Part shown: positions 1 through 64,000 of the stretch, one piece after another
Layout: every line of letters starts with the position of its first letter
Position numbering within the stretch: position 1 is the first letter of the stretch
IMG/VR virus record: IMGVR_UViG_3300020045_002727
Location: 10,136 to 74,135 of that record
Length of the DNA: 64,000 nt
Origin: a virus
Taxonomy: Duplodnaviria > Caudoviricetes
Reading direction: 5' to 3' (one strand)
The notes under the pieces: model-generated
Seen by the model: the letters and a program-made list of their open reading frames with translations, nothing else
Databases searched by the model: none
Told to the model about the DNA's origin: nothing
Position numbers and translations under genes: made by a program

Positions 1-534
1 AGTGATGGAACTGCGTTAGTTTATTTTCTTGTGTTAGGACATTATGACACTCAACCGAAAGGAACTCAAACATTAAAGAAAGCTACAGATACAATTAAGA
101 TTTTACCAGAAGTTGTAAGGGATTACATCGAGGATAATTTTGATTTAGAAGCTAAGAGTACAGTGTTTGTTGAACCAACGGTTCAAGAGATTGAAGATTT
201 TGCTACATCGGTTGGATTTTCTGTAGATGGTCAAACTATCTTAGATTATTACAGGGGTCGAGCAGAATTTTACCGTAAGAAAGTAGGCTGGTGGGATGGT
301 AAAGGTAAACAAGTAATAGACTGGAAAAGAAAAGTTAGGAACGTCTGGTGTAAAGATTCAAATAAATTGAAAGAGAACCCAGATGCACCCGAAGGATTGA
401 AGTACTTCCATGTGATGATTGCTGGGAAGCAAGTTTATCCAGATTATTGGAAGGAAGGTAAGCCTTATTCAAGGAGTGGTATCATAGAAACAACAGAACT
501 ACAAGAAGCGTATGAAAGAAAAAAAATTAGTTAA
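1..534 (+). CDS. Replication-initiator-like protein, C-terminal part (5'-truncated by window)
   Basis: Frame is open from base 1. FVEPTVQEI...LDYY...GW...KQVIDWKRKVRNVW resembles the C-terminal domain of Bacteroidota phage replication proteins; lies just upstream of primase-helicase. Confidence 0.5.
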   Translation, partial: SDGTALVYFLVLGHYDTQPKGTQTLKKATDTIKILPEVVRDYIEDNFDLEAKSTVFVEPTVQEIEDFATSVGFSVDGQTILDYYRGRAEFYRKKVGWWDGKGKQVIDWKRKVRNVWCKDSNKLKENPDAPEGLKYFHVMIAGKQVYPDYWKEGKPYSRSGIIETTELQEAYERKKIS

Positions 535-2425
535 TGATTACGTATCATTCGGTCTAAATCCAATACCGTTAGATGGTAAGATTCCATTAATAAAAGGATG
601 GGAGAAAGAGAGGACTAAAGATGAACTAACTAAGAACTCATACAGGGATATTGGAGTTTGTACTGGAATTGTTTCGGAGGGTTTAGAAGCTATCGATTTC
701 GATTTGAAATACGCTGATGAACCACAGAAGTTATTAAACGAGTGGAAGAAGAAAGTAGGTAGTGAAATACTGAAAAAGTTAGTGGTACAGAAGACCGTGA
801 ATAACGGTTACCACTTCATCTACAGATGTCAGCAGATTGAAGGGAATAAAATTTTAGCCAAGAATTTAAAAGACGAGGTTTTAATTGAAACTAGGGGTGA
901 GGGAGGATTTATTAAAGTTTTCCCATCAGAAGGTTATGAGATGGTTCAAGGGTCATTTGATTCTATACCAATTATAACACCATCGGAAAGGAATAAAATG
1001 TTTGTTTCGGCTTACATGTTAGACCAGAAGATGAAAGCATCTGCTAAGATTAAACGAACCTCTGAAAAGTTTGGTAAATTCCCTAAATATGACTCTGACC
1101 CAGAAATAGGTTTAGCATTACTGGAGAAACATGGTTGGAAAATCATGAAAGAGACAGCAGACTGGATTGAACTACAGAGACCTGATAAAGATGATGGTCT
1201 ATCTGGTGGTTATAATTTAGAAGGGAATTTCTTATTCGTGCATTCAACATCAACATGCTTTAGACAACAACATCCTTATAACAATTATGCAATATTTGCA
1301 GAGCTTGAATGCGCTGGAGACTATTCAGAAGCATATAAGAAATTAAATGAGATGGGTTTTGGTGATGGTAAATACGCATCAAAATCAGGTAGGTCAGCAA
1401 AGTCAATTCAAATTGCTGCTAAAGCACAAGAGGAGTTAGAGAATAGTATTGAGGATTTGACATTCGTATCAACTCGTGAGGAAGAGGTTGAATTTTTAAG
1501 GCGTTCTGTTGAAAACAAAATTCCTGTAGGTTTAACAACTGGTTGGAAAGATTTAGATGAATATTTTAGGTTTAAACAAAACTCATTTAACATGGGTATT
1601 GGTTATGATGGTGTAGGTAAATCTGTATTAATGTTATCATTGGCTGCGGCTTCAAACTTACTACATGACTGGAAGTGGGGGATGGTTTTACCAGAGAACA
1701 GAACAGCCATGAGTAGGAGGAGATTAATTGAGTGTATGTCTGGGAAGACTATAGACCAATTTCAAAATGCACCAAAAGAATATAACAAGTATTTAGATAA
1801 AGCTATGAATGATTTTCATATTGTAGCTAATCGTCACCATTATAGTTTGAAAGATGCCATTGAAATGGGTAAGAAGTTGTATGAACACTACGGTATTAAT
1901 GCATTACTAATCGACCCATGGAACTTCTTTAAATCTGGTGGTAAAGACACCTACAGCTGGAATAATGAAATCTTATCAGAGTTAAGGGTCTTCGCTGAAC
2001 AGTATTGTTCTGTCTATGTGATGGCACACCCGTCATCCGAGAGTCCTAGAAAGAATGTTGATGAAAGTGGCTACTTGAAAGCACCAAGGTCTTATGACAT
2101 TCAAGGGGGTGCGGATTTCCCGTATCGAGTTGATGATTTCTTCGTGTTTCACCGTATTCTTAATCATCCTAGTAAGGAAGTACAAAGAACTATGCAGTTT
2201 ATTGTACACAAGGTTAAGGAGGTAGAGACAGGTGGTAAGAGACACACACTTGGTGAATATACTGCATTACGCTGGATGGAGAAAGATGGATTCCTAGGAT
2301 ATTGGGATGAACACAATAACAATCCAATGTATAGTAGTTTAAATAAAGGTTTAAAAAGTAACGGTTTGGTGACTGATGCAACTGATTATGAGTTCATTAA
2401 GAAAAATCCATCCTCAATATTTTAA
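512..2425 (+). CDS. Primase-polymerase / DnaB-like helicase fusion
   Basis: N-terminal Prim-Pol motifs (IDFDLK, GYHFIYRC, IETRGEGG); C-terminal SF4 helicase with Walker A GYDGVGKS and LLIDPWN. Confidence 0.9.
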   Translation: MKEKKLVNDYVSFGLNPIPLDGKIPLIKGWEKERTKDELTKNSYRDIGVCTGIVSEGLEAIDFDLKYADEPQKLLNEWKKKVGSEILKKLVVQKTVNNGYHFIYRCQQIEGNKILAKNLKDEVLIETRGEGGFIKVFPSEGYEMVQGSFDSIPIITPSERNKMFVSAYMLDQKMKASAKIKRTSEKFGKFPKYDSDPEIGLALLEKHGWKIMKETADWIELQRPDKDDGLSGGYNLEGNFLFVHSTSTCFRQQHPYNNYAIFAELECAGDYSEAYKKLNEMGFGDGKYASKSGRSAKSIQIAAKAQEELENSIEDLTFVSTREEEVEFLRRSVENKIPVGLTTGWKDLDEYFRFKQNSFNMGIGYDGVGKSVLMLSLAAASNLLHDWKWGMVLPENRTAMSRRRLIECMSGKTIDQFQNAPKEYNKYLDKAMNDFHIVANRHHYSLKDAIEMGKKLYEHYGINALLIDPWNFFKSGGKDTYSWNNEILSELRVFAEQYCSVYVMAHPSSESPRKNVDESGYLKAPRSYDIQGGADFPYRVDDFFVFHRILNHPSKEVQRTMQFIVHKVKEVETGGKRHTLGEYTALRWMEKDGFLGYWDEHNNNPMYSSLNKGLKSNGLVTDATDYEFIKKNPSSIF

Positions 2426-2426
2426 T

Positions 2427-2798
2427 ATGAAAAGACAAGACATAAAAGTTCTAGGGATTGATTTCGATGGAACTATCGTTGAAGAGAATTACCCTAAAAT
2501 AGGTGAGCTTCGAGAGGATGCCAAATACTACATCAACGAGTTGTATGATGAAGGATTCAAGATTATAATCAACACATGCCGTTCTGGACAATTTGCAGCT
2601 GATGCTAGAGACTTTCTCATTAAGAATGGTATAAAGTATCACGCATTCAATGAAAACCTCCCAGAACTCGTTAAAATGTATAATGCAGATTGCAGGAAAA
2701 TATCTGCTGATTTGTACATTGATGACAGGAATTTAGGTGGGTTGCCAGATACTTGGGAAGAAATTTATAATTTAATAATTAAAAAGTTTGATAAATGA
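2427..2798 (+). CDS. HAD-superfamily phosphatase
   Basis: IDFDGT motif I, INTCR, ADLYIDDR. Start moved to ATG 2427, just after the upstream stop. Confidence 0.85.
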   Translation: MKRQDIKVLGIDFDGTIVEENYPKIGELREDAKYYINELYDEGFKIIINTCRSGQFAADARDFLIKNGIKYHAFNENLPELVKMYNADCRKISADLYIDDRNLGGLPDTWEEIYNLIIKKFDK

Positions 2799-3418
2799 AA
2801 TTAAGGGAAAATATATTTGTTAAGAGTAAACCAGAAGTTACTCAAAGATTGAAAGAAATTTTTAGTAGTTCTGAATATGGAACTGGAGGTTTTAATTTTA
2901 ACGACTACGAGGACACAATGGCGTACGGAATATATAATGGGATGGTTCATGCTTGTTGGGATGGACACACTTTTAAAGATATAGTTCTAACAGACAATCC
3001 AGAAGATTTGATTGAGAAAGACCAGCCTGAAATAATAGGACATGATTCACCAGCTCCAGCTATGCGCCAGTTTGAATCAGGTGCTACTCGCAATCTTGAT
3101 GAAAATAAGCTAGACTTTGAAGGATTTTTATCACCATTAGTGTTGGAAAGATTTGCAGAGTACATGCACACTCACAGATTACAAGCTGACGGTAAGTTAC
3201 GTGATAGTGACAACTGGCAGCGTGGAATCCCCGTTGATGCTTACATGAAGTCGATGTGGAGACACTTTTTTGACGTTTGGAAAGGTCATAGGGGACTTGA
3301 AACACCAGAGGATAAAATTACAAATCTTTGTGCATTGATGTTCAATGTTCAAGGGATGTTGCATGAATTAATTAAAGTAGATGAAAAAAGAAAACTGGAA
3401 GAAAACAATTCACAGTGA
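2795..3418 (+). CDS. dATP/dGTP diphosphohydrolase-like (DUF5664-type) domain with N-terminal extension
   Basis: RQFESGATR...KLDFEGFLSP...RDSDNWQRGIP...KSMWRHF in the C-terminal half. Confidence 0.75.
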   Translation: MKLRENIFVKSKPEVTQRLKEIFSSSEYGTGGFNFNDYEDTMAYGIYNGMVHACWDGHTFKDIVLTDNPEDLIEKDQPEIIGHDSPAPAMRQFESGATRNLDENKLDFEGFLSPLVLERFAEYMHTHRLQADGKLRDSDNWQRGIPVDAYMKSMWRHFFDVWKGHRGLETPEDKITNLCALMFNVQGMLHELIKVDEKRKLEENNSQ

Positions 3419-3875
3419 TGATTATGAAGTAAGTGATTTAGGTAGAGTTAGAAGTTTTAGAGTTGATAAAATTAACGGTAGGATATTAAGAACAAGAATA
3501 AATGAAAATGGTTATGTATTAGTCGAATTATACATAACAGGTCATAAGAGGATAACTAAGAAAGTTCATCAACTTGTAGCAGAATCATTTCTTAATCATA
3601 TAGTTGGTAAAAGTAATGTAGTCAATCATAAAGATTTTAACAGGCAAAATAACAGATTAATCAATTTAGAATTAACAACTCAAAGAGAAAATACTAATCG
3701 AAAACATCTTAAAAGTTCATCTCAATATGTTGGAGTTACTTGGGACAAAGGTGGTAAAAAATGGAGAGCTGCTATAAGAATAAACAATAAAACACTACAT
3801 TTAGGAAGTTTTATAAATGAATTAGATGCAAGTGTAGCATATCAAAATAAATTAACAGAATTAAATAAAAAATAA
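3381..3875 (+). CDS. NUMOD4-HNH-AP2 homing endonuclease
   Basis: YEVSDLGRVRS (NUMOD4), VHQLVA...VVNHKDFNRQNNRLINLE (HNH), YVGVTWDKGGKKWRAAI (AP2). Confidence 0.9.
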   Translation: MKKENWKKTIHSDDYEVSDLGRVRSFRVDKINGRILRTRINENGYVLVELYITGHKRITKKVHQLVAESFLNHIVGKSNVVNHKDFNRQNNRLINLELTTQRENTNRKHLKSSSQYVGVTWDKGGKKWRAAIRINNKTLHLGSFINELDASVAYQNKLTELNKK

Positions 3876-5437
3876 TGGAACAACCAAAAGAAATCGCATT
3901 CGGAGACGATGCAAGAAAAGGATTAAAGAATGGTGTTGACTTATTAGCCAACGCTGTAAAAGTAACACTTGGAAGTAAGGGACGTTTCGTAGTATTCAAT
4001 GGTAAAGATGATAAGGCACATGCAACCAAGGATGGTGTAACAATTGCAAAACAAGTTACATCACTAGACCCTATTGAAACATTAGGGATAAAAATGATTC
4101 GTGAAGCAGCCGAGGAAGCCGCCAGAGAATCTGAGGATGGTACGACTACAGCAACGGTTTTAACACAAGCTATTGTAGCTGAGGGTTATAAATTGATTAC
4201 AGCTGGTGCTAATCCAATTGATGTTAAACGTGGTATTGATAAAGCAGTCATAGAGGTTGTTAGGTTTTTAAAGTCAATGTCGAAAGAAATTGATTTGAAT
4301 GATTCAGATGTTCTAAAAATTGCAACATTATCAGCCAACGGTGAGAAAGAAATCGGTCAATTAGTTTACGATGCATTCTTGAAAGTTGGTGAGAAAGGAA
4401 TTGTTACAGCTGAATATTCAGAGGATGCAAGTACTTATATTGATGTTGTAGAAGGTATTAAAATTGAAAGGGGTTTTGCTAATCCTTATTTCATCACCAA
4501 TCCAGCAACAAAAGAAGCAATTTTAGAAGAGCCTAGAATTTTACTTTATGATGATAAAATTACATCATTTAAGGAATTAATCCCTATTTTAGGTCAAGTT
4601 GGTGAGGCTGGTTTATCTGTATTGGTTATGGCTAATGATTTTGACCCAGAAGTTGTAGCTACAGTTGCAACAAATAAATTACAAGGTCGTCTTAAAATCT
4701 CAATGATTAAAACACCGAACTTTGGTGAGTTGAATAGGGAGATTCTTGATGATGTGGCTAAAGCTACAGGTAGTAAGGTCATATCTAAAAAAGGTGGTGA
4801 TTCATTAGAAACCATGACACTAGAGGATTTAGGTGAAGCCACTAAGGTGATTTCAAACTACACTGAAACAGTAATCATCGGTGGTAAAAATGACCCAGCT
4901 GAACTAAAAGAATACATTGACTTCTTGAACGCTATTGAAGGAGACCCTTATTCTAAGGAGAGAGTTGCACGATTGATGGGTGGAATTGCTGTAATTTACG
5001 TTGGTGCTATGACCGATGTGGAGATGAAAGAGAAGAAAGACCGTGTTGATGATGCTATTGGAGCAATTAAATCAGCTGTATCAGAAGGAATTTTAGTTGG
5101 TGGTGGTTCTACGTTAGTTAGGGCAGCTCAGGCTATTACAGTGCCTAATATAGCTAATTATGATGAAGAGCTTGGTGTAGGTCTTGTTAAGAGAGCTATT
5201 CAAGTTCCATTGAAGACTATTGTTAGCAATGCTGGACAATCTGGTGAAGTTGCTTTGTATTTAGTTACTGGTAATCCACTTTACAGTATGGGTTACGATG
5301 TTCGTACAGGTGGACTTGTTGATATGTTTGATACAGGTGTATTAGACCCTACAAAAGTTACTAGAATTGCATTGGAGACAGCGGCTTCGGTAGCTGGTGT
5401 TATATTGACAACAGATTGTGTATTAGGTAATTATTAA
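3875..5437 (+). CDS. groEL: Chaperonin GroEL (Cpn60)
   Basis: AVKVTLGSKGR, TKDGVTIAK, DGTTTATVL, KKDRVDDA, GILVGGG, GVLDPTKV; no GGM tail. Confidence 0.97.
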   Translation: MEQPKEIAFGDDARKGLKNGVDLLANAVKVTLGSKGRFVVFNGKDDKAHATKDGVTIAKQVTSLDPIETLGIKMIREAAEEAARESEDGTTTATVLTQAIVAEGYKLITAGANPIDVKRGIDKAVIEVVRFLKSMSKEIDLNDSDVLKIATLSANGEKEIGQLVYDAFLKVGEKGIVTAEYSEDASTYIDVVEGIKIERGFANPYFITNPATKEAILEEPRILLYDDKITSFKELIPILGQVGEAGLSVLVMANDFDPEVVATVATNKLQGRLKISMIKTPNFGELNREILDDVAKATGSKVISKKGGDSLETMTLEDLGEATKVISNYTETVIIGGKNDPAELKEYIDFLNAIEGDPYSKERVARLMGGIAVIYVGAMTDVEMKEKKDRVDDAIGAIKSAVSEGILVGGGSTLVRAAQAITVPNIANYDEELGVGLVKRAIQVPLKTIVSNAGQSGEVALYLVTGNPLYSMGYDVRTGGLVDMFDTGVLDPTKVTRIALETAASVAGVILTTDCVLGNY

Positions 5438-5439
5438 AA

Positions 5440-7512
5440 ATGGAGTCAAAGTTAATAGAAGACAAAGGAGTTTGGTTTTACGATATTGAAACCTTAAAAA
5501 ATTGTTTCACTTATACAGGTATTAACAGGGATACAAAAGAAGTGGTTACATTCGTGGTTTGTAACAACGTTAACCAATTGGAAGAGTTTTACGAGCATCT
5601 AAGTAAATGTAAAGGTCAGATTGGATTTAACAACCTTAACTTTGACTACCCTGTTATCCACAGTATAATTGAAGAGAGACGAGATTTGATTAAACAGACA
5701 ACAGATGAAGTTACAGCTTTCATTTATGATTTAGCTCAGGAAACAATTAAAACAGCGTTCCCAGCAATTCATGATAACGATGTGATAATTCCTCAGTTGG
5801 ATTTATTTAAAATCTGGCATTTTGATAACAAGGCAAGGATGACAAGTTTGAAGAAACTTGAAATAGCTATGAACTTTCCAAACGTTCAGGATATGCCTTA
5901 TAAACATTATGAAGAGATTAAATCTGTTGACCAGATAAAAGAAATCCTCGATTATAACATTAATGATGTTGAGGCTACAGCAGTTTTCTATGAAAAAACT
6001 ATTGAGAAATTAGACTTACGTAGAGGTTTACTTGAAAAGTATGGACTGAAATGTATGAATTATTCTGATAGTAAGATTGGTGAACAGCTGATGTTGAAGT
6101 TATACTGTAAACACACTAATAGTTCTGAACGTATTGTAAAAAATATGAGGACTAAGAGGAATAGCTTTAAATTTGCAGAATGTATCCCAGATTATGTCAA
6201 GTTTGAGACACCAGAATTTAATGGTTTACTTGACTACTTGAAAGGGATTAATGTAAGTACTTTAAAGGAATCTTTCAAATATAGTTTTGAGTATCGAGGA
6301 TTCACTTTTGATTTAGGTACTGGTGGAATCCACGGATGTATCAAAGAGGGCGTTTATAATGCTACAGAGGACGAATGTATTACTGATGCTGACGTTTCCT
6401 CTTTATATCCAAGTTTAGCTGTTACGTTGAATTTATACCCAGAACATTTAGGGGATTCATTCGCATCAATTTATGAAAACGGTATTGTTAAACCAAGGTT
6501 AGAAGCCAAAAAGAATGGTGATAAAGTTATGGCAGATGGATTCAAATTATCTGCCAATAGTGTTTACGGTAAATCGAATAGTGAGTACAGTTTCTTGTAC
6601 GACCCATTATATACGATTAAGACTACACTTTCAGGGCAACTTGTATTGTGTATGTTATCTGAAATGTTGATGACAAGAGTTCCAAATCTAAAAATGCTAC
6701 AGATTAATACAGACGGTTTAACCGTTCAAATGCCTGTAGAACATAAAAGATTATACTGGGAAATTTGTAAAGAGTGGGAGGCAATTACACGATTAGGATT
6801 AGAATATGTAGCGTATGATAAAATGATTATACGAGATGTTAACAATTACATCGCTGTAGATAAGAAAGGGAAAGTCAAATACAAAGGGACATTCAAACCC
6901 AATGCTGAAATGATTAAAGATGGTGAATACCAGAAATCATTCTCACAAGGGATTGTAGCCATAGCAATATCTGATTTCTTCCTGAAAAAAATCCCAGTTG
7001 AAGAGACAATTAAGAAACACACTAATATTTATGACTTCTGTAAAACATTCAATGCATCCCATGGATGGATTTGTGAGACAGTTGATTACAAAAATAATGG
7101 TGATGAGTTTAACAGGCAAGAAGAACAAAAAACAAACAGGTATTACATCTCTACAGATGGTAAGACTTTCATTAAAACGAAAGATGAAAAGAAGATAGAG
7201 ATTGAATCTGGAAAACTGGTAACACTACTCAATAAATATGAAGAAATGGATATTCGTAAACGTAGAATCGATTATGATTATTACATTAATGAATGTTACA
7301 AGATTATTCATAGAATTGATGGAACAACAGAAAGGATTGAACATTTAGCTAAACTTCAAAGAGAAGAGGCTAAACGAGACAAAGAGAGGGAGGATTACTT
7401 CGCTTATTGTTTAAACAAAGTCCCTACTGAAAAACAGTTTGAGAAATACGGTAAAGAATGGCTTGTTGAAGAATATGGTAAACCACCAATAATTAAACCT
7501 AGTAGAAAATGA
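5440..7512 (+). CDS. polB: Family B DNA polymerase (crAss-like type)
   Basis: Exonuclease YDIET and GFNNLNFD; polymerase DVSSLYPS, KLSANSVYGK, INTDG. Confidence 0.93.
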   Translation: MESKLIEDKGVWFYDIETLKNCFTYTGINRDTKEVVTFVVCNNVNQLEEFYEHLSKCKGQIGFNNLNFDYPVIHSIIEERRDLIKQTTDEVTAFIYDLAQETIKTAFPAIHDNDVIIPQLDLFKIWHFDNKARMTSLKKLEIAMNFPNVQDMPYKHYEEIKSVDQIKEILDYNINDVEATAVFYEKTIEKLDLRRGLLEKYGLKCMNYSDSKIGEQLMLKLYCKHTNSSERIVKNMRTKRNSFKFAECIPDYVKFETPEFNGLLDYLKGINVSTLKESFKYSFEYRGFTFDLGTGGIHGCIKEGVYNATEDECITDADVSSLYPSLAVTLNLYPEHLGDSFASIYENGIVKPRLEAKKNGDKVMADGFKLSANSVYGKSNSEYSFLYDPLYTIKTTLSGQLVLCMLSEMLMTRVPNLKMLQINTDGLTVQMPVEHKRLYWEICKEWEAITRLGLEYVAYDKMIIRDVNNYIAVDKKGKVKYKGTFKPNAEMIKDGEYQKSFSQGIVAIAISDFFLKKIPVEETIKKHTNIYDFCKTFNASHGWICETVDYKNNGDEFNRQEEQKTNRYYISTDGKTFIKTKDEKKIEIESGKLVTLLNKYEEMDIRKRRIDYDYYINECYKIIHRIDGTTERIEHLAKLQREEAKRDKEREDYFAYCLNKVPTEKQFEKYGKEWLVEEYGKPPIIKPSRK

Positions 7513-8630
7513 TATTAGATAAGAAAGAAGGCGAGTTAAGATTTAATTGTGATAGAGATGGACTATATGTCCAAAATCCAATTGCATCTCATTTTGTATT
7601 GGTTGAAAAGTATGGTTATGAATCATGCTATGTATCAGATTCTAGGGTTAGGGTTTCTAAGGAAAGGCTTAAAACTGATTTTGAAGCAGTTAGTAATTAT
7701 CAATCCATAGATTACACCAAAAAAGACGGGTTCAAAGGTAATTATTTTTTACACAAACACAGGATGTTTGATTTTTATGTGAGGATTCTAATGGATTCTC
7801 ATTATGAAGAGGAGTATATAAATGAAGACTTGGAGACTGTAGGTGAATCATTTAGTAAAGTAGAGAGAATTTACTATAAATCTGGAGGTGATGATTTAGA
7901 ACAAGTCGTGAATTGTATCAATGAATTATTTGATTTCAATTACGATTCAAGCTCAAAGGTCAACATAGTTTTGAAAACAACTACTGGATTTCAGTTTAAA
8001 GAAGTACCGATAAAACCTATGCCTATTGACGTTGATACGATGTACAATGATGATTTCAAGGAGACGTATGAACATTTGGTTAGACATCTTGAATCAAGTA
8101 ATAAAGGTTTAGCATTATTATATGGTGCGGCTGGTACAGGTAAGACTAATCTAATCAGGCATTTAACTACAGTTGTTCCAGATAAGAGATTTGTTTTTAT
8201 TCCTGTAACAATGGTTTCTTCACTTACAGACCCGATGTTCCTATCAACATTGATAGACAACCAAGGTTCGATATTAGTTCTTGAAGATTGTGAAAATTAC
8301 ATAAAGGACAGGAAAGCTGGTGATATTAATAGTGTTGTATCAAGCATTTTAAATATGACTGATGGGATATTATCAGATGTTTTAGGTCTTAAAGTGATTT
8401 GCACATTCAATAGTAAAATTGAAGACATTGATAAAGCATTACTCAGAAGAGGAAGATTAATTTGTGAATATGAATTTAAACCATTAACTGATGATAAGGC
8501 ATCTAAATTGATAACATCCCTAGGGGTTGAATCAAAGGATTCACCTAGAACATTAGCTGATATTTTTAATCAAGCTCCTCCAAGTAGTAGTGCTAAAACA
8601 ACTAAAAAAATAGGTTTTGGCAGTAATTAG
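7509..8630 (+). CDS. AAA+ ATPase
   Basis: Walker A GAAGTGKT, Walker B LVLEDCE, ALLRRGRL arginine finger. Confidence 0.9.
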   Translation: MILDKKEGELRFNCDRDGLYVQNPIASHFVLVEKYGYESCYVSDSRVRVSKERLKTDFEAVSNYQSIDYTKKDGFKGNYFLHKHRMFDFYVRILMDSHYEEEYINEDLETVGESFSKVERIYYKSGGDDLEQVVNCINELFDFNYDSSSKVNIVLKTTTGFQFKEVPIKPMPIDVDTMYNDDFKETYEHLVRHLESSNKGLALLYGAAGTGKTNLIRHLTTVVPDKRFVFIPVTMVSSLTDPMFLSTLIDNQGSILVLEDCENYIKDRKAGDINSVVSSILNMTDGILSDVLGLKVICTFNSKIEDIDKALLRRGRLICEYEFKPLTDDKASKLITSLGVESKDSPRTLADIFNQAPPSSSAKTTKKIGFGSN

Positions 8631-9081
8631 AAAAAAGAAAGTGGGGAGAATGTTAGTCAACGCAACCAAGACAACGGTTGATGGCATTAATTTTGCTTCC
8701 ACACTTGAAAGTACGATGTATAAATTATTGAAGGAAAGTGGTATAGAAGCCGCCTATGAAGGCGAGACATTTGTATTGTTTGAATCAATGATTTATCCAG
8801 AAGAGAGTTGGGAACGTACAAGAAAAACTGACTCTCAAATGTCGGATAAAAGGAAACTCCTACCTATCCGATACACACCAGATTTCGTAGGTGATGGATT
8901 TATAATTGAAGTTAAAGGTAGACCCAATGAAAGTTTCCCTTTACGATGGAAGTTGTTTAAGAAGCACCTGAATAGTATGGAGAACCCTCCAATATTATTC
9001 ATGCCTAAATCGAAATCAGATTGTGAACAGGTTATAACAATCTTAAAATCAAAAGGATATGGACTCGTTAAGAGCAAGTAA
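8617..9081 (+). CDS. PD-(D/E)XK endonuclease (T7 endonuclease I / resolvase-like)
   Basis: DGINFASTLE...YTPDF...IIEVKG. Confidence 0.8.
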   Translation: MAVIRKKKVGRMLVNATKTTVDGINFASTLESTMYKLLKESGIEAAYEGETFVLFESMIYPEESWERTRKTDSQMSDKRKLLPIRYTPDFVGDGFIIEVKGRPNESFPLRWKLFKKHLNSMENPPILFMPKSKSDCEQVITILKSKGYGLVKSK

Positions 9082-9235
9082 TGTATCAAAAATAGTTGAT
9101 GAATACTACAATGATTTAGCTAATATTTATGAGTCGATAGTTGATGAAGATGGTAATGAGATTAAACTCATAGACCAATTAATAACAAAGCTCAAAGTCT
9201 TGAAGTCTAATTTAAACGTTAAGGATGAAATTTAA
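9059..9235 (+). CDS. Small hypothetical protein (58 aa, not in ORF track)
   Basis: ATG 9059 to TAA 9235 fills the gap between two genes with short overlaps at both ends. Confidence 0.6.
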   Translation: MDSLRASNVSKIVDEYYNDLANIYESIVDEDGNEIKLIDQLITKLKVLKSNLNVKDEI

Positions 9236-10238
9236 AAATCTTACGAAAGAGCAATTAGAAACCGTAAAAGAATACAAGAAAAGTAATCCTAATGATTCAA
9301 TCAGTCCTTTCATTGCAGGTTATTTAGGTACAAGTTTTCGTACAGCCGAAAGAATTGCTAGGAAAATGGGGTTAACACGAAAGTATGATAACTCCAAAAG
9401 AGCTGTAAACATTACGGTTGTAGAACCAACAGTTATTAGGGGTGAAACAAAATCACCAGCTAAAGTGTTACTTTATGACATTGAAACATCACCTTTAAAA
9501 AGTTATGTTTGGGGATTATGGGAACAAAACATTGGTCATAACATGTCAATGCTGCAAAATGATTGGTTTATTTTAACATGGTCTGCTAAATGGCTCTTTG
9601 AGAAAGAGACTTTCAGTGATAGGTTAACACCAGCAGAAGTATTCGCAGAGGATGATAAACGTATTGTTCAATCCCTATGGCAGATGATTGAAGAAGCAGA
9701 TGTAGTAATAGCACATAATGGTAAAAAGTTTGATAACAAAAGGATTAACACTCGATTTCTTAAACATGGTATTAAGCAGCCTATGCCTTATCAGACCATT
9801 GACACTCTACTTACAGCAAGAGCTAACTTTAACATATCTTCTAATAAACTTGACTACATTGGTCAATTCTTAGGGGTTGGTAGAAAAGTTGAGACACAAG
9901 GTTTTGAATTGTGGAAGCGTTGTATGGAAGGTGATGAACAAGCGTTGAAAGACATGGAGACGTATAACATTGGTGATGTCACTTTACTGGAAGATGTTTA
10001 CTTGAAATTACGACCATATGTAAAACCACATCCAAACATGGGATTATTTATATCCGAAGATGTTGAATGTTGTCCATCATGCGGTAGTGAAGACCTTGAA
10101 CGTGGTGGGAGTTACGCTACAACAGTTAGTGTGTATGAAGCCATGAGATGTAATAATTGTGGTTCAGTTGGTAGAAGTAGAAAATCTTCAATACCAACAG
10201 GTAGTAAAAAGAAATTAACAGTACCAGCTGGTAGGTAA
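9225..10238 (+). CDS. DnaQ/RNase H-like exonuclease with C-terminal Zn ribbon
   Basis: LYDIETSP, IAHNGKKFD, YNIGDV; CPSC...CNNC. Confidence 0.85.
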   Translation: MKFKNLTKEQLETVKEYKKSNPNDSISPFIAGYLGTSFRTAERIARKMGLTRKYDNSKRAVNITVVEPTVIRGETKSPAKVLLYDIETSPLKSYVWGLWEQNIGHNMSMLQNDWFILTWSAKWLFEKETFSDRLTPAEVFAEDDKRIVQSLWQMIEEADVVIAHNGKKFDNKRINTRFLKHGIKQPMPYQTIDTLLTARANFNISSNKLDYIGQFLGVGRKVETQGFELWKRCMEGDEQALKDMETYNIGDVTLLEDVYLKLRPYVKPHPNMGLFISEDVECCPSCGSEDLERGGSYATTVSVYEAMRCNNCGSVGRSRKSSIPTGSKKKLTVPAGR

Positions 10239-10240
10239 TT

Positions 10241-10486
10241 ATGGAAAAAATATTTGAAGATATTAAAAACGAAAGGTTGAGACAGGATGCTAAATTCGGT
10301 GAGAATCGAGAGCAACATCCAGCCGTCTGGTTGACCATTCTAACAGAAGAAGTTGGTGAGGTAGCACAAGAAATTTGTGATTCTGGATTTGTTGAAGCAA
10401 GTCTTAAAAGTAACTACAGGGATGAATTGGTTCAAGTTGCAGCCGTAGCTGTAGCAGCGATACAAAACTTTGATAAAAACTCATGA
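10241..10486 (+). CDS. MazG-like nucleotide pyrophosphohydrolase
   Basis: LTEEVGEVAQE...RDELVQVAAVA. Confidence 0.8.
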   Translation: MEKIFEDIKNERLRQDAKFGENREQHPAVWLTILTEEVGEVAQEICDSGFVEASLKSNYRDELVQVAAVAVAAIQNFDKNS

Positions 10487-10776
10487 AAGGCAGTTACAAA
10501 ATTTTAGAACAAATGGTGAGGGAAATAAATCTCTCACCACTTGAATATCCAGCAAGACTTGAAAACACAATAACAGATAATCATGAGAAAAAAGATACTA
10601 TTTGTGTTGTACTGTTTGATATGGGTAGTGAACATAATTATATTGTTAAAGATGAAAGAACACTTTCTTGGTACGAATTAGTAAGTAAACAATCTAAAGA
10701 GACATTACTTGATGAGATGTCATTTGAAATCATCAGAAGTTTAATTTTAAATAATAAACATGAAAGTTTTAAATAA
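10483..10776 (+). CDS. Hypothetical protein
   Basis: 97 aa ORF coupled to both neighbours by overlaps. Confidence 0.7.
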   Translation: MKGSYKILEQMVREINLSPLEYPARLENTITDNHEKKDTICVVLFDMGSEHNYIVKDERTLSWYELVSKQSKETLLDEMSFEIIRSLILNNKHESFK

Positions 10777-11683
10777 ACTCAATCTAAAGAACGTGGTGTT
10801 CTTTGATATTGAAACGGTAGCATTATACGATGAACTACCAGAAAACTCACCAACATGGGATGCTTGGCAATACAAGATGGAACGTGAAGGTAAGTCAACC
10901 GAAAACCTAAAAGAATCTTACAAGAAAACAGCAGCATTATACCCAGAGTTCTCGAAGGTAGTTTGCATCTCCCTTGGTAGGATAAAAGGTAACAAGTTAA
11001 ACCTTAAATCATATTATGGTGAAGAGAAAGTATTACTGCAGGATTTTACCGATGATTTGAATTTAGTTACAGATTCAATACCTAAAACAGTTTTATGTGG
11101 TCAGGCTATCATTGGATTTGATGTACCATTCTTGTTTAGACGTTGTTTAGTTAACGGTATTCAACCACATGATTTATTGGATGTATCTGATAAGAAACCA
11201 TGGGAGGTGTTGGATACAATGATTGATACAAATGTCTTATGGAAAGGCACTGGTTTCAATGGTGCTTCGCTTATTGCAATTGCTAACGCATTCGGTTTAC
11301 CATCACCAAAAGATGATATTTCTGGAGCTGATGTTGGTAGAGTGTTTTATTCAGAAGGTGAAGCTGGTTTGAATCGTATAGTAACTTATTGTGAGAAAGA
11401 TGTACTAGCTGTTGCAAATGTTGTTAGGAAGTGTAGATTTGAAGACATTTTAGAACCTGTTCATTCAATTGATGATAGTGAAGAAGCGTTTGAGAAGCAA
11501 CCATTGATTATAAGCCTTTTTAACGGGGGTGCGTTCAATGAAAAACAACAACAGGAGTTAACAGACCTTTATAATAAATGTAGCGATAAAACAGCCGCTA
11601 TGATTGTTCTGGAAGCTATGACATCTACAGCAAAAGGTAAAATAACAAAAGTAACAAAAGCATGGCTAAAGACACTAAAATAA
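10760..11683 (+). CDS. PolB-exo-like 3'-5' exonuclease
   Basis: FFDIETV, IIGFDVPF, YCEKDV. Confidence 0.85.
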   Translation: MKVLNKLNLKNVVFFDIETVALYDELPENSPTWDAWQYKMEREGKSTENLKESYKKTAALYPEFSKVVCISLGRIKGNKLNLKSYYGEEKVLLQDFTDDLNLVTDSIPKTVLCGQAIIGFDVPFLFRRCLVNGIQPHDLLDVSDKKPWEVLDTMIDTNVLWKGTGFNGASLIAIANAFGLPSPKDDISGADVGRVFYSEGEAGLNRIVTYCEKDVLAVANVVRKCRFEDILEPVHSIDDSEEAFEKQPLIISLFNGGAFNEKQQQELTDLYNKCSDKTAAMIVLEAMTSTAKGKITKVTKAWLKTLK

Positions 11684-12312
11684 TCCTACCAAGGAAAGAT
11701 GAGAATGGTGAGTATTACATCTCTTACTCTCAACTTACAACATGGAAGAAAAGTAAAAGGGATTACATCAGGCAGTATTTCTTCGGGGATAAATTTGAAG
11801 GTAACTCTTACACTGATTTCGGGGGAGATATTGGTGAAGCATTAGAGAATAATGATTTCTCTGATTTCACAGCCAAGGAGAGAGCATTCTTAGAAACTAT
11901 CCCACGTTATGACCAATTTGAACGTAAAATCAGATTGGAATTAGATGGATTCTATGTCATGGGATTCATAGATACGAATACAGCTGACTTTAAACACATC
12001 ATGGACTACAAAACTGGTGATATGGGTAAAGAATCAGAGTATGACAATGATAAGTATTACCAATTAGAAATTTATGCAATGGGGCTGGAGCAAGAGACTG
12101 GAATCTTACCAGAGACTGCTAAAGTAACATTGATTGAAAGAACTGGTAATGCTTTCCAAGGTGAGGAATTAAAACTAGGTACTAAATTTATTCAGATTGA
12201 CAGGTCATTAGACCCGTTTAGATTAGAATATGTTAAAGCTGATGTAATTAAAATTGCTCATGAGATTTCAGATTGTTACAAAACATTTTTAACATTGTGT
12301 GGAAATGAGTAG
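11662..12312 (+). CDS. PD-(D/E)XK (RecB-like) nuclease
   Basis: SYSQL, GFID, IMDYKTG, QLEIYA. Confidence 0.85.
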   Translation: MAKDTKIILPRKDENGEYYISYSQLTTWKKSKRDYIRQYFFGDKFEGNSYTDFGGDIGEALENNDFSDFTAKERAFLETIPRYDQFERKIRLELDGFYVMGFIDTNTADFKHIMDYKTGDMGKESEYDNDKYYQLEIYAMGLEQETGILPETAKVTLIERTGNAFQGEELKLGTKFIQIDRSLDPFRLEYVKADVIKIAHEISDCYKTFLTLCGNE

Positions 12313-12484
12313 GTCAAGAAAAGATGAAGAAGTTAAAACACCCTCGGCTAGGCTGAGGAGTGTTTTCTATCTGTTGTGGACTAAGGATAAACAAGGTCAT
12401 GGTGACTTTGAAGATTTTTATGATGACAAGATGGAGATGCTTATTGAGCATTATAAAAATATTTTGAAAAAACTTTCTAAATAA
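12299..12484 (+). CDS. Small hypothetical protein
   Basis: 61 aa; KTPSARLRSVFYLLW; last gene of the replication block. Confidence 0.7.
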   Translation: MEMSRSRKDEEVKTPSARLRSVFYLLWTKDKQGHGDFEDFYDDKMEMLIEHYKNILKKLSK

Positions 12485-12516
12485 TTTGGAGGGTATTAAA
12501 ATTTATTATATCTTTG
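12485..12516 (+). promoter_or_regulatory. Bacteroidota sigma-A promoter (-33 TTTG / -7 TATCTTTG)
   Basis: TTTG 12485-12488 and TATCTTTG 12509-12516; ATG follows at 12521, possibly leaderless. Confidence 0.85.
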
Positions 12517-12520
12517 CCTC

Positions 12521-12622
12521 ATGAAAATAATCAGACTGCATATAATAATAGCACTTCTAACATTAGAAGTATTAGTTCAAGACCCTCATATGGGTCATGA
12601 GGTAGCGTGTTTAATGGTGTAA
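12521..12622 (+). CDS. Putative attenuator leader peptide 1 (MKIIRLHIIIALLTLEVLVQDPHMGHEVACLMV)
   Basis: 33-codon ORF between a promoter and a terminator hairpin, upstream of tRNA array 1. Confidence 0.7.
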   Translation: MKIIRLHIIIALLTLEVLVQDPHMGHEVACLMV

Positions 12623-12645
12623 TAATTTTATGCTAAATATATACT

Positions 12646-12677
12646 AAGCCTCCTCTCGAAAGACTGGAGGCTTTTTT
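12646..12677 (+). terminator. Intrinsic terminator / attenuator upstream of tRNA array 1
   Basis: AAGCCTCC-TCTCGAAAGACT-GGAGGCTT followed by a T run. Confidence 0.85.
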
Positions 12678-12723
12678 ATTCGGTTTTTAATAGGTTGACC
12701 GAGATAAAAATAACTTATTATTT

Positions 12724-12811
12724 CTAGGTGTGAAGGCAATTGGAAGCCGACTCGTTTTGGAAACGAGAAGTAGTTAATAGCTCAATGCAGGTTCGAGTCC
12801 TGTCACTTAGA
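12724..12811 (+). tRNA. tRNA-Pro(UGG), unusually long variable region
   Basis: CTAGGTG/CACTTAG acceptor, CTCGT-TTTGGAA-ACGAG, GCAGG-TTCGAGT-CCTGT; C1:G72 and A73. Confidence 0.85.
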
Positions 12812-12820
12812 CAATATTTT

Positions 12821-12892
12821 GCTCCCATCGTCTAGCGGTTAGGACATCAGGTTTTCGACCTGAGAACGAGGTTTCGACTACCTCTGGGAGTA
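12821..12892 (+). tRNA. tRNA-Glu(UUC)
   Basis: Cloverleaf; TCAGG-TTTTCGA-CCTGA. Confidence 0.92.
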
Positions 12893-12937
12893 CATAGAGA
12901 TACTTAGCCTTTAACTCTTTAAAAAGCAAGGTACTTT

Positions 12938-13009
12938 TGCACCATCGTATAACGGCTAGTACAATTGCCTTTGAAGCAATTAGCATAGGTTCGATTCCTT
13001 TTGGTGCAA
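12938..13009 (+). tRNA. tRNA-Gln(UUG)
   Basis: TGCACCA/TGGTGCA; ATTGC-CTTTGAA-GCAAT. Confidence 0.92.
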
Positions 13010-13016
13010 CAAACAT

Positions 13017-13091
13017 GGTGATTGTAGCTGAATTGGTTAAAGCCTCTGATTGTGATTCAGAAGATTAAGGGTTCGAGTCCCTTCTTTCACA
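13017..13091 (+). tRNA. tRNA-His(GUG)
   Basis: TCTGA-TTGTGAT-TCAGA; extra 5' G; two U.U mismatches in the acceptor stem. Confidence 0.85.
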
Positions 13092-13096
13092 CTAAA

Positions 13097-13178
13097 GCTG
13101 ATGTGAGTTAAAAGCGAATGGCAGAGCATCTCCCCTTAGAAGGGAGGACTTTTGAGGGTTCAAATCCCTCCAACAGCA
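13097..13178 (+). tRNA. tRNA-Leu(UAG), atypical (short variable loop, long D loop)
   Basis: CTCCC-CTTAGAA-GGGAG; GAGGG-TTCAAAT-CCCTC; GCTGATG/CAACAGC. Confidence 0.75.
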
Positions 13179-13183
13179 CTACT

Positions 13184-13255
13184 TTCTGATTAGTTCAATG
13201 GATAGAACAGGTGATTACGAATCATCAAATACAAGTTCGAGTCTTGTATCGGGAA
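13184..13255 (+). tRNA. tRNA-Arg(ACG)
   Basis: GGTGA-TTACGAA-TCATC; TTCTGAT/ATCGGGA. Confidence 0.9.
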
Positions 13256-13260
13256 CAATA

Positions 13261-13339
13261 GGGGTCATGGTGAAACGGTAAACACGCAGGTCTTAAAAAT
13301 CTGTGCTTCGGCTTGTGGGTTCAACTCCCACTTTCCCCA
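13261..13339 (+). tRNA. tRNA-Leu(UAA)
   Basis: CAGGT-CTTAAAA-ATCTG; type II variable arm. Confidence 0.9.
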
Positions 13340-13364
13340 CAAAAGTTAAAATATTCACAAAATA

Positions 13365-13396
13365 TTTGCACATGTAAATTATTTGTAATATCTTTG
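13365..13396 (+). promoter_or_regulatory. Bacteroidota-type promoter inside tRNA array 1
   Basis: TTTG 13365-13368; TATCTTTG 13389-13396. Confidence 0.75.
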
Positions 13397-13444
13397 CTTC
13401 ATAATAAAACGAATAGTTCAGTTGATAGGGAACAATTTAAAATT

Positions 13445-13517
13445 TGGTATATAGCTCAATTGGTAGAGCATCTCCCTGATACGGAGAAGGGTATAGGTTC
13501 GAGTCCTATTGTACCAA
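13445..13517 (+). tRNA. tRNA-Ile(GAU)
   Basis: TCTCC-CTGATAC-GGAGA; TGGTATA/TGTACCA. Confidence 0.9.
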
Positions 13518-13532
13518 CAATATTAAATAAAG

Positions 13533-14033
13533 ATGATTAGAAATTCAAAACAAGTAGAGTTAACAAAATTAGCTTATAATAAAGGATATAGAGTTTTAGA
13601 AAATGGAGATGTGATAGGACTTAGAGGTAAGAAATTAAATCTTTTTGAAAACAGTAAAGGATATTATTGTTTCACTATAAGAAGAAAAGATAAATGCCCT
13701 ACTTATACATTTGTTCATAAATTAAAAGCCTATCAATTATTTGGAGATGAATGTTTTAATGAAGGAATTGTAATTAGACATTTTAATGGTAACAATAAAG
13801 ATAACTCAGATATTAATATTAAAATTGGAACTCAATTTGATAACATGATGGATATGACACCATTACAGAGAAAGTTAAATGCGAGTAGTCCTATTCATAA
13901 TCATTCTGAAATATTGAAAGATAGAGAATCTGGAATGACATATAGAGAAATACAAGAAAAATACAATATTTCATCTAAAGGAACAATTAGTTTTATTGTA
14001 AACAAATCAATGAAGAAAGAAAAACTAAAATAA
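13533..14033 (+). CDS. HNH homing endonuclease inside tRNA array
   Basis: FVHKL...VIRHFNGNNKDN...GTQFDNMMD; C-terminal HTH-like segment. Confidence 0.85.
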   Translation: MIRNSKQVELTKLAYNKGYRVLENGDVIGLRGKKLNLFENSKGYYCFTIRRKDKCPTYTFVHKLKAYQLFGDECFNEGIVIRHFNGNNKDNSDINIKIGTQFDNMMDMTPLQRKLNASSPIHNHSEILKDRESGMTYREIQEKYNISSKGTISFIVNKSMKKEKLK

Positions 14034-14068
14034 ATGTTAAAATAGTTGCAAGGTAATATTTTTTGATA

Positions 14069-14076
14069 TATCTTTG
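14069..14076 (+). promoter_or_regulatory. Bacteroidota -7 promoter element
   Basis: TATCTTTG 11 nt upstream of the tRNA at 14088. Confidence 0.7.
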
Positions 14077-14087
14077 TACCATAATAT

Positions 14088-14171
14088 AGCGAGGTAGTCA
14101 GTAGATGGTAGCTTGTGAGGCTCATAACCTCATGTCGAAAGACCCCGTGGGTTCGAGTCCCACTCTCGCAA
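14088..14171 (+). tRNA. tRNA with CAU anticodon (initiator-like, A1.A72 mismatch) and extra variable arm
   Basis: TGAGG-CTCATAA-CCTCA; GTC-GAAA-GAC arm; GTGGG-TTCGAGT-CCCAC. Confidence 0.8.
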
Positions 14172-14236
14172 CAAGATTTGTCATCGTTTTTTAAAATTAA
14201 GGATTAATAAGTGACGGCTCGGAAAGACGAGCAATT

Positions 14237-14308
14237 GGTCTATTGGAGTAGTGGTAACTGTACTAGCTTGTCACGCTAGGGTCGGGGGTTCGATTCCCCC
14301 ATAGACCG
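14237..14308 (+). tRNA. tRNA-Asp(GUC)
   Basis: CTAGC-TTGTCAC-GCTAG; GGTCTAT/ATAGACC. Confidence 0.92.
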
Positions 14309-14347
14309 CAAAAGTTTTATAAGATTTTCCTTTGATAAAATCTAAAC

Positions 14348-14421
14348 GCCTTAATAGCTCAGTCGGTTAGAGCATCTCATTTGTAACGAGAAGGTCGTAG
14401 GTTCAAACCCTACTTTTGGCT
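14348..14421 (+). tRNA. tRNA-Thr(UGU)
   Basis: Loop TTTGTAA; canonical D and T arms; two U.U mismatches in the acceptor stem. Confidence 0.88.
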
Positions 14422-14508
14422 CTATTTTAGAAAACATTAATCCTATGGTCGGATGTGAGAACCATATAGCCGTATTTAAAAAACTCACAATGTTTTCTAA
14501 AAGAGTAA

Positions 14509-14619
14509 GCTCGATTAGTGTAATGGTAACACGCAGCAAATCCCAGCTGAAAGAGAGTCATAGAGTAGAAATAATCACTTTATGATGAAACATAACAGGT
14601 TCGATTCCTGTATCAAGCT
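14509..14619 (+). ncRNA. 111-nt tRNA-like RNA (Gly-like acceptor) with large internal insertion
   Basis: GCTCGAT/ATCAAGC acceptor, GTGT-AATGGTA-ACAC D arm, ACAGG-TTCGATT-CCTGT T arm; aberrant anticodon arm plus an extra 8-bp hairpin. Confidence 0.65.
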
Positions 14620-14667
14620 CAAATCGATTGGTTGTGATGACGAGGAGGTCGATGCCTCAATTACAAT

Positions 14668-14739
14668 CGTGTGTTCGTCTAGTGGTCAAGGACGGTGACA
14701 AGTGCGTTGCAAACATGGGTTCAAATCCCATACACACAT
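14668..14739 (+). pseudogene. Degenerate tRNA / tRNA-like RNA with 6-nt anticodon loop
   Basis: GTGTGT/ACACAC acceptor, GTCTAGTGGTCAAGGAC D arm, ATGGG-TTCAAAT-CCCAT; loop AAGTGC. Confidence 0.65.
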
Positions 14740-14850
14740 CAAATAGTCTATTAATAAAAGTTATATCAATGACACATAACAACGTGATTAACTTAGGATA
14801 TGAGAATGTAAGTTCTCCACATAGTAAACCGATAAAATTAATAGACATAT

Positions 14851-14923
14851 ATCCTTATAGCTTAAATGGAAAAGCCTCTGATTTCTAATCAGACGAGTAC
14901 AGGTTCAAATCCTGTTAGGGATA
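14851..14923 (+). tRNA. tRNA-Arg(UCU)
   Basis: TCTGA-TTTCTAA-TCAGA; ATCCTTA/TAGGGAT. Confidence 0.92.
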
Positions 14924-14927
14924 CAAA

Positions 14928-15026
14928 GGGAGATGATAGCGATTTTGGGAAAGGTGAGTTGACTCCTCATCCGTATTCAGGTTGCCACCATGCAACTGGT
15001 GCTGAGTATGTAGCTACATATCTCCC
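14928..15026 (+). ncRNA. Unassigned ~99-nt structured RNA between two tRNAs
   Basis: Nested stems GGGAGAT/ATCTCCC, TAGC/GCTA, GTATTCAG/CTGAGTAT, GTTGC/GCAAC. Confidence 0.6.
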
Positions 15027-15033
15027 CTATTAG

Positions 15034-15107
15034 TGCCATTTAGCTCAGTTGGTTAGAGCAGTCCCCTCATAAGGGAAAGGTCACAGGTTCGAGTCCTGTA
15101 GTGGCAA
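15034..15107 (+). tRNA. tRNA with CAU anticodon (elongator Met or lysidine Ile2)
   Basis: TCCC-CTCATAA-GGGA; TGCCATT/AGTGGCA. Confidence 0.88.
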
Positions 15108-15167
15108 CAAAAAGTCAGGGTAACACCTGATTTAATTTTAAGTATTAATGTAAAAAAATTTACAGTT

Positions 15168-15314
15168 ATGTATAGTAAGATAATTAAAGGTAAGAAAGTT
15201 AAAACTATAAAGTATTCTAAACCATACAGTAGTAGTCAACTATCAGCAATGATGGAATTAACTGATATATTTGAACGTAAAATAAAAAAGCTCAGAAATG
15301 AAAAGCAACCTTAA
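15168..15314 (+). CDS. Small basic hypothetical protein (48 aa)
   Basis: ATG 15168 to TAA 15314, overlapping the next gene. Confidence 0.55.
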   Translation: MYSKIIKGKKVKTIKYSKPYSSSQLSAMMELTDIFERKIKKLRNEKQP

Positions 15315-15522
15315 AAACTTCGTAATCGACATTGGGGATACACTAGGTGGAATCCTCCTAGGTTTATCATTGGATGCTCACAGCACCATGATGATGGTCT
15401 TCGGTTCTTTATTAATAATATTCTCCGTTTATTTCAAATACTTAAACAATAAAAAAGAACCTGTAGAAGGTGAGAAGTTCACCATGGGTGAAATTATTGA
15501 ACATTTAAAGGACATTCGATGA
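15298..15522 (+). CDS. Small membrane protein
   Basis: Two hydrophobic segments. Confidence 0.65.
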   Translation: MKSNLKNFVIDIGDTLGGILLGLSLDAHSTMMMVFGSLLIIFSVYFKYLNNKKEPVEGEKFTMGEIIEHLKDIR

Positions 15523-15875
15523 ATTATAAGGAAACAATTTTAATTCCTACATCAGTGTTGTTGTCTAAATTATGCTCTGAGATAGATTCGTATTTTTATT
15601 CATTCGGTCAAGATTTACCATCTAAGAATAAGATTCAGAAGTGGTTGAGGGATGAATGGGATGTGGACATGAGTGTTCATTTAAACGGTATGTGTGGGAT
15701 TAACATAGATAGTGGTGAAGTGACTAAGAATTACGGTGGTCATTATATTTACAAAGGTGATGTGTACATGCTTGGTTTAACACCGTTTATAACATCTCAC
15801 GAGGAAGCGCAGGAAACGATTATAAGATTAATATTAACTAAATTATTGAAAGAATATGATAACAACGATTTATAA
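15519..15875 (+). CDS. Hypothetical protein
   Basis: 118 aa, ATGA-coupled to the upstream gene. Confidence 0.7.
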   Translation: MNYKETILIPTSVLLSKLCSEIDSYFYSFGQDLPSKNKIQKWLRDEWDVDMSVHLNGMCGINIDSGEVTKNYGGHYIYKGDVYMLGLTPFITSHEEAQETIIRLILTKLLKEYDNNDL

Positions 15876-16938
15876 AAAAGATTCCAATGGTAAAGTTCGA
15901 TACATCACCATTGGTAATTTCGGAGCAGTAATAACTCAACAATCTGGTATTGTAGGTTCTGACAAATTTGTAGAACACTCTAAAACAGCTACTGGAAAGA
16001 ACGTTAGAAGAGCAAATGAAACTTCACCAGAATATCAAGCTGAACTTGAAGTTACAGCATGGGTTAAGGATAAATTAACCAAAGGTTATTTTAGGACAAT
16101 AGAGGAAACAAAATCAGCCGAGGTAGTACTACCTATGTTAGCAAAAGATTTCTTCAAGGAACGTCACAAAATTGACTGGAATAAAGATGTGATAGTGGTT
16201 CAACCAAAGTTGGATGGGATGAGATGTTTAGCATTCGTTTCAGCCGATGGTAAAGTAGAGCTTGTATCACGAGCTGGGAAGAAGATTGAGAACATGATGC
16301 ATATTGAGAAAGAGCTGTCAACACTGGGTGTGGATGTGATTCTTGATGGTGAATTATATGTTCATGGTGAAGGATTCCAGACTAATATGTCATACGTTAA
16401 AAAATATGTTGAAGGGAAGTCGGAGAGGATTATTTTTAATGTTTATGATATGGTTAGTGATAGACCTTATTTATCTAGGATTGATAAAGTTAAAACTATC
16501 ATCGACCATTTGAAAAAAGTAAGACCTTTATTTTACAGCACTGTTGGAACAGAGGATGAACTCAAACAACATTTTACAATTTACATAAAAGAAGGATACG
16601 AAGGCGCAATGGTCAAAATATCTAAATCTGGCTACAAGTCCAACGCCCGTAGTTCCGAACTATTAAAGTACAAAAAGTTCATCGACATCCAACTACCAAT
16701 CAAAGACATCATTCCAGCAGACCAAAGACCTACATGGGGAATCCCAGTGTACTATTGGGAAGGAGCTGATGATGACACTTTGAAATCTGGTACAAAAATG
16801 AGTCACGAAGAACGTGAGGACTTGTTGACCAACAAAGATAAATACATCGGACAGATGGCAGAGGTTAGATTTTTTGAATATTCAGATGCTGGAGTACCGA
16901 GGTTTCCAGTGACTGTAGGTATTAGACTTGATAAATAG
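15856..16938 (+). CDS. lig: ATP-dependent DNA ligase
   Basis: VQPKLDGMRC (KxDG), LDGELY, FNVYD, GYEGAMVK, LLKYKK; OB-fold with PRFP. Confidence 0.93.
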   Translation: MITTIYKKDSNGKVRYITIGNFGAVITQQSGIVGSDKFVEHSKTATGKNVRRANETSPEYQAELEVTAWVKDKLTKGYFRTIEETKSAEVVLPMLAKDFFKERHKIDWNKDVIVVQPKLDGMRCLAFVSADGKVELVSRAGKKIENMMHIEKELSTLGVDVILDGELYVHGEGFQTNMSYVKKYVEGKSERIIFNVYDMVSDRPYLSRIDKVKTIIDHLKKVRPLFYSTVGTEDELKQHFTIYIKEGYEGAMVKISKSGYKSNARSSELLKYKKFIDIQLPIKDIIPADQRPTWGIPVYYWEGADDDTLKSGTKMSHEEREDLLTNKDKYIGQMAEVRFFEYSDAGVPRFPVTVGIRLDK

Positions 16939-16943
16939 GAATT

Positions 16944-17249
16944 ATGGGACATTATAGAGAACCTGTAAAAAATACTTGTCCAGATGTAGACAAAGGTTTG
17001 AGAATTATTGAAACCATCACTAAAGAGGTTAATGATAGAAAGAAAGACCCAAGTATAACTGAATATGAGAGCGATGCTTTATACATCATTGAAAGCTACC
17101 TTTCAGATTTACCTGATATTTTAGAAGGTCTTAGAGAATCTAATTCAAAACTAAGAGATTGGGGAGCAGAAGAAGCAGAAAATTTTGATGCAGCTGAACA
17201 AGAAATAGAAAGATTAAACAATGAACTAGAAACATGGAAAATAAAATAG
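16944..17249 (+). CDS. Hypothetical coiled-coil protein
   Basis: 101 aa ORF in operon. Confidence 0.7.
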   Translation: MGHYREPVKNTCPDVDKGLRIIETITKEVNDRKKDPSITEYESDALYIIESYLSDLPDILEGLRESNSKLRDWGAEEAENFDAAEQEIERLNNELETWKIK

Positions 17250-17470
17250 AAAAGCACGAGTATCTTCGAGAAGAAGACTACTACGAATCAAGAAGCATTC
17301 AAAAAGGTAGAACTGATAAGTATTGTGAAGGATGTCATAAGACGATTCCGAAAGGAATGCCTCACTTGATGCATCATTTTTACCCAGAATTTGATGCTTA
17401 TGCAACACATGTTGAGTGTGAACAGATTTTTAAAGATTCATTAATTACAGAAGATGATGAACAGACCTGA
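17234..17470 (+). CDS. Small Cys/His (Zn-finger-like) protein
   Basis: CEGC...HVEC. Confidence 0.65.
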   Translation: MENKIEKHEYLREEDYYESRSIQKGRTDKYCEGCHKTIPKGMPHLMHHFYPEFDAYATHVECEQIFKDSLITEDDEQT

Positions 17471-17633
17471 ATATAATAATGTTACAGGTAATCTTGTAAC
17501 ATTAATCCAAACAGAAGAAGATAAAAAGTACAGTCTTGAACATAATGTAACTAAATTCTCATCAATTATTTATAATGGTAAGACAATTACTGATTGTGAT
17601 GAAATTAATAAAATATTAGGAGATGAACCATAA
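17457..17633 (+). CDS. Small hypothetical protein (58 aa)
   Basis: ATG 17457 to TAA 17633 bridges the flanking genes. Confidence 0.55.
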   Translation: MNRPEYNNVTGNLVTLIQTEEDKKYSLEHNVTKFSSIIYNGKTITDCDEINKILGDEP

Positions 17634-18453
17634 ACAATACGTAATAGCCGACCTCCATTTCAGCCATTTAAACATGGCTTTAAAACGAGGTTTCTCCTCA
17701 GCCGAGGAACACGACCAGCACATCATCGATAGATGGAACAGTGTGGTTAAAAAGAAGGATACTGTTTGGATTCTAGGTGATGTCACCATGGAGAAAAAAT
17801 CTCCGTATGACCTTCTGGATAAACTAAACGGTTACAAGAAAGTTGTACTAGGGAATCATGATGATGGTAATCACATTCCAGAATTATTGAAACATGTCAA
17901 TTCGGTTTGTGGAATGGTTAAGCACAAAGGATTTTTGTTAACACATTGTCCAGTCCATGAATCACAATTAGAAAGGTACGATGCAAACATACACGGACAT
18001 GTCCATGAGAACTCTTTAGAGGACTTTAGATACATTAATGTGAGTGCAGAGGTATTAGACTATACCCCAGTGGAAATTGATGCCTTAAAAGAAGTATTTT
18101 TACCAATTCCGAATTATGAAGGATTGTATGAAGTTTCTAATCATGGGAGGGTTAAGTCACTTGCTGGTAAAAACGAAAAGATTTTAAAGAATCGTACTGG
18201 CGGTAATACAAAATATCAGGCTGTAATTTTAAGTAAAAATGGAGTTCCTGAAAGCTGCCGAGTTCATTCATTGGTTGCTAAAGTTTTCCTTGGTCATACT
18301 CCATGTGGACACGAATTAGTGATAGACCATAAGAATAGTATTGCTACGCATAATTACCTTTGGAACTTACAGATTATAAGCCAGAAGGAGAATGTTGAGA
18401 AGATTAAGAGGCTCGGGAAGGACGGGTATATGAAAATTAATTCTAAATATTAA
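17623..18453 (+). CDS. Calcineurin-like metallophosphoesterase fused to NUMOD4-HNH endonuclease
   Basis: DLHF, LGD, LGNHD, HGHVH, then in frame IPNYEGLYEVSNHGRVKS...RVHSLVA...IDHKN...NLQ. Confidence 0.85.
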   Translation: MNHKQYVIADLHFSHLNMALKRGFSSAEEHDQHIIDRWNSVVKKKDTVWILGDVTMEKKSPYDLLDKLNGYKKVVLGNHDDGNHIPELLKHVNSVCGMVKHKGFLLTHCPVHESQLERYDANIHGHVHENSLEDFRYINVSAEVLDYTPVEIDALKEVFLPIPNYEGLYEVSNHGRVKSLAGKNEKILKNRTGGNTKYQAVILSKNGVPESCRVHSLVAKVFLGHTPCGHELVIDHKNSIATHNYLWNLQIISQKENVEKIKRLGKDGYMKINSKY

Positions 18454-18456
18454 ATT

Positions 18457-18717
18457 ATGTCAGATATTAAAAATATAAACGAACATGCTGGATGGTACGC
18501 TTCTTATTCAGGAGACCAAGGAGCAGCCTTAATCTTAGCACAGCAATTAAAAATAAAACAGCTGACTGAGTTAATTGATAAAATAAAAATGGATTTGGAA
18601 TTAACAGATGAGCCAAGAGTTGAATCTGATGAATTAGTTTTAAGCTCTATAAAGAAATTAGTTGAGAATATACCTGAAATAGAATATACTAAAGGTTATT
18701 TTAAATGGATTGGATAA
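18457..18717 (+). CDS. Hypothetical protein
   Basis: 86 aa, last gene before the convergent terminator. Confidence 0.65.
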   Translation: MSDIKNINEHAGWYASYSGDQGAALILAQQLKIKQLTELIDKIKMDLELTDEPRVESDELVLSSIKKLVENIPEIEYTKGYFKWIG

Positions 18718-18718
18718 C

Positions 18719-18751
18719 AAAAAACCCCGTTGGATTTCTCCTTCGGGGTTT
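18719..18751. terminator. Bidirectional terminator between convergent blocks
   Basis: AAAACCCCG-TT-GGA-TTTC-TCC-TT-CGGGGTTT. Confidence 0.75.
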
Positions 18752-18788
18752 ATCTTTTGTCACATATTTAGCATATATTTGTGACAGT

Positions 18789-21700
18789 TTACTCACTAAC
18801 TTTACTGGTTTTAACCAGCTCTTTACGTACTTTCTCTAGCTCTCTATAGCTATCAGCTTCAACTCCTGTTGTTGCTCTCAAACATTCCATTATAAACATT
18901 GCTCTCATAAATCTTAAATGTGATGGATTGTCCATTATAAAATGTTCCTCTTTACCCCAATCATTCGTGATGTATGCCTCACCATCGTAAGCAAAATCTG
19001 CATTCTCAACTATTTGATTCTTAATATCAACTGGTATAGAATAAATTCCATAAACACTTTTCCCTTTGTTATCAAATGTATAGAATGGTAAAGAACCGTT
19101 CTCTTTCTTATATGCATCAGCCCATTGTTTGTATGTAGTAAATTCTTCATCTTCGTTTCCGAATAAATAATGGAATCTATTTAACAACTCAATCTGACTA
19201 TCCTCCATGAAATTACCAATTAATAATGGATTCAAATCCTTTGTCAGGTTAGAGTAAAACTGTTTAGTCTTAAACTTCCAATCAATCTCTTTATTCATCC
19301 ATTCTTGGTGTCTTTCACTATCATCTTCATCGTCAACTAGGAATGAGAACAACGCTGCCGTATTTGATGTTAAAAGTGTTAAAGCAAAAGCCTTAATCCC
19401 TTGGAACATCACTTGTTCAGTTACCGTTGCTGCTAATGACCTAACAGATTTCTTTAATGATGTATTTTTACCTTGTGATGTTGTGTGAGCATTTTGTAAC
19501 ATGTTACCGTTCATAACAGAATCGATTAATTCTCTTGATGTCATGTTTTGAACTTGTTGTGCAAACTTACCATTCTTACGGGTATTCATAATTTCACTAA
19601 TATCTAAAGTCATCCTCATTTTACTGTTGATGTTGAATTGCTGGAATGGTAAGAAGATTGAACGTAATGCTGCAACCCCAACATGAGGATTGCTGAACAA
19701 ACTGGCAGACCTTTGGTTATTTGATGCTACTTGTGTTTCTTCAACTCTAACCTCTGCATAAGATGCTGCAAGTTGTCTAACTTCATCATTCTCTATCAAT
19801 TCATGTTCTCTTGAAATGTCAATGTTATTAACATCTCGACCATTCTTCTTCAAGTACTCTAAATAATAAGTAGTCCATGCTGCTCTAGCCACAGCCTCGT
19901 CACCAGCTTGTAAAGGTTTCATTAAAACATCCCTTGTTTTATCAAAGAACTGTCCAAACTTCCTAGAGACATTAGATACACCTCCAGATACACCTTTATA
20001 TTTATTCAAGTCTGTTGCACTATCCGCTATAGAACGAGTACCTAAAATACTCTTACCACGCATACTCGTTGAGTAATCTTCAAGTAATGTGTTGTTTTGT
20101 GACACTCTAAAATTAGATATGAAACTACCCATGTTTTTAGTACCAACTTGAACAGCTACTTGTGACATAACTGGAACAGTTTGTTTTATGATAGCTGTAA
20201 CACCACCTAACGCAGCTGTAACCCCAATTCTCTTGAATACACTTTCAACTTTTGATATAGCTCTTTCAGAATCTGATGTTTCATTTAAAAATCCAGAAGC
20301 TAACTTTTGCATGTAGTTTATTCTATTAACGAAAACAGATGTTGTATTTTTACCCATTAAGGCTTTAATCTGCTTACTATTGAAGAAACTTCTTATGTGT
20401 TGCATCGCACTGGAAGTGTGAATGTCATTCAGACCCATTTTAAACCTATTCAACATCGCTGCATCAAAATCTAAATCTAGCATACCATTGTTAGGTAACT
20501 TTTTAGATTTGTTTCGCTTAACGGTTGTAGAAGCCTGTTTAGGTGCTGAAATCCCACCATAATTAAATGATGAGCCACTTTCTTCATCTAATGATGCCCC
20601 TCTATCAACTTTTATTTTGATAGGTAAGTAATTATCAGATACTTCGTTAAATATTTCGTTATGAACTACTTCTGTATTCTCCTTCAATTCTTCCTTAATA
20701 CTTGCAAACTTATCCATCCAGAATTTAACAAGTTCATAGTTACCATCATCTCTTGATTTTAAATGGTCTAATATTTCTTGTTGTGTTTCAAAACCTTTAA
20801 ACTCATCATAAATTGATTGAGTTTCATCTTGGTATTTATCATCCTTCTTGATGTGGTCTTCCATTCTAGCCTTATTAATCTCTAACTCCTCTTTGGTACT
20901 ACCTTGGATTAAGTTTGAGACTACTCCACGTAACATTGTGTTATCTGAGTTTCTAAGGTTTTTATTTTTAACCGATAAAGTTTTGAATAATGAATCCAAC
21001 TCTTTAGTTGCAGCATCTACCAATCTATCAACTCGAACTTGACCTTTACTTAAATTACTCAAACCTGAGAAGTAGTTAAATTCACCCATTAATGCTGGTG
21101 TCTTGTAAACTTCTTTCATCATCAATGCCAGAGATTTAAGGTCATTTATTGGATTACCTTTTGTAACTTTAGTGTCAATGTTTATCTTACCTAATGGTAC
21201 ACCTGACTTAATCACTTTCGTTACAAACTTATACATACTATTGATGGCTTCTATTTCTGATGCTATTTTACCAGCTCCAGCTAAATTACCATTTGTGAGT
21301 AAATTTTGAACTGCTTTGATGTACTCTTTAAGAGCTACTGAATCCATAAATTCAAGGTTAGCTTTACTCAATTGTTTAGCCACCTCTCTCGATTTTGGTA
21401 GTTTGATTGTGTTAAAATCAAAACCACTAATTGCTAACTCATATATTTCAGCAATAGATTTCAACTTATCCTTTAAAGCGTTAGCTTTATCAAGGGATGC
21501 TTGTTTCTTCTCTTCTAGTGTTGCACCATCTACATTAATATCTGTATCCCAGAAATCTCTTAATTCTGAATCAGTCATATTCAAACCTGTTACATCTATA
21601 CCCATCAAGCCTAAAGCATCTTTGATTTCTTCAATCCTGTTAGCTTCTGCGTTGTCAACTAGCTTTTGTAGAGTGTTGTAAGCAGCATCTACATCTACCA

Positions 21701-24700
21701 TTTTCTGTTTACTACCTTGAACTGGAGCGTTTGAGTTTTTAATCTCATTAAGTAAATCAGAGAAAACTTGTAAGTCTGCTTGATTTAAGTATTTCTCATT
21801 AACCCCATTGGCAGCTTTACCTAACTCCCTAACGTTTGCTGGTGTAGTCTTTGGTAATCTGTTGACATCTCTTTTTGCTTTCCTAACTTCAACGAGTTTA
21901 GCTCTATCATTTATTTTTGATATAACCTTATTAACCCTATCCATGAATTTAGCCACCGCTGCTGCATCACTTGTATTTAATTTTACAGCACCTTTAAGCA
22001 TCGATTTTAATATCGCTGGACTAATTGTTCCATTCTTAGATAATGTTTCAACCAACTGTCTTAAATTAGCTACAGCGGCTGTCCTGTTTTGATTATCAAA
22101 TGACCTTTGAACTCTTTGAGCTTGTTCAGCTGTTTTAAGTTTAAGTTTTAACAATTTGCTTTCGGTTGTTTCAACCTTACGAGATGTATCGGTTTGACCT
22201 GTCTTCTCACGGATTGTCTTCTTAATTTTAGAAGACTTATTACGAGTTTCCTTACGGATTTGCTCCTCACTGTTTGAGATAATGTCTAATAAACCTTGTT
22301 TGTGAAACTCACTCTTTTCAGATTTGGTTAGATTCTTGTACCAATCAGTGTTAACAATATGATTTAAACCTGCTGATGTAATATCCGCTGTAAGTTTTGA
22401 AACTTTGGCTGCAATAATCATTGCATCGATAGCCCCAGATAAAACTTGTGTTGGAACGAACATACTGTTAAGATTACCTTTACTTTGTTCTTTCAAGGTA
22501 GCTTTAGCTTTTTCTAGTAATGATATGGCTTTGTTAACACCCAAATCACTAGCTAAGTCAATCTTCTCAATTTCTTTTACAGTTTCCTGTACTTCTGGTT
22601 CAGCACCTTGTTCTGTTCTGGTGTTAAAATCATACCCTACTGAGTAATCTACATTCTTACCACCTATTTTAATTGCTGAGTAATCATCTGGTCTTGATTC
22701 AAATGCATCATTTTCTTTAACTCTAGGGTTCATCGTACCATCTTGATAAATCAGACCTTCATCTGTGGCTACTGATTTTTGCTTGAACTCTTTAGCAAAC
22801 TCTATGGCATCCTCTTTGGTTAAATCCTCAACTAAGAAACTATTTTCAGAGTTACCGTATTTACCGAATATTGGTTGTGGGTCGTAACCTTTAGATTTCA
22901 ACCATTCGATAGCTCTTTCATTGTTATTGAAATTAGCATCATCTGATACTTGTTCGGCATCTGGATTCTCAGCTGTCAACATTCCCCACTTACCATTTTG
23001 GATGGTCTCCTTGAAATCTTCCTCTGTTTTAAATTTAGATTCTGGTAAGGTCTCTTTAGTTTGAGCATCCCATTCAGCAGTCCTTTCAGTTTTTATACCG
23101 CTATCAACTACTTGCTCGGTCTTTTTGGTTTCCTCGGTTTGCCCTTGGTTGACCTGTCCTTCTTCATTAACGGCTTCGGTATTGTTGAGCCTTGTTTTTG
23201 TGACATCTAATAATTGTTTTAGTTCTGTTTTCTCTTTATCAATACGTTCTTTGTAAGTCTCTTTCAAGGCTGGGTGAACGTTATCCATTTGAACAGTGAT
23301 GTTATCAATAGATTGAAGTTTTTTCATTACTTCAAAAGCTACAGTATTATTTGTTTTAGGTGGAATTTGATTACTATACTTTTTGAATGTATCTACATCT
23401 TCCCTTAATGCTTTAGCTTGTTCTGGTGTGGCTAAACCTTTACTTACGTAATTATCTAATGATTTAGTAAAATTATCGTAGTTTTGATTTAATTTAGATA
23501 ACACATCCAATTTATCCATTCCTTTCATCATTGATGGGCTATTCATTATCAATGCTGATGTGAAAGCCAATGATGTAGTATTTATGAAATCTTCCATGGT
23601 GTAAGTATCTTTTAATAGATTCTCACCAGCTAGTTCATTTATGTTCTTGTTTACTACAGTGTTTTCAAGACCTTGTTGGATGTTTTCTTGAACAACTTCT
23701 TTACCTGCTTCTTCTAAGGCTTGAACACCACCCCTTTGAACATTAGATAATGAATTTTTAACACCTTTAAGAAGTCCTTTAGAACCTTCTTTTAAAGCAT
23801 TTTTAAATGAATCCATTCCTTCTGTTTCAATTAATGGTAGAGCTTTACGAATCAAACTTTTAACACTATTTCCTTCAAGTGCTTGTAGTATAGGTGTTTG
23901 AGGTGCTATGAATGCTGTAGCTCCGTATAACAGTGCCATTTCTGCACCTGCCTCATTAGCTATCAGTTTAGCATCATCATCACTCTTACCAGCTTCTTTC
24001 ATCGCTGAATACGCTGTTTCATAACCGTTTGAATAACCGTATGCACCTTGTGTAATTAATACATCACCATATAAAGATGGTATTTTGGTTAACTTGTCAG
24101 CCAGTGGTGAAGACATTACTCTACCTAATCCAGTGTTAGCCACTACATTTTCAATGGTAGAAGCCAAACCTATTTCTTCTGCTCCAACAGCGGCTATTTT
24201 ACCAATGGTTGAAGTTGCAGAACCGATTCCTCTTGTTAACAATAATTGAATAGCCATATCACCGATTACACCTGATGACTGTTGAACCATACCACCTATA
24301 GATGTAGAACTTGAAGTGTTTTTAACTCCTGATGCCATGTTCTTGATTTCATTGTAATCACTATCATCTAGGACATCAGTAGCTCTTAATTTCTCGTCAA
24401 CATCATAAATATCTCCAGTTCTTTCGTTGTATAAATAATTAGTTCCTTTGTAGTTCACTTCTTTACCTGTGGCGTGACTGTAGTATAAATCAGGTACAGA
24501 TGTGTATCTGGATTCTTGTTCCTTTTGTAATCTGATATTTGTAGCTTCATCGTCTAAACCTACTTTATCTAGTACTGTAGCACTTAATCCGTGGATACTT
24601 TGTATTACACCTTCATAAGCACCCTTCAAACCATTAGTCCATCTATCTCCGTTACCTTCTTTGTACTTCTTGTATTCCTCTTTAACCCTTTCTTTTTTGG

Positions 24701-25580
24701 CTTCTTCATATGCCTTATAAGCTGGTAGGTTCTTACTTATGAAATTGATATACTTTTCAGTTTTATCTTTCAAGTTTTTAGAAGACATTTCATAAAGAGC
24801 ATCAGCATTCTGAACACCACTATTTTTAAGTTCGATTGCGTGAGCTAATGCTTTTTTATCTTTGGCTGTAGATTGGTCGAAGTATTTATTTAGTAAGTTT
24901 AATCTTTGAGTGTCGTAAGCTAAATCAGAATCATACATATCAGCTTTATTAAACTTACCATCTTGAACCAATTGATTAAACCCTTCTTTTAATCCATTAA
25001 CTTCTAAGTACCCATCAAAATCTTTAGGGTCTACACCCATATCTTGTAACTCTTTCTTACCAAAATATTTACTAACAAAATCATCAGCATCAGTTTCTAT
25101 CTCTAAAACCTTATCACCTTCTTTTTTATAAGTGACTGCTGTTTTGGAGAATCTAGCATAAGGATTATCTAAATCATATTGAGTTTCCTCCAGAGGTGCT
25201 TCTTCTGCTTGTTTATTAGCTAAAGCTGTTTCAGCTTGAATTTGCTGATTAAGGTTTGGATTTTGCTTTTTATAAGCGGTTTGTTTCTTTACCTCTGCAT
25301 TAGTTTGCTCTTTAGTTATTGATTTAGTCGGGTCTTCTAAATCATAAAGGTTCTCTTTTATTTTAGATGGTTTTACCGAGTAATCTTTTAGCAAAGAGTA
25401 TTGAGTCCCCCCACCACTTTTTACTGCGGTGGGTTGAGACTTTTTTCCTTTGGTTTCATTATAACGTGAAATGACCGATTTAATGTTTTCTGGTGACTCT
25501 TTGGCAGCCTCCATCTTTTTAATGATACCTGCTAACTCTTGTTTTTGAGCTGGGTCTAAAATTATTTCTTCTTCGTCCAT
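18789..25580 (-). CDS. Very large internal virion / ejection protein (2263 aa) with embedded DUF3293-like domain
   Basis: Size, helical composition and position as last of three post-tail genes; LTAENP...GKYGNSENSFLV segment. Confidence 0.7.
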   Translation of the reverse strand: MDEEEIILDPAQKQELAGIIKKMEAAKESPENIKSVISRYNETKGKKSQPTAVKSGGGTQYSLLKDYSVKPSKIKENLYDLEDPTKSITKEQTNAEVKKQTAYKKQNPNLNQQIQAETALANKQAEEAPLEETQYDLDNPYARFSKTAVTYKKEGDKVLEIETDADDFVSKYFGKKELQDMGVDPKDFDGYLEVNGLKEGFNQLVQDGKFNKADMYDSDLAYDTQRLNLLNKYFDQSTAKDKKALAHAIELKNSGVQNADALYEMSSKNLKDKTEKYINFISKNLPAYKAYEEAKKERVKEEYKKYKEGNGDRWTNGLKGAYEGVIQSIHGLSATVLDKVGLDDEATNIRLQKEQESRYTSVPDLYYSHATGKEVNYKGTNYLYNERTGDIYDVDEKLRATDVLDDSDYNEIKNMASGVKNTSSSTSIGGMVQQSSGVIGDMAIQLLLTRGIGSATSTIGKIAAVGAEEIGLASTIENVVANTGLGRVMSSPLADKLTKIPSLYGDVLITQGAYGYSNGYETAYSAMKEAGKSDDDAKLIANEAGAEMALLYGATAFIAPQTPILQALEGNSVKSLIRKALPLIETEGMDSFKNALKEGSKGLLKGVKNSLSNVQRGGVQALEEAGKEVVQENIQQGLENTVVNKNINELAGENLLKDTYTMEDFINTTSLAFTSALIMNSPSMMKGMDKLDVLSKLNQNYDNFTKSLDNYVSKGLATPEQAKALREDVDTFKKYSNQIPPKTNNTVAFEVMKKLQSIDNITVQMDNVHPALKETYKERIDKEKTELKQLLDVTKTRLNNTEAVNEEGQVNQGQTEETKKTEQVVDSGIKTERTAEWDAQTKETLPESKFKTEEDFKETIQNGKWGMLTAENPDAEQVSDDANFNNNERAIEWLKSKGYDPQPIFGKYGNSENSFLVEDLTKEDAIEFAKEFKQKSVATDEGLIYQDGTMNPRVKENDAFESRPDDYSAIKIGGKNVDYSVGYDFNTRTEQGAEPEVQETVKEIEKIDLASDLGVNKAISLLEKAKATLKEQSKGNLNSMFVPTQVLSGAIDAMIIAAKVSKLTADITSAGLNHIVNTDWYKNLTKSEKSEFHKQGLLDIISNSEEQIRKETRNKSSKIKKTIREKTGQTDTSRKVETTESKLLKLKLKTAEQAQRVQRSFDNQNRTAAVANLRQLVETLSKNGTISPAILKSMLKGAVKLNTSDAAAVAKFMDRVNKVISKINDRAKLVEVRKAKRDVNRLPKTTPANVRELGKAANGVNEKYLNQADLQVFSDLLNEIKNSNAPVQGSKQKMVDVDAAYNTLQKLVDNAEANRIEEIKDALGLMGIDVTGLNMTDSELRDFWDTDINVDGATLEEKKQASLDKANALKDKLKSIAEIYELAISGFDFNTIKLPKSREVAKQLSKANLEFMDSVALKEYIKAVQNLLTNGNLAGAGKIASEIEAINSMYKFVTKVIKSGVPLGKINIDTKVTKGNPINDLKSLALMMKEVYKTPALMGEFNYFSGLSNLSKGQVRVDRLVDAATKELDSLFKTLSVKNKNLRNSDNTMLRGVVSNLIQGSTKEELEINKARMEDHIKKDDKYQDETQSIYDEFKGFETQQEILDHLKSRDDGNYELVKFWMDKFASIKEELKENTEVVHNEIFNEVSDNYLPIKIKVDRGASLDEESGSSFNYGGISAPKQASTTVKRNKSKKLPNNGMLDLDFDAAMLNRFKMGLNDIHTSSAMQHIRSFFNSKQIKALMGKNTTSVFVNRINYMQKLASGFLNETSDSERAISKVESVFKRIGVTAALGGVTAIIKQTVPVMSQVAVQVGTKNMGSFISNFRVSQNNTLLEDYSTSMRGKSILGTRSIADSATDLNKYKGVSGGVSNVSRKFGQFFDKTRDVLMKPLQAGDEAVARAAWTTYYLEYLKKNGRDVNNIDISREHELIENDEVRQLAASYAEVRVEETQVASNNQRSASLFSNPHVGVAALRSIFLPFQQFNINSKMRMTLDISEIMNTRKNGKFAQQVQNMTSRELIDSVMNGNMLQNAHTTSQGKNTSLKKSVRSLAATVTEQVMFQGIKAFALTLLTSNTAALFSFLVDDEDDSERHQEWMNKEIDWKFKTKQFYSNLTKDLNPLLIGNFMEDSQIELLNRFHYLFGNEDEEFTTYKQWADAYKKENGSLPFYTFDNKGKSVYGIYSIPVDIKNQIVENADFAYDGEAYITNDWGKEEHFIMDNPSHLRFMRAMFIMECLRATTGVEADSYRELEKVRKELVKTSKVSE

Positions 25581-25586
25581 TCTATT

Positions 25587-27275
25587 TTATTTGTATTTGT
25601 TAATTAAAGCATCTGCATCTTCTGTGTTACTATTACTTTGCTCCCAAGCATCTAATTGAGATTGTGCTTTCTTCTTACTTGCTTCGCTCTTGTAATCTAC
25701 TGTGATTTTTGTTTTACCATCTGGAGATACAATGTCTATATCATTACCCCAAGAGAAAGGATTAAGACTAGAACCTGAATTAGCTACTTTCCATCCATCT
25801 GGTAAACTAGCTTGTAATACTTCGGATGCTTTATCATCATCCCCGATTCCAGCTTTCTTGATTGCTGCCAAACCTTCTGCGAATCCAGCCCCAATATTAC
25901 CAGTTTTAGTAGGTCTATCATAAGGTTTTCCTTGTTCTCTAATTGCTATTTCAACTAATCCTTTATCTCTACCAGAACTTAGGTTATCTGATTGAGCTAT
26001 GAAGTTTACAACACCTTGTTTAGTTTTTGGTACTCTTTGTGTTGTACCATCACTAAATTTAACAATAAATTCATTTTTCAAGTCTGTCACTCCAGTAGAT
26101 GTCTTTTTAGTCTTTTTATCTGGAGATGTTATAATAACACCTACCATTCCAGAGACATCACCTTTCATTGATTGGTCGGCATCATAAGATAAACGTTGAG
26201 CCATCTCTGTAACTTCATCTTTCTTAGCTTCTGGTTTAGCTCTCCTAATTTCTTCGTCTGCTAAAGCTGCTCTTTTCTTCTCAGCTAGTTCAGCTTCCTC
26301 TAAGTTAAGTTTAGAACCTGAAACAACCTTCTCATCACCCATAACACGGTTATACAAGTCTTCCTCTGCTGCTTTTCTCCATTCGGCTAGTTTGGCTGGA
26401 TTTGCTTTGAAATCCTCCAATGTAACACCTAAATTCTCACCAGCCCATGCTTTAACGTTGGCATCTGTGATACGATTTTTAATTACAGTTCTTAATTGTT
26501 TCTCAGCTACGGGATTATATCCTTCTGTAGTAACATCTCTATTTTTAGCATAATAAGATTGTTTGAAAGAACCCATATCACCTTTTAATGCTGTAACGGC
26601 TGCATCTGCATCAAATTTATCTACGTTGTTTAATGTACCATCTAAATAATCTTCAACGTAAACTGGTAAAGCTGTTACTGTACCATCTTCATTGATTTGT
26701 TTTATTTTAGGTACAATTCTATCATTGTCATCCCATTCTGCTGATGCTTCACTTGCTGAACCATTAGCTAATCTATCTAATTTATTCCAAGCGTTGTTAT
26801 AAAATGAAGACATTGTACCTGTTTGATTTGCTTTGAATAAAGCATCATGAGCCGCTTTTAAATTCTTAGCTGTAGCATCGTACCTGTTAGCCTCTCTCTT
26901 TAAGGCTTCCATTTTATTGTTTGTTTCAGACATTTTCTTGAAGTCCCCTAACTTACTGGCAGCATCATACTCTAATTTGTATTTAGAATGTCTTTCTGCC
27001 AGTGTGTTAGCTAAACTCACTTTCTTTTCATCATCACTACCAAAACCTGATAATTGTGGTGTCCAAACATATTCTTTACTTTTAACATCAGCTTTTCTTT
27101 CTGCTTCTGCTTTGGCTGCCGCATCCTCTTTCCTAACTCTAGCTCTTTCATTAGCTAAATCTGCGGCTGCTTTTCTTTTACCAGCTTCTGCTCCCCAAAA
27201 TTGAAGGGAATCACTTAATCCATCTTTAGGAACTTCTAATTTAGAGTATCCTAATCCATTTATACCTATAGCCAT
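25587..27275 (-). CDS. Putative internal virion / ejection protein (562 aa)
   Basis: Ala/Lys-rich helical protein between the small and giant ejection-like genes. Confidence 0.6.
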   Translation of the reverse strand: MAIGINGLGYSKLEVPKDGLSDSLQFWGAEAGKRKAAADLANERARVRKEDAAAKAEAERKADVKSKEYVWTPQLSGFGSDDEKKVSLANTLAERHSKYKLEYDAASKLGDFKKMSETNNKMEALKREANRYDATAKNLKAAHDALFKANQTGTMSSFYNNAWNKLDRLANGSASEASAEWDDNDRIVPKIKQINEDGTVTALPVYVEDYLDGTLNNVDKFDADAAVTALKGDMGSFKQSYYAKNRDVTTEGYNPVAEKQLRTVIKNRITDANVKAWAGENLGVTLEDFKANPAKLAEWRKAAEEDLYNRVMGDEKVVSGSKLNLEEAELAEKKRAALADEEIRRAKPEAKKDEVTEMAQRLSYDADQSMKGDVSGMVGVIITSPDKKTKKTSTGVTDLKNEFIVKFSDGTTQRVPKTKQGVVNFIAQSDNLSSGRDKGLVEIAIREQGKPYDRPTKTGNIGAGFAEGLAAIKKAGIGDDDKASEVLQASLPDGWKVANSGSSLNPFSWGNDIDIVSPDGKTKITVDYKSEASKKKAQSQLDAWEQSNSNTEDADALINKYK

Positions 27276-27277
27276 AA

Positions 27278-27844
27278 TTAAACTACTGCTCCTTTTTTAC
27301 CTTTACCAAATCCCATTAAAGCACCAAATGAAGTATCACCTTCTGCCTTGGTAGCACCGTACATTGCACTTGCTGCACCTAAAGCATTAACTCCTTGTGT
27401 TATACCTTGATATTTCATACCCATACCAACATTAAGAGCATTCGCATAACCAGATAACTCCTCTGCTTGTCTTCTCTCTGTCATGTTCTGCATTTCAACT
27501 TCTCTTTGAGAGGTGTTGTTATCAATTGCTTTTTGTTGCTCATCTAAGTTAGCAGCTATCTTCCTGTTCACATCATTTGAACTTTCAACAACAGATGGTA
27601 CACCACCAATCACACCTCTAGTTCCAGCGTTTCTCATTGCTTCCACGGCTGTAGCATTTGTTATTTGATTTTGTTCTATTTGTAAATCTGAACCTAATGT
27701 GCTTACCTTTTGTGTTTTAAATGGATTAGTAAGTTCTTGCCATCTGAATGAATTAATTCTAGCTTGTGCATCACTTTCCATTTTCTTACCTTGAAAATAA
27801 CTCATACCTGCACCAACTGCTGATAATCCTAATTGTACTGCCAT
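27278..27844 (-). CDS. Putative small ejection protein (T7 gp14-like position)
   Basis: Gly/Ala-rich termini with a Gln/Asn-rich coiled middle. Confidence 0.6.
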   Translation of the reverse strand: MAVQLGLSAVGAGMSYFQGKKMESDAQARINSFRWQELTNPFKTQKVSTLGSDLQIEQNQITNATAVEAMRNAGTRGVIGGVPSVVESSNDVNRKIAANLDEQQKAIDNNTSQREVEMQNMTERRQAEELSGYANALNVGMGMKYQGITQGVNALGAASAMYGATKAEGDTSFGALMGFGKGKKGAVV

Positions 27845-27845
27845 A

Positions 27846-28244
27846 TTATAATTGTTTTAAGTAGAAGGTACAACCTTCATCGTTTATTGTAAAATTACTT
27901 TCTTCAAATTCTTTCATCAATTTTGGATTTAAACTGGTTGTTATCAATCTGGAAAACCCTTGATATTTCAACGTTGTACCAATAATGTCTAAAAGGTATT
28001 TGAATGCACCCTCTTTTGAAGTCTTTGGTGCTTTTTTATTCCCTGTTGGGAATCCTATCCATGCGAAATTTGAATCTGTTACGTAGACAGGTATTGCATA
28101 TAAGTCAATCTCATTAACTTCATCATAAACAACGTAAATTCTATCTGGTAAACATTCTATTGGTAAGATTGGAAATCCCCAATCATTCCACATTTCTACT
28201 AAAGTACTGTAGTAGTTCAGTTTATTTTCTAATCTCCAATTCAT
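27846..28244 (-). CDS. GNAT-fold-like protein (T7 gp13-like position)
   Basis: 132 aa immediately before the ejection genes; fold call is inference from position and pattern. Confidence 0.45.
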   Translation of the reverse strand: MNWRLENKLNYYSTLVEMWNDWGFPILPIECLPDRIYVVYDEVNEIDLYAIPVYVTDSNFAWIGFPTGNKKAPKTSKEGAFKYLLDIIGTTLKYQGFSRLITTSLNPKLMKEFEESNFTINDEGCTFYLKQL

Positions 28245-28264
28245 TGTAATTAAATTTGTATATG

Positions 28265-28272
28265 CAAAGATA
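28265..28272 (-). promoter_or_regulatory. -7 promoter element (TATCTTTG) for ejection-protein operon
   Basis: CAAAGATA on + strand, 21 nt upstream of the ATG at 28244. Confidence 0.75.
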
Positions 28273-28276
28273 ATAA

Positions 28277-28311
28277 AAAAGTCCTATAACACAAATGATT
28301 ATAGGACTTTT
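28277..28311 (-). terminator. Intrinsic terminator after tail genes
   Basis: AAAAGTCCTATAA-N9-TTATAGGACTTTT. Confidence 0.85.
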
Positions 28312-28315
28312 ATTG

Positions 28316-29041
28316 TTATTTAGAAAAACTTTTTATTACTTTAGCATTTACAGCAAATAATTCGACCTTGTCTGGTGATTCTATTTCCATATCAATTCTA
28401 AAGTTATACCCTCTTAAACTAGCCCCTTCTACTCTAGTATCTTTCATACCTATTATGAAATCGTTAACAGATAAAGCTGGAGGTGCTGCAAATGTTATAG
28501 TTTGAACTCCTGTACTCACAATAGTTCCGATTATAGTTAAATCTCCCCTGACAATTGTATCACCTACTGTTAATGATGAATTACCACCATTGTAAGATAT
28601 TGTGTTACCAGTTACTTGAGTGACTCTACCTATACCATAAGTGTATTTTGAATCGAACCTTGTAGCATCTTCACTTCGTCTAGTGTAAGCAAACCACATC
28701 CCTTCTTTTTTAATGAACTCTACAGTAGCTATTGAGCTACTTATATTATTCTCTGGGCTATCTATATAAGCTGTTATCACTGCATCCCATGGTTGATTAC
28801 CTTCTAAATTCAAAGCAATCATCTCTTTTACAGATGATGGTTCTTCGTTTACCATTGTGGATATTTTAGACTTATTTTGAACACCGTAGTATTCATTTCT
28901 GTCCCCTTTATGGTGTATGTATAAATTCCCATCTTTAAATGAAAAGAATCTATTATTCATACCGACCATCATATCAGGAGTGAAGGAGTGGAACGATGTC
29001 CACCCCTCTGCTCTTTCATCATGTGTTATTACTTGTCTCAT
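28316..29041 (-). CDS. Tail-associated structural protein
   Basis: WTSFHSFTPD motif typical of crAss-like tail C-terminal modules; follows the nozzle gene. Confidence 0.55.
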   Translation of the reverse strand: MRQVITHDERAEGWTSFHSFTPDMMVGMNNRFFSFKDGNLYIHHKGDRNEYYGVQNKSKISTMVNEEPSSVKEMIALNLEGNQPWDAVITAYIDSPENNISSSIATVEFIKKEGMWFAYTRRSEDATRFDSKYTYGIGRVTQVTGNTISYNGGNSSLTVGDTIVRGDLTIIGTIVSTGVQTITFAAPPALSVNDFIIGMKDTRVEGASLRGYNFRIDMEIESPDKVELFAVNAKVIKSFSK

Positions 29042-32000
29042 AGTGACTCAAATGTTTCTTCTGGGTTAGTACCCCTTGTTCTTGCTTTTAAATTAGCTAA
29101 TCTAGCTGTCGGTGATGTTAATGGACAAATTCCACTTATAGTCCAAGATGTTCCAGAATTAGGAGCGTAACAGTTTATAGTTGCTACAGATGGTAACGCT
29201 GATGTCTTATTGAATAATAATGTACCTGAACCAGAAACTAATCCTCCAGTAGTGGCTACAATATCACCATTCCAAACTATTTCAAACTCATCTGGAATAG
29301 TGAACGCATCATAACTTATACCACATTCACCTATTTCCAGACCGAATGATATTGGGAATGAAAAAGTACCTTCTCCACCTGTTTGAGTGAAACTACCTTC
29401 ACAACTTAATGCTATTGTTAAATTAACTGTAGCGGTGTTGCTATATTCAAATCCATCAAATAATCTATAAGTGAATGAATCTTCCTGCTCCGTTCCACCA
29501 TCATGTGTGTATGTAACCGTGTTATCAGGATTCACTATCACAGTTCCGTAATCAGGTTCTGTAACTATTTCAACGTTAAATCCAGTTAAATTACCTTCAT
29601 CATTGTTTAATACTGGTATAATCACTTCACTGTCAGTTTCACAATTAGCAAAATCATCCACGGCTACAGGAGGCGTGTTATAGTCCCAAATTAAATATAA
29701 GTATCTTTTATTCAATCTGTTGAATGTAAATGACCCAGATACTAATACATCCCCATTGTCATAATCAGTTTGAGATTTACTCAAGAATGTTGCAGCAGCC
29801 ATCAAATCTTCAATATCCGACTCACTATATAATGTATCAGAAACTAAAAATCCTAATCTATCTAAACTATCCATAACTCCATCTTGTGTGAAGTCTTTAA
29901 ATGATTCGATAGTTACGGTAGCTCCGTCTATAGGTACTGAACCTAAACCTTCAAAACTTGAAACATAATCATAAACAGTTAAACCAGTTATTGAGAATGG
30001 ATTGTAAAAGTGTTTGTAAGGACTTAAATACCCTGAATCAGACCATCTAAATCTACTATCTAAACTCTTACCTACATCACCTGAATCATTTGTTACCACT
30101 GATATGACTTCCAATTTAGGTGTTATTATACAAGTACCTGCAACCGATAAATTAACGTCATCAAATGGTGTAAATATCTCTAGTATTGCTGTACTAGGTG
30201 TGAATGAATCTTTAGGGAATATTAAATTACCTGCTCCTAAACCTGATGTTACAGGGTATCCTAACTCTACCAGTTGTGAATTGTAAGAAGGATTTCCTAC
30301 AAAACCTGTAGTGTAAGTAGAACCATCGTATGTTAATGTAAATCTCACTGGAACACCGTTAGTAGAATATGAGAATCCTGCATTCCCTACCTGAACTCCG
30401 TAAAATATTTCAGCATTCATTACACCACTAAAGTTAGTTCTTTTTATTGTTTGTTTACAATCCATTTTAACATTAGTGTTAATGTTCTCACCATCTGGAA
30501 GAATATTGTATTGGTCGTTAAAAGGGTCATAAGCACCTACTTTTTTAGTGTAGAATCCTTCTGAGAAAGTATCTTTGAAGTAATTACTCAATCCGTAGTT
30601 TATTTCAAATATACCGTCACCACCTAGTCTTAAAGGCATCCCTCTTTTGGTGTCAGTTATGTAAACTCTTTTAGCATTAAATGCAAAACTTTCTGGGTTT
30701 TTACTTATACCATATTCACCAGTGTAAGGGATGTATTGACCTAGAACGTCTGTAATCTTACCTACATTTCCAGTCCCATCAGCATTGTTAAGTATGGCTT
30801 TACCATACATTACATATCCAATTTTATCTTCTTGACACACTAATAAATCTGTATCCCTAGACCATATTTTTTGTATAGACCCATACTTCTTTTCAATGTC
30901 ATCTTTAAAGTTTGCTCTGGATAAATTAAACTCATTCAACCCGTTAATTCCACTACCTTCGTTATAAGGTTCACTGTAAGTTAAATCTGCATACCTCCTG
31001 TTCTCCTTGAATTTTTCAACTGTTGTACTTGATGGTTTTAAGTCCATGTTCACCCAGTTTGTATTGAAAGCACCTCTATAAGAGTTTGATTCAGCACCAT
31101 TACCAAATGCGAAACAATTGTAATAATCTATCTCTACAATGGCTTCGTTTATAGGGCTATCTTCTTGGTTTAGAATATTACCTTTATGTTTACCATCTTC
31201 AATCATGAATGTTTCAGAACTCTGGTAGTATATTTCATCTGGACTATCTTTAGGTTCAGTTTCAAATATTAAAAGACCAATAGTCTTGTTTATGTTAACT
31301 TCACCACTCATCCTTGATTTATGTTGACCGTTACCGTTCAAAACATTCCTTACAGCTAGATATAAAGCTCCTGATGGGTCTTCGTTAAAACCTGCACCAA
31401 ATGGTGTTTGAGTTACTTCACCTCTAACCCATCTAGTATCTGGTTCGTTAAATGGTGATAAAGCAGCTATAGTTTGTTCTGTGTTAAACCAGTCTTCAAT
31501 GTTCAAATAGTCTGCACCAGCGACAAAGGTTTTGTTCAATGTTTCAAGACCTCCTGAACTACCGTATTTGGTGTTCTCTAAATCAAATGTTATTTGAGTA
31601 CCTTGTGGTATTGCGATGTCCTCCCATAACATTGTTGTTTCATTGAAATTAGAAAAAGCTCCTAAATACATGTAGAAATTGTCACCCTTGCTACTAGCTT
31701 TGGCTTCAACGTTTATAAAGCTATCTTCTACATAATCTATATTAACTCCTACTGGAGGTTTAATCTTCATGTACTTACCAGCTTGTTCTATTATGTCTTC
31801 ACCATTACTGTCTTTGTTGTCAGTCAAGAAATCTTTTGGTTTATCTGAAACTTCTAAAACTCGAACTGTTTTTAATTGATTAACAAAACCATCTAAATCT
31901 GATTTGATGATTATGTTGTCATTTTCAGAAACTTTATCTTTGTTAGTACCTTCTAATTTAATCCATCTGAAAGCACCGTCTTCATAAAAGACATTAGCAT

Positions 32001-33786
32001 AAACTTCGTAATACCTAGTTTTATTTTGCTTAACTGCAATTCTATACCTATCAGCCCAATATGGTGGATTGTGTAATATACTAACCCTCATTTTGTTTTG
32101 GTTTACAGCATTTTCATGAGGTATAAACAAAGTGTTGTTTTCACTTGTTTGAATGGTACAACATCTACCTTGAGCATCAGAATATATCAAACCTGCTTCA
32201 TAACTCCTATTAGATTTTAAACTTGAACTTGTGGTTTCAATACTGTAATTTATTATCGTACCTACGTCATCAAAACCCCAATAAGACACAACTGCTGGAG
32301 GAGTGTCATCTATTAAATATTCAAAATAAGGAGCTGATATTGTTAAAGTGTTTGCTGTAGATGACACTATTTCAAAACCTGTTAAGTTTTGTACAACGCT
32401 GCCTGATGGAACTCCGCTAGGACTTACGATATAACCTACTTCAAATATGTTAGTCATTGTGACTGTAACAAACTCTATGAATGATTCACTACTAACTAAT
32501 TCGTTTACGTCTGTAAAGTTCTGTTCTAATACGTATGGAATACTTGATGTAAAACTACCATCTTCGTAAGTTTGTTCTTTTAGTAATATGTTGAATGTAA
32601 TTAAAGCTCCAGCTACTAACTCTTGACCTGTTAAATCTACAGTTAAATAATTGTCAGTTCCTCCGCTTCCACCAGTCGTAACTTCAAAAGGTAAAACTAA
32701 TGCATCTAAACTTCTAGTGAATAGACTAGGACTGAAATCTATATTTATGTCTTGACCATAGATGTCTACAATGTCATAATTCTCCAAGTAGTTACCATAC
32801 ATCAATCTATTACCTGAAACCTCTTGACTTTTAGCTAGTCTTGGTACATTGTCATATAATCTTGACAATTGACCGTCTGGTAGTGGTATGTATAACTTAC
32901 TATTAGAGAATGTATAATTTTGAATTGTCTCATCAGCCCACTCTTTAGCTTGTTTATTAAATCTTTCGATTATGTAAACAGTATTTGAATTTGAGGCTTT
33001 GACTAGAACTTCTATATCAGTGACTCTTTTACTACCTGTATCAAAGTTTATCTTTACAGAGTTGAACCTATTAACCATGGCAGCATTCTCCAAAACGTAA
33101 TAATCTACTTTAAACACTGATGGTATAAAGTAGTAATTTGTAAATGGTGATATTGCGCTATATTCACCATCTAAATATTTATATCTAGTGGCAAAAGCTA
33201 AGAATTTGTTTTCTAAATTGTTTTGTGATAACTCGTTTGAGAATGTAGGTAGTAATGTTGGGGCAAATACTGGAGGATTCTTTATTACTGCTATATCCTC
33301 TTCATCAAACCCGTCAACAGTATAAGTCTTTGCTCTATCAATATTTATCATTCTTGGTGGATTGAAATCATCCGTCCAAGCTAGTAAATCTTTAGAGCTG
33401 TCTTCATTTATTATTTTATTTATACCAGTTATCAAGTAGTTCTTATTGAAGTTTAAAACTCCGTCTGGTCTTGAAGATTCTAATAGAACAGTTGTAATTT
33501 CATTCAAATCATCATACTCTACCACTAAATCCTTTTCATCTGATGTAGTGAAGAAGTATAATTTTTGATTTGATGAATCAGCTAGGCAACCAATAGTTAC
33601 AGCATTTGTTAATTCAAAATCTGTTAATATTAAATTACCTAAATCATTCTCCATAGCACCGATGTGACTATCCCCAGAATCGATTACCCTCACGTTTTCA
33701 GCATGAGGGTATTCTCCTTTAGGTAAAAGTCTTTCGTCTATGTCTTTGTTCATTCTACTTTGAACGAATGTACTTTTATTTTCCAT
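29038..33786 (-). CDS. Tail nozzle / stabilisation protein (crAss muzzle- or P22 gp10-like) with Ig-like domains
   Basis: MNKDIDERLLPKGEY start, RLMYGNY, GISKNPESF; C-terminal PPVAVDD...DSFTY cadherin/Big-like domain. Confidence 0.75.
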   Translation of the reverse strand: MENKSTFVQSRMNKDIDERLLPKGEYPHAENVRVIDSGDSHIGAMENDLGNLILTDFELTNAVTIGCLADSSNQKLYFFTTSDEKDLVVEYDDLNEITTVLLESSRPDGVLNFNKNYLITGINKIINEDSSKDLLAWTDDFNPPRMINIDRAKTYTVDGFDEEDIAVIKNPPVFAPTLLPTFSNELSQNNLENKFLAFATRYKYLDGEYSAISPFTNYYFIPSVFKVDYYVLENAAMVNRFNSVKINFDTGSKRVTDIEVLVKASNSNTVYIIERFNKQAKEWADETIQNYTFSNSKLYIPLPDGQLSRLYDNVPRLAKSQEVSGNRLMYGNYLENYDIVDIYGQDINIDFSPSLFTRSLDALVLPFEVTTGGSGGTDNYLTVDLTGQELVAGALITFNILLKEQTYEDGSFTSSIPYVLEQNFTDVNELVSSESFIEFVTVTMTNIFEVGYIVSPSGVPSGSVVQNLTGFEIVSSTANTLTISAPYFEYLIDDTPPAVVSYWGFDDVGTIINYSIETTSSSLKSNRSYEAGLIYSDAQGRCCTIQTSENNTLFIPHENAVNQNKMRVSILHNPPYWADRYRIAVKQNKTRYYEVYANVFYEDGAFRWIKLEGTNKDKVSENDNIIIKSDLDGFVNQLKTVRVLEVSDKPKDFLTDNKDSNGEDIIEQAGKYMKIKPPVGVNIDYVEDSFINVEAKASSKGDNFYMYLGAFSNFNETTMLWEDIAIPQGTQITFDLENTKYGSSGGLETLNKTFVAGADYLNIEDWFNTEQTIAALSPFNEPDTRWVRGEVTQTPFGAGFNEDPSGALYLAVRNVLNGNGQHKSRMSGEVNINKTIGLLIFETEPKDSPDEIYYQSSETFMIEDGKHKGNILNQEDSPINEAIVEIDYYNCFAFGNGAESNSYRGAFNTNWVNMDLKPSSTTVEKFKENRRYADLTYSEPYNEGSGINGLNEFNLSRANFKDDIEKKYGSIQKIWSRDTDLLVCQEDKIGYVMYGKAILNNADGTGNVGKITDVLGQYIPYTGEYGISKNPESFAFNAKRVYITDTKRGMPLRLGGDGIFEINYGLSNYFKDTFSEGFYTKKVGAYDPFNDQYNILPDGENINTNVKMDCKQTIKRTNFSGVMNAEIFYGVQVGNAGFSYSTNGVPVRFTLTYDGSTYTTGFVGNPSYNSQLVELGYPVTSGLGAGNLIFPKDSFTPSTAILEIFTPFDDVNLSVAGTCIITPKLEVISVVTNDSGDVGKSLDSRFRWSDSGYLSPYKHFYNPFSITGLTVYDYVSSFEGLGSVPIDGATVTIESFKDFTQDGVMDSLDRLGFLVSDTLYSESDIEDLMAAATFLSKSQTDYDNGDVLVSGSFTFNRLNKRYLYLIWDYNTPPVAVDDFANCETDSEVIIPVLNNDEGNLTGFNVEIVTEPDYGTVIVNPDNTVTYTHDGGTEQEDSFTYRLFDGFEYSNTATVNLTIALSCEGSFTQTGGEGTFSFPISFGLEIGECGISYDAFTIPDEFEIVWNGDIVATTGGLVSGSGTLLFNKTSALPSVATINCYAPNSGTSWTISGICPLTSPTARLANLKARTRGTNPEETFESL

Positions 33787-33788
33787 GG

Positions 33789-34052
33789 TTATAGTACGGC
33801 TATGATTGTTGATTTGTTGACAAACACATAATCTTTGTCGTTTGTATTATAAGATGTACCTTTACCATACATCACTAAAATTGTATCACCTTCAAATACT
33901 TCTTCATCACCTTGTACCACTTTCAATTTCTCATACCTTTCTTCACGTTGCATTTTTGGTGCATAAAGTCCGTGTTTGACGTTATCTGATTCTAGTGGTT
34001 CTGCTAGAATGTGATTGTTCCATAATTTCTTTACGATTCCTGTTTTATCCAT
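33789..34052 (-). CDS. groES: GroES-like co-chaperonin
   Basis: HILAEP...GLYAP...KVV...VFEGDTILV...YVFV...IIAVL follows the Cpn10 pattern. Confidence 0.7.
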   Translation of the reverse strand: MDKTGIVKKLWNNHILAEPLESDNVKHGLYAPKMQREERYEKLKVVQGDEEVFEGDTILVMYGKGTSYNTNDKDYVFVNKSTIIAVL

Positions 34053-34885
34053 TGTGATTCACCTTTAAATGTTTGTAATATGTCTTCTTGTCTTAATGTA
34101 TTAATTCTACGTTTTGTTATCCTACGCATGTTATAGAACTCTTTCTTAGCTCTTTGTTTCTCGTTGGCTGGAACATTCCTCATTTGTCTAATCAAAGCAT
34201 AATAAATAAAGTTCATTAATGCTTCCTCTGCAAATTTGTGTATCCTAACATCTTTCTCTGGTCTACCTTCACATCCTGTAAACAAGCCATCTGAAATGTA
34301 TTCAAGAACTATGTTTTTACCTCTAACGTCTTGACCAAACTCAATAACACCAGCCTCTTTATCCATTCTGAATTTACCATTCTTAAAAACCTTACTCATG
34401 TCTTTATTTGGTGAGAATCCATAACCGACTCTACTTAACTCTTCAACGGTCATGGTATCAGAAGTATTCTCCCTAACACCTGAACCAATTAACACACATC
34501 CTTCATCATCGTACAAGTACTCATAATTATCTGCTTGTAAATAAGCTGCTGCAAGGTTTAGAGATGAATCTACTGCCAGTGGGTGTAAATGACCATTATC
34601 GTCTACCCAGCATATTCTAACATAACTAACGAAATCTGGAGGTAGTATCACACTTAAACTTGGTGATAACTCTAATTCGATTCTCCTAACTTCACGAACT
34701 ATATCATAATAAAGCTCCCTCATACCTCGTCTAGCTTGATAAACTATTTGAAATCTTGGTATAGATGCTGTGTAATCATCTGTAGTTCTGGACATAACAT
34801 AGTTATTTATGATGTCCTCTAGTTTGACATATTGGTAATTACCAAACTCACTAGGGTCTCCTGTGTAATAATCTATTGCTGCCAT
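34031..34885 (-). CDS. Tail ring / adaptor protein
   Basis: crAss-like ring-protein pattern (IVLEYISDGL, KFAEEAL). Confidence 0.6.
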   Translation of the reverse strand: MAAIDYYTGDPSEFGNYQYVKLEDIINNYVMSRTTDDYTASIPRFQIVYQARRGMRELYYDIVREVRRIELELSPSLSVILPPDFVSYVRICWVDDNGHLHPLAVDSSLNLAAAYLQADNYEYLYDDEGCVLIGSGVRENTSDTMTVEELSRVGYGFSPNKDMSKVFKNGKFRMDKEAGVIEFGQDVRGKNIVLEYISDGLFTGCEGRPEKDVRIHKFAEEALMNFIYYALIRQMRNVPANEKQRAKKEFYNMRRITKRRINTLRQEDILQTFKGESQWIKQES

Positions 34886-34888
34886 CTA

Positions 34889-35590
34889 TTATTCTTGGTT
34901 TTCTATTTTTACTTGTTGTTTTAAACTCTCTGTTATTTGGACTATGTCTGACTCCCTTAATGTAATTCCAAAATAACTTAACACTTTAATCACAATATTT
35001 GAAAACTCTGATTCATGTAATTCAAAATCTTGAAAACTTGGATTAGTTGAATCGAACATCACTTCATTATTTGGTAAAACAAAGTAAGTCCATTTTGGGG
35101 CTTTAGGAGTACGTAAATATCTACAATCAACATTCACTATCACAGAAGCAGGATAGACCTTTATATACGTGTTAAAACGCTCGTAGACAGGGTATGTTAA
35201 TGTCGGTTTAGCATCTGATTTATTTAAGAAGGCTAAATCTTTCCTTTCTACTTCTTCAATTACAGCTCCGTTGGATGGGAGTACTATACCATCTTCCTCT
35301 ATTAAATAAAGGTTTGTAGGTAATACGTGAGTACCCGATGTATAAACTAATGGTGCTGATGCAGCAAATTGGTCTATTCTTTGTCTTTGGATGAAGGGTA
35401 AGTTTGAATAACCTTCATTCGACAATCCTCTATTTTGCTTGTTTTTATCACGGTTCTCGTCTTCAAAATACCCTCTAAATATTTCCATTTGTACGAGGTT
35501 AGATATTTTGTTAAACTCTTCTGGAGTCACGTAGCCCTGATTGTCTTTACTGAGTACAGTAAGTACTGTTTGGTAAACTAAGTCTATCAT
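34889..35590 (-). CDS. Tail ring / tubular protein A-like
   Basis: KDNQGYVTPEEFN, YLRTPKAPKW, FELHESE. Confidence 0.6.
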   Translation of the reverse strand: MIDLVYQTVLTVLSKDNQGYVTPEEFNKISNLVQMEIFRGYFEDENRDKNKQNRGLSNEGYSNLPFIQRQRIDQFAASAPLVYTSGTHVLPTNLYLIEEDGIVLPSNGAVIEEVERKDLAFLNKSDAKPTLTYPVYERFNTYIKVYPASVIVNVDCRYLRTPKAPKWTYFVLPNNEVMFDSTNPSFQDFELHESEFSNIVIKVLSYFGITLRESDIVQITESLKQQVKIENQE

Positions 35591-35605
35591 TATTTAATTT
35601 TTTTA

Positions 35606-35613
35606 CAAAGTTA
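35606..35613 (-). promoter_or_regulatory. -7 promoter element (TAACTTTG)
   Basis: CAAAGTTA on + strand upstream of the ATG at 35590. Confidence 0.65.
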
Positions 35614-35641
35614 ATCTATTTTATTATAGTATGCAAATAAA

Positions 35642-35669
35642 AAACCCTCATATTTTAGTATGAGGGTTT
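35642..35669 (-). terminator. Intrinsic terminator
   Basis: AAACCCTCATA-TTTTAG-TATGAGGGTTT. Confidence 0.8.
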
Positions 35670-35686
35670 GATTTTATTTGTATGCT

Positions 35687-36514
35687 TTAGCTTCTTTTAA
35701 TAATCTCATCTAAGATAAGCATTCCCTCATCTGTTGATAAGTAATCAGAGAAATGGTCAACTGGTTTGATACCTAATGGAACATTGATTATGACTGATTT
35801 ATCATTAGCCCACATCACCGTTCTGTTGTTAGGTGCTACCAAGATAACTCCTTCACTAATCGCTCTTAAAGTAAGGTATTTTCTGTTAACTGATTCATCA
35901 TCGAAAATGTTAACGTTACCTTTATTGTCTACAAATCGGTAAGGATTTTCATCTACAAATTTGTAAATCTCTCTTTTCATTTCTGACTTACTCATGTCAC
36001 GTACTGCTGCAACACTTCCTTTCAATACAGCTGTTAGACTTTCAAGAGCATAAATTCCATCTTTCTCTTTTTCTTTGTCTCTAATAGCTTGTTTTATATC
36101 TAGCACTAACTCTTCTTTTACGATGTCATTTTGTGCTTCTTTTTCATCATTAACTTCCTCAAATAATCCTCCACCATTGATAGCGTTATCAGGGTGAGCA
36201 TCAAGAAATCTTTGTGTTTGAATCTCAGTTGGTTTTGTTTCCAAATAACCTGATTCAAAAATAAGTGGGACTACTATTGCGTAATCACTTTGTTCATCTT
36301 GAAATATTGATTTTTCATTAGGGCAGTGTTTAATTGCTCGGTTGTAACCAACTGTTTCATCATAGACTAACAAATCACCTTTTCTCCCTACTTTTAACAT
36401 GAAAGCCATTCCAGCTCTATCATTAAGCAACCTGTAGGATTTTGCTTTTAATTCTGATTTTTGTTTAATCGCTTTTTGTGCAGGTTTCCCTACTACTTTT
36501 TTAACTTCGTCCAT
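35687..36514 (-). CDS. Conserved protein downstream of major capsid gene
   Basis: 275 aa; function unclear. Confidence 0.6.
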   Translation of the reverse strand: MDEVKKVVGKPAQKAIKQKSELKAKSYRLLNDRAGMAFMLKVGRKGDLLVYDETVGYNRAIKHCPNEKSIFQDEQSDYAIVVPLIFESGYLETKPTEIQTQRFLDAHPDNAINGGGLFEEVNDEKEAQNDIVKEELVLDIKQAIRDKEKEKDGIYALESLTAVLKGSVAAVRDMSKSEMKREIYKFVDENPYRFVDNKGNVNIFDDESVNRKYLTLRAISEGVILVAPNNRTVMWANDKSVIINVPLGIKPVDHFSDYLSTDEGMLILDEIIKRS

Positions 36515-36539
36515 TTCTATTTATAATTTAATTAAAATA

Positions 36540-36561
36540 AGAGGGGCTTTTACACCCCTCT
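36540..36561 (-). terminator. Hairpin/terminator after capsid gene
   Basis: AGAGGGG-N8-CCCCTCT. Confidence 0.6.
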
Positions 36562-36575
36562 CTATATTTTTGTTA

Positions 36576-37913
36576 TTAGTTTCCTTCAAATAACATGAAG
36601 TTGTTTGCACCTGCTAAACAAAGACCTCTTTCTGAAAGTCTGTTAACTTTCATTTTATCATTGTCATCAGTATGAACTCCACCAACAGAACCTGTTACCC
36701 AAGTTTTGTATTTACGGTTTTCATTAGCTGTAGCTCTATACTTAACGTGTAAGTAAGGAGTTGCTACTTTATCACCGTCCATACCTTCACCTTCGTAAAC
36801 TTCTTTAGTTCCTACTGGTACTAATAGACCTCTTGTTTTAACTGCACCATCAACTGCACCTAACAATGTTGGGTCGTTTAATAGTTTCCAGTCAGTTTTG
36901 AAGAATGAATAACTTCCTCTAACGAATCCACGGAAACCTAAGTTTACAGCCATGTCTTTATCGTTATCGAACATACCGTAAGAAACTCCACCACCGTAAC
37001 CAGCGTTTAATTCTCCTAGTAAGTTATCAATTCCTAATGATTGGTCACGGTCACAGTAGAACATGTAAGAATCTAATTTACCTTGTGCATCAAATCTTTT
37101 TAAGATTGTATCCCACTCTGGTAATGTGTCAGCAATACCTTGGAAAGTATTACCTCTGATTCCGATTGATTCAAATGCACCTTCTGTACCTTTAAGAGAT
37201 ATTGTAGCAGCGGCTGCGCCTAACTCTGCTGATTGACCTAACATTGCTGCTAATTCAAATGTATCCTCAAATCTACGTCTTGAATCTGTTTCTGATTCCA
37301 TGAACCATAAATAACCACCGTTAGATGTTTTTACCCATCCGATTTGAGATGCTTCTGAACCAGAAACTTCATAGTTATCTTTCATGATAACTGGGTTATT
37401 TTTCAAGATTGTGAAGTCTGTTTCAAGACTACCTTGCATACCTGCTGTACCTTTACGGAACTCTGAACCGAAAGCAAAAACTGTTAAGTTTGTTGTTCCT
37501 AATGCAGTGAATCCAGCTGTTTTGTAAGCAGCTAATGTAAATGTATCAGTGTCGATTGCTGTAACAACCCCAATTCTTTTTGCTGAACTATCAGAAACGT
37601 GTACTAATTCATTCAATCTAAAGTTGTGACCAGCTTTAGTGAATACGTTACCTGACCTTGCTACGTCTTTGTACACTGTGTGTAAACGACCTTTCTCTGT
37701 CCAAATCCATTGGTCAGATGCTACTGGTTTCTCCGCATCCATGATACGAAGCATACCGTTCACAGATTGTGAACCATAAATATTAACCAACTCATCATAT
37801 GTATCTGGAGCATATTGACTTGTATAGTCAAAAAGCGAGATGTAATTTGTTGGAAGCTGCGCCTTAACCGCTGATGGTTGTAAAGCTGGAGCTGGTGTTG
37901 CGTTTAATGCCAT
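36576..37913 (-). CDS. Major capsid protein
   Basis: 445 aa after portal and scaffold; crAss-like pattern (W.EKGRLH, FGSEF.KG, IMKDNYEVSGS, SERGLC..GANNF); highly biased codons. Confidence 0.85.
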   Translation of the reverse strand: MALNATPAPALQPSAVKAQLPTNYISLFDYTSQYAPDTYDELVNIYGSQSVNGMLRIMDAEKPVASDQWIWTEKGRLHTVYKDVARSGNVFTKAGHNFRLNELVHVSDSSAKRIGVVTAIDTDTFTLAAYKTAGFTALGTTNLTVFAFGSEFRKGTAGMQGSLETDFTILKNNPVIMKDNYEVSGSEASQIGWVKTSNGGYLWFMESETDSRRRFEDTFELAAMLGQSAELGAAAATISLKGTEGAFESIGIRGNTFQGIADTLPEWDTILKRFDAQGKLDSYMFYCDRDQSLGIDNLLGELNAGYGGGVSYGMFDNDKDMAVNLGFRGFVRGSYSFFKTDWKLLNDPTLLGAVDGAVKTRGLLVPVGTKEVYEGEGMDGDKVATPYLHVKYRATANENRKYKTWVTGSVGGVHTDDNDKMKVNRLSERGLCLAGANNFMLFEGN

Positions 37914-37942
37914 TGTATAATTGTTTTAAAAATTCTTGTTTA

Positions 37943-39064
37943 TTATTTTTGTTTTGACCTTCCAAATTTAGCTCTTGTACCAGTACCGATAATCTTATCT
38001 AGTCCTTCGATAACAATTCCTTTGTTATCCCCGTCTGGTTGTGCTGAATTATTGCTTGTTCTGTCTATTGTGATGTTGTTAGCATCCTTGATTAATTCGT
38101 CTGCGCCTGATGCTTTACCTTGTTGATAAGCGGCTTTAACAATCTTATCAAAGTTTTTTATCTTCAATGCATCTGCTACGACTGCATCGTGATTAAATGA
38201 ACCGTCTGCGTTTCTCCAGTGTGGCATTTCTTGTAAGAATGATGGTAAATCTTTCTTGTCTTCTGGTGTCATGTTGTACTTAATATCTAAACCTTCGTCT
38301 AAATTTATCTCCAACCCAGCCATGCTTTCTACTGATTCAGCAATTCCTTTGTCATAATCTTGTTGTTCTTTAACAACTTTTTCATAACTCTCTCTTGCTG
38401 ATTTTGCAAACTCTACTTCGGTTTTAATCTCTGCTGGAATTTCGTTGTAACCTTCAATAGGTTTACCTAATTCTAATTTTAAATCTTCTAAAACTTTACC
38501 TTCATTGGTGATGAGTTTCTTTAAGTTTAATGTTTTGACTTCAATATCTTCTTCTAAATCAGAATCTGATTCAAGATATTGACTTAACTCTAACTCTATT
38601 TCTTTCGCATTGAAAGTAGGGTATTTTAAAGTAAGAATCTCTCTTGCTTTATCAATATCCGACATAGTTGAGTAGTCTTTATTATACTTAACCCATTCTT
38701 CTACTGGTCTCCCAGTTCTTTTAGACCATTCATCAATCGCTTGTACTTGTGGATTCAGCTGTTTCTCCTCAGTTTTAGTTAATTCGTCTAAACTACCGAT
38801 TGTACGTCCTAGCCTCTCGCTTAGAACCTCTAATAGTTTTGAATCTTCTATTGTTGTTTGCTCTTGTGAATTTGTATTGTTTGCGGCTGCTGCCTCTGCT
38901 GCGACTCTGTCGGCTTCTGCTTGAGCTGTTGCTGCTTCTGTATTTTGTAATTCTGCTTCGGCTGCTAACCTAGCGGCTTCTGCTTCTGCGGCTGCATTTT
39001 CTGCATCTTGATTAGTATTTTCACTTAAATCTAAAAATACTTGTTCTTCATTTTCTAATGCCAT
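37943..39064 (-). CDS. Capsid scaffolding protein
   Basis: Acidic, with Ala-rich low-complexity N-terminus; between portal and capsid genes. Confidence 0.7.
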   Translation of the reverse strand: MALENEEQVFLDLSENTNQDAENAAAEAEAARLAAEAELQNTEAATAQAEADRVAAEAAAANNTNSQEQTTIEDSKLLEVLSERLGRTIGSLDELTKTEEKQLNPQVQAIDEWSKRTGRPVEEWVKYNKDYSTMSDIDKAREILTLKYPTFNAKEIELELSQYLESDSDLEEDIEVKTLNLKKLITNEGKVLEDLKLELGKPIEGYNEIPAEIKTEVEFAKSARESYEKVVKEQQDYDKGIAESVESMAGLEINLDEGLDIKYNMTPEDKKDLPSFLQEMPHWRNADGSFNHDAVVADALKIKNFDKIVKAAYQQGKASGADELIKDANNITIDRTSNNSAQPDGDNKGIVIEGLDKIIGTGTRAKFGRSKQK

Positions 39065-39090
39065 TTGATATTTTATTTAATTTTATACTG

Positions 39091-39098
39091 CAAATATA
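39091..39098 (-). promoter_or_regulatory. -7 promoter element (TATATTTG) for scaffold/capsid
   Basis: CAAATATA on + strand upstream of the ATG at 39064. Confidence 0.7.
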
Positions 39099-39121
39099 AT
39101 GAAAAAAATAGAACCCCTTTT

Positions 39122-41542
39122 TTAGTCGGGGTTCATCTCACTTAATTCCATTGAACCACTTAAATTATCTTCACTGCTTTCAAAATTGATAGCTGGTTGA
39201 TTGAATTTCTTTTGCTCTGTTTTCTTTGAATCGTTGGTATCTCTGAGGTTTTGAAGGTCAAATTTGTTTTTTTCTTTCATAGAAGTTTCTTCACTTTTTA
39301 TCTTCATTTCAACTCCCCTAAGTTCCATGTTAAATTGAAACTCTTTATCCATCAGGCTTCCTTTCAATTCTGCTTCTAATTTTAAAGCTCTTTCTTTCAA
39401 TTCTCCTTCTTTCTCCTTTAAAGCTATTTTACCTTCTATTTCAGATTGTAACTCTTGCATCTTAGCTTCCGCTGCTGCTTGAGTAGATTTTATTTGAGCT
39501 TCTGAATTAGCTTGTATTAAATCTCTAGCTTCTTTGGCTTTTTCTTTCGCTCTTTGTTTAGAACGTATTTCTATAACTTTATTAGCTAGTTTTATGTTTT
39601 TGATAGAACGAATATCGATAGCATCTGTAAGAGTTATTAGTTCTTTGTTTAGAGCCATTTGAATGTTTTGTTCTAAGTAACCTCTCTCTTGTGCATCTGG
39701 TTTTATTTCAACGTTAATACCTAAATCATAAAGTGTGTATTCACTCATTGAGTTTAAGGCTTCAACACCTAATTTACCAATTGCATTTATGTAAACTTCT
39801 TTTAAATTACTGTATTTAAAGATGTCTTTTAATCTTATTGATAATCCAGAGGCTAAAGTTTTAGTTATGCTTAAAGCACCGTCTAAAATATGTCTAGTTG
39901 CTGTGTTTGAATTTAATGCAAGTTGCTCTTGAACACCTACTGCCATATCTGGTCTAGGGCTACTAGCATCTGCTCCAGCTGGAATACCTATTGCATCCCT
40001 TAATAAATTAAGGTAGTGATTGTAAGCATTCATCAATCTATCTAAACCATCAACGATACCATTTTTCAACTCTTTGATTGGTTCTTTACCGTAGTTGTAT
40101 TCACCTTCTGAGTTTATAGATGTACCTAAAACGTTACCTGTTTCATCATAAATCTTAACTAACTCTAATGGAGTTAAGAAATTACCATCACCTAAATCTA
40201 CTTCATTCAAACCATCGACATCTATGTAAATACCGTTTGGTCTTGCTTTAGCAATTAATTGTTGTAGTTTGATGTGTATTTGTTGCATCTGGTCTACATA
40301 TGGTATAATCCTAGCTACTAAACTTTGTGTTCTGTTTTGATATAATTCTGGAGCAAATACAATATAATTAGGCATTGTATTATCTAGCAATCCAGATGGT
40401 CTAATCATGTTTTCACATTTCTTGTAATTGTAGATTAAATCTGTACCTAAAACTAAAGAACCTTCATACCAAACGTCAATTACTTTTTTGACCGTTTCAA
40501 AACCGTCCTCACCATCTTTCCTTGCGTTAAATGATGAATCTTTCTTAGTCATATTGTAACCACCATTTTTAGTGATTTTCTTTTTATATGTAATAGTGTT
40601 GGTTGACTTGAATGTAAAATGTAAAACGTCTACCATCATACCGCTTAAGTCTCCAGAGTTGTTAACATCTGAACCGTTGGTATTACCATGGTAGTTATGC
40701 CATTGTTTATTACTTGTACCTAACTTTGTGATTTGTTCATCTGTAAACTTATCATTTGAAACTCTTTTTAATTCATTTACTGTAATCCTTTCAACTTCAC
40801 CGAAGTAATGTACATCTTTAAAGTTTCTGAATTTAGGGTATGAATAAACTAAATCTGCTGGGTCTACTAATTTAACTTGGATACCTTTAGTTGGGTCGGT
40901 TGTGTGCTTAATAGCACCGATACCGATAACTGTAATATCTTCAATTACTTTGTTTTGAATTTCCTCATAATCATTGCAATCTAACGTGAATTTGATAGCC
41001 TCTTCTGCTGCAATCTCTATAGATGGTTTATACTTCATATCCATCCATAAATCTACTTCTTCGTTTGATTGTGGTAACTCATCCATATTTGGAGGTGCTA
41101 TATTAACCCCGAAAGATTTTTCAGCTAACTCGAATATTGGTTTAGAAGCAACTATTGATTGTAAGTATTCTTTTTGTTTGTTTCTTAAATCAGTTGAGTA
41201 TTTGTCTGTAGCCTCTATTTTTATTTCATAAAGACGTTCAGCCATTTGGTTTGTTATTAGCTTAACAAATTTAGGGACTACTTGTAAAGGTCTCCAGTCA
41301 TAGTTTGTATAAGAAGTTGCCCCTTTTGAGAGCATTTTCTTATACAAATCAGATGATTGTTCACCTCTACCATACAGTCTTAAAGTATGATATTTTTGTC
41401 TTTTATCATAATAACTGCATGAGTTTCCGTTGACTCTGTTAAACCATTCGTATTCTATTGCCTTACCCATTTTAAGTCCGTACTCTTCTGTACCTTTCTC
41501 TTCATCTGGGGCTAAGTAATTTGGGAATGATTGATATTTCAT
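39122..41542 (-). CDS. Portal protein
   Basis: 806 aa directly after terminase; LDW-like YDWRPLQVVPKFV; C-terminal coiled coil. Confidence 0.85.
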   Translation of the reverse strand: MKYQSFPNYLAPDEEKGTEEYGLKMGKAIEYEWFNRVNGNSCSYYDKRQKYHTLRLYGRGEQSSDLYKKMLSKGATSYTNYDWRPLQVVPKFVKLITNQMAERLYEIKIEATDKYSTDLRNKQKEYLQSIVASKPIFELAEKSFGVNIAPPNMDELPQSNEEVDLWMDMKYKPSIEIAAEEAIKFTLDCNDYEEIQNKVIEDITVIGIGAIKHTTDPTKGIQVKLVDPADLVYSYPKFRNFKDVHYFGEVERITVNELKRVSNDKFTDEQITKLGTSNKQWHNYHGNTNGSDVNNSGDLSGMMVDVLHFTFKSTNTITYKKKITKNGGYNMTKKDSSFNARKDGEDGFETVKKVIDVWYEGSLVLGTDLIYNYKKCENMIRPSGLLDNTMPNYIVFAPELYQNRTQSLVARIIPYVDQMQQIHIKLQQLIAKARPNGIYIDVDGLNEVDLGDGNFLTPLELVKIYDETGNVLGTSINSEGEYNYGKEPIKELKNGIVDGLDRLMNAYNHYLNLLRDAIGIPAGADASSPRPDMAVGVQEQLALNSNTATRHILDGALSITKTLASGLSIRLKDIFKYSNLKEVYINAIGKLGVEALNSMSEYTLYDLGINVEIKPDAQERGYLEQNIQMALNKELITLTDAIDIRSIKNIKLANKVIEIRSKQRAKEKAKEARDLIQANSEAQIKSTQAAAEAKMQELQSEIEGKIALKEKEGELKERALKLEAELKGSLMDKEFQFNMELRGVEMKIKSEETSMKEKNKFDLQNLRDTNDSKKTEQKKFNQPAINFESSEDNLSGSMELSEMNPD

Positions 41543-41548
41543 ATTGTA

Positions 41549-44191
41549 TTAGTTTACTAGCGAACTTATGTCTCCGCTGTTATCATATTGCTGGAACAAA
41601 TTTATTACTTTTTTTGATTCGGTCTTTTTGGGTTTTGAACGATACTTCTCTTTTCCACAAGCCATTATACATAAACCGCTTGATATTGTTGCATCATAGT
41701 CTGTCCTGTTGTCAGGATTAAACCCTAACCAATCTAACAAAGTTTCTTCAAATGGGAAATCTCCAATCTCACCAAGTGGTCTAATTTGTTCTTTTGTGGA
41801 TTCACCGACATAGTCTTCTATCCAAGAACCTATCGAGTTCATGTGTGAGTCAATCATATCCTTACCAGACATCATTTGACCACCGTACTCTTTCTCATTC
41901 TCATTCAATGCTTTTGGACTTCTATCTACACGATTTAATGAGAATCCTCTGTATCCTCTATTTCTAAAGTGACGAAGTAAGTCAATCCTGTTACTCTCTA
42001 CAAGTATTGGCATTCCGTAGAATCTACAAGCCATAATCGCATCCTCGAAGAATATTGTTTCATCAGCTGGACGAGCTATGTACTCTAAAAAGAATTTATT
42101 TGCTGGTGCGCCTCCTTCTGGAGTGTGTAATGTTTTACCGTGAATAGCTCCTTTAGAACCCTTACCATGTGTTGATTTTAATGTAAACGGGTCACATCCT
42201 AATGCTCCAACACCTTTGTTTAAAGGGTAATATTTACCATTCATTTCTTTAACACCATTCAACATACCTATTGTACCGTCCGCAGCATTTGGAATCCAAG
42301 CTAACTTAAACCTACCTTTTGGATTTGGACACCATTCTACATCACCATCTTGTATCCCATCTTTCCATCTGAAATTACCTACTGTGTATAGATTAGCTTT
42401 ACCTAAGTTATTATTATGGTCTAATTGCGCATGTATTTTTGTAATGTTGAAAACTGTTTCAGAAGCCTCATCACGCATAGCATGTTCGACTGTTCTTGGC
42501 ATTGTTCTATATTGCTCATTTAAAGCCTTATCACTAACCATCTTTTGAGATTCCTCAACAGCGATTAAGTATTCTATAGAACCCATTTCAATCAATGCTC
42601 CATCAACATTATATGTACCTGCTGGTGGAGTTTCTGTCCAACATTTACCATATTTATCTGTAAACTCCTCCATGTTGTCTTGTGCAGCAAGGAAGTGGAA
42701 ATATAGTGCTGTAGGTGTTTTACCTGTTTTAGGATTTCTATCTTTAACCTGAGAACCTTTAATTAAGTCAATGAATTGTTGACCACCTTTATTTCTAGCT
42801 CCCATGGTAGAACCTAGGAAAGCTGTACCTACTACTTTACCGTTAGGCATCATTGTAGGTCTAATTTGACCAAGGTGAGTAATATAATCCATTGGACGTT
42901 CCCATTTTGCAGATTCATCACCTAAGTAACCATTCAACTTAATCGAGTCATAGGAGCTATTTTTAGTAGGTCTATGGTCGATAACTGTGTTTAAATAGTC
43001 ATCTGTATTAGTGTCTCTCTTTTTCTTGGCATCCTTAGACATGTTTGAAGGTTTAGCAAACTCTATAATTTCTTGTGAGTCCTCTTTACCTTTTACAACT
43101 GGTCTAAATATGAATGGTAAGTTTAGGAACATATAGGAGAATTTACCAAATGCTTCTTCAACGTCATCCCCTGTTTTAGAAGTCATACCGTATTTACCAT
43201 TTTTTGTAGAAGTAGCCATATTTAAGAGGATGGCTAGAATTATGTATGTAAATCCTGTACGTCTTGATTTTAAGAATATTTGTCCTAAACATCTTCTATC
43301 GACTATACATGCTTCAAGGTGATAAAACATTTCTAATTGAGCGTAACGGAAAGCCATAAAACCACCGTCATCCTGCATTTTACACCATTGTAAAGCCCAA
43401 TACATATTACCTGTAAGATAAACTGGTTCACCATTATTCATGAACCAAATTCCTTCTCTACGTCTTCTAAATTCCTCCATAATGTAGTCATGATACATGT
43501 CAACATTATCTGGACTTAATCCTTTATGCTCTGGCAGCCTTCTCCAATACTGTTCTTCTTTTGGTAAATCATGAAATAATATCTGTGTTTTATCCTCTGG
43601 AACTTTTGGTAGCCATATGTTTAATTCTGATATTGTAATCATTTTACCTTTTGTTGAGAAAGGACAAATTATTACTGCATCATTTTCTTTATCTAACGTT
43701 TCTTTGTGATAGTCTTTTTTAGGGTAAATCTCACCCTTAGCAAACTTCTCAGGATAACCAATTTTAAATTCTTTCTCACCGAAGTTAACTTCCCCAGATT
43801 CAAGTTGAACTCTAAATTCGTTTATGCTACTATCTAAAGAGAAGATAGCTTCTAATATTAATGGTTTGGCTTTAACAGCCGCTGCGTATTTTTCTTCTTT
43901 TAATGAATCGTAATCAATATCTTTTGCTAAAGCTCTTTCTAAATCATCAATTGCTCTATCTCCTGCTTCGATAAGTCTCCTTACATAACCTTCTGATTTT
44001 TCTTTTGATGGTGCATTTGGAGAATTAGCCCATCTATGTAGTAACTTTTTAGCAGAACTAAAAGAATCTACTTTTGAGTCCATTGTAGTTTTCATTTTAG
44101 AGTCATCTAAAAAGTCTACAACCATCTCACGTTCTAAACCTTTCAAGATGGTTTCTAACGCTGGTTCTATATGTCCGCTTAATCCTCTCAT
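41549..44191 (-). CDS. terL: Terminase large subunit with long N-terminal extension
   Basis: LKSRRTGFT Walker A, LGDESAKW, GCDPF nuclease, LVESNR, YDATISSG. Confidence 0.9.
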   Translation of the reverse strand: MRGLSGHIEPALETILKGLEREMVVDFLDDSKMKTTMDSKVDSFSSAKKLLHRWANSPNAPSKEKSEGYVRRLIEAGDRAIDDLERALAKDIDYDSLKEEKYAAAVKAKPLILEAIFSLDSSINEFRVQLESGEVNFGEKEFKIGYPEKFAKGEIYPKKDYHKETLDKENDAVIICPFSTKGKMITISELNIWLPKVPEDKTQILFHDLPKEEQYWRRLPEHKGLSPDNVDMYHDYIMEEFRRRREGIWFMNNGEPVYLTGNMYWALQWCKMQDDGGFMAFRYAQLEMFYHLEACIVDRRCLGQIFLKSRRTGFTYIILAILLNMATSTKNGKYGMTSKTGDDVEEAFGKFSYMFLNLPFIFRPVVKGKEDSQEIIEFAKPSNMSKDAKKKRDTNTDDYLNTVIDHRPTKNSSYDSIKLNGYLGDESAKWERPMDYITHLGQIRPTMMPNGKVVGTAFLGSTMGARNKGGQQFIDLIKGSQVKDRNPKTGKTPTALYFHFLAAQDNMEEFTDKYGKCWTETPPAGTYNVDGALIEMGSIEYLIAVEESQKMVSDKALNEQYRTMPRTVEHAMRDEASETVFNITKIHAQLDHNNNLGKANLYTVGNFRWKDGIQDGDVEWCPNPKGRFKLAWIPNAADGTIGMLNGVKEMNGKYYPLNKGVGALGCDPFTLKSTHGKGSKGAIHGKTLHTPEGGAPANKFFLEYIARPADETIFFEDAIMACRFYGMPILVESNRIDLLRHFRNRGYRGFSLNRVDRSPKALNENEKEYGGQMMSGKDMIDSHMNSIGSWIEDYVGESTKEQIRPLGEIGDFPFEETLLDWLGFNPDNRTDYDATISSGLCIMACGKEKYRSKPKKTESKKVINLFQQYDNSGDISSLVN

Positions 44192-44760
44192 TCTATTTGT
44201 GCTAATATGTCATTTATACTCATCTTATATAATAACTCACCATCAATTATAAACTCATATTCTGAGTAGTCGCTGTAAGCTATTTTAAGACCTTTTAATT
44301 CAATTAATTCTTTACAAGGGTACTTCATTATACCTTGTAACTTTTTGAAGCCTTTATGCGTGTTTCTAATGTGTTCTGAATCTGATATTAAAAATCCTGA
44401 TTGTTCTTCTTTAACTTCTTCAATTGGTTTAACAAAACAAAAAGGTGATAGTGAAATCCAATCCGCACCTTCTCTCTTGTACATGAAACACTCAGTTAAG
44501 GGTACGAAATATAAATCATTTTCAATATGATAGATACTCTTATTTACATTACCTTTTGAACTACCTTTCATTCTAAAGATATTGTGGTGGCATATTACTT
44601 CATCCCCCTCCTTTAAAACAGTGTAATCAGGGGCTGATACTACGGTAGCTTTTCTAGCAATGAAAGAGGCATTATCAACATCTAAATTAGATATTAAATT
44701 ACCTCTATCATTTTCATACTCTTTATCTACCTTTACTATTATAAAGTTGATTGTCCTCAT
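44188..44760 (-). CDS. Tandem GroES-like domain protein
   Basis: Two GroES-like halves (ARKATVV...LKEGDEVICHHN; FCFVKP...SGFLI...GELLYKM...DILA). Confidence 0.6.
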   Translation of the reverse strand: MRTINFIIVKVDKEYENDRGNLISNLDVDNASFIARKATVVSAPDYTVLKEGDEVICHHNIFRMKGSSKGNVNKSIYHIENDLYFVPLTECFMYKREGADWISLSPFCFVKPIEEVKEEQSGFLISDSEHIRNTHKGFKKLQGIMKYPCKELIELKGLKIAYSDYSEYEFIIDGELLYKMSINDILAQIE

Positions 44761-45002
44761 TATTCAAAATCGATTGCTTTTTCTACCACTACTGGCATGT
44801 TTTTAATGTCCTTCCATTCGATGTTTGAACCATCAGGTGTTTTAACAACTATGGTATAACATGTTGAATCATCCTCTATAAATGTCTCTATAGATTTTAT
44901 TTCACAAAGTTGACCATTTAATTTTTGTGGTTTACCTACTTGGTAATGTAATGCTCCGTCTGGGTAGTTTGAACCTACGGAAATTTTTCTAATTGTATTC
45001 AT
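44760..45002 (-). CDS. Conserved small protein
   Basis: IRKISVG...LHYQVG; first gene of the packaging operon. Confidence 0.65.
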   Translation of the reverse strand: MNTIRKISVGSNYPDGALHYQVGKPQKLNGQLCEIKSIETFIEDDSTCYTIVVKTPDGSNIEWKDIKNMPVVVEKAIDFE

Positions 45003-45024
45003 GATTTTTTATAATTTATTACTG

Positions 45025-45032
45025 CAAATTTA
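45025..45032 (-). promoter_or_regulatory. -7 promoter element (TAAATTTG)
   Basis: CAAATTTA on + strand upstream of the ATG at 45002. Confidence 0.65.
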
Positions 45033-45062
45033 ATGAATATTGTGATGTGATTGTTTTAAACG

Positions 45063-45094
45063 AAAAAACCACTCTTAATGAGTGGTTGTTTTTT
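45063..45094 (-). terminator. Intrinsic terminator
   Basis: AACCACTC-TTAAT-GAGTGGTT flanked by A and T runs. Confidence 0.8.
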
Positions 45095-45731
45095 AATTGT
45101 AGAAGTAGACTTCAAAAGGGAAATTAGTTAAAATTTGAGAATCTTCATCTGAAAAAGATAAAATTATGTTTACTTCATTTGCTAATTTCTCAAGTCTATA
45201 TGTTTGAATTACGTCATCATAACCTGATGAATCTTGTTTGTATTGTGGAACGTACACTTTATTATTAGGATGACCTGTAATTTTTATAACTGTTGTGTAA
45301 GTACCTAAAAGTGCTGTAGCGTTATATTCTATATTCACACCTTCTGGTAATGAATCAGGGCTAAGTTGTGTAGCTGCAACTGAACCATCGTTTGCTTTAT
45401 TTAAGTTTGCTCTGTATAGAGTATAACCTATTACTTGTGGTACTAATTTTAAAAGTACTACATTTTGTTCATCATTGTACTCAAAAATTAACTTATCTAA
45501 TTCAGCAACAATTGGAACTCCTTCTGCTATAAGTTCGTAACCATTCTCTATACCTTCTTCTGATTCATTACCAAACTTTTGTACTATTGCATTATCAATA
45601 GTGGCAATGATGCTTCTTATAGGGTATTGTTTAGTTTTACCTGCATTGTTTTTATCACTACCGATTAAAGTTTCATCTAAATCTATCAGTGTATCTGGTG
45701 GATATAATGTATCATTGTTTATTCTTCCCAT
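45093..45731 (-). CDS. Putative virion/tail-associated protein
   Basis: Y..DT.IDLDETLIGSD...GKTKQY N-terminus, a pattern I associate with Bacteroidota phage structural proteins. Confidence 0.45.
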   Translation of the reverse strand: MGRINNDTLYPPDTLIDLDETLIGSDKNNAGKTKQYPIRSIIATIDNAIVQKFGNESEEGIENGYELIAEGVPIVAELDKLIFEYNDEQNVVLLKLVPQVIGYTLYRANLNKANDGSVAATQLSPDSLPEGVNIEYNATALLGTYTTVIKITGHPNNKVYVPQYKQDSSGYDDVIQTYRLEKLANEVNIILSFSDEDSQILTNFPFEVYFYN

Positions 45732-45732
45732 T

Positions 45733-46401
45733 TTATTTTTCTTTAGTCCAAAATGTTAATATGTCTTTTTTAAGTGTAATCATAACATTTTGGTTCGTGT
45801 TATAATTGACATCTAATGTGTAACCTGATTTATTCTTGAATCCTATCGTAGCTCCTACACTTGGTTTCATGTTTAATAAATCGGTTGATGCTTGTAGAGA
45901 ACCTCCAGCAGATATTATAAAACTAGGTTTTGTTCTAATTATTGTAGTGTTTGTAATTATCTTCTCTTTGTACTCTATCTCTCTTTCTGGTATGAAAAAT
46001 TCTACTTTTTGATTTGTCATAGAGCCAGTGACTGTATTTTTAACAGTGACTGTAACTTTATCATCTTTATCATATTTGTAAACATTTTCATACTCTTTTA
46101 CCTGTATTGCTTTCTTGTATTCCTTGAGCTTATCGTTTTCAGATTTCAACTCATTGTATTTGTTCAGTAAGTTCCTATCGTAAACAATTACACCGTCTTT
46201 CGGTTTTGGATTTTTAGTTTCAAAACTACCTTTTATTTCTGGTACTTTAATTGTCTTTGTGACATAAATTGTATCAGTTTTAGTCTTAGTTCCTACACTA
46301 GGTTCATTAGAACAGGATTTTGATGAGAAGTATAATATGGATAATCCCACCACTAATACAGATATTACTGTTTTTATTTTATTTTTAATATTTTCTGTCA
46401 T
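45733..46401 (-). CDS. Spanin-like / lysis-associated membrane protein
   Basis: N-terminal TM segment; directly downstream of endolysin. Confidence 0.5.
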   Translation of the reverse strand: MTENIKNKIKTVISVLVVGLSILYFSSKSCSNEPSVGTKTKTDTIYVTKTIKVPEIKGSFETKNPKPKDGVIVYDRNLLNKYNELKSENDKLKEYKKAIQVKEYENVYKYDKDDKVTVTVKNTVTGSMTNQKVEFFIPEREIEYKEKIITNTTIIRTKPSFIISAGGSLQASTDLLNMKPSVGATIGFKNKSGYTLDVNYNTNQNVMITLKKDILTFWTKEK

Positions 46402-46402
46402 T

Positions 46403-46960
46403 TTATTTGTATTTTAAGAATGCAACTTTTAATTTTTTATCGTAGTTATTTTTAGCATATTGTGCGCCATTATAACCTCTAGCAAATCCAGCCCAATCTT
46501 CGTTAATTAATTCATCATCTAATTTACTGTTTGTGATGTAATTGATGAATAATTCTAATTGTTCATCTTCACTGTCCATCATTCTATTTACGAACTCTTG
46601 AATAGTTTTACATCCACAGGCTTTATAGTTGAATCCCATTATTTGAAATAAACCCCAAGAAGCTGACATTAATGCTGCCTCCCTGTTTATTTTAACTGCT
46701 TTGTCTAACCTATCTGGTTGAGATTCTACTGAACCATAAGGTTTTGTTTTCCAGACAGGGTAGCAAATATCTGATACCACTGGTGTTATTCCTTTATTTC
46801 TAAGTTGCTTCCAGAAGATGTGTGGTTCAAATAATATTTTAGGGAATCCTGTTTTTAGGAATCCACTACCTCTACTCTCCACTTCTGTAACAGCTTTTAT
46901 TGCTGCAACCTTACACCCAATGCGTAAGGCTGATTCTTTGAATTGTTGTTCTGTTATCAT
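46403..46960 (-). CDS. Endolysin, N-acetylmuramidase (DUF3380 type)
   Basis: EVESRGSGF, KILFEPH, SASWGLFQIMGFNY, FARGYNG. Confidence 0.92.
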   Translation of the reverse strand: MITEQQFKESALRIGCKVAAIKAVTEVESRGSGFLKTGFPKILFEPHIFWKQLRNKGITPVVSDICYPVWKTKPYGSVESQPDRLDKAVKINREAALMSASWGLFQIMGFNYKACGCKTIQEFVNRMMDSEDEQLELFINYITNSKLDDELINEDWAGFARGYNGAQYAKNNYDKKLKVAFLKYK

Positions 46961-47502
46961 TCGTTAACCTCCCCTTTTACTTTTCTAAATACTTTCCAGA
47001 TGCTATCTGCTATTGTTGATACTTTACCAATAATATCAAAACCTGCTCTTTTTAAGTTTTCAAATATAGAGCTATATGCTTCAATAGCTATACATGCTCC
47101 AATTGTTATCTCAGTTAATGTTAATGTTTTTGTCTTTAAATACGAAAAATTAAAAGTCTTATTGAAGAATAAACTATCAACTGTGTAGATTAGTAAGATT
47201 ACCAAAGTGTAACCTATTAACTTCACCACTGATGACCTCATTTTCTTACTCTCTAATATGAAACCTGTATCTGGTCTTACTGCTGTACCATTTTTAACTT
47301 CTATATAAGAAGCTAACACACCAGTTAAAAAGTCAACTGTGTATGCAATAAAGAAGATGGTAAGTAATACTTGAAGTGTTGTAAATGTAGATAATAGTAC
47401 TGTCAAAGACAATAGTATTCTACCTCCCCAAGTTTGAAATAGGAGTAAAAGTTTCATAAATAAGTGCTTAAATATTTCGTAATAGACACTAAAATCTTTC
47501 AT
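46957..47502 (-). CDS. Holin (phage holin family 4-like)
   Basis: Several TM segments; DFLTGV, IEAYSSIFENL; adjacent to endolysin. Confidence 0.75.
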   Translation of the reverse strand: MKDFSVYYEIFKHLFMKLLLLFQTWGGRILLSLTVLLSTFTTLQVLLTIFFIAYTVDFLTGVLASYIEVKNGTAVRPDTGFILESKKMRSSVVKLIGYTLVILLIYTVDSLFFNKTFNFSYLKTKTLTLTEITIGACIAIEAYSSIFENLKRAGFDIIGKVSTIADSIWKVFRKVKGEVNE

Positions 47503-47519
47503 AGTGTTTGTTTAATTAT

Positions 47520-47535
47520 TATCTTTGCAAAGATA
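47520..47535. promoter_or_regulatory. Palindromic back-to-back promoter TATCTTTGCAAAGATA
   Basis: Perfect 16-bp palindrome giving TATCTTTG on both strands between divergent genes. Confidence 0.75.
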
Positions 47536-47558
47536 AACTAAAAAGTAAAACATTAATT

Positions 47559-47807
47559 ATGGGAGATAGTACCAAGTATTACCAAACGAATCCAGAAGCT
47601 CGTAAGAAAAAAGCTGCAACGGATAAGAAGATAAACGCAAGACCTGCACAAGTTAAAAAAAGAACTGAATCAAATGCTAAAAGAGCAGAAGCAAAAAAGA
47701 AAGGTCAGAATATCCAAGGGAAGGATTATGACCATTCTGTTAATCGATTTGTGAAGTCATCAGTGAACAGAGGTAGAGCTGGTGAAGGAGGTCGTAAAAA
47801 GAAATAA
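47559..47807 (+). CDS. Small basic protein (degenerate HNH-like KDYDH...S.NR)
   Basis: Start moved to ATG 47559, downstream of the promoter. Confidence 0.6.
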   Translation: MGDSTKYYQTNPEARKKKAATDKKINARPAQVKKRTESNAKRAEAKKKGQNIQGKDYDHSVNRFVKSSVNRGRAGEGGRKKK

Positions 47808-47808
47808 A

Positions 47809-48402
47809 ATGGAAACAAATTTAATTAAATTAAAAAAATCAGAAGAGGTTAGTACCAAACTTCAAAACAGAACTAAAAACAAAGCTAAAGAATTTAATGA
47901 GGTCATTTTTAAAAGAGTGGGTAGAGTTAAGAAACCTACAAAGACTTTTCATCAGAATTTATCTTATGACTTTCTACAATACATCAGGATTATCTTTAAA
48001 TGGGCTTGTAGCAATTATGAAATTAGTAGACCACATCTTGAATTATTGTTAGGGATATATCCGCTGGGTGTTTTCAAGAAAGCAGAATTTGAGATATTTT
48101 GTAGAACCATTGATATGAACTCTAAAAGGTTATTTACTACAATGGTCGAAGATGGTTGGATTAAATTATGGAGACCTTACAAAAGAGGTCAATCAGCTTT
48201 GTATTGTTTAACTACAAAAGGTAAAGTGATGTGTGGTAAGATTCATAAAATGTGTTTAGGTGAATCTAAAATACCTGAGTATAAATATGGTAATGCTTTG
48301 ATGACTTCTGGTAAAGCAGTTGATAAGTTCTATATGGAAGCTATTAAGAAAATGAATCAAAGGAAAATAGAGGATGCTAAGGATGTCGTAGATGAAGAAT
48401 AA
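47809..48402 (+). CDS. Winged-helix (MarR-like) putative regulator
   Basis: RLFTTMVEDGWIKLW...LYCLTTKGK pattern; start at ATG 47809. Confidence 0.55.
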   Translation: METNLIKLKKSEEVSTKLQNRTKNKAKEFNEVIFKRVGRVKKPTKTFHQNLSYDFLQYIRIIFKWACSNYEISRPHLELLLGIYPLGVFKKAEFEIFCRTIDMNSKRLFTTMVEDGWIKLWRPYKRGQSALYCLTTKGKVMCGKIHKMCLGESKIPEYKYGNALMTSGKAVDKFYMEAIKKMNQRKIEDAKDVVDEE

Positions 48403-48403
48403 T

Positions 48404-48437
48404 AAAAAACCCCGTTGGAGAAATCCTTCGGGGTTTT
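48404..48437. terminator. Bidirectional terminator
   Basis: AAAAAACCCCG-TT-GGA-GAAA-TCC-TT-CGGGGTTTT. Confidence 0.8.
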
Positions 48438-48440
48438 GTT

Positions 48441-49046
48441 TTATACTCTAACAAATGTATAAACTATAGATGAGTTAGAATTTGCACCATCACCTCTATT
48501 TGCTAGAGCGTGGCTAATTACTGTATTTGGGTTTAATGTTGGTTGAGTTCCAACGTCAAAAGTTATAGTTATAGGTGTTATTGCTTCTGCTTTGACTGCT
48601 CCTATTTGTGGTCTACTTGATAATATGATTTGTTCATTTGTCTTACCTGATAATGTGTTTTCGTGAGTGAAAACACGTAATTCAAAGTCAGCGGAAATAC
48701 TTCCAGAATTAGTTACTAAAAGCGTTGCTGATTGCAGCTTGTATTGGTAAGGTGGTAAAACGATACCTATTGTTTGACCTGTTGTTAGAGGGTCGTTACC
48801 AATATTTACACTCATTGTATTATTCCATCCTGAACCACTAGGTTGAGTTAAAAAGTTAGTACTTCCACCTGTTAATATCCTATCTCCGTTATAGAACTCA
48901 GATGCATCCCAAGTTAGTGTTATTACTTCATTTGGTGTGTTTGATGTACTTTCTGACTTGTCGACCAACAAAGCTATATCAGATTGTTGAATGGTTGATA
49001 AATCTCCTTTACCTCTACCATTTAGTGTATATATTTGATATTTCAT
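48441..49046 (-). CDS. Putative tail fibre / receptor-binding subunit B
   Basis: Shares its first 29 aa pattern with the upstream gene; beta-rich C-terminus. Confidence 0.55.
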   Translation of the reverse strand: MKYQIYTLNGRGKGDLSTIQQSDIALLVDKSESTSNTPNEVITLTWDASEFYNGDRILTGGSTNFLTQPSGSGWNNTMSVNIGNDPLTTGQTIGIVLPPYQYKLQSATLLVTNSGSISADFELRVFTHENTLSGKTNEQIILSSRPQIGAVKAEAITPITITFDVGTQPTLNPNTVISHALANRGDGANSNSSIVYTFVRV

Positions 49047-49816
49047 TAGTCTGTTGTTTTTGTGTATTCTATTGTCAAGTTACCAGATGCAGATGGGTCA
49101 AAAGCAATTACTGTCCCTGTACCTAAATTAAGCTCTAAATATTTAATGTAAATGTCATCTACATCAGGCTCGAAAGTAGCTTGTAAATACTTGATAAAAG
49201 GAACGTCTATCCTAATGAACTCCGTTACTCTTCTCCCATCGATAGAAGATAAGGATACTTTTTTATCTATAGGAGTATCTACGTTTAAACCTAAAGTTGA
49301 TGTATTTATAACTGCAACTCCATCAGTTAATGTGAATGGGATTACCTTCCTATAAATTGGCTTACCATCAATCCATTTTCCACCTGTGTTAATTTCATCA
49401 GTGGAGTAACTATGCTGTTTATCTGTATAAATCTTTTGAGGGTAATCTAAGTCTGATATTTGTTCAGATAAATCCGTTTCTGCTGTTATCCCTTTAAAAT
49501 CTGGATTATTAGATGACAACTGAAAAGAGTTATGAGAAAGACTTGTGATAGTTAGTAAATCAAAACCATTAATTATAAGTTGGACATCGGCTGATTGTAG
49601 TTTTACCGAATTATAACTCACTTCATCATCATTTAATACTTTAGTTTGAAATGTGTTAAATACTTCTAAATCTCCTGTTATAGGTCTCCCAACTTCTGTA
49701 CCTGTTAAAGGGATGAAGTTATTAGTATTATCTACTAATAGCTTAATGTCCTCTTGTTGAACAGAGGATAAGTCTCCTTTTCCTCTGTCGTTTAATGTGT
49801 ATATTTGATACTTCAT
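49046..49816 (-). CDS. Putative tail fibre / receptor-binding subunit A
   Basis: FIPLTGT...ITGDLE, YSTDE...GGKWIDGKPIYRK, IEYTKTTD are tail-fibre-type motifs. Confidence 0.65.
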   Translation of the reverse strand: MKYQIYTLNDRGKGDLSSVQQEDIKLLVDNTNNFIPLTGTEVGRPITGDLEVFNTFQTKVLNDDEVSYNSVKLQSADVQLIINGFDLLTITSLSHNSFQLSSNNPDFKGITAETDLSEQISDLDYPQKIYTDKQHSYSTDEINTGGKWIDGKPIYRKVIPFTLTDGVAVINTSTLGLNVDTPIDKKVSLSSIDGRRVTEFIRIDVPFIKYLQATFEPDVDDIYIKYLELNLGTGTVIAFDPSASGNLTIEYTKTTD

Positions 49817-49818
49817 AA

Positions 49819-50556
49819 TTATAAGCAGAATGAATCAACTACTACGTTAATGTCAGCATCTGGGTAGTAATTTATTGTTAATGGGTCTAAAGAATCTGTT
49901 GTTAAGTTTGATAAACTCATCTTACATTGATAGGTATCATAAGTAAAAATGCTGTTGTTTATATTATTTTGGTATATCTTATCTCCTACAACGGGTAAAT
50001 CTCCAGCTCCATCATGGTACACTGGTATGTTCGTAACACCACTCGCTGAACAAGCATCAACTAAAGAAGATTCAGAAACATAAAATAATTTTCTTGTTGG
50101 TTCAGTCACTTTCCAATAAACATTTTGTTTCTCTGTAACCACTCCACCATTATTAGCAATGTAAGTTGCTAAAGCATCTGGAACATCTTCCCATGTATAA
50201 GTGTTCATTAAATCTGCCAGAGTTAATGTGTAGTATGTAGGGATGTTGTCTTGGTCTAAACTTGGGGTTGTCCCACCCCCATTAAAATTTATAAGTGGGT
50301 TCAAGGCTGCTATAACTTCTGTTATGTCAGTACTAACTACACCGTCTATTTCTATCTCACTTAGTAATGTTGAAGGCATGATAGGTTTATCATTCTCAAT
50401 ATAATCTAAACGTAATTTCAACTTGTCTAAATCTAATCCAGAGTTTGTTTGCTCCATGTCAGTATAGACGATTTTAAATAGACCTTTAGCATAAGGTAGA
50501 CCATCTAATGTGAATAATTTTGTGTCATCAATAACACTTGTTTCAAAAATTACCAT
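49819..50556 (-). CDS. Putative virion/tail protein
   Basis: 245 aa; LPVVGDKIY beta-domain; first gene of the fibre operon. Confidence 0.5.
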   Translation of the reverse strand: MVIFETSVIDDTKLFTLDGLPYAKGLFKIVYTDMEQTNSGLDLDKLKLRLDYIENDKPIMPSTLLSEIEIDGVVSTDITEVIAALNPLINFNGGGTTPSLDQDNIPTYYTLTLADLMNTYTWEDVPDALATYIANNGGVVTEKQNVYWKVTEPTRKLFYVSESSLVDACSASGVTNIPVYHDGAGDLPVVGDKIYQNNINNSIFTYDTYQCKMSLSNLTTDSLDPLTINYYPDADINVVVDSFCL

Positions 50557-50581
50557 AGTTTTTTGTTTTTATATGTTTATG

Positions 50582-50589
50582 CAAAGATA
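50582..50589 (-). promoter_or_regulatory. -7 promoter element (TATCTTTG)
   Basis: CAAAGATA on + strand upstream of the ATG at 50556. Confidence 0.75.
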
Positions 50590-50591
50590 AT

Positions 50592-50626
50592 AAAAAAGGT
50601 CTAACCAACTTTATTGATTAGACCTT
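50592..50626 (-). terminator. Terminator closing tRNA array 2
   Basis: Minus strand AAGGTCTAA-N13-TTAGACCTT then TTTT. Confidence 0.8.
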
Positions 50627-50630
50627 GTTG

Positions 50631-50701
50631 AAATCATATTGGGAGTCGAACCCAAACCTTTAATTTTGCAGACTAAATGCTTAACCGTCAGCCTTATGAT
50701 T
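50631..50701 (-). tRNA. tRNA-Cys(GCA)
   Basis: TTAGT-CTGCAAA-ATTAA; AATCATA/TATGATT; U73. Confidence 0.88.
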
Positions 50702-50703
50702 TG

Positions 50704-50776
50704 TGGGGCAGGTGAGAATCGAACTCACTCCTCTGGTTTTTCAGACCAACGCTTCTACCAAGTTAGCTTCTCCCCC
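50704..50776 (-). tRNA. tRNA-Phe(GAA)
   Basis: TTGGT-CTGAAAA-ACCAG; GTGAG-TTCGATT-CTCAC. Confidence 0.9.
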
Positions 50777-50827
50777 AGTATAGCCTTAATCAGTTATAAA
50801 CAATGTTTATAGCCTTTTAAGGTTTTG

Positions 50828-50896
50828 CACAACCCCAAGGAATCGAACCTTGTCCTACACTTTTGGAGAGTGTTTGGCTGCCATAGCCTGAGAAGT
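50828..50896 (-). tRNA. tRNA-Trp(CCA)
   Basis: ACACT-CTCCAAA-AGTGT; CAAGG-TTCGATT-CCTTG. Confidence 0.85.
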
Positions 50897-50901
50897 AGTT
50901 G

Positions 50902-50973
50902 CTGCTCCTAATGGACTCGAACCATTATAAACTGATTAACAGTCAGCCGTAATTACCTTTATACGAAAGAGCA
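50902..50973 (-). tRNA. tRNA-Asn(GUU)
   Basis: GCTGA-CTGTTAA-TCAGT; TGCTCTT/AGGAGCA; G73. Confidence 0.92.
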
Positions 50974-50978
50974 TTTTG

Positions 50979-51063
50979 CAGAAAGTAAAGGTCTCGAACC
51001 CTATGCGAATAAACGCACCACAATCTTAGCAGGATGTGCTGACACCTAGTCAGTCTACTTTCT
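50979..51063 (-). tRNA. tRNA-Ser(GCU)
   Basis: Loop CTGCTAA; long variable arm GTGCG-TTTATT-CGCAT; G73. Confidence 0.88.
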
Positions 51064-51068
51064 ATTTG

Positions 51069-51154
51069 CAGAAGATAGAGAAATCGAATCCCCATCAGGT
51101 ACTACCCGATGCCATGGGGTTCAAGCCCACTTTGTCACCTTGACGGTATCTTCT
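51069..51154 (-). tRNA. tRNA-Ser(UGA)
   Basis: GTGGG-CTTGAAC-CCCAT; 7-bp variable arm; AGAAGAT/ATCTTCT; G73. Confidence 0.88.
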
Positions 51155-51230
51155 ATAATCGTATCGAGACTTCTGACGTAAGCAGTGTATATAATACTTA
51201 CCGAATTAACTCCCTTTATGAGACTCAACG

Positions 51231-51311
51231 TGGGGAGGTGTGGACTCGAACCACTCCCTTGCGGACGGATTTTACAGACCCGTTGCTAAATCCAATTAGC
51301 TTTACTACCCC
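51231..51311 (-). tRNA. tRNA-Tyr(GUA)
   Basis: CGGGT-CTGTAAA-ATCCG; variable arm TCC-GCAA-GGG. Confidence 0.85.
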
Positions 51312-51348
51312 AAAATGATAAAGCCTCCAATCTTTCGAGAGGAGGCTT
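51312..51348 (-). terminator. Attenuator terminator upstream of tRNA array 2
   Basis: Minus strand AAGCCTCC-TCTCGAAAGATT-GGAGGCTT-TATCATTTT; 27 of 28 nt identical to the hairpin at 12646. Confidence 0.85.
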
Positions 51349-51376
51349 AAATTTTCAAACTATAAATAGCTTCACA

Positions 51377-51448
51377 TTAAGACATGTCCTCTCGATAGCC
51401 ATTCCAGCTATAGAAATTAAACGAGTTATATGTGTTACAATTTTTCAT
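51377..51448 (-). CDS. Putative attenuator leader peptide 2 (MKNCNTYNSFNFYSWNGYREDMS)
   Basis: 23-codon ORF; 15 of 23 residues are N/Y/S/F/W/C, the amino acids of the downstream tRNAs. Confidence 0.8.
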   Translation of the reverse strand: MKNCNTYNSFNFYSWNGYREDMS

Positions 51449-51470
51449 AATTTTGATTTTTAAACCGTTA

Positions 51471-51764
51471 TTAAACAGTTGTTGCAATTTCGATGTTTGG
51501 TGCAATTTCATCCAATACGAATGTGTATGCTCCAGTTGCTTTCACTATTGTTGCAGTGAACACAAAAATTTTGTAAGGTGTTTTACCTGTTAAAACTACT
51601 TTAGCTGCTGTAATGTCTGTTACCAATGCTGGATTTTTAGCATAAGTTTCTTCAACTTCCCTTACTTTTGCAATAGCCGCTTCAACAGCTTCATAAGTTA
51701 AAACTCCTGCGCTTGTACATGAGAATGTAATATCTCTTAATCCTGTTCCGTAAACTCCTGCCAT
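51471..51764 (-). CDS. Small Ala/Thr/Val-rich protein (possible capsid decoration)
   Basis: 97 aa with capsid-like codon bias and its own promoter. Confidence 0.55.
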   Translation of the reverse strand: MAGVYGTGLRDITFSCTSAGVLTYEAVEAAIAKVREVEETYAKNPALVTDITAAKVVLTGKTPYKIFVFTATIVKATGAYTFVLDEIAPNIEIATTV

Positions 51765-51793
51765 AATATTTTTCCTTTAGTTATTATTTTCAG

Positions 51794-51801
51794 CAAAGAT
51801 A
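51794..51801 (-). promoter_or_regulatory. -7 promoter element (TATCTTTG) for the 97-aa gene, leader 2 and tRNA array 2
   Basis: CAAAGATA on + strand. Confidence 0.75.
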
Positions 51802-51832
51802 ATAAAAATTTTACACGATGTTTTTAATTTTA

Positions 51833-51964
51833 CTAATTATCTGATTCATAGGCTTTTTGACAAGCCTTATCACAGAAGTCAGTATCACATGGTTCTCCGC
51901 AATACAAGCAGTCATTCTCTTTTTCTTCTGGTGGTGATTCTAGTTTCCAATTATCATAGTCCAT
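51833..51964 (-). CDS. Small Cys-rich (Zn-finger-like) protein, 43 aa
   Basis: MDYDNWKLESPPEEKENDCLYCGEPCDTDFCDKACQKAYESDN. Confidence 0.65.
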   Translation of the reverse strand: MDYDNWKLESPPEEKENDCLYCGEPCDTDFCDKACQKAYESDN

Positions 51965-52088
51965 AATTTCTAATTAAAGTTTGCACTCTCCTTCTTTCAT
52001 CAACTAAAGTTTCATCATTAGCCCCCATGTTATAAAGTTCGTCTAACTTATCTTCAATTGATTTTAATTCTTCTAGTAATTCTTTCAT
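51954..52088 (-). CDS. Small hypothetical protein, 44 aa
   Basis: MKELLEELKSIEDKLDELYNMG...; overlaps the next gene. Confidence 0.55.
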   Translation of the reverse strand: MKELLEELKSIEDKLDELYNMGANDETLVDERRRVQTLIRNYGL

Positions 52089-52097
52089 AATGCAAAT

Positions 52098-52334
52098 TTA
52101 ATCTTTTTTCTTATTCATGTCTTCTACTCTCTCACCGACTAAAAATGGTGTACTTGCAACAACTGTATTTAATCTTAATTTTACCTCTAACATTGCTAGA
52201 GCTTGTTTGTAAGCTATTGTAGCAATTTTGATGTTATCAGAAGGTGACTGTGGCGGCTTCATGTTAATGTAGGTTAATGCCACCTCTAATGCTATCTTGT
52301 CTAGGTACTCTTCATTATCTTTAAGAACTTGCAT
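52098..52334 (-). CDS. Hypothetical protein
   Basis: 78 aa ORF in operon. Confidence 0.6.
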   Translation of the reverse strand: MQVLKDNEEYLDKIALEVALTYINMKPPQSPSDNIKIATIAYKQALAMLEVKLRLNTVVASTPFLVGERVEDMNKKKD

Positions 52335-52533
52335 TGTGTTTGTTATAAATGTGATTTACCATTAATATCTCAGATGGTTTCCAATTGTCTTTAGATAACC
52401 TTGTGTCTAAAGTTGGTCGGCTGATTCCGATTTCTAATGATAGTGATACTTTGTTGAATGATTTGAGTAATAGTGAGTTTACTTTACCATTGGTCGTTGT
52501 AGTGTCGTAAGTTAAACTATCCATTATTTCCAT
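52321..52533 (-). CDS. Small HTH DNA-binding protein (Cro-like)
   Basis: KVSLSLEIGISRPTLDTRL. Confidence 0.65.
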   Translation of the reverse strand: MEIMDSLTYDTTTTNGKVNSLLLKSFNKVSLSLEIGISRPTLDTRLSKDNWKPSEILMVNHIYNKHNASS

Positions 52534-52778
52534 TTAAAATTTTGAATGTATTGCTCTACTTCATTGATTCTTTTCAATGCTACTTCAACGGATTCTGAAC
52601 CTTTCGTGTATTCTTTTAGGAAAACCTGAAATGCCGTCTTGATGTCTGGGACATAATGGTTATCAGTATATTCATACAATTCTGTACCACCGTCTTTTTT
52701 GTTTCTTGTACGTTCTTCGTGGAATTGTAATATCACACCGTCATCGTAAGTTATTCTCCAATTATCTGTTAGTTTCAT
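52524..52778 (-). CDS. Hypothetical protein (DUF5405-like)
   Basis: WRITYDD-VILQ...YVPDIKTA. Confidence 0.5.
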   Translation of the reverse strand: MKLTDNWRITYDDGVILQFHEERTRNKKDGGTELYEYTDNHYVPDIKTAFQVFLKEYTKGSESVEVALKRINEVEQYIQNFKWK

Positions 52779-52783
52779 TTTTC

Positions 52784-53752
52784 TTAGTTGTTTAAATTGT
52801 TAAAGTACCACACTCTAGCTTTATTTGATATAGCCGAGGTCACTTTTTTAATTTCTAGGTTGTTCTGTTCGATTGTATCTTTTTCTTCCTTTAAAACGTC
52901 TGAAATAACCCATCTTAAAAATTCACCAGTATTCTTCTGGGTTGTTTCAATTTGCATTTCTTTCATGTAAGCTAGACCTTGTTCTAAACGATTGGTTGTA
53001 CAAACGTTATCAACAAAATCGCTGATTTTACTTATTTGCTCAACATCAACTGAATTTAGTGTTTTAACTTTTGATACAGAATGTTTCTCACCTTTTGATT
53101 TGAATTTAAGCTCTGGGTTTGTTGTGCATGTGAATACAATACCTTCACCAATTCCAGATACACCAAATGCTTTGGCTACAGGACATTCATTTTCAACTTG
53201 AAGAGTCATTTCGATTAGCTTGTTTTGAGATAGCTCTGGGTTGTTGAAATCAATGTCGATTGAGAATGTTTGAAATTGATTAATGTTGTAAATTTCTTGA
53301 TTGGTGTCTGATACATTCGGTATGTTCACCCATTCATCATCGATTTTAATTGCAAAAACTACAAACATTTTAGGTAATCCTGTGATACCTACACCTTTTT
53401 GGATATTACCACCACACCATTCACCGTAAATAGCCATGTAGTCTTTGTATTCAAAATCTGCAAATAACATTGACAAGTCTTTCTGACTCATCTCAGCATA
53501 GAATCCAGCGTTATCAGAACCTTCCGATAAAACCCTCTCCCTTGATTGAAACTCTGTTCGACCATCTGCGTATCGCACAATGGCGGCATTAGTCCCGTGG
53601 AGCTTTACAGTCCCCTCGAATCTTAATGTTGGGTAGGGTGATGTGTGAGCATAAATTGCATTACCTTCTTCGTCTAACCCTTGGAAATCATGTTGTGTTT
53701 TTACTTTGTGAACAATGTTTCTAAATTGTTCAGTACTTGGATATTTTTTCAT
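52784..53752 (-). CDS. RNA ligase (Rnl2-like)
   Basis: TVKLHGTN (motif I), YGEWCG, GEGIVF, FKSKGE. Confidence 0.88.
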   Translation of the reverse strand: MKKYPSTEQFRNIVHKVKTQHDFQGLDEEGNAIYAHTSPYPTLRFEGTVKLHGTNAAIVRYADGRTEFQSRERVLSEGSDNAGFYAEMSQKDLSMLFADFEYKDYMAIYGEWCGGNIQKGVGITGLPKMFVVFAIKIDDEWVNIPNVSDTNQEIYNINQFQTFSIDIDFNNPELSQNKLIEMTLQVENECPVAKAFGVSGIGEGIVFTCTTNPELKFKSKGEKHSVSKVKTLNSVDVEQISKISDFVDNVCTTNRLEQGLAYMKEMQIETTQKNTGEFLRWVISDVLKEEKDTIEQNNLEIKKVTSAISNKARVWYFNNLNN

Positions 53753-53753
53753 G

Positions 53754-54002
53754 TTAAATGTATTTTATTGTTTTACCTTTTAATGACAGCTCCCTGATGT
53801 CATGTTCTTGAATTAATTTTTGTATTGTTTTGTCTACAAACTGACCACCCACGAATGAGATATACATTTCAATTGATTTTTGAAACAACTCTGGTTGTAG
53901 GTATGTTTTACCTTGTTTAACACGTTCATCTACGTAAAATTCGTACATTATTTGAATAGTGTTGTTTTCGTTTAGGAGATTGATTATTCTTTGTTTGGTC
54001 AT
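53754..54002 (-). CDS. Hypothetical protein
   Basis: 82 aa, coupled to its neighbours. Confidence 0.65.
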   Translation of the reverse strand: MTKQRIINLLNENNTIQIMYEFYVDERVKQGKTYLQPELFQKSIEMYISFVGGQFVDKTIQKLIQEHDIRELSLKGKTIKYI

Positions 54003-54718
54003 GTTGTTTTATTAAATCTGTTATACAATCGTTTTGTCTGCACCTCTGAAAACTCATTCCCTTTACTTGTCTTAAATCCCAAAGTGTTTAACTGCTTTGT
54101 TATAGCATAGAAACTCTTTTTGGCATCATTTCTGAGCGAAACTATCAACGCACCTGCTTTGATATTATCCGCATCATTTTGAGCCTTTAAAGACCTTGAT
54201 TTGATACTATTCTCTCTGGCTTCTGGTGAAAGGTTTTTTGGTGTTCCGAGACTTGTTACAACATTACCACTTTTTGACGTATGTGGAATGCCGTTGTCAA
54301 TCTTAGATTTTATCACTCCAAGTGCTGATTTTGTTCGCTCTGAGATTTTTTTAACCTCATCCTTGGCTATGGAGAATTTTAGTTCTTTCAGCAAGGTGTT
54401 GTCGTGTGGTGAGTCACTTTCGATGAATGTTACGTTGAGTTGTTCAAGGCGTAGCATTATTTCTAGTCCACCACGAGATAGACGGTCAAATTTCTTAACA
54501 ACTAAGATTGCATTAATCTTTGCTGCATGTTCAACTGCTCTCCAGAGATTCTTACGGCTGTTGGACTTACCAGATTCAATGTCGGTATACTCAGCTATTA
54601 CTTCACCATTGATGGAGGAAACGTAGCGGTTTACATCTTGACGTTGAGATTCGAGTCCTAGACCTGAATCACCTTGTGATTTTGTTGATACACGGTAGTA
54701 TGCTATGAATGTTTTCAT
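53999..54718 (-). CDS. Serine recombinase (resolvase/invertase family)
   Basis: YYRVSTKSQ catalytic Ser motif, DIESG, FDRLSR; C-terminal HTH-like segment. Confidence 0.92.
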   Translation of the reverse strand: MKTFIAYYRVSTKSQGDSGLGLESQRQDVNRYVSSINGEVIAEYTDIESGKSNSRKNLWRAVEHAAKINAILVVKKFDRLSRGGLEIMLRLEQLNVTFIESDSPHDNTLLKELKFSIAKDEVKKISERTKSALGVIKSKIDNGIPHTSKSGNVVTSLGTPKNLSPEARENSIKSRSLKAQNDADNIKAGALIVSLRNDAKKSFYAITKQLNTLGFKTSKGNEFSEVQTKRLYNRFNKTT

Positions 54719-54992
54719 CGTTTTGTGAATAATTTTTTGATGAACGAGATTATTTTCTCGATTCTACGATAATTTGATGTTGAAATGCTCATAATTTGAT
54801 TTTTTGATTAATATTTTTCATCCTCTGGTAGGAGGTCTTCGATTTCTTTTAAAAATGTGTTGTAATTTTCAGAATCACCGATTCCGTGGAGGAGTGCATA
54901 TAACACTAAGTATTTGTAAGCCTCTATCAGTAACTTTTCTGGTATTTGAATGGTTTTTATCATATCGGTGTGTGTTTTTCTTAATTATGGTA

Positions 54993-55024
54993 CAAAGATA
55001 TGACAAATTTTTTACATGTACAAA
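54993..55024 (-). promoter_or_regulatory. Promoter for leftward operon (recombinase, RNA ligase)
   Basis: Minus strand TTTG (55021-55024) and TATCTTTG (54993-55000). Confidence 0.75.
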
Positions 55025-55089
55025 TATTTTTAACTAATTTTTTAAAAATCTCGATGTTAGTATTGAAAATAAGGTATTATTTTTTGACA

Positions 55090-55097
55090 TATCTTTG
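55090..55097 (+). promoter_or_regulatory. -7 promoter element (TATCTTTG), divergent
   Basis: No long ORF follows it. Confidence 0.5.
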
Positions 55098-56057
55098 CAC
55101 TAATTCTTTTACGGGGGGAAAGGGGGGCTAAATGAAAACATAATATTATGTTATAATTTATAATATGTATTATTAGTTGATACTCTTAATGGTAACACTG
55201 TTACACTATATTGGTACTTCAAATTAGTACCTTAATATAAGCCTTATAGAAGATTAAACGTGATTTTTAAATAAAAATCACATCTACACAGTTATGTTTA
55301 TATATTTGTTTAACTATTATGTCTCTACTTGTGTCAAGAGAATAGATTAAACACTATTATGTTGTGATTAATGTATAAACCTAAGCCTTGTTACACTTAA
55401 CTATAGCATCGTTTACACATCTATGTTTTAAAGATTCTTATGACATGATTGATAAGAATTATAAATAATATCATAATAATTAAAACTATTATGTACTCGG
55501 TGGTCAAAAATAATGGCGTTTTTATTGGGTTTGTTGAAATTTTAAGGGGCTAATGCCTCTTTTTTTCGTTTTTAGTCGTTATTGATTTTATGTTTTGGAT
55601 GATTTAAGAAGAGATAAATGGTGAAGATGAGTTCTTATACCATAATTGTATTTTCGTGTCTTAAATATGCTCAAAAATAACTCAGGAGACTTGTTGGAGT
55701 GTTCAGACACCTGTCCAGATTAAGGTTTATATACGTTTTTTGGGGTCGCCCGTGCAAAAGGAAAACGACTTTTCTCGATGGGGTGGGTTGTGTTTTTGGC
55801 GTTTTTGCTGGTTAATTCTCACATTTTTACCTTATTGTACACGCTGTAATATCATAACTATTGCAGGCTTCACACCTTCACACCCTTGATTTATAGACTA
55901 TTACACACTACAACCCAAAAGTAGTAACGTGTGTTAACTATCCATTTAACACACGTTAGCAATTAATATAATACACATTCAATCCTTGTTTAACTTCACA
56001 ACCGTACACGTTTACACGCTTCACTTATAAGGATTAATAAACCTAAAAATATATACT

Positions 56058-56114
56058 ATCTATATCGTAATATAGTAATATAGTATGAATCTATATCGTA
56101 ATATAGCAATATAG
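56058..56114. repeat. Two 26-bp direct repeats, each containing CTATAT-N4-ATATAG
   Basis: ATCTATATCGTAATATAG(T/C)AATATAG at 56058-56083 and 56089-56114. Confidence 0.85.
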
Positions 56115-56310
56115 ATTACTTACATTTTTACACCATTAATAGTAATTATCCTACATTTACACACCTTGTCAATACCAGTAAAACCGTCTTAAATGTTAAA
56201 GTTTTGCAAATAATTACTTTTTTGCTTGTTTTGTATTACTCAATACTCCTACTATTGCAGTGTTCAAAACAACGAACAAAACACAAATATAAATTTAACA
56301 ATATAATATT

Positions 56311-56439
56311 ATGGATAAATTAATCGCATTACACGAATTATTACTAAAAATGAATTTAGACGTCGAAAATCTAACCATTGAGCAAAGTATTGAATTATTG
56401 AGAGTCTTAAAAGATACACACAAGGAAATCACAAACTAA
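56311..56439 (+). CDS. Small early protein, 42 aa
   Basis: MDKLIALHELLLKMNLDVENLTIEQ...; follows a TACTATTG promoter-like element at 56250. Confidence 0.55.
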   Translation: MDKLIALHELLLKMNLDVENLTIEQSIELLRVLKDTHKEITN

Positions 56440-56451
56440 AATCAAAATATC

Positions 56452-56616
56452 ATGAATTTACAAAATTATTCATTCGCTGAACTACTTGACATGCAACAAA
56501 ATGCAATAGATATTGAAGATTTTCAACTATCTAATGATATAGAAGTAGAATTAAATTTACAGTTTGAGCATTCAAACATTAGTAACTATATGAATCGCGA
56601 TGGCTCAATGGTGTAA
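56452..56616 (+). CDS. Small acidic early protein, 54 aa
   Basis: MNLQNYSFAELLDMQQNAIDIEDFQLSNDIEVE... Confidence 0.5.
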   Translation: MNLQNYSFAELLDMQQNAIDIEDFQLSNDIEVELNLQFEHSNISNYMNRDGSMV

Positions 56617-56689
56617 TAAACCGAAATAGGGTGCAAACCCTATCTATCACTAGCGTTTAAGGTGATACTGATGAGATAACGCAAACGTT

Positions 56690-57206
56690 CAAATGTTAAA
56701 ATTATGTTAAAGTCTTGCAAAGTGTTGCACAATCCAAAACTTTAAACTACATTTGCTCCATCAAAATATAACAGTTGAGTTTTACACCAAATGTTAAAAT
56801 TTTGTTAAAGTTCAAAAATAGTTTGCAAGTCTCAAAACTTTAAACTACATTTGCTACATCAAATAACAACTATTACACGTTCACACATCTACTGAATTAA
56901 CAAACATACTTCTACAAAGGTTTATAAAATGCTAGTCTAAATTTAAACCTTTCATTTGCCAAGTATTGTAAAGGTTTACATTAAAGACAACAAAAATGGT
57001 AATATCGTCCGCTTAATGTATCAAAACCCAACAAAATAGCAACAAATGTTAAAATTATGTTAAAATTCACAAATTAGTTGTGTAAACCAAATAAAGGTTG
57101 TACATTTGTCCCAACAAAACAAGTTAACGCTAAAATTCGTAAATCGTTAAAGTTTTGTTAAAATTGAAAAAACATTTGCAGGATTCAAATTTTTAACCTA
57201 CATTTG
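56690..57206 (+). promoter_or_regulatory. Array of four tandem promoters (TACATTTG), each preceded by GTTAAA direct repeats
   Basis: TACATTTG at 56748, 56846, 57101 and 57199; (T/C)GTTAAA-N4-TGTTAAA upstream of each. Confidence 0.85.
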
Positions 57207-57289
57207 CTTCATCAATTACAACGTGCCTCTCAAGTGGCTCTTTTATTAAGATTAAATGTAAATTTATTTACAGTCAAACTTGAGTATCA

Positions 57290-57940
57290 TAACATAGTGC
57301 CAGTACGAAAATAGGCGGTCGTAACGCACTCTAAAGAGTAGCCAGTTTAGATTTAGATAACAAAAGTTTCTATTAATCAAGTTTGCAGTGTTGAATTGTA
57401 GCGGTACAATTACATTAGCCAGTATTAAAGTTAAATTTTTAGACAAAACGGGTTTTTATTAGTTGAACCTTAAAAATAACTAACCATAATTCGAGGGTAT
57501 AAATAGGGTTCAAAACCTGCGGTACAATGTTAAAGCCGTCCCACTGATGCTGATTATTGGCGTACTAAGATGCGCACTCCGAAGAGAAAAGCTAAAAGTG
57601 GTGAAAAGTACGAATGTTTGAAATAAGACTTGAGAGAGATTTGCAAGATAATCCAACAACCTTATACGTGGTGTAGTCTACCATAGTCGAGATAGATAAT
57701 GTCGGACGCCTTAAGTGGCTGGAGAAATCTCGGGGTGGTGTGGTCTGTTTAACCATATCATTCAAAACGATGCAAATATGCATACGGACTAAAAACAATA
57801 TGTTGTCGTGTTAACGGCAACCCTATCAACTGAACGAACAGACTGTTTCTGTCATCGTTGGGAGCGAGACCCAATCGTTCATCTAAAAATAAGGTGTTAA
57901 ACACAAGGTTTAATAATGGCTGTGTTGCAGTCAGCCTTAT
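57290..57940 (+). ncRNA. Candidate large structured non-coding RNA
   Basis: No + strand ORF over 60 aa; many hairpins with G.U pairs; downstream of the promoter array. Confidence 0.5.
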
Positions 57941-57948
57941 TTCTTATA

Positions 57949-58083
57949 TGGAATGTACGTCCGAAGGGTTCGGGCTAACTCAAAGAATTGTGTACACCGA
58001 TTCTTTGGGTGATGCAGTGTGTGAGGTTGCGAATGGTTACACATTCAATCCCAATATAGGTTCGATACCTTTACATTCCACTA
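57949..58083 (+). ncRNA. Multi-arm tRNA-like RNA (~135 nt)
   Basis: TGGAATGTA/TACATTCCA closing stem, T-arm-like AGG-TTCGATA-CCT, three internal hairpins. Confidence 0.55.
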
Positions 58084-58105
58084 CTAATTCTTAAATTTTA
58101 AAATT

Positions 58106-58399
58106 ATGTCAAAAGTAAACAATTTACAAGTTACGTTCAATCATTCAGCTAAAACATTCCCAGAAGCATTAGGAATTACAGATGGTGCAAACCATATGTC
58201 AAAAGTATCAGCTGATATTTCAACTGATGTAGCTACTGGAAAAGTAGAAAGAGAAAGTCAAGTAGCTGAACTATTGTACAATCAATTGAGTGATGCTGAA
58301 ATCTTATTAATTGCAGCAAAGTATATCACTAAAACTGTACAAGATTTCCAAAACCAAAACCCACTTGAAGCATTATTACGTGCTGTAAGTAAAAAGTAA
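58106..58399 (+). CDS. Hypothetical early protein
   Basis: 97 aa with A-rich initiation region and strong codon bias. Confidence 0.75.
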   Translation: MSKVNNLQVTFNHSAKTFPEALGITDGANHMSKVSADISTDVATGKVERESQVAELLYNQLSDAEILLIAAKYITKTVQDFQNQNPLEALLRAVSKK

Positions 58400-58406
58400 A
58401 AACGTT

Positions 58407-58478
58407 TACGGAATAGCATAATGGTAATGCAATAGTGCGAAAGCACTACGTATATCGGTTCGACCCCGATTTCCGTAT
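58407..58478 (+). ncRNA. tRNA-shaped RNA with GAAA tetraloop in place of anticodon loop
   Basis: TACGGAA/TTCCGTA, GCAT-AATGGTA-ATGC, TAGTGC-GAAA-GCACTA, ATCGG-TTCGACC-CCGAT. Confidence 0.85.
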
Positions 58479-58509
58479 CAAATAATTATAAACTAAAATC
58501 ACGACAGCT

Positions 58510-58659
58510 ATGAACAATTCAAGCACAACGGGTTTCAGAATGTGTCCAACTAACACAACCCCAGACGTTAAACCAACGGCTAAATCTGACTATGGTAAAG
58601 TATTAACTGACCAGTATGGTAGAACTTACGTTCAAACTGTACATGGTCGAATCTATTAA
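58510..58659 (+). CDS. Small early protein, 49 aa
   Basis: MNNSSTTGFRMCPTNTTPD... Confidence 0.55.
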   Translation: MNNSSTTGFRMCPTNTTPDVKPTAKSDYGKVLTDQYGRTYVQTVHGRIY

Positions 58660-58664
58660 TAGTC

Positions 58665-58952
58665 ATGGCAACATTCACTAAAGAAGTAGCTGAAAGATTT
58701 GAAGTAAAATCTAAAACAGAGCCGTATTGTACAGACTTCGTTTGGTACAACCAATACTTAGAATTCACTTATAATATCCCAATGGATAAACTGGATACTA
58801 TAAATACACCTCAATGGTCACATGTTAAATTGATTGCACCAAATAGTAATGGTATGTTAACCGTAATTGTAGCAGTATTTAACAATGAAATGTTACTTGG
58901 TCTTGAATATGCTGTAAAATATCCACTATTAACCATTAAACTTAAAGACTAA
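58665..58952 (+). CDS. Hypothetical early protein
   Basis: 95 aa, TAATG-coupled to the next gene. Confidence 0.7.
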   Translation: MATFTKEVAERFEVKSKTEPYCTDFVWYNQYLEFTYNIPMDKLDTINTPQWSHVKLIAPNSNGMLTVIVAVFNNEMLLGLEYAVKYPLLTIKLKD

Positions 58953-59611
58953 TGGGAGCATCAAACTTTGCAAGATGTAACACGTCAAAATACTTTGTCG
59001 TGTTAACCAACGTAGATGAAAAATTCTCCGAATGTTCTGAATGTGGTAACAAGCATTGGGAGTGGGAAGAAAATTATGTTGAAGAGGGTGATAAAGATTG
59101 TCCAGATTGTGACAATAAAGATTGCATCACGCATGGTGAAGAGTCACGTAGTCCCGAAGAGTGGGAAATTAACGACTTCAAATCAAATGTAATAGAATCA
59201 CTATCACAACTTTCAGAGTATCGTTCTGGCGGTGCTGATGACCCAGACCGTAACTACTACGGACATTGTTTAGGTACATTATATGACTCTAAAGTATTTG
59301 GTGATGTAGAAGTAGGTCTTGAAATTAGATGTATGCTCTATTCGGCTTATTATGAAGGTGCAACACTGGATTTTATAGCTGAGGTACAAGTTGACGGCTA
59401 CGAGCATGATGACAATGTTGACATTGCTTATGCATCAGATATGAATGCTGGAATGGTTACAATCCAAAACCGCAATGCTCAAAAGTATGTTGACAATTTA
59501 AAAGTAAAATTAGTCAATAAACTCGAAGAGGTTTACGCACAATTCAGTGATAAATATGACCGCTTAGGTGGTTTCTCTGATGGTACTTCAATTTACACTA
59601 AATCTGAATAA
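58952..59611 (+). CDS. Hypothetical early protein with Zn ribbon
   Basis: CSEC...CPDC; acidic. Confidence 0.7.
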   Translation: MGASNFARCNTSKYFVVLTNVDEKFSECSECGNKHWEWEENYVEEGDKDCPDCDNKDCITHGEESRSPEEWEINDFKSNVIESLSQLSEYRSGGADDPDRNYYGHCLGTLYDSKVFGDVEVGLEIRCMLYSAYYEGATLDFIAEVQVDGYEHDDNVDIAYASDMNAGMVTIQNRNAQKYVDNLKVKLVNKLEEVYAQFSDKYDRLGGFSDGTSIYTKSE

Positions 59612-59613
59612 TC

Positions 59614-59763
59614 ATGAAAGGCAAAACATTAGTAGGCACTGTTACAAACATCCTACACAAACGTGTGACCGAGAAAGAGGCAATGGAATTTGCCTTGAAT
59701 AACTTTGGTGAACTAGCTTGTCGCATAAGACAAGAGGCAATGGATAGATTAACCAAAAAATAA
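59614..59763 (+). CDS. Small early protein, 49 aa
   Basis: MKGKTLVGTVTNILHKRV... Confidence 0.55.
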   Translation: MKGKTLVGTVTNILHKRVTEKEAMEFALNNFGELACRIRQEAMDRLTKK

Positions 59764-59771
59764 TCACTATC

Positions 59772-59972
59772 ATGGTAAACTATTTCGACCTGCTTAAAAA
59801 AGCAAACGACTGCATAGACAGTTGTAAAACCTATCAACAACTAGATAGTTGTAAGAGAATCATGTCAAATCTTGTAAAATCTCACTTAAACGAGTTCACA
59901 ACTTACAACGGTCGTAGTTCTGATTTACACGAAATGACCAATAAAATAAAAGCTAAAGAGCAAACCCTTTAA
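59772..59972 (+). CDS. Hypothetical early protein
   Basis: 66 aa, preceded by the AATCACTATCA motif. Confidence 0.65.
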   Translation: MVNYFDLLKKANDCIDSCKTYQQLDSCKRIMSNLVKSHLNEFTTYNGRSSDLHEMTNKIKAKEQTL

Positions 59973-59982
59973 TTTCAACATC

Positions 59983-60696
59983 ATGAGAACACTACACCAA
60001 TTGTACAAAATACTTGCAAAAAAAGTTAAAAATAAAGAAGACTTTTTTATTTGTAATCAAATAGGATTCTTACTAGACAATGAAAAGATAACAACAGAAG
60101 AAAAAAATCTGTTAATGTTACATTTTCAAAGTCAAATACCGACAGAAAACTTACATCCTGAGTTTTTTAATAATTACTCATTTCAAAAAGGTTCATCAAT
60201 TTATGGTTCATGGTGGGCATACGGAACACAACCTGAAAAAACCAAGCAACGAAAACTATTCATTAAAAAGATGATTGAAATCACTGCTAAACAAGACTTA
60301 ATTGACAGACAAGTAAAACTACTTGATGAAACAATGGAGTACTATTCAGCAGACCCAGAGAATAGACGTTGTGAAGGAATACAACCAATATCAGGTGGTA
60401 AAATGTGCTTCTATTCACCAGTTAAAGCAAATAAACCTTTATCACAAGGTTGTGCAATAGGTCGATTAGTTTCAAAGAAACTAAAATTAGAACTAGATAC
60501 AGTAAATCCAAATGGTGTTGGAGTCAACACTATATTTCACTTAATACCATTAAAGCTACAGAAATTAGGGCTTCCATTCTTAATGCAATTACAATCATTT
60601 CATGATACAAAGGCTTGGGATGAATCAAGTTTAATTCAACTTACGTACGAAAACTTACGTAATGAAGTGAAACAAGGTGACTATACTAAATTTTAA
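59983..60696 (+). CDS. Hypothetical early protein (apparently two-domain)
   Basis: 237 aa; second half has CFYSP...GCAIGRL...QSFHD. Confidence 0.7.
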   Translation: MRTLHQLYKILAKKVKNKEDFFICNQIGFLLDNEKITTEEKNLLMLHFQSQIPTENLHPEFFNNYSFQKGSSIYGSWWAYGTQPEKTKQRKLFIKKMIEITAKQDLIDRQVKLLDETMEYYSADPENRRCEGIQPISGGKMCFYSPVKANKPLSQGCAIGRLVSKKLKLELDTVNPNGVGVNTIFHLIPLKLQKLGLPFLMQLQSFHDTKAWDESSLIQLTYENLRNEVKQGDYTKF

Positions 60697-60734
60697 CAAA
60701 CGGGTTCGGTCTTCGACCTAAAAATCACGAAATT

Positions 60735-61322
60735 ATGAACACAAATCTTACAACATCAGAACTTCAAAAATCACTATCACTTTTTGAGGCGGATTTTACA
60801 ATCCAACACACAATACTACAACTACATAACAGTAGATTAAAACAATCCTACAAAGATGCAATCCCATTCTCACAACGTCTCAATGACTTCGTAACCAACT
60901 GGTTCACCAAACACTGGGATTTATTTGTCTTCACTGACAACGATGATTTTGATGCTGATGACATGGAAGGCACACTAGCTAAACATCGTGAAACCTACCT
61001 ACGTACTGGTAAAATATACATTTGGACTGGTGCATCTGATAGAACAATCTTTGTTGAACCACGTATCAACCATTACTTTAGAGCATGGCATGATTACATT
61101 CATATTACAGAAAATCTTGGTTATGACTTCATTGGTGAAAGTGCCGTGTGTTCAATCCAGATGGCTCAACTACCATTCGATTGGGGTTACGAACGTGCTT
61201 TAGTACAAAGTGAAATTGTCGGTCAGGCTTTGTATTACATGAAGTATAACGAGTTTATTGATGACCAACGTGGGTTCACGTTGCAGTACTTAATGGATGG
61301 TAAAATCAATTCTAAATTTTAA
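60735..61322 (+). CDS. Conserved hypothetical phage protein
   Basis: SDRTIF...FRAWHDYIH...GE motif. Confidence 0.7.
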   Translation: MNTNLTTSELQKSLSLFEADFTIQHTILQLHNSRLKQSYKDAIPFSQRLNDFVTNWFTKHWDLFVFTDNDDFDADDMEGTLAKHRETYLRTGKIYIWTGASDRTIFVEPRINHYFRAWHDYIHITENLGYDFIGESAVCSIQMAQLPFDWGYERALVQSEIVGQALYYMKYNEFIDDQRGFTLQYLMDGKINSKF

Positions 61323-61333
61323 AAATCACTATC

Positions 61334-61786
61334 ATGGCACACTTAATAATCTCACAAAAAGATGAAATTGCCTACCCAGTAGGTAGAGACATGGCTCAAA
61401 CCATTGAAATAGTATCTCAAATGGTTGAAAAGTTAAGACAATTATACACCTGTTCAGACCCTATCCAATTTGTTGTTAGGGGTTCATCTGGTGCAATTAT
61501 ATCTGGAATTGCTTCAACAATGATGAGAAGTCACGACCTTAAAATAGTTCACCTTAAAAAAGAAGGTGAATCAAGTCATAGTTCAGGAGCTTCAATCGAG
61601 GCAGACAGAAAAGTAATTATCATTGATGACTTAATTGCTTCTGGAGCTACTGTAAACACAATATATTCAGAGGTATCAAAACATAATTTAGAAGTGGATA
61701 CACTTTGTGTTTCTGGTTCAGTTTATACAAGAAACTTGAACTTCAAACCTAATAACATAATCACTGGTACTATTAAAATTAATTAA
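61334..61786 (+). CDS. Type I phosphoribosyltransferase-fold protein
   Basis: PRPP-binding loop VIIIDDLIASGAT; RGSSG. Confidence 0.85.
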   Translation: MAHLIISQKDEIAYPVGRDMAQTIEIVSQMVEKLRQLYTCSDPIQFVVRGSSGAIISGIASTMMRSHDLKIVHLKKEGESSHSSGASIEADRKVIIIDDLIASGATVNTIYSEVSKHNLEVDTLCVSGSVYTRNLNFKPNNIITGTIKIN

Positions 61787-61788
61787 TC

Positions 61789-61959
61789 ATGAAAAAATAT
61801 ACTGTCCTATCATCATTCTCCCTACTGGAGCGTGTCCTAATCATCGAAGGTGACATCATCTACGCTGAATTAATCCGTAAAATGTACCATGTGTACAGTA
61901 AAACAACCAGAAAACGTCTGGGTACAATTAGTGAAAAAGAATTTGAAAAGTTTGTGTAA
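61789..61959 (+). CDS. Small early protein, 56 aa
   Basis: MKKYTVLSSFSLLERV...; TAATG-coupled to the next gene. Confidence 0.55.
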   Translation: MKKYTVLSSFSLLERVLIIEGDIIYAELIRKMYHVYSKTTRKRLGTISEKEFEKFV

Positions 61960-62378
61960 TGGATACCATAGAAAACAATAAATTAATTGCGGAGTTTATA
62001 GGACTTAAAAAAGTAAATCATGTCCGAGATGAAGAAGGTGAATACTATGACTTTGAATTAGGTAACAATCTTACTCTAATATTAGAAGAAGAAATTGAAA
62101 TTGAATCAAATAGAGGCTGGGGACTAGTATCAAAAGATTATGTTTTTTCGAGAGATTTAATTTTCCATTCAGATTGGAACTGGTTAATGGAAGTAGTAGA
62201 AAAGATTGAGAGTTTAGGTTTTGAATTTTTTATTGTAGAAAGCAGATGTAAAATAGCACACAATACAGATAAATCTATAGAAGTAGTTTTAAACCTTGAA
62301 CAAGTTTTTTCAAAAATAAAAACTACTTATAACGCTTGTGTCGAGTTCATCAAATGGTACAACGCTCAACAAAAATAA
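61959..62378 (+). CDS. Hypothetical protein typical of flavobacterial phages
   Basis: NKLIAEF...FHSDWNWLMEVVEKIE. Confidence 0.7.
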   Translation: MDTIENNKLIAEFIGLKKVNHVRDEEGEYYDFELGNNLTLILEEEIEIESNRGWGLVSKDYVFSRDLIFHSDWNWLMEVVEKIESLGFEFFIVESRCKIAHNTDKSIEVVLNLEQVFSKIKTTYNACVEFIKWYNAQQK

Positions 62379-62391
62379 TCACTATCACGTC

Positions 62392-62547
62392 ATGAAAAAA
62401 TACACTTTCACCTTCATAGGTCGTCAATCTGGTGCAATTGGTAAATGCTATAAAATCACCAAAACAATCTCATCTGTATCATTAAAAGATGCTATTGATG
62501 AACTGTACACTGAATATGAGCATATTAGTAACTTAAAACATAAGTAG
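62392..62547 (+). CDS. Small early protein
   Basis: Start moved to ATG 62392 (MKKYTFTFIGRQSGAIG), after the AATCACTATCA motif. Confidence 0.65.
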   Translation: MKKYTFTFIGRQSGAIGKCYKITKTISSVSLKDAIDELYTEYEHISNLKHK

Positions 62548-62549
62548 TT

Positions 62550-62750
62550 ATGTCAAATTTCAATTCAAAAATAGGTGATGTAGTCGCAATAGATGACATT
62601 TACCTCAATGATGAAGTCGGTCAACAAGCTGGAGCAACATCCAGAGCAGAAATCTTATCAACACCATCCGACCCAGAAGAGTTAGTGATGGTTGTGTACA
62701 CGAATGGACTTGTAGATTTTGTTCCACAAGGTATAATCATAAAATTGTAA
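62550..62750 (+). CDS. Small early protein (SH3-like beta pattern)
   Basis: 66 aa. Confidence 0.6.
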   Translation: MSNFNSKIGDVVAIDDIYLNDEVGQQAGATSRAEILSTPSDPEELVMVVYTNGLVDFVPQGIIIKL

Positions 62751-62753
62751 ATA

Positions 62754-63128
62754 ATGAAACCATTAAACACATTAAACAATCATGAACGTGGTCAATTACT
62801 ATTTGACCTATTCCCTTTACATCGTAGTCCCATCATAGACTTCATTTTAGGTGGTTTTAAGGACTTAAAAGATAATAAAGACCTTAGACGTTCAGAGTGG
62901 GAAAATAACCCTCTTATAACGTTCGATTATTGGTTTGCACTTGGTCGTAATTTAGATATAGCCATTAGTAATAATTCAAAAACAATCACTAAAAAGAAAA
63001 ACGTATTCTGCGACCAACTTTTTAATGGTATGTTTTCATTATTCTCAACATCCGCTATTATTGAATATTCAAAAGGGCAAAACGATAAACAATTCAAACT
63101 CTTTGTAGAATTAATGTACGAAACTTAA
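62754..63128 (+). CDS. Hypothetical protein
   Basis: KPLNTLNNHERGQLLFDLFP... Confidence 0.7.
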   Translation: MKPLNTLNNHERGQLLFDLFPLHRSPIIDFILGGFKDLKDNKDLRRSEWENNPLITFDYWFALGRNLDIAISNNSKTITKKKNVFCDQLFNGMFSLFSTSAIIEYSKGQNDKQFKLFVELMYET

Positions 63129-63139
63129 ATCACTATCAC

Positions 63140-63304
63140 ATGGGTAAAACTTTAGCCTTACTAATAATGACAATTGTAGCAATGTTGTTAATTTCTCAAC
63201 TACACATCGCAACTCAATTAAAAATCTTAATAATGTTGATTGTTGTAGTCGTGCTGTTATTATGGCATGATGACTTCGACAACAAAAATTATAGTCTACC
63301 ATGA
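63140..63304 (+). CDS. Small two-TM membrane protein, 54 aa (not in ORF track)
   Basis: MGKTLALLIMTIVAMLLIS...LIMLIVVVVLLLW; preceded by AATCACTATCA; ATGA-coupled to the next gene. Confidence 0.65.
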   Translation: MGKTLALLIMTIVAMLLISQLHIATQLKILIMLIVVVVLLLWHDDFDNKNYSLP

Positions 63305-63615
63305 AACATTTAACACTTTTACTTTCAGGAGTTATAGTACTCACATTGTTGAGTATCTATAAGTTAGATATGCTGATGTTAATTATAATATCAGGGTTAT
63401 CTTTTGTAATCATAGCAATTAATGAATGCTACTTTACAAAATCAAAAGTTTATACCAACAAAGAAATTACAATGTTGGGTGATTTAGAAAAAGTCGATGG
63501 TGCTTGTAATAATACCATAACTTATCTTTACAGTTACAAAGGTAAACAATACCTTATAACTTATGCAGGTGATTTAGAATTACTTGACCCGAACAAAGAA
63601 GCAATAACAATTTAA
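63301..63615 (+). CDS. Two-TM membrane protein
   Basis: Hydrophobic N-terminal hairpin and soluble C-terminus. Confidence 0.65.
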   Translation: MKHLTLLLSGVIVLTLLSIYKLDMLMLIIISGLSFVIIAINECYFTKSKVYTNKEITMLGDLEKVDGACNNTITYLYSYKGKQYLITYAGDLELLDPNKEAITI

Positions 63616-63626
63616 ACATTAAAATC

Positions 63627-64000
63627 ATGGCTAGACCATTAACAAAACAAGGTTTCCTAAAAGCAGTAATGCATGAAATCAAATCATTAAAAAAGAATGC
63701 TACTCCAGAGGAGTTAAGTAATTTAAACTTACACACATTAAATCCTCGCAACGCAAACAGATGTATCTACGGTCAAATGACTGGAGATTGTTCCTCATCA
63801 AGAGCTAAAGCATTAATGGATACATCTTGTATTAAATGCACAAGGGGAGATGTCCGTGGTGTTAATACATTCAACGATAAAACTTTTGAAGAAATTTCAG
63901 ATAAAGTAGGTGAAAAGTATTCAAGACAAACTTGGGTAGGTGAAAAGTGTAGAGAATATCGATACCTTTCAGCCCTTGAAGCATACATTTGCATGAAAGA
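63627..64000 (+). CDS. Hypothetical protein, 3'-truncated by window
   Basis: MARPLTKQGFLKAVMHE...CIYGQMTGDC...YLSALEAYI; open to the end of the window. Confidence 0.7.
   Translation, partial: MARPLTKQGFLKAVMHEIKSLKKNATPEELSNLNLHTLNPRNANRCIYGQMTGDCSSSRAKALMDTSCIKCTRGDVRGVNTFNDKTFEEISDKVGEKYSRQTWVGEKCREYRYLSALEAYICMK

Follow-up and report, generated by a model that had tools for sequence, protein, structure and literature searches.

In enterobacteria, leader-peptide attenuators can be multivalent, as in the ilvGMEDA leader (Ile, Leu, and Val) and the thr leader (Thr and Ile); the trp, his, leu, and pheA leaders are further examples of this type of regulation. A locus upstream of a tRNA array in a phage genome, leader 1, resembles these attenuators in its short, promoter-proximal open reading frame (ORF) that is rich in regulatory codons, in the intrinsic terminator that accompanies this ORF, in a putative alternative pairing of the 3′ end of the ORF with the 5′ arm of the terminator, and in a stop codon placed such that a terminating ribosome would favor the terminator. 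Unlike the enterobacterial attenuators, which control genes for biosynthetic enzymes, leader 1 would control tRNA genes whose product directly relieves the stall; in addition, it would probe up to ten amino acids, its mRNA is predicted to be leaderless, and it is carried by a phage. Its putative antiterminator is much weaker than the classical 2:3 stems of the enterobacterial systems.

T-box riboswitches bind uncharged tRNA directly, are longer and contain no ORF, and control aminoacyl-tRNA synthetase and amino-acid genes. The leader 1 cassette shares with them the proposed sensing of tRNA status and the choice between a terminator and an antiterminator, but it uses an ORF and has no specifier loop, T-box sequence, or Rfam T-box match. 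Why phages carry tRNAs, and when these are expressed, has been debated for decades. Explanations usually offered are that phage tRNAs compensate for codon usage, make up for host tRNAs lost in the course of infection, or allow anticodon nucleases to be evaded (e.g., PMC10264068).

Leaderless attenuators have been described in mycobacteria, where leaderless polycysteine short ORFs are reported to act as cysteine-responsive attenuators (bioRxiv 10.1101/834739). As proposed for leader 1, the codon content of a leaderless mini-ORF ties downstream expression to decoding; the mycobacterial ORFs differ in that they are reported to control Cys-related protein genes, to respond to one amino acid only, and to belong to a cellular genome. 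For Flavobacterium, reports exist of both leaderless mRNAs and attenuation by leader peptides (PMC9723704). The attenuators of Flavobacterium psychrophilum match leader 1 in host clade and in promoter type (TAnnTTTG at -12 to -5), but precede host amino-acid biosynthesis operons instead of a phage tRNA array (PMC9723704). Host machinery of this clade therefore supports the mechanism considered here. In full-text literature searches, no description of leader-peptide control of tRNA genes was found. The paper in which infection transcriptomes of Cellulophaga phage phi38:1 were published (PMC5335546) contains neither “leader” nor “terminator,” and its mentions of tRNA concern host genes. The proposed leader 1 system would differ from the known attenuators in its target (tRNA genes), in the number of amino acids probed, and in its carriage by a phage; attenuation itself is known.

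Phage Genome and tRNA Arrays

The window analyzed in this study, a stretch of 64,000 nucleotides, covers positions 10136-74135 of an IMG/VR virus record that is 74,135 bp long and carries direct terminal repeats; unless indicated otherwise, coordinates refer to the window. The 74-kb phage genome is podophage-like. Its large terminase showed 50% identity with that of Flavobacterium phage elemoA and 46% identity with those of the Cellulophaga phages phi38:1, phi40:1, and Calle (Pervagoviridae), which makes Flavobacteriia the likely host. Among the public sequencing runs listed as sharing sequence with the window, each with small fractions of the sampled words, none was recorded as RNA. ARAGORN detected 12 tRNAs in array 1 (12724-15108, plus strand) and five in array 2 (50630-51311, minus strand). 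A leader was also sought upstream of tRNA-like genes at 57985-58479, where none was found.

The proximal tRNAs of array 1 (12724-13340, plus strand), which have no promoter of their own, are those for Pro, Glu, Gln, His, Leu(UAG)-like, Arg(ACG), and Leu(UAA). The Leu(UAG)-like gene (about 13096-13181, within 13093-13183, plus strand) was missed by both ARAGORN and Rfam and has an unusual D region; its counterpart in the array of L016, a metagenomic relative, is a called Leu(UAG) tRNA with which it can be aligned, and on this basis CTA was counted as a served codon. Distal tRNAs (14088-15108, plus strand) are CAU, Asp, Thr, Arg(UCU), and a second CAU. An HNH endonuclease ORF (13533-14033; PHROG 59, E = 8.5e-14) lies inside the array; in Tenacibaculum phage Gundel_1, an ORF without annotation occupies the equivalent site, between leader 2 of that phage and the tRNAs of that leader. 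Two tRNAs of array 1 are oddly built: tRNA-Pro(UGG) (12724-12812) is 89 nt long, has an extra arm, and barely reached the Rfam cut-off (29 bits), while one CAU tRNA (14088-14172; 85 nt, 32 bits) has an extended variable arm. Relatives carry normal-sized versions of both. Assignment of either CAU tRNA as an initiator was rejected, as inspection by eye revealed no initiator features in the anticodon stem or at 1-72.

Promoters and Predicted Transcription Start

Promoter P1 (12485-12516, plus strand), as read from the sequence, consists of a TTTG element (12485-12488), 20 nt, and a -7 box, TATCTTTG (12509-12516), of the Bacteroidetes type. Eight TATCTTTG sites in the window align to one TTTG/TTG-spacer-TATCTTTG layout. 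A sigma-70 scan was uninformative for a promoter of this type, and the terminator of leader 1 was missed because of its long loop. In F. psychrophilum, the TAnnTTTG box is located at -12 to -5 (PMC9723704). With the box in this position, the four-base gap between the box and the ATG of leader 1 (12521) would place the transcription start on the A of that ATG (12521, plus strand), and the mRNA is predicted to be leaderless. The same 4-nt spacing is found in seven other cassettes of the kind described below (Calle B and C, Gundel 1 and 2, L019C, L021C, and L024C); in the remaining ones, the ATG mostly lies about 21-25 nt downstream of the box.

A search for TAnnTTTG between the terminator and tRNA-Pro (12678-12723) showed that none was present. 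Two TATCTTTG boxes do occur further into the array: P2 (13389-13396, plus strand), directly upstream of tRNA-Ile, and P3 (14069-14076, plus strand), downstream of the HNH ORF and upstream of the distal tRNAs. Because both putative promoters sit without a leader or terminator, they can express the Ile, Met, Asp, Thr, and Arg(UCU) tRNAs without leader 1, and strict gating by an attenuator can only apply to the seven proximal tRNAs. Interpretation of the 13389 region as a relic of a lost second leader was rejected, as its similarity to P1 is the promoter consensus common to the eight sites.

Composition of the Leader 1 ORF

Leader ORF 1 (12521-12622, plus strand) has 33 sense codons and a stop codon at 12620-12622. 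A sequence-only reading of the locus had proposed the order promoter, ATG, 33-codon ORF, terminator, and tRNAs, and all of these elements were found. It had also claimed that 24 of the 33 residues are amino acids served by the array (Pro, Glu, Gln, His, Leu, Arg, Ile, Met, Asp, and Thr), that all ten are represented, and that Asn, Tyr, Ser, Phe, and Trp are absent, which proved correct. The unserved residues are four Val, two Ala, and one each of Lys, Gly, and Cys. Its inclusion of CTA among the served codons stood by virtue of the uncalled Leu(UAG)-like gene that aligns with the called tRNA of L016.

When tested against a background of 0.49, the share of the ten-amino-acid set in the proteome, 23 of 32 residues belonged to this set (P = 0.008), and 4.4% of random small ORFs of the same genome reached the amino-acid match of leader 1. 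Within the presumed sensing zone, codons 2-25 (12524-12595, plus strand), 19 of 24 residues are served by the array (P = 0.003), as against 4 of 8 in the tail. At the codon level, ATA occurs four times (P = 0.008) and CAT three times (P = 0.003). These counts are more telling for leader 1 than the match to the amino-acid set, with the match of ATA to the array depending on one CAU tRNA being Ile2. Because the ten-amino-acid set covers 49% of the proteome, the enrichment is modest, and leader 1 taken alone is modest evidence. Comparison of the ORF with PHROG and Pfam gave no family match.

Terminator and Alternative Pairings

An intrinsic terminator (12646-12677, plus strand; -15.1 kcal/mol) with an 8-bp outer stem and an inner 2-bp stem, followed by six T, lies downstream of the ORF. 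Its hairpin spans 12646-12673, with arms AAGCCTCC and GGAGGCTT, and the last T of the run is at 12677. Strong hairpins of this kind are rare in the 64-kb window: a scan for -11 kcal/mol or lower with at least four T gave nine matches at eight sites, the leader 1 terminator included. The region around leader 1 folds better than shuffled sequences (z = -4.1), and a 36-nt stretch across the terminator is 92% identical to the hairpin upstream of array 2. An IMG/VR search with the exact pattern of the leader 1 hairpin yielded no matches. In a cmscan of 11500-16000 against Rfam (E ≤ 1), weak sub-threshold matches elsewhere were the only ones besides the tRNAs.

Segment 1, CCTCAT (12584-12589, plus strand), which contains the Pro-His codons, can pair as a protector with ATGAGG (12597-12602). 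Segment 2 (12598-12607, plus strand), with a GAGG core at codons 27-28, is the best partner of the terminator 5′ arm; for leader 1, this duplex has a calculated energy of -9.9 kcal/mol (shuffle p = 0.107), which is not significant by itself, and is among the weakest of the 15 cassettes analyzed. At the corresponding place, L019, the closest array-bearing relative, carries GAGGTC, which faces GACCTC in its own terminator (-11.0 kcal/mol, p = 0.033).

In the minimum-energy fold of the full-length leader, segment 2 lies inside a hairpin at 12572-12605. In a transcript cut before the 3′ arm of the terminator, GAGG closes an extended helix onto CCUC of the 5′ arm. This helix, the putative antiterminator, encloses an AU-rich hairpin (12607-12644, plus strand) that holds the stop codon. 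A ribosome mask at codons 9-23 of the cut transcript left the antiterminator helix in place, while a mask at the stop codon removed it; in silico, the pairing probability of the 5′ arm was 0.49-0.53 with mid-ORF masks and 0.21 with the stop-codon mask. Full-length equilibrium folds retained the terminator in every ribosome state, and the model therefore needs kinetic, co-transcriptional competition.

The words proposed in the sequence-only reading for the protector (CCTCAT and ATGAGG) and for the antiterminator (GAGGT, 12599-12603, with GCCTC, 12648-12652; TAGCGT, 12603-12608, with ATGCTA, 12630-12635) are all present, and the antiterminator was rightly expected to be weaker than that of the leader upstream of array 2 (-9.9 kcal/mol, p = 0.107 vs. 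-11.1 kcal/mol, p = 0.007). Recurrence of TATCTTTG at 13389 and 14069 likewise agreed with the proposal that internal promoters at these positions could provide a bypass for the distal tRNAs.

Leader 2 and Array 2

Upstream of array 2, the leader 2 region (51312-51448) contains a 23-codon ORF (51448-51377, minus strand). Of its residues, 12 of 22 are Cys, Phe, Trp, Asn, or Tyr (P = 6e-5), or 15 of 22 if two uncalled Ser tRNAs are counted. The latter are type II tRNA-like genes with anticodon loops UGA and GCU, seen by eye at 50973-51230 (minus strand) between tRNA-Asn and tRNA-Tyr. Near the end of the ORF, TCGAGAGGA is the exact 9-nt complement of TCCTCTCGA in the 5′ arm and loop of the terminator, a pairing of -11.1 kcal/mol (shuffle p = 0.007). 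The T run that follows this hairpin is broken, and tRNA-Tyr begins about 10 nt later. Since no TAnnTTTG box was seen close upstream, leader 2 may be co-transcribed with a structural gene that ends about 20 nt upstream of its ATG.

Homologous Leaders in Related Phages

Metagenomic relatives were found via the neighboring PD-(D/E)XK nuclease gene, and L016, L017, L018, L019, L021, L022, and L024 add cassettes. An alignment-based scan of IMG/VR returned nine loci with one new array only (L024); an IMG/VR search with the nuclease as a single protein returned no relatives, and blastn against phage records gave matches to the nuclease gene and generic tRNA matches only. In seven relatives (L019, L016, L017, L018, L021, L024, and Calle_1/phi38:1), leaders homologous to leader 1 precede syntenic Pro-Glu-Gln-His arrays. 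Alignment of leader 1 with the leaders of L019, L016, L018, L017, L021, and Calle_1 identified M1, L6, H7, E16, and Q20 as invariant, with other residues and length being variable; the leader of L024 is a further one of this type. Such an invariant Leu/His/Glu/Gln pattern would be expected if selection acted on the identity of the codons and not on the peptide that they encode. Composition of the ORF is thus conserved among relatives, the absence of which had been named beforehand as a result that would speak against an attenuator.

Leader 1 and the leader of L019 have a 7-residue insertion in common. Array 1 differs from the other Pro-Glu-Gln-His arrays in that it continues on the same strand with tRNAs for Ile, Met, Asp, Thr, and Arg(UCU). 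Residues Ile, Met, Asp, and Thr make up 9 of 32 in leader 1 and 18 of 171 across the remaining leaders of the Pro-Glu-Gln-His type (p = 0.012); for Ile, these fractions are 5 of 32 and 7 of 171 (p = 0.025). In L032 (1820-2066), a near-identical strain variant from another sample, the ORF has four changes (Ile to Ile, Val to Ile, His to Gln, and Met to Ile), of which three alter the residue and all four remain in the served set, while the -7 box, segment 2, and terminator are identical to those of leader 1; these four changes are an anecdote rather than a test. Among the relatives, L015 has the most similar nuclease (79% identity); other genes occupy the leader position there, and both the leader and a Pro-Glu-Gln array are lacking.

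Cellulophaga phages phi38:1 and Calle_1 each have three cassettes in which a promoter and a mini-ORF are followed by a GC hairpin, its T run, and then tRNAs; in phi38:1 (L003), the three hairpins lie near 35400, 37000, and 38130. Their arrays encode Lys-Ile-Gly-Met-Asp-Thr-Val-Arg, Ser-Ser-Asn-Trp-Phe-Cys, and Pro-Glu-Gln-His-Leu-Arg, with the first tRNA of the second block read as Tyr from its GUA anticodon loop, and each mini-ORF is mostly spelled in the amino acids of its own block. Two cassettes were found in Tenacibaculum phage Gundel_1 (Pachyviridae), whose terminase is 27% identical to that of the window phage. Outside tRNAs and the promoter consensus shared within each lineage, sequences of the cultured phages and the window phage are unrelated.

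The GenBank annotation of phi38:1 (L003; 35253-35360, 37894-38076, and 38163-38294) touches the leaders in gp066, gp070, and gp071. The first leader ORF is included in gp066, which starts at a TTG further upstream, and the Pro-Glu-Gln-His leader is contained in the last part of gp070. As gp071 overlies two tRNA genes called by ARAGORN (Pro and Glu), its annotation as a CDS is probably false. At the end of the first array of Calle_1 (L010, reverse-complement about 1931-2000), a weak tRNA-like match (23 bits) has an anticodon loop that, by eye, might read UAU (Ile, codon AUA).

Genes for an RNA ligase and a PNKP-like protein, of the tRNA-repair kind, adjoin the tRNA arrays in some relatives, with anti-defence genes close by. 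RNA ligase and PNKP-like genes, together with nearby Sequestin and Acb2/Tad1-like genes, were noted in L017 (9747-12090 and 8216-8611), L018 (9616-11882), and L015 (11265-11576), and phi38:1 has an RtcB-type tRNA ligase. The presence of repair and anti-defence genes beside the arrays fits a possible conflict over tRNA.

Tests Across 15 Cassettes

Predictions of an attenuator were evaluated over 15 cassettes from the window phage, Calle_1/phi38:1, Gundel_1, and five metagenomic contigs. All 15 have a hairpin of -12 to -20 kcal/mol, located 23-49 nt downstream of the stop codon. Thirteen of the 15 leaders were singly enriched for the amino acids of their own array (P < 0.02), and in swaps within genomes the own array beat the sister array in 13 of 13 cases. 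Leader 1 showed a 1.46-fold enrichment for its own set and a 0.13-fold value for the set of array 2. The best partner of the terminator 5′ arm lies in the 3′ part of the ORF in 15 of 15 cassettes, and this pairing beat dinucleotide shuffles in 10 of 15 (p ≤ 0.04).

Served residues account for 169 of 254 positions (67%) upstream of the antiterminator segment, as compared to 48 of 131 (37%) in the tail (Fisher p = 2.5e-8). A bias of this kind is predicted for an attenuator, and would not arise from a peculiarity of composition alone. Because homologous leaders are not independent samples, P values over the cassettes overstate the number of evolutionary events. The composition pattern recurs across lineages whose leaders no longer align, and hairpin sequences are wholly different between relatives in which the logic of the ORF is retained.

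Discussion

The attenuator-like interpretation first put forward for this locus was supported by the seven homologous leaders, by the composition of the 15 cassettes, by the location of served residues upstream of the antiterminator segment, and by the folds of truncated transcripts; its support derives from the comparison with relatives rather than from leader 1 alone. On balance, leader 1 is probably a working, ribosome-mediated transcription attenuator on a leaderless mRNA that gates the proximal tRNAs. In the proposed mechanism, host RNA polymerase would initiate at the A of the ATG, and a ribosome would load immediately onto the leaderless mRNA and translate the 33-codon ORF as a test. 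The first 25 codons, mostly for Ile, Leu, His, Glu, Gln, Pro, Asp, Thr, Arg, and Met, would be those read by the downstream tRNAs. Upon fast decoding, the ribosome would reach the stop codon within the AU-rich hairpin, which would act with GAGG:CCUC to sequester the 5′ arm; with the ribosome at this position, the 5′ arm would be free, the terminator would form, and transcription would end at 12677. If any sensed tRNA were scarce or uncharged, the ribosome would stall upstream, the antiterminator helix would persist, and the polymerase would read into the Pro-Glu-Gln-His-Leu-Arg-Leu tRNAs and beyond. The net effect would be a feedback in which tRNAs are produced when needed. Because the promoters at 13389 and 14069 can express the Ile, Met, Asp, Thr, and Arg(UCU) tRNAs without the leader, the Ile run may respond to tRNAs over which leader 1 does not have sole control.

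The main rival to a working attenuator sees leader 1 as weakened, or simply leaky, within a family that does function. In that case, the ancestor would have been a working attenuator whose antiterminator eroded, and output would stem from leakage through the terminator and from internal promoters. The 2:3 pairing of leader 1 is indeed weak (p = 0.107), below that of leader 2 (p = 0.007) despite a near-identical terminator, and the two leaderless internal promoters and the oddly built tRNAs of array 1 would also suit a decayed element. However, leader 1 has kept an intact ORF, -7 box, segment 2, and terminator; in L032, the latter three are unchanged and the ORF changes are all within the served set. 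Moreover, the Ile, Met, Asp, and Thr content of the leader has risen in step with the array, and a promoter running straight into a fixed terminator would be wasteful. Decay was therefore regarded as unlikely. A role of the RNA that is independent of translation, either as a structure for processing or stabilization of the tRNA precursor or as a small RNA of approximately 155 nt, with an incidental ORF, was considered rather improbable. Consistent with such a role, the region is unusually structured (z = -4.1), nearly the same hairpin precedes both arrays, and array 2 has its hairpin only some 10 nt ahead of the first tRNA, with an interrupted T run after it. It would, however, leave unexplained why the composition of the mini-ORFs tracks the downstream tRNAs (13 of 13 swaps), why served residues cluster upstream of segment 2, and why the start codon coincides exactly with the predicted +1 in eight cassettes, and it does not sit well with hairpins that differ completely in sequence among relatives while the ORF logic is kept.

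Two further explanations assign the function to the peptide or to direct binding of tRNA. Leader 1 is rich in Ile, Leu, and Val and its closest homologues, in L019 and L016, are hydrophobic too, as might be expected of a functional micropeptide, for example a membrane-active early protein, with the terminator ending a small gene. The homologues in L017, L018, and Calle C are hydrophilic, however, invariance beyond the start Met is confined to Leu, His, Glu, and Gln positions, no PHROG or Pfam family was matched, three of the four L032 differences alter the residue, and charged residues break the hydrophobic stretch, which together render a functional micropeptide very improbable. Ribosome-free, T-box-like sensing of uncharged tRNA by the RNA itself would agree with regulated genes that concern tRNA supply and with the choice between terminator and antiterminator, but is hardly credible: Rfam gave no meaningful non-tRNA match in 11500-16000 at E ≤ 1, the leader is just about 155 nt long without a specifier loop or T-box sequence, and one RNA could not specify ten tRNAs.

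With a working attenuator as the preferred interpretation of leader 1, a broader proposal can be formulated, to which we assign a slightly better than even chance. Flavobacterial phages from at least two families (Pervagoviridae-like and Pachyviridae) would use leaderless, multi-amino-acid attenuators whose codons mirror the tRNAs that they gate, resulting in a self-tuning supply circuit that switches on the phage tRNAs once those of the host are depleted, cleaved, or outpaced; leader 1 would be a working member whose codon list grew, including the Ile run, as its array fused with a second one. Phages of this kind would probably make tRNAs when the served codons are read slowly. As phi38:1, Calle_1, and Gundel_1 carry the same cassettes and have cultured hosts, this hypothesis is directly testable. 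If it is true, classical attenuation extends to a new class of targets, whose product relieves the signal, and the phage would possess, ahead of its tRNA genes, a sensor of its own showing that these genes are expressed in response to decoding speed.

Follow-up and report, generated by a model that had tools for sequence, protein, structure and literature searches.

Putative leader-peptide attenuators ahead of two tRNA arrays in a phage of marine flavobacterial type

Phage tRNA genes are usually seen as aids to codon usage or as substitutes for those host tRNAs that defence nucleases destroy; to our knowledge, the control of their expression has hardly been addressed. The question of what decides when such genes are transcribed is raised by two tRNA arrays in the Caudoviricetes genome of IMG/VR record IMGVR_UViG_3300020045_002727, of which a stretch of 64,000 nt (positions 10,136 to 74,135, called the window below) was analysed. 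The phage is of marine flavobacterial type and its whole genome comprises 74,135 bp. Taking both loci together, it is quite probable that the elements ahead of the arrays are ribosome-mediated (leader-peptide) transcription attenuators regulating tRNA genes; for leader 1 alone the balance tips only slightly towards this reading.

Layout of the two tRNA loci

Both loci have the same order, in which a short ORF is followed by a near-identical 28-nt hairpin and then by a tRNA array. An earlier note on this DNA had described the layout as an ORF, a 28-nt terminator with 27/28 identity and tRNAs, occurring twice on opposite strands, and the coordinates and a copy search agree with it. The features of the first locus are listed here; array types A, B and C are those conserved in relatives (see below).

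12485..12516, plus strand: Bacteroidota-type promoter-like site, with TTTG at -33 and TATCTTTG at -7
12521..12622, plus strand: leader 1, 33 codons plus stop; gap of 23 nt to the hairpin
12646..12679, plus strand: predicted terminator 1 (-15.2 kcal/mol), a G+C-rich stem of 8 bp enclosing an inner stem of 2 bp, then TTTTTTATT
12724-15108, plus strand: array 1, Pro, Glu, Gln, His, Arg(acg), Leu(taa), Ile, Met, Asp, Thr, Arg(tct), Met
12724..13340, plus strand: type-A part of array 1, Pro, Glu, Gln, His, probable Leu(tag), Arg(acg), Leu(taa)
13096-13181, plus strand: probable extra tRNA-Leu(tag), seen in the sequence and folded, without Rfam confirmation
13365..13396, plus strand: internal promoter-like site, almost identical to the leader 1 promoter
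13445..15108, plus strand: type-B part of array 1, Ile(gat), HNH ORF, Met, Asp, Thr, two tRNA-like RNAs, Arg(tct), Met
13533-14033: HNH endonuclease ORF, inserted after tRNA-Ile(gat)
14509-14620 and 14668-14740, plus strand: two aberrant tRNA-like RNAs

The leader 1 promoter-like site is one of only nine full TTTG-N16-22-TAnnTTTG matches in the 64-kb window. Its -7 box is separated from the leader 1 ATG by 4 nt, the distance also seen in eight units of relatives; therefore, with the start site presumed, the mRNA is predicted to be leaderless or nearly so. In the internal promoter-like site of array 1, ATA stands where the ATG would be, and neither an ORF nor a terminator lies between this site and tRNA-Ile. 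It presumably represents a decayed type-B unit, and would free the Ile-to-Met (type-B) part of the array from control by leader 1. In the window, two array types, A and B, are fused behind one leader of mixed composition.

The second locus has the following features.

51794..51801, minus strand: -7 box TATCTTTG before a 97-codon ORF
51471..51764, minus strand: 97-codon ORF, its stop 20 nt before the leader 2 ATG
51377..51448, minus strand: leader 2, 23 codons plus stop; gap of 28 nt to the hairpin
51312..51348, minus strand: predicted terminator 2, the same hairpin (-15.2 kcal/mol), then TTTATCATTTT
50630..51311, minus strand: array 2 (type C), Tyr, Ser(tga), Ser(gct), Asn, Trp, Phe, Cys
51154-51068, minus strand: Ser(tga), found by ARAGORN at a relaxed threshold only
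51063-50978, minus strand: Ser(gct), found by ARAGORN at a relaxed threshold only

Leader 2 could also be read from an ATG further upstream, at 51511, in the same open frame; this longer version has 44 codons and overlaps the 97-codon ORF before it. The 23-codon leader starts at the first ATG past the stop of that ORF, which itself has no PHROG match. No -7 box lies directly before leader 2, and the box at 51794..51801 is likely to be the promoter of its transcript. One of the two Ser genes of array 2 also matches the Rfam long-arm tRNA model, and the homologues of both in the phage Calle_1 carry tRNA-Ser annotation.

The shared hairpin, AAGCCTCC-(12 nt)-GGAGGCTT, is located at 12646-12673 (plus strand) and 51348-51321 (minus strand). 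The copies are identical at 27 of 28 positions and differ in one loop base. They are the only two in the whole 74,135-bp genome; none of 100 shuffles contained a match, and a search across the rest of IMG/VR found no copy. No canonical promoter or TAnnTTTG match was found in the 50 nt separating terminator 1 from tRNA-Pro. The T-tract of terminator 2 is interrupted, and array 2 would be transcribable solely through this terminator, because tRNA-Tyr begins 9 nt past the stem. At both loci, as read from the sequence, a predicted intrinsic terminator thus stands between leader and tRNAs with no promoter after it.

Composition of the leaders in the window and in relatives

In leader 2, 15 of 22 codons specify Tyr, Ser, Asn, Trp, Phe or Cys, which is the exact amino-acid set of the seven downstream tRNAs; all six amino acids and both Ser isoacceptor codon families are represented. 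The resulting match of 0.68 (background 0.27) is reached by 0.14% of 4402 short ORFs, and its run of 10 consecutive matched codons is equalled by 0.11% of them. The array anticodons can directly read 14 of the 15 matched codons, against 19 of 23 for leader 1.

Leader 1 matches array 1 at the amino-acid level in 23 of 32 codons, 19 of the 32 being directly readable by array anticodons, and nine of 32 residues (K, A, V, G, C) have no array tRNA. This match fraction is by itself non-significant (P 0.06-0.10 against background). The leader includes every one of the 10 amino acids of array 1, a coverage reached by 0.66% of the background. The claim of the earlier note that leader 1 has no N/Y/S/F/W and leader 2 no L/I/V/A/H/P/Q proved correct, and both absences are unusual: the former is shared by 4 of 1636 background ORFs of 28-40 codons and the latter by none of 2385 of 19-27 codons.

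For comparison, Cellulophaga phage phi38:1, Calle_1, Maribacter phage Panino, the IMG/VR contigs L093, L095, L101 and L113, and the metagenome contig L124 were used; portal identity is 40-47% for phi38:1, Calle_1 and Panino. All of these relatives contain units of a short ORF, a hairpin and a matching tRNA array, and the design recurs in at least six divergent flavophage lineages. There are three leader types and three conserved array types:

Type A: Pro Glu Gln His Leu Arg
Type B: Ala Lys Ile Gly Met Asp Thr Val Arg
Type C: Tyr Ser Ser Asn Trp Phe Cys

The type-C set of array 2 occurs in nearly the same order in Panino, phi38:1 and Calle_1. The earlier note had proposed that its reading would fail if leader composition did not follow tRNA content in homologous phages. 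It does follow it: scored over codons 2-17, all 15 leaders fit their own array set best (0.62-1.00 versus 0-0.38 elsewhere), leader 1 being scored on its two sets (0.62 for B, 0.44 for A, 0.00 for C). In 10 of 11 units each array amino acid is found in the leader, with matched-codon runs of 7-16. The onset of leader 1 resembles type-A leaders of relatives (R-L-H at codons 5-7), with type-A and type-B residues mixed thereafter.

Between lineages, leaders of the same type have a scrambled residue order and a different C-terminal peptide. What is kept is the composition, a purine box, the open reading frame and the gap from stop to hairpin, which measures 19-28 nt in 10 of 11 units, with the exception of phi38:1 unit b and its 49-nt AT-rich spacer. 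In the IMG/VR relatives, the promoter-plus-ATG module also heads 23 ordinary genes (51-1331 codons), none followed by tRNA, and all eight module matches with an ORF of 32 codons or fewer have a hairpin and tRNAs next. GenBank lists two of the phi38:1 leader ORFs as hypothetical proteins.

In the unrelated Caulobacter phage phiCbK, an ORF of 45 codons, in which 41 of 44 residues match the array, precedes a terminator and the tRNAs Pro Pro Thr Lys Lys Leu Leu Leu His Ala Ser Ser Ser. Another phiCbK ORF, rich in Tyr/Arg/Gln/Phe/Val/Ile/Gly, lies ahead of a matching array. There is a little more reason to accept than to doubt that such array-listing attenuators are a widespread undescribed class among tailed phages whose hosts are unrelated (Flavobacteriia, Caulobacter), acting as tRNA homeostats for each set.

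Predicted switch and alternative explanations

Since each leader spells its array and is followed by a stop signal, more of a tRNA set is probably made only when the corresponding codons are decoded slowly. Three steps are inferred: ribosomes translate the leaders, transcription stops at the hairpins, and the outcome responds to tRNA supply. In the proposed mechanism, host RNA polymerase would transcribe the short ORF, made of codons read by the downstream tRNAs. With fast decoding, the ribosome would move across a purine-rich box, located in the final third of the ORF, to the stop, the intrinsic terminator would form, and the array would stay untranscribed. If any matching charged tRNA were scarce, the ribosome would stall on the N-terminal sensor codons, leaving the box free to pair with the 5' arm of the terminator, and polymerase would read into the array. 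The supply of each tRNA set would thereby be under negative feedback. The sensed quantity would be total charged tRNA, because host tRNAs read the same codons, and sensing of tRNA supply is indistinguishable here from sensing of amino-acid starvation.

Leader 2 contains two segments relevant to such a switch.

51406..51416, minus strand: segment 1, inside sensor codons 11-15
51387..51400, minus strand: segment 2, holding the box TCGAGAGGA (51395-51387)

Segment 2 is a candidate antiterminator because its box is perfectly complementary to TCCTCTCGA, which lies at 51343-51335 within the 5' half of terminator 2. The box-arm duplex has an energy of -15.4 kcal/mol, compared with -7.3 +/- 2.2 for shuffles, none of 300 being as good. 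The helices 1:2 (-8.0 kcal/mol, forming without a ribosome on segment 1), 2:3 (-21.0) and 3:4 (-15.2) make up a complete attenuator topology. Without segment 1, the 2:3 fold (-21 to -22 kcal/mol) outcompetes the terminator, and a modelled ribosome on codons 12-13 lowers the equilibrium terminator probability from 0.96 to 0.38-0.50. In these models, leader 2 strongly fits the full attenuator model.

For leader 1, pairing with the 5' arm of its terminator reaches -10.0 kcal/mol at best and does not exceed that of shuffles; the leader ranks 10th of 12 for pairing with its own arm, and no ribosome position lowers the terminator probability in the equilibrium model. This weakness may be due to terminator 1 being a recent copy of that of leader 2. 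The attenuator interpretation of the earlier note is thus strongly supported for leader 2, by both composition and the full predicted switch topology; for leader 1 it is partly supported, by composition, position and terminator, the antiterminator being weak.

Across the units, pairing of the box with the terminator 5' arm beats shuffles (p <= 0.03) in 8 of 12. It is not unit-specific, because most arms are CCCTCC-like. The equilibrium model gives a switch at the sensor codons in four units (leader 2, phi38:1 unit a, and Panino units A and B) and none in most type-C relatives. In a nascent-transcript model, an N-terminal ribosome results in the 5' arm being held and a ribosome in the last third in its release, in all 11 units.

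The best surviving alternative, which is nevertheless unlikely, is that a translated ORF is coupled to the array in some other way: the ribosome would shield the precursor from Rho or RNases, set its processing or stability, or act with reversed logic, such that fast decoding promotes read-through. The missing equilibrium switch of leader 1 and most type-C relatives, the box-arm pairing that is not specific to the unit, and the AT-rich spacer of phi38:1 unit b (49 nt versus 19-28 nt) would all suit it. However, the G+C-rich stems and T-tracts are those of standard intrinsic terminators, for which Rho is unneeded, and the equilibrium model switches exactly at the sensor codons in the four units named. 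The position of the stop 19-28 nt ahead of the hairpin in 10 of 11 units also speaks against it: the box ends 9-30 nt before the end of the ORF, so that a terminating ribosome would cover the box and not the terminator arm, and by this geometry fast decoding would give termination, as attenuation predicts.

It is very improbable that the ORFs encode small functional peptides with terminators of their own, the arrays being transcribed by leaky read-through. The good starts and conserved position of the ORFs would agree with this, as would the two GenBank hypothetical proteins of phi38:1. Within a leader type, however, only composition and RNA pairing potential are kept, residue order being scrambled and the C-terminal peptides unrelated, and functional peptides would not be predicted to track the array type in 15 of 15 leaders and again in unrelated phiCbK; a hydrophobic stretch apparent in leader 1, of about 12 residues, is too short to span a membrane. 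Least credible of all are chance ORFs in A+T-rich spacers beside the terminators of upstream operons, matched post hoc: the ORFs are short, the pattern was spotted by eye and the match fraction of leader 1 alone has P 0.06-0.10, but the composition and run statistics of leader 2 strongly disfavour chance, as do the correct assignment of 15 of 15 leaders, the recurrence in at least six flavophage lineages and phiCbK, and the 9 nt before tRNA-Tyr, which leave no room for a promoter.

Relation to known attenuators

Leader-peptide attenuation is known in kind, and what would be new is tRNA genes as its output; a literature search found no paper describing this control for tRNA genes. Multivalent leader-peptide attenuators of enterobacteria include ilvGMEDA (Ile/Val/Leu) and thr (Thr/Ile), alongside trpL, hisL, leuL and pheL. 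The phage elements resemble them in a short leader rich in regulatory codons followed by an intrinsic terminator (here predicted), in a candidate alternative antiterminator whose formation would depend on ribosome position, in several amino acids per leader and, for leader 2, in the full 1:2 / 2:3 / 3:4 topology. Unlike in these operons, the output would be a block of tRNAs rather than biosynthetic enzymes, and the loop would close on tRNA supply. The phage leaders contain 6-10 amino acids once to five times each, whereas enterobacterial leaders contain long runs of one or two; the phage elements are also phage-borne, and their mRNA probably begins at or very near the start codon, downstream of a Bacteroidota -7 promoter.

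The pheST (pheM) leader of E. coli, which senses one amino acid, is an attenuator of phenylalanyl-tRNA synthetase and likewise acts on part of the decoding apparatus instead of amino-acid biosynthesis. Its output is a synthetase protein gene, whereas that of the phage elements would be tRNAs, with the leader as a roster of the whole array. T-box riboswitches bind uncharged tRNA directly via a specifier codon and need no translation; the likeness lies in tRNA charging deciding between terminator and antiterminator upstream of translation-related genes. A T-box (RF00230) was rejected, since Rfam searches (the window at the gathering threshold, the leaders at E <= 1) gave tRNA-class and chance-level matches only. 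The leader regions likewise gave no match to any other cis-regulatory Rfam family at the same E <= 1 cutoff.

If the attenuation model is true, it would be the first attenuation loop closing on tRNA supply itself and would explain the splitting of arrays into conserved sets, and leader 1 would have altered its composition to follow the fusion of two array types. The phage would restore exactly the decoding capacity lost to host shut-off, starvation or anticodon nucleases, although a link to anticodon-nuclease defence is speculation. Annotators could then predict which short "hypothetical proteins" beside tRNA arrays are regulatory leaders, and the compact, programmable multi-codon sensor may interest synthetic biologists. 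Two phage-host pairs that can be cultured, phi38:1 / Cellulophaga baltica and phiCbK / Caulobacter, make the model testable. Contigs from RNA libraries of phi38:1 infection, in which DNA carry-over is possible, extend in units a and b from the leader across the terminator into the tRNAs.

tRNA arrays and their leaders in the window

The proposal under study is that the two tRNA arrays of the window are the regulated genes of ribosome-mediated transcription attenuators. The complete virus record, of which the window forms bases 10136-74135, is 74,135 bp long and has direct terminal repeats. Replication and head genes of the window match phage families, and the portal protein is 47% identical to those of the Cellulophaga phages phi38:1 and phi40:1, 50% identical to that of Calle_1 over 84% of the length, and 40% identical to that of Maribacter phage Panino. 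These matches point to an uncultured phage distantly related to the Pervagoviridae (genus Callevirus), a group of flavobacterial podophages. A megablast search of positions 10000-16000 against phage records gave no DNA matches, and a distant blastn search of array 2 against phages returned just generic tRNA similarity to unrelated phages. Single-protein searches of IMG/VR, using as queries the two ORFs next to the arrays, gave no relatives, and an exact search of IMG/VR for the 28-nt hairpin found no copy.

Each array is the last part of a unit composed of a short ORF (the leader), a hairpin (the terminator) and tRNA genes called by ARAGORN:

12521-12622, + strand: leader 1, short ORF before terminator 1
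12646-12673, + strand: hairpin copy 1, AAGCCTCC-(12 nt)-GGAGGCTT
12724-15108, + strand: array 1, 12 tRNAs
51448-51377, - strand: leader 2, short ORF before terminator 2
51348-51321, - strand: hairpin copy 2, AAGCCTCC-(12 nt)-GGAGGCTT, one base different from copy 1
51311-50630, - strand: array 2, 5 tRNAs

The design that the earlier note had described for both arrays, a short ORF followed by a near-identical hairpin and tRNAs, was confirmed, with a single base distinguishing the hairpin copies. The hairpin had no match in 100 shuffles and no third copy in the 74,135-bp genome. With a relaxed threshold, ARAGORN also detected, in array 2 after Tyr and before Asn, two genes for tRNA-Ser with the anticodons tga and gct; the Rfam long-arm tRNA model also matches one of them, and both are present at the equivalent place in relatives, being annotated by RefSeq in Calle_1.

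The leader compositions described in the same note are also correct, and were compared with a background of 4402 ATG-ORFs of similar length from this genome and its relatives, the latter including 80 IMG/VR loci reached by portal alignment, which have no tRNA within 10 kb and served solely as background for ORF statistics. Codons for the six amino acids of array 2 make up 68% of leader 2, versus a background mean of 27%, a value reached by 0.14% of the background; 0.11% has a run of consecutive matched codons at least as long as that of leader 2, which is 10. Leader 2 lacks L/I/V/A/H/P/Q altogether, as does none of 2385 ORFs of 19-27 codons. The match of leader 1 is weaker (fraction 0.72, P 0.06-0.10). 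It contains all ten amino acids of array 1, which is true of 0.66% of the background, and it lacks N/Y/S/F/W, as do 4 of 1636 background ORFs. Anticodons of the corresponding array can directly read 14 of 15 matched codons in leader 2 and 19 of 23 in leader 1.

Some other features of the arrays were observed. An ORF for an HNH endonuclease (PHROG 59/959; 13533-14033, +), probably a homing endonuclease, is inserted within array 1 between tRNA-Ile and tRNA-Met. Two tRNA-shaped RNAs of array 1 (14509-14620 and 14668-14740, +) have aberrant anticodon regions, the ARAGORN call of one needing an 18-nt insert and that of the other having a two-base 'anticodon'; they may be decayed tRNAs of type B (see below), for Gly or Val, or tRNA mimics. 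The 109 nt at 14925-15033 (+), lying between tRNA-Arg(tct) and tRNA-Met, have no Rfam match; their predicted fold is a long closed stem enclosing two hairpins (-34.3 kcal/mol, z = -2.1). The tRNA-Pro gene (12724-12812, 89 nt) and one tRNA-Met gene (14088-14172, 85 nt), both on the + strand, are unusually long and score 29 and 32 bits, at or just above the Rfam threshold. A third tRNA-like cluster (57985-58479) was rejected as a regulated unit, having no leader-like ORF of matching composition. It includes a clean tRNA-like gene (58407-58478, +; Rfam tRNA, 44.5 bits), situated among early genes far from both arrays, for which ARAGORN gives only a two-base 'anticodon'; the adjoining 97-nt 'tRNA-His' call (57985-58081) looks unreliable.

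Leaders and arrays across phages

The comparative evidence is the part that decides the case. The design occurs three times in phi38:1, as a promoter-like repeat, short ORF, G+C-rich hairpin with T-tract, and tRNAs; it also occurs three times in Panino, and is present in Calle_1. A search of IMG/VR with the promoter-plus-ATG motif common to the units retrieved 31 loci. Where the ORF has at most 32 codons (8 loci), a hairpin and tRNAs follow in every case; the other 23 loci, with ORFs of at least 51 codons, are all ordinary genes without tRNA downstream. A metagenome contig, reached via the gene upstream of leader 1, contributed two further units. The tRNAs of these arrays fall into three recurrent sets:

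Type A: Pro Glu Gln His Leu Arg
Type B: Ala Lys Ile Gly Met Asp Thr Val Arg
Type C: Tyr Ser Ser Asn Trp Phe Cys

The expectation that leader composition follows tRNA content in homologous phages was borne out. When codons 2-17 were scored, its own type gave the top score for each of 15 leaders (0.62-1.00, versus 0-0.38 for other types), leader 1 being scored on its two sets, A and B. In 10 of 11 units the amino acids of the array are fully represented in the leader. Between lineages, the residue order within one leader type varies and the C-terminal part is unrelated; kept are the composition, a purine-rich box that is the candidate antiterminator, and, in 10 of 11 units, a gap of 19-28 nt from stop codon to hairpin. 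Selection acting on codon content and RNA pairing, rather than on a peptide, leaves this signature.

The unrelated Caulobacter phage phiCbK, which is G+C-rich and has sigma-70-type promoters, offers an independent case. There, a 45-codon ORF with a terminator, in which P/T/K/L/H/A/S account for 41 of 44 residues, precedes the array Pro Pro Thr Lys Lys Leu Leu Leu His Ala Ser Ser Ser, and the array (Tyr) Phe Val Ile Ile Val Gln Gln Ile Arg Gly lies behind another ORF, which is rich in Y/R/Q/F/V/I/G. A third short ORF with a hairpin (phiCbK 48081-48143; positions 1082-1144 of locus L130) has only tRNA-Glu and tRNA-Asp behind it and fits them poorly (3 of 19 residues, the commonest being Thr); therefore, not every phiCbK unit obeys the rule.

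In the window arrays, phi38:1 and loci L008 and L009, the division of tRNAs into array types roughly follows the first letter of the codon. All C-first codons (Pro, Gln, His, Leu-CUN, Arg-CGN) belong to type A, together with Glu and Leu-UUR; the U-first codons (Tyr, Ser-UCN, Trp, Phe, Cys) belong to type C, together with Asn and Ser-AGY; codons starting with A or G belong to type B. This sorting, which partly follows tRNA position-37 modification classes, may be the reason for separate regulation of the sets.

Predicted switches

By its composition, leader 2 is a type-C leader. It has no promoter of its own and is preceded by a 97-codon ORF with a -7 box at 51801-51794. The sequence TATAGTTTG, right before its hairpin, was rejected as a promoter, being one base off the TAnnTTTG spacing, with no -33 partner and no counterpart in other units. 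Pairing at -8.0 kcal/mol is predicted between segment 1 (51416-51406, sensor codons 11-15) and segment 2 (51400-51387). The box of segment 2, TCGAGAGGA, is perfectly complementary to TCCTCTCGA in the 5' half of terminator 2 (segment 3), and the predicted helix of segments 2 and 3 (-21.0 kcal/mol) compares with -15.2 kcal/mol for the terminator. The entire leader-2 transcript is predicted to fold into the helix of segments 1 and 2 plus the terminator, and removal of segment 1 in the model yields the antiterminator. In an equilibrium model in which the ribosome masks part of the RNA, placing it on codons 12-13 lowered the terminator probability from 0.96 to 0.38-0.50. As an attenuator, leader 2 is convincing on paper.

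Leader 1 is of mixed composition. Its start resembles type-A leaders (R-L-H at codons 5-7), and type-A and type-B residues are mixed thereafter, with scores over codons 2-17 of 0.44 for A, 0.62 for B and 0.00 for C. Its K, A, V and G, without tRNA in array 1, are type-B amino acids whose tRNAs are retained in relatives. The mixture matches array 1, a single array in which part of a type-B block is fused to a type-A block. The ATG is separated by 4 nt from the end of a Bacteroidota-type promoter match (TTTG, spacer, TATCTTTG), a geometry shared by eight units of relatives; judging by the known features of the -7 element, the mRNA would be leaderless or almost so. Within array 1, the promoter-like site 13365-13396 is close in sequence to the leader-1 promoter and has ATA at the position of the ATG; it would drive the array from Ile to Met independently of leader 1. 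The best pairing of leader 1 with the 5' half of its terminator (the 5' arm) reaches -10.0 kcal/mol, no stronger than in shuffles. Hairpins are near-identical at both units of this phage, whereas they differ between units in relatives, from which we suspect that terminator 1 was recently replaced by a copy of terminator 2, weakening an older match of box and arm. Leader 1 is a probable attenuator with a degraded or different switch; as a membrane peptide it was rejected, its hydrophobic stretch being too short.

Among relatives, unit a of phi38:1 and units A and B of Panino gave a sharper switch in the equilibrium model, with terminator probability at or below 0.15 exactly over the sensor codons. 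No switch appeared with this model in leader 1, units b and c of phi38:1, unit C of Panino, or the IMG/VR contigs L093 and L113; this is treated as a limit of the equilibrium model, and the mechanism there as a proposal. In a nascent-transcript model, the box of all 11 units holds the 5' arm while the ribosome is on N-terminal codons, and the arm is freed when it reaches the last third. When all leaders were paired with all terminator arms, the own leader was not consistently the top partner because most arms are CCCTCC-like, and this matrix gives neither support for unit-specific co-variation nor evidence against the switch.

Proposed mechanism, transcripts and precedent

The observation is confirmed, and its interpretation as leader-peptide attenuation of tRNA arrays, put forward in the earlier note, is supported, since leaders of relatives track their arrays and the switch of leader 2 can be computed. 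A ribosome terminating at a stop codon 19-28 nt before the hairpin would cover the box and leave the terminator uncovered, so that fast decoding of the leader would give termination. The signal sensed would be the total charged tRNA for the listed codons, host and phage pooled; tRNA loss and amino-acid starvation are indistinguishable from sequence. An RNA ligase gene (PHROG 548, E = 3e-57; 52784-53752, -) lies 1.3 kb upstream of leader 2, and relatives have an RtcB-type tRNA ligase; together with the arrays, these ligases suggest a theme of tRNA repair and replacement. That the system answers anticodon nucleases is speculation, for which the two ligases are the sole and circumstantial support.

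Leader-peptide attenuation is already known as a class of mechanism. New, as far as found, are tRNA arrays as the regulated output, a roster-like leader with many kinds of codon, and the phage setting. Searches of full-text literature gave no account of tRNA genes, whether phage or bacterial, under leader-peptide control; a paper may have been missed, subscription journals being thinly covered. The phi38:1 transcriptome paper makes no mention of such control (PMC5335546). According to the same paper (PMC5335546), phi38:1 lacks an RNA polymerase and has to rely on that of the host, which fits the host-type promoters and intrinsic terminators.

The RNA data for phi38:1 are assembled contigs of SOLiD runs from 2016-17. 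In runs of two studies, contigs from infection RNA libraries span units a and b from the leader through the terminator to the tRNAs, which is compatible with read-through transcripts; DNA carry-over is a possible alternative. The contig ends fall on the repeated promoter sequence, and are therefore uninformative on transcript starts. In two studies, the contigs at unit c end about 35 nt before the hairpin, with coverage resuming behind it; this gap was not accepted as termination.

GenBank gene calls of phi38:1 overlap its units (36714-36845 and 38163-38294): gp067 is antisense to leader b, and gp071 is called across unannotated tRNA-Pro and tRNA-Glu genes. Several phi38:1 tRNAs (Tyr, Ser(tga), Trp, Cys, Pro, Glu and Met) lack annotation.

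Follow-up and report, generated by a model that had tools for sequence, protein, structure and literature searches.

The window analysed here is a 64-kb stretch (GC content 34%) of a 74,135-bp virus record that carries direct terminal repeats and was judged complete. On its minus strand, relaxed ARAGORN searches recovered seven tRNA genes in the order Tyr(gta), Ser(tga), Ser(gct), Asn(gtt), Trp(cca), Phe(gaa) and Cys(gca) (array 2; 50630..51311, with tRNA-Tyr beginning at 51311). Standard ARAGORN returned five of these and missed both serine genes, Ser(tga) at 51154..51068 and Ser(gct) at 51063..50978, which are corroborated by homologous arrays in relatives. The array is closed by a hairpin and T run (50592..50625, minus strand) that were read directly from the sequence, and the next -7 box follows at 50582-50589.

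Upstream on the same strand, a promoter box, a gene for a 97-aa protein, a short ORF (leader 2) and a terminator hairpin precede the array; leader, terminator and array are referred to as unit 2. The promoter, likewise read by eye, is a promoter-like -7 box of Bacteroidota type (51794..51801, minus strand); the nearest cultured phages sharing the device infect Cellulophaga. This is the sole promoter-like box upstream of leader 2, and its 8 nt recur identically before leader 1 of a second tRNA array and after tRNA-Cys. Taken from the ORF list, the 97-aa gene (51471..51764, minus strand) is cotranscribed ahead of leader 2, which begins 22 nt behind the stop of this translated gene. The 97-aa protein had no match in PHROG, returned no relatives when searched alone in viral contigs and bore no relationship to the structural protein encoded behind unit B of Cellulophaga phage phi38:1.

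Several other features were recorded in the surroundings. An Rnl2-type RNA ligase (PHROG 548, E 3e-57) is encoded at 52784-53752 (minus strand), 1.3 kb upstream of array 2, and its position adjoining tRNA genes hints at tRNA repair; a resolvase-like ORF lies farther upstream of it (53999-54718). A tRNA-shaped gene at 58407-58479 received a two-base anticodon call from ARAGORN, and the same oddity occurs at 3468-3539 of L032, a relative found via the RNA ligase. The ligase-found relatives as a group (L010-L032, ~60% identity) were rejected as a comparison set, the array being absent beside their ligase and their whole records holding few or no tRNAs.

Leader ORFs and their tRNA arrays

Leader ORF 2 occupies 51377..51448 on the minus strand and comprises 23 codons and a stop, exactly as the original prediction had described it. 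Direct reading of the codons against the array also bore out the claim that 14 of the 16 codons from 3 to 18 (51395..51442, minus strand) encode Asn, Cys, Tyr, Ser, Phe or Trp, precisely the six amino acids of the seven tRNAs; only Thr6 and Gly17 fall outside this set. Both serine isoacceptors are represented, as had been proposed, by one TCG and one AGC codon that correspond to the Ser(tga) and Ser(gct) genes. Leader 2 ranked first by composition among the window's 627 short ORFs (ATG start, 15-45 codons): a score of 14/16 was reached elsewhere only when this leader was itself read from an in-frame ATG farther upstream, and a single short Ser-rich ORF exceeded its overall fraction of set residues. 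The background share of the six residues was 24-29%. Against gene- or nucleotide-derived backgrounds, the binomial probability of this composition was 2e-6 to 3e-4. The locus thus has the short upstream ORF, enriched in the relevant codons, that characterizes leader-peptide attenuators. AT-rich genomes do abound in Asn, Tyr and Phe codons, and a random short ORF beside an ordinary terminator might in principle resemble such a leader; the rank and the low binomial probability (about 1e-5) argue against chance, and recurrence of the arrangement in four further lineages and in phi38:1 effectively refutes it, leaving it a negligible probability.

Five homologues of the 97-aa protein were found, and comparison was made across four homologue contigs and one more distant relative from a metagenome scan, a 79% relative (P0002) being left out. 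Relatedness measured on the upstream 97-aa protein was 92% for L036/L037, 66% for L038, 62% for L039/L040/L042 and 46% for L043, and all of these share the layout of gene, short ORF, terminator and tRNA-Tyr. Their leaders span 23-29 codons, with 12-14 of the best 16 codons in the six-residue set and, in each, TCG plus an AGC or AGT serine codon, although as descendants of a common ancestor the leader 2 homologues are not independent samples. After the first few codons, which are common to them, the residues follow in a different order, and between the window and L038 the frame itself differs through a 1-nt indel. The terminators differ in both sequence and length, each ending 7-10 nt before tRNA-Tyr. 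A search of viral contigs with the conserved leader-start pattern returned only the record G006, which holds L042.

The contig L041 provides a natural control, in which the 97-aa gene runs directly into a terminator, a new promoter stands behind that, and neither array nor leader is present. This bears on the reading that the hairpin is a constitutive, leaky terminator of the 97-aa gene and that the short ORF yields a small peptide with a separate role that has nothing to do with the tRNAs. The presence of a terminator behind this gene even where there is no array speaks for it, as does the fact that the window, L036, L038 and L039 have leaders identical in residues 1-5. Yet where the array is missing the leader is missing too, and beyond those first residues it is composition that stays matched across lineages while residue order, and even frame, vary. 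Moreover, the three leaders of phi38:1 described below differ greatly in composition and each fits its own array, and a peptide function leaves unexplained the purine tract that is complementary to each terminator. We consider this reading quite improbable.

Comparison with the closest relative points to exchange of the tRNA genes themselves. Between the window and L036, DNA identity is 97-98% across the leader, spacer and terminator (98.6% for the leader) and 88.8% in the 97-aa gene, while within the arrays (50630-51311 against 4449-5156) tRNA-Tyr, both Ser genes and Asn are only ~50-67% identical and Trp, Phe and Cys 90-100%. The array is therefore mosaic, and the contrast with the conserved switch in front of it suggests that tRNA cassettes have been exchanged while the switch was held constant. 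The most distant contig, L043, carries an array (525-918) of only Tyr, Trp, Phe and Cys, with a tRNA-free stretch of 84 nt between Trp and Phe. Its leader still holds six Asn and two Ser codons despite the absence of Ser and Asn tRNAs; since the contig is only 1.9 kb long, the missing genes may lie elsewhere in that genome.

The window also contains a sister unit on the plus strand (12521..12673), made up of leader ORF 1 (12521-12622) and a second copy of the terminator (12646-12673) in front of array 1. Array 1 has its own promoter, and its leader of 33 codons draws 23 of 32 residues from its own array's set and just one from the set of array 2. Leader 1 pairs weakly with its hairpin copy, and this may reflect recent copying of the array 2 terminator to the other array. 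G006 likewise has a leader 1 (25 of 28 residues in its own array's set) with its own terminator, so that this record holds two different terminators, each with a clear antiterminator. An ORF of ~166 codons lies inside array 1 of the window, between tRNA-Ile and tRNA-Met (13534-14033), and is followed by a promoter-like box; it may be a homing-endonuclease-like insertion.

Among cultured viruses, Cellulophaga phage phi38:1 (NC_021796.1, Pervagoviridae) carries three promoter-leader-terminator-tRNA units served by one promoter in three copies, each lying ~4 nt ahead of a leader's start codon; the leaders comprise 25-29 codons. Unit A precedes tRNAs for Lys, Ile, Gly, Met, Asp, Thr, Val, Arg and probably Ala, with 15 of leader codons 2-17 in its own set; unit B precedes Tyr, Ser, Ser, Asn, Trp, Phe and Cys (12/16), and unit C Pro, Glu, Gln, His, Leu and Arg (13/16). 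Scored against the non-cognate sets, the same leaders are depleted (0-4/16), and enrichment for the own set together with depletion of the other also holds for both units of the window and of G006. Pooled over nine units, which are partly related and include imperfect automatic array calls for L043 and phi38:1 unit A, matched residues filled 106 of the 135 positions within codons 2-16 and 48 of the 100 beyond them (Fisher p 2e-6). The phi38:1 record annotates these leaders as longer hypothetical proteins or omits them, and the transcriptome paper on this phage does not mention terminators or promoters and does not treat control of these units (PMC5335546). In addition, the -7 box ends ~4 nt before the start of leader 1 (window 12509-12523) and of all phi38:1 leaders (L048 ~455-470, 1915-1932 and 3158-3175), a spacing that implies leaderless or nearly leaderless mRNAs for leader 1 and the phi38:1 leaders.

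Terminator, putative antiterminator and ribosome-masked folding

Folding placed a terminator stem-loop at 51321..51348 (minus strand), with an outer stem of 8 bp (arms 51348..51341 and 51328..51321) and an inner stem of 2 bp, followed by a U-rich though interrupted tract (51312..51320, minus strand) that separates it from tRNA-Tyr. The gap from stem to tRNA-Tyr is 9 nt, in agreement with the predicted distance of about 10. The hairpin occurs in only two copies in the genome (51321-51348 and 12646-12673), each directly before a tRNA array; the copies are identical at 27 of 28 positions while their leaders differ completely. No -7 box was found in the sequence between terminator and tRNAs or between the 97-aa gene and tRNA-Tyr, and array 2 would therefore be transcribed only by read-through of the hairpin. 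An intrinsic terminator accordingly stands between the leader and the first regulated gene, with no promoter intervening.

The duplicated hairpin invites a reading in which the element acts as untranslated RNA or is bound by a protein, for instance to direct processing or to recruit a phage antiterminator, and the open frame is incidental. Two near-identical copies, both before tRNA arrays, and the 97-98% DNA identity of the leader region between the window and L036 are in keeping with such a site. However, an open frame of 23-29 codons and matched composition is kept in every lineage, and a search of the leader region (50400-51800) against Rfam (E up to 1) returned the tRNAs and no other family. 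The hairpin sequences of the relatives are, furthermore, unrelated to one another, so that no specific protein site is conserved, and we regard this reading as highly improbable. A scan of viral contigs with an exact 16-nt hairpin pattern returned only chance matches in unrelated GC-rich genes with no tRNAs nearby and was discarded.

Within codons 18-21 of the leader, the segment 51387..51395 (region 2, the 5' strand of the putative antiterminator; minus strand) is the exact 9-nt complement of 51343..51335 (region 3, the 3' strand; 51335..51343, minus strand). The predicted complementarity to the 5' arm of the terminator is thus perfect in sequence, but its placement needs amending: only the first 3 nt of the target, the last three of the outer 5' arm, lie in the 8-bp outer stem, and the rest spans the inner 2-bp stem and part of the loop. 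The antiterminator of the window consequently takes just three of the eight outer stem pairs. A perfect 9-nt complement arose in 44 of 20,000 shuffles (~0.2%; 100 nt upstream against the 20-nt arm plus loop), and the best region 2 duplex has a free energy of -17.1 kcal/mol. When the upstream region was shuffled with dinucleotides preserved, the observed pairing was reached in 15 of 300 cases for the window and 16 of 300 for L043, which is borderline, and so often for L038 and L039 that upstream pairing of their 5' arms is not significant. By its perfect complement and the masked folds described below, the window has a predicted antiterminator that excludes the terminator and whose 5' strand lies under a finishing ribosome, with weaker support in the relatives by these shuffles.

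Covariation of the antiterminator in homologues, put forward with the original prediction, was not borne out, as a cross-lineage duplex matrix lacked cognate specificity: region 2 of one lineage pairs about equally well with the terminator of another. A MAFFT alignment of six leader regions was unreliable between the leader start and the U tract. In each unit, however, a purine-rich tract in codons 16-21 lies opposite a pyrimidine-rich 5' arm, and given the lack of cognate specificity the antiterminator appears to rest on this conserved purine tract facing a pyrimidine-rich arm rather than on strict covariation. In the window, L038, L039 and L043, the purine tract (window 51383-51395) is also followed 3-7 nt later by ATG or GTG, resembling a ribosome-binding site plus start; this may be a coincidence or a second tiny ORF.

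The effect of ribosome position was modelled by folding the nascent transcript truncated at the loop, at a stage when the 3' arm has yet to emerge, under a 28-nt ribosome mask reaching 15 nt upstream of the A-site codon and 12 nt downstream of it. In the window, the 5' side of the terminator was paired upstream with a probability of 0.85 while the A site stood on codons 2-15; from codon 16 to the stop this fell to 0.14-0.24 at most positions, with 0.43 at codon 23. A switch point near codons 15-17 was likewise obtained for L038, L039, L043, phi38:1 units A, B and C and leader 1 of G006. The proposal that a stalled ribosome frees the 9-nt segment and a finishing one covers it is thus reproduced in silico. 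With the whole terminator present, by contrast, the terminator was the equilibrium fold at every ribosome position, and as it always wins at equilibrium the switch must be kinetic, as in classical attenuators. A protector (1:2) pairing was seen in the full-length fold of the window, whereas in its nascent fold the antiterminator beats the protector. The protector is clear in phi38:1 unit B: with no ribosome on the RNA, part of its leader imitates the terminator arm and sequesters region 2. The ORFs of L043 and phi38:1 unit C run on beyond region 2, which is thus left uncovered by a ribosome at the stop.

These folds also bear on the reading that leader translation controls the array by another route or with the opposite sign, for instance if a ribosome close behind the polymerase suppressed the terminator or blocked Rho or RNase, so that fast decoding would yield more tRNA. 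That the equilibrium fold always favours the terminator, that the antiterminator statistics are moderate and that the ORF runs beyond region 2 in L043 and phi38:1 unit C all lend it some weight. On the other hand, the matched codons are concentrated at positions 2-16, upstream of region 2 and not beside the terminator, and the stop lies at least 28 nt before the hairpin, out of reach of a terminating ribosome. Together with masked folds that are coherent with classical logic in eight units, this makes control by another route or with the opposite sign unlikely in our judgement.

Proposed mechanism and its place among known systems

Unit 2, in our view, quite probably serves to gate a phage tRNA array by ribosome-mediated transcription attenuation. 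The classical attenuator geometry originally proposed for these tRNA genes is supported, though not proven, by the anatomy of the locus, its recurrence in relatives and in phi38:1, and the masked folds. Transcription would start at the promoter of the 97-aa gene and pass through the leader ORF into the terminator abutting tRNA-Tyr, the seven tRNAs being made only by read-through. On this model the leader would be translated by a ribosome coupled to RNA polymerase. Were that ribosome slowed at codons for Asn, Cys, Tyr, Ser, Phe or Trp, with its A site within codons 2-15, the 9-nt segment that spans codons 18-21 would be left uncovered and would pair with the emerging 5' side of the terminator; no terminator would then form and the tRNAs would be transcribed. 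Under fast decoding, the ribosome would instead cover the 9-nt segment en route to the stop, the terminator would form and transcription would end. Both the direction and the size of such a response are inferred, and its outcome would be a feedback loop holding the supply of exactly those tRNAs that the array encodes.

Phage tRNA genes are usually viewed as constitutive passengers that fix a mismatch in codon usage or counter tRNA-cleaving defences, and to our knowledge the regulation of phage-carried tRNA genes is essentially unknown. It is fairly likely that phages of Bacteroidota hosts run tRNA homeostats, in which each block of tRNAs is switched on only when decoding of its own codon families slows. 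A phage equipped in this way would top up or replace host tRNAs on demand, for example under mismatched codon usage or depletion by a host anticodon nuclease. If the leader indeed lists the roster of its array, the phage would be gauging translation speed for each codon family and answering with the matching tRNAs. Should this hold, it would be the first case of leader-peptide attenuation of tRNA genes and the first single leader to read six amino acids, extending a textbook mechanism (trp and his attenuation) to new target genes, a new host phylum and viruses. Because the same design is present in the cultured pair of phi38:1 and Cellulophaga baltica, the model is directly testable. Since a leader spells out which amino acids its array serves, it can, moreover, flag tRNA genes missed by standard finders, as with the two serine tRNAs here. 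Full-text literature searches turned up no account of a leader peptide or attenuator placed ahead of tRNA genes or of phage tRNA arrays.

Multivalent leaders are familiar from enterobacteria, where ilvGMEDA senses Ile, Leu and Val and thr senses Thr and Ile, alongside the trp, his, leu and phe leaders. Like these amino-acid operon leaders, unit 2 has a short leader in which regulatory codons are frequent, an intrinsic terminator that precedes the first gene under control, and a competing pairing that involves the terminator's 5' side, with the position of the ribosome deciding between the two; as in ilv and thr, several amino acids would be sensed by one leader. Unlike them, it targets tRNAs rather than biosynthetic enzymes, would read six amino acids at once, has no promoter of its own but sits behind a protein gene, and belongs to a phage of a Bacteroidota-type host, with no sequence or Rfam relationship to the enterobacterial leaders. 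The pheST (pheM) attenuator of E. coli controls phenylalanyl-tRNA synthetase and senses one amino acid. Here, too, a component of the decoding machinery is attenuated and the output corrects the sensed shortage, but pheST regulates a synthetase gene in response to a single amino acid, whereas unit 2 would control tRNAs. The E. coli tRNA-Phe genes pheU and pheV were considered as a precedent for a Phe leader and rejected, since their sequences contain plain promoters and no leader ORF.

T-box elements, typical of Firmicutes, bind one uncharged tRNA directly and without translation. They resemble unit 2 in that a decision between terminator and antiterminator reports the state of a specific tRNA, but the conserved part of unit 2 is an ORF with matched codons: no T-box sequence, specifier loop or stem I was found, and the Rfam search of 50400-51800 gave no match to the T-box model. 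The closest counterparts are the units of phi38:1, which are examples of this very device; leader composition and tRNA order (Tyr, Ser, Ser, Asn, Trp, Phe, Cys) are shared between unit B and unit 2. What sets the phi38:1 units apart is that every one of them is served by a promoter of its own, ~4 nt ahead of the start codon, and that the tRNAs of that phage are split over three arrays.

Follow-up and report, generated by a model that had tools for sequence, protein, structure and literature searches.

The locus analysed here raises the question of what use a phage may have for an RNA that folds as a tRNA but in which the anticodon loop is replaced by a tetraloop. The window, by which we mean the whole 64-kb stretch of DNA that was analysed, is part of a 74,135-bp virus record that represents a complete genome with direct terminal repeats. 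By its gene content the source is assigned to the crAss-like phages, because a muzzle-protein domain, a 2,263-aa virion protein, a portal and a capsid module are present, and it is probably a phage of the cattle gut. The window contains 17 ordinary tRNAs, and two tRNA arrays are located at 12724–15108 (array 1) and at 50630–51311 on the minus strand (array 2). The phage ORFs include an RNA ligase (PF09414), a metallophosphoesterase and a separate DNA ligase.

Structure of the cloverleaf element

The element is a tRNA-shaped RNA gene of 72 nt on the plus strand (58407..58478, including the discriminator U73), supported by ARAGORN, Rfam and folding. The acceptor stem has 7 bp, all of them Watson-Crick (58407–58413 with 58471–58477), and U8 and A9 lie directly 3' of its 5' strand. 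The D arm (58416..58430, GCAU-AAUGGUA-AUGC), defined by sequence and fold, has a 4-bp stem (58416–58419 with 58427–58430) and a loop, AAUGGUA, that contains GG; it provides A14, G18 and G19 and is followed by two unpaired A (58431–58432). Beyond the anticodon arm, a variable loop of 5 nt, CGUAU (58449–58453), leads to the T arm (58454..58470, AUCGG-UUCGACC-CCGAU), in which a 5-bp stem (58454–58458 with 58466–58470) closes the loop UUCGACC. The T arm provides G53-C61, U54, U55, C56 and A58, and the discriminator U is at 58478. All 22 of the 22 pairs in the cloverleaf are Watson-Crick, with no mismatch and no G-U pair, and the core nucleotides (U8, A14, A15-U48, G18, G19, G45, G53-C61, U54, U55, C56 and A58) are all present.

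An earlier note, made from the sequence alone, had described an intact acceptor, D arm, T arm and short variable loop around a capped anticodon stem. The sequence is exactly as described, and Rfam, ARAGORN and the predicted fold agree with it. With 44.5 bits (E = 3e-6 over the whole window), the element passes the gathering score of the Rfam tRNA model RF00005, which is 29, and falls within the 29–74 bit range of the phage's own 17 tRNAs. The minimum free energy fold and the centroid fold are both the cloverleaf, at −21.9 kcal/mol (z-score −3.06), and 1 of 200 shuffled sequences was equally stable. ARAGORN reports the element as tRNA-?(Phe|Phe), with an 'anticodon' of 2 bases. No tmRNA (ARAGORN), and no tmRNA or YrlA (Rfam RF00023 and RF02553, up to E = 5), was matched at the element.

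The sealed anticodon arm

The anticodon arm (58433..58448, plus strand) is a 6-bp stem, UAGUGC/GCACUA (58433–58438 with 58443–58448), all Watson-Crick, capped by GAAA (58439–58442), a GNRA tetraloop that occupies tRNA positions 34–37. The stem pairs positions 28-43 to 33-38, while a normal tRNA pairs 27-43 to 31-39, so that the helix is shifted in register by one base. To fit the sealed arm, Infernal has to assume an 8-nt 'loop' and to mismatch A27 with C43. From the D stem to the T stem there are 23 nt, as in a standard tRNA (1 + 17 + 5), and in overall length the element matches a normal tRNA that has a 7-nt D loop. There is no 7-nt anticodon loop, no U33 and no free triplet; position 33 is a C that is paired to G38. 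The statement of the earlier note that such an RNA cannot decode is a sound inference from these features, and the GAAA-sealed element is, on its sequence, almost certainly unable to do so.

Since the register has shifted while the total length is unchanged, the arm is not the product of a single mutation. Several matched changes are concentrated within 17 nt and the 44 other paired bases are perfect, which fits selected remodelling rather than decay; neutral decay on this scale should have broken other stems too. No recent paralogue of the element was found among this phage's own tRNAs. The D arm has identical copies in many phage tRNAs, belonging to several isotypes. Nearest-neighbour scoring against ∼1,700 tRNAs, a sample biased by the search patterns, gave no clear isotype; a weak likeness to phage tRNA-Gly and tRNA-Thr (U73, the D arm and 'AAUAG') comes from the same pattern-biased sample.

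An RNA that does not decode could still carry an amino acid. According to such a reading, the element would be charged by a synthetase that does not inspect the anticodon and would serve as a non-ribosomal donor for cell-wall, lipid or peptide tailoring. The acceptor/T-arm half, which is the part read by EF-Tu and by several synthetases and transferases, is indeed intact. However, none of the known identity sets for anticodon-independent charging, as reviewed in PMC9976931, is present: C3-G70 stands in place of G3-U70, the variable loop is short, G-1 is lacking, and U73 with U1-A72/A2-U71 differs from the GlyRS set. Furthermore, no aminoacyl-tRNA synthetase, Fem-type transferase or CCA-adding enzyme was detected among the phage ORFs scanned. 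We consider a role as amino-acid carrier very unlikely.

A 3' trailer shared with the phage tRNAs

With respect to the 3' end, the cloverleaf boundaries of the earlier note hold, and the CCA status that it had listed for checking can be specified: the element encodes no CCA, and U73 is followed by a CAA trailer (58479..58481, plus strand) straight after the discriminator. CCA is encoded by none of the phage's tRNA genes. C74 is found in 17/17 of the window tRNAs and CAA in 12/17, against a background of 2.2% for CAA (P ∼ 8e-17 for the enrichment in tRNA trailers). In two relatives, G001 and G006, the trailer is C-(A/T)-A for each of the 22 tRNAs, so that N73-C-(A/T)-A is common to the 17 window tRNAs, these 22 tRNAs and the sealed element. 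On this distribution, the trailer is apparently a lineage-specific substitute for an encoded CCA. Because it shares the N73-C-A-A form, the element looks like a unit that is handled as a tRNA by the 3'-end machinery of the lineage, and it may be matured at the 3' end like the phage tRNAs.

The same trailer is found on other unusual RNAs. The tRNA-like at 14509–14619 has an 8-nt loop without U33 and a 45-nt extra arm, and the one at 14668–14739 has a 6-nt loop; neither is able to decode in the normal way. A C1-A72 mismatch is a further imperfection among the tRNA-likes of the phage. In another relative, G002, the sole strong covariance-model match is an 82-nt tRNA-like with this trailer, for which folding gives a 9-nt loop. 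The N73-C-(A/T)-A trailer may thus be used as a simple marker of odd RNAs that this lineage treats as tRNAs.

Locus and transcription context

The distance from the element to tRNA array 2 is 7.1 kb and that to array 1 is 43 kb, which bears out its earlier placement apart from both arrays. It lies amid small plus-strand ORFs that are plausibly early genes, as judged from the layout. Upstream is a 97-aa ORF (58106..58399, plus strand), an orphan bar matches of 31–36% identity, whose stop codon ends 7 nt before the element. Downstream is a 49-aa ORF (58510..58659, plus strand), which starts 31 nt past the discriminator and is followed by an orphan 95-aa ORF (58665–58952, plus strand). No promoter- or terminator-like site was seen between the element and the flanking ORFs. 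Given spacers of 7 nt and 31 nt without such a site, co-transcription is the simplest reading, and the element is very probably co-transcribed with the ORFs on both sides.

The 97-aa ORF is preceded by what is likely a structured leader RNA of about 860 nt (roughly 57220–58083), and the 3-kb gene-poor stretch upstream of this leader contains four copies of a 73-nt repeat. The leader ends in a tRNA-like 3' domain (57951..58083, plus strand), part of which is seen by ARAGORN. Its acceptor is formed by GGAAUGU (57951–57957) with ACAUUCC (58073–58079), its T arm is at 58056–58072, and the domain ends in A73-CUA. The ARAGORN call of a 'tRNA-His' at 57985–58081 was rejected as a tRNA, having a mismatched acceptor, a 3-bp D stem and no Rfam match, and is reinterpreted as part of this larger domain. 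Two tRNA-like elements thus enclose the 97-aa ORF, namely the 3' domain of the leader and the sealed element. In phages that encode the 219-aa protein found farther downstream, the order is the same: a resolvase gene, a long gap and small plus-strand ORFs. In one of these related loci the gap ends in a clean minihelix, before the first early gene (L333:3130-3174). We also considered an attP-like copy of a host tRNA, which was set aside as attP sites carry the 3' part of a tRNA only.

This arrangement makes it attractive to view the element as a processing site that acts in cis only, the main rival to the explanation preferred below. The element would be a punctuation mark that recruits RNase P and the tRNA 3'-end machinery and splits the early RNA between the 97-aa and 49-aa ORFs; the cut would determine how stable the flanking messages are or how they are translated, and the sealed loop would keep the by-product translationally inert. 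The short promoterless spacers, the bracketing of the 97-aa ORF, the minihelix at the equivalent place in a related phage and the common C-(A/T)-A trailer, which points to a shared 3'-end pathway, are all in favour of such a role. Precedents are the tRNA punctuation of mitochondrial transcripts and mascRNA, which RNase P and RNase Z release from MALAT1. On the other hand, the acceptor/T-arm stack and the elbow suffice for RNase P, so that a perfect, full-length anticodon arm is superfluous for cleavage. We regard a purely cis-acting role as possible but doubtful, also in view of the comparisons below.

Homologues and relatives

A nucleotide search of the INPHARED phages with the region and with the element gave no homologue, only tRNA fragments of 18–25 nt. 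Nor was a homologue of the element, sealed or with a normal loop, found in IMG/VR, the JGI metagenomes or GTDB (one genome per prokaryote species). Relatives identified by the portal protein (55–66% portal identity) resemble this phage in their structural modules, replication modules and tRNA arrays. Their early region is unrelated, and blastn against four of them matches at the resolvase gene only; a covariance-model search of the whole genomes of the portal relatives returned ordinary tRNAs or other odd tRNA-likes and no homologue of the element.

Searches anchored on neighboring genes gave similar results. The RNA ligase, used as a synteny anchor, led to 23 loci that have the ligase alone in common and no tRNAs nearby. 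Loci related via the 219-aa downstream protein yielded nothing in IMG/VR. The closest contigs with homologues of this protein (44–48% identity) end 54–300 nt upstream of its gene, and longer contigs with more distant homologues have a similar layout and no tRNA-like element. As candidate partner proteins, the 97-aa and 95-aa ORFs are both orphans; in the distant homologues of the 97-aa ORF (31–36% identity), the downstream genes abut and no tRNA-like adjoins.

The closest relative is found in bovine contigs, which are ∼90% identical over 57200–58083, with three hairpin-sized replacements, and ∼96% identical from 58952. These contigs enter unlike sequence at 58083, where the leader domain ends, and at 58952; the interval 58084–58951 is covered by no bovine contig and bridged by none. 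The interval corresponds to an 870-nt cassette consisting of the 97-aa ORF, the element, the 49-aa ORF and the 95-aa ORF. Since homology breaks at both edges of the cassette in a relative of 90–96% identity, the cassette is dispensable or exchangeable, and by this comparison it is exchangeable in nature. These breaks also indicate that a cut at the element is not essential to the operon, which counts against the cis-only processing site.

Of the words sampled from the stretch, only 7% occur in two bovine-metagenome DNA runs, and among the public sequencing runs matched to it there is no RNA run. The record is a metagenome assembly, and the two public runs that contain parts of the region miss 58084–58951, so that an assembly or sequencing artefact in the contig has to be weighed. 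Such an error would have had to generate a flawless 16-nt hairpin that stands in phase with an equally perfect cloverleaf, in a contig that is complete at 74,135 bp with direct terminal repeats, and the sealed design is present in many independent assemblies (see below). We therefore give an artefact hardly any credence.

A more serious alternative is a neutral relic: the element would descend from a phage tRNA, have lost its function, still fold well by chance and be carried along in a fast-changing accessory cassette. This reading is consistent with the single copy, with the failure to find a homologue in INPHARED, IMG/VR, the JGI metagenomes and GTDB, and with the location among orphan ORFs in a cassette flanked by homology breaks. 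Some of the other imperfect tRNA-likes in the phage could be decaying copies as well. However, the features of the element itself and the comparison with other sealed RNAs argue against a relic, as described next.

Sealed tRNA-likes in other phages

The earlier note had proposed a search of phage genomes for anticodon-less cloverleaves. We scanned sequences with patterns consisting only of fixed tRNA landmarks and a C-GNRA-G motif at positions 33–38. GNRA-sealed cases recur, both in nine IMG/VR contigs (L084, L009, L119, L148, L163, L171, L178, L463 and L464) and in three metagenome contigs (L335, L336 and L338). The recovered cloverleaves have helices of 5 to 8 bp under GNRA caps, and some encode CCA. 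Several of them lie in a recurring array composed of a sealed tRNA-like, a tRNA-Ile and a tRNA with an 8-nt loop. One sealed case is adjoined by a UUCG-capped tRNA-like with a 10-bp stem, which was not selected by the pattern.

Four of these sequences (L009, L338, L336 and L464) form a family with bodies that are 94% identical. The sealed stem is paired in all members, with compensatory changes in 2 of its 5 pairs, and the cap varies between GAAA and GCAA. By this covariation, selection in the family is acting on the capped helix and not on an anticodon. The members resemble a tRNA-Phe that has been remodelled, most substitutions falling within the anticodon arm.

A strict form of the pattern matched 7 stretches in IMG/VR (the record of this phage excluded) and 7 in the JGI metagenomes, and 2 stretches only in 596 Gb of prokaryote genomes. 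The enrichment of the sealed class in phages that these counts suggest is rough but clear.

These results bear on both alternatives introduced above. For a neutral relic, it would be necessary that 22 pairs stayed free of mismatches and G-U pairs, that every core nucleotide and the lineage trailer were kept, and that remodelling was limited to the anticodon arm, where a perfect GNRA-capped helix in a shifted register needs several matched changes. Independent lineages, moreover, have arrived at the sealed design and keep it through compensatory changes. The earlier argument that clean pairing speaks against decay thus gains support from the fully Watson-Crick cloverleaf, the canonical core, the normal length despite the shifted register, the trailer and the recurrence, and we consider a relic unlikely. 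The cis-only processing site meets a different difficulty: the sealed tRNA-likes of other phages lie in tRNA arrays, which have cleavage sites already, so that it leaves the class unexplained.

Proposed function

We consider it likely that the element is a functional, non-decoding mimic of a tRNA. From its fold, core, trailer and position, and from the covarying sealed RNAs elsewhere, we infer how it may be transcribed, processed and stabilized, and on what it may act in trans. Transcription of a plus-strand operon would begin in the upstream, repeat-rich non-coding region and run through the element, which is not expected to have its own promoter or terminator because the spacers of 7 nt and 31 nt leave no room for one. 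The 5' end would be generated by the host RNase P, with U at position −1. Since the element bears the N73-C-A-A trailer of the phage's 17 real tRNAs, its 3' end would be formed by the same pathway as theirs. The predicted product has the size and the L shape of a normal tRNA and is stable, with a rigid 6-bp, GNRA-capped anticodon helix. It would have no means of codon pairing, none of the anticodon bases that most synthetases read and no single-stranded loop for anticodon nucleases to attack, and charging of the excised RNA is unlikely. As a side effect, its excision would cut the early mRNA 3' of the 97-aa ORF.

Early in infection, the excised RNA may then act in trans, as an uncleavable pseudo-substrate or ligand of a host factor that recognizes the tRNA body. 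The most likely target would be a tRNA-targeting defence nuclease. A role in trans is favoured because the full-length anticodon arm exceeds what RNase P needs, and because the sealed tRNA-likes elsewhere sit in tRNA arrays, where extra cleavage sites would be pointless. This group of phages also uses bare minihelices. In addition, the presence of an RNA ligase and a metallophosphoesterase would fit a phage that faces tRNA-cleaving defences, by analogy with T4, PrrC and the T4 RNA ligase, a precedent treated in the introduction of PMC10264068.

Several points weigh against this explanation. A decoy that titrates an enzyme must be abundant and bind tightly, and many anticodon nucleases read the loop itself, which is absent here. 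The position between ORFs, outside the tRNA arrays, suits a cis-only processing site equally well, and the element is a single copy with no homologue in INPHARED, IMG/VR, the JGI metagenomes or GTDB, is missing from relatives with 55–66% portal identity and lies among orphan ORFs in a dispensable or exchangeable cassette. For these reasons, we put forward the complete mechanism with its trans-acting decoy step as tentative, at somewhat less than an even chance. The broader proposal that sealed tRNA look-alikes are a widespread form of RNA counter-defence is more speculative still, and we consider it rather unlikely. In that case, tRNA-targeting immune nucleases, or other host factors that sense tRNAs, would be occupied by these RNAs as uncleavable pseudo-substrates, and the present phage would carry one in an exchangeable early cassette, alongside an RNA ligase and three further non-decoding tRNA-shaped RNAs.

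Relation to known tRNA-like RNAs

Non-decoding RNAs with the shape of a tRNA include mascRNA of MALAT1, the MEN-beta tRNA-like and the vtRNAs of murine gammaherpesvirus 68. RNAs of the mascRNA type are cut from longer transcripts by RNase P and RNase Z before CCA is added. They resemble the sealed element in having an anticodon arm that is reduced or unreadable, and the location of the element between ORFs (with its 7-nt and 31-nt spacers), the U at −1 and the shared trailer are hints of a similar excision. However, these RNAs are eukaryotic or from animal viruses and have degenerate arms, whereas the phage element has perfect arms and a designed-looking GNRA cap, and its processing is predicted from such hints. 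The tRNA-like domains of tmRNA and of YrlA/Y RNA also display an acceptor, T arm and elbow to tRNA-handling proteins without decoding. Unlike the sealed element, they are embedded in larger scaffolds and do not form a complete, free-standing cloverleaf.

In mitochondria, tRNAs punctuate polycistronic transcripts. The sealed element is similar in being a tRNA-shaped unit between ORFs on what is very probably one transcript, and its excision would separate the messages; mitochondrial punctuation tRNAs also decode, which the element does not. Cleavage of operon mRNAs by RNase P is known from bacteria as well (reviewed in PMC11143913), but the sites in bacterial mRNAs are weak mimics, in contrast to the perfect cloverleaf observed here.

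The closest parallels in phages are tRNAs with altered anticodon loops that escape anticodon nucleases, as covered in PMC10264068; other examples are the T5 tRNA-Lys against PARIS (PMC11464382) and a tRNA-Tyr against retron Ec78 (PMC11555353). The sealed element shares with them the full cloverleaf, the core nucleotides, the normal length and the 3' trailer of its lineage, in a phage that has 17 ordinary tRNAs and an RNA ligase, and the common theme is a loop altered against cutting. The nuclease-escaping tRNAs, however, still have their 7-nt loop, U33 and working anticodon and replace depleted host tRNAs, whereas the sealed element, having neither loop nor anticodon, would have no such replacement role in translation. 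A full-text literature search for phage-encoded, tetraloop-sealed tRNAs found no report. Non-decoding tRNA-shaped RNAs and loop-altered, nuclease-evading phage tRNAs are thus known already; what appears to be new is an otherwise perfect phage tRNA in which a tetraloop replaces the anticodon loop, together with a maturation-type trailer.

Why phages carry tRNAs is an old question, and recent work has linked tRNA-cleaving immunity only to tRNAs that still decode. A sealed phage RNA separates the shape of a tRNA from translation and points to a function in binding or processing. The present instance extends the sealed design to crAss-like phages, a dominant group in the gut, and places it in a swappable early cassette. 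If such RNAs do titrate tRNA-targeting defences or steer RNase P, they would represent a new kind of RNA-only tool for host takeover.

Additional tRNA-shaped RNAs and their 3′ trailers

Beyond the sealed-anticodon tRNA mimic (58407–58478), this phage has additional tRNA-shaped RNAs that are unable to decode normally. The first, at 14509–14619 (+), has an 8-nt loop without U33 and a 45-nt extra hairpin. In the second, at 14668–14739 (+), the loop is 6 nt long and C1-A72 is mismatched. The trailer of both is U73-CAA. An unassigned 82-nt weak match to R1, our tRNA-like covariance model, is flanked by tRNA-His and tRNA-Arg (13097–13178), and an acceptor/T-arm minihelix lies outside the window (genome 2017–2059, L326).

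All 17 tRNA genes of this phage (12724–15108 and 50630–51311) have N73-C-(A/T)-A in place of CCA 3′ of the acceptor stem, as do 22/22 tRNA genes of the relatives G001 and G006 (L308-L311, L320-L321). The trailer of the mimic occupies 58479–58481. This trailer looks like a lineage-wide signature of 3′-end processing or repair.

Two 72–74-kb relatives, G002 and G018, each contain a single strong R1 match, which is an odd tRNA-like element. That of G002 (G002:44722-44803, minus strand, in L314) is 82 nt long; its stem is bulged, its 9-nt loop is A-rich, and its trailer is C73-CAA. In the G018 element (G018:41755-41827, minus strand, L291), called as tRNA-Val(GAC) by ARAGORN, the loop lacks a proper U33 context.

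A small array is common to five GC-rich viral and metagenome contigs (L163:7100-7327; L178:1748-2204; L463:10324-10780; L464:4133-4375; L336:3685-3991). Its members are a UUCG-sealed tRNA-like element with a 10-bp stem and an encoded CCA, a GNRA-sealed tRNA-like element, either tRNA-Ile(GAT) or tRNA-Arg, and a further tRNA whose loop is 8 nt long ('gatg' in ARAGORN).

The presumed early block

A 73-nt repeat occurs four times at 56695–57218 (+), reading GTTAAAATTNTGTTAAAG ... AAACTACATTTGC ... CATCAA. The repeats probably serve as early promoters or as binding sites; their core motif is also found within a 45-nt insertion of a 118-nt interrupted tRNA of G001 (G001:19144-19261).

A large, probably structured leader RNA (about 57220–58083, +), with no match in Rfam, lies upstream of the first small ORF. 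Its 3′ end is a tRNA-like domain (+), whose acceptor stem is formed by 57951–57957 and 58073–58079; the T arm occupies 58056–58072, and A-CUA follows the acceptor stem. In a bovine-metagenome relative the leader is retained (about 90% identity) with three replacements of hairpin size; the homology ends exactly at 58083.

The only conserved gene in the early block, just downstream of the mimic's cassette, encodes a Cys-rich 219-aa protein (58952–59611, +). It has 75 homologues in uncultured phages (up to 48% identity), one of which carries the JGI annotation TFIIB/Brf1-like.

Candidate repair and salvage genes

An RNA ligase (PF09414; 52784–53752, −) and a metallophosphoesterase with a NUMOD4 motif (17623–18453, +) could constitute an RNA (tRNA) healing-and-sealing pair; an ATP-dependent DNA ligase is encoded separately (15856–16938, +).

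Phages employ nucleotide or NAD salvage sets against NAD-depleting defences. Such a set may be represented here by a PRPP-synthetase-like protein (genome 5105–5983, L326), a dual-specificity-phosphatase-like protein (genome 746–1228, L326) and a small phosphoribosyltransferase (window 61334–61786).
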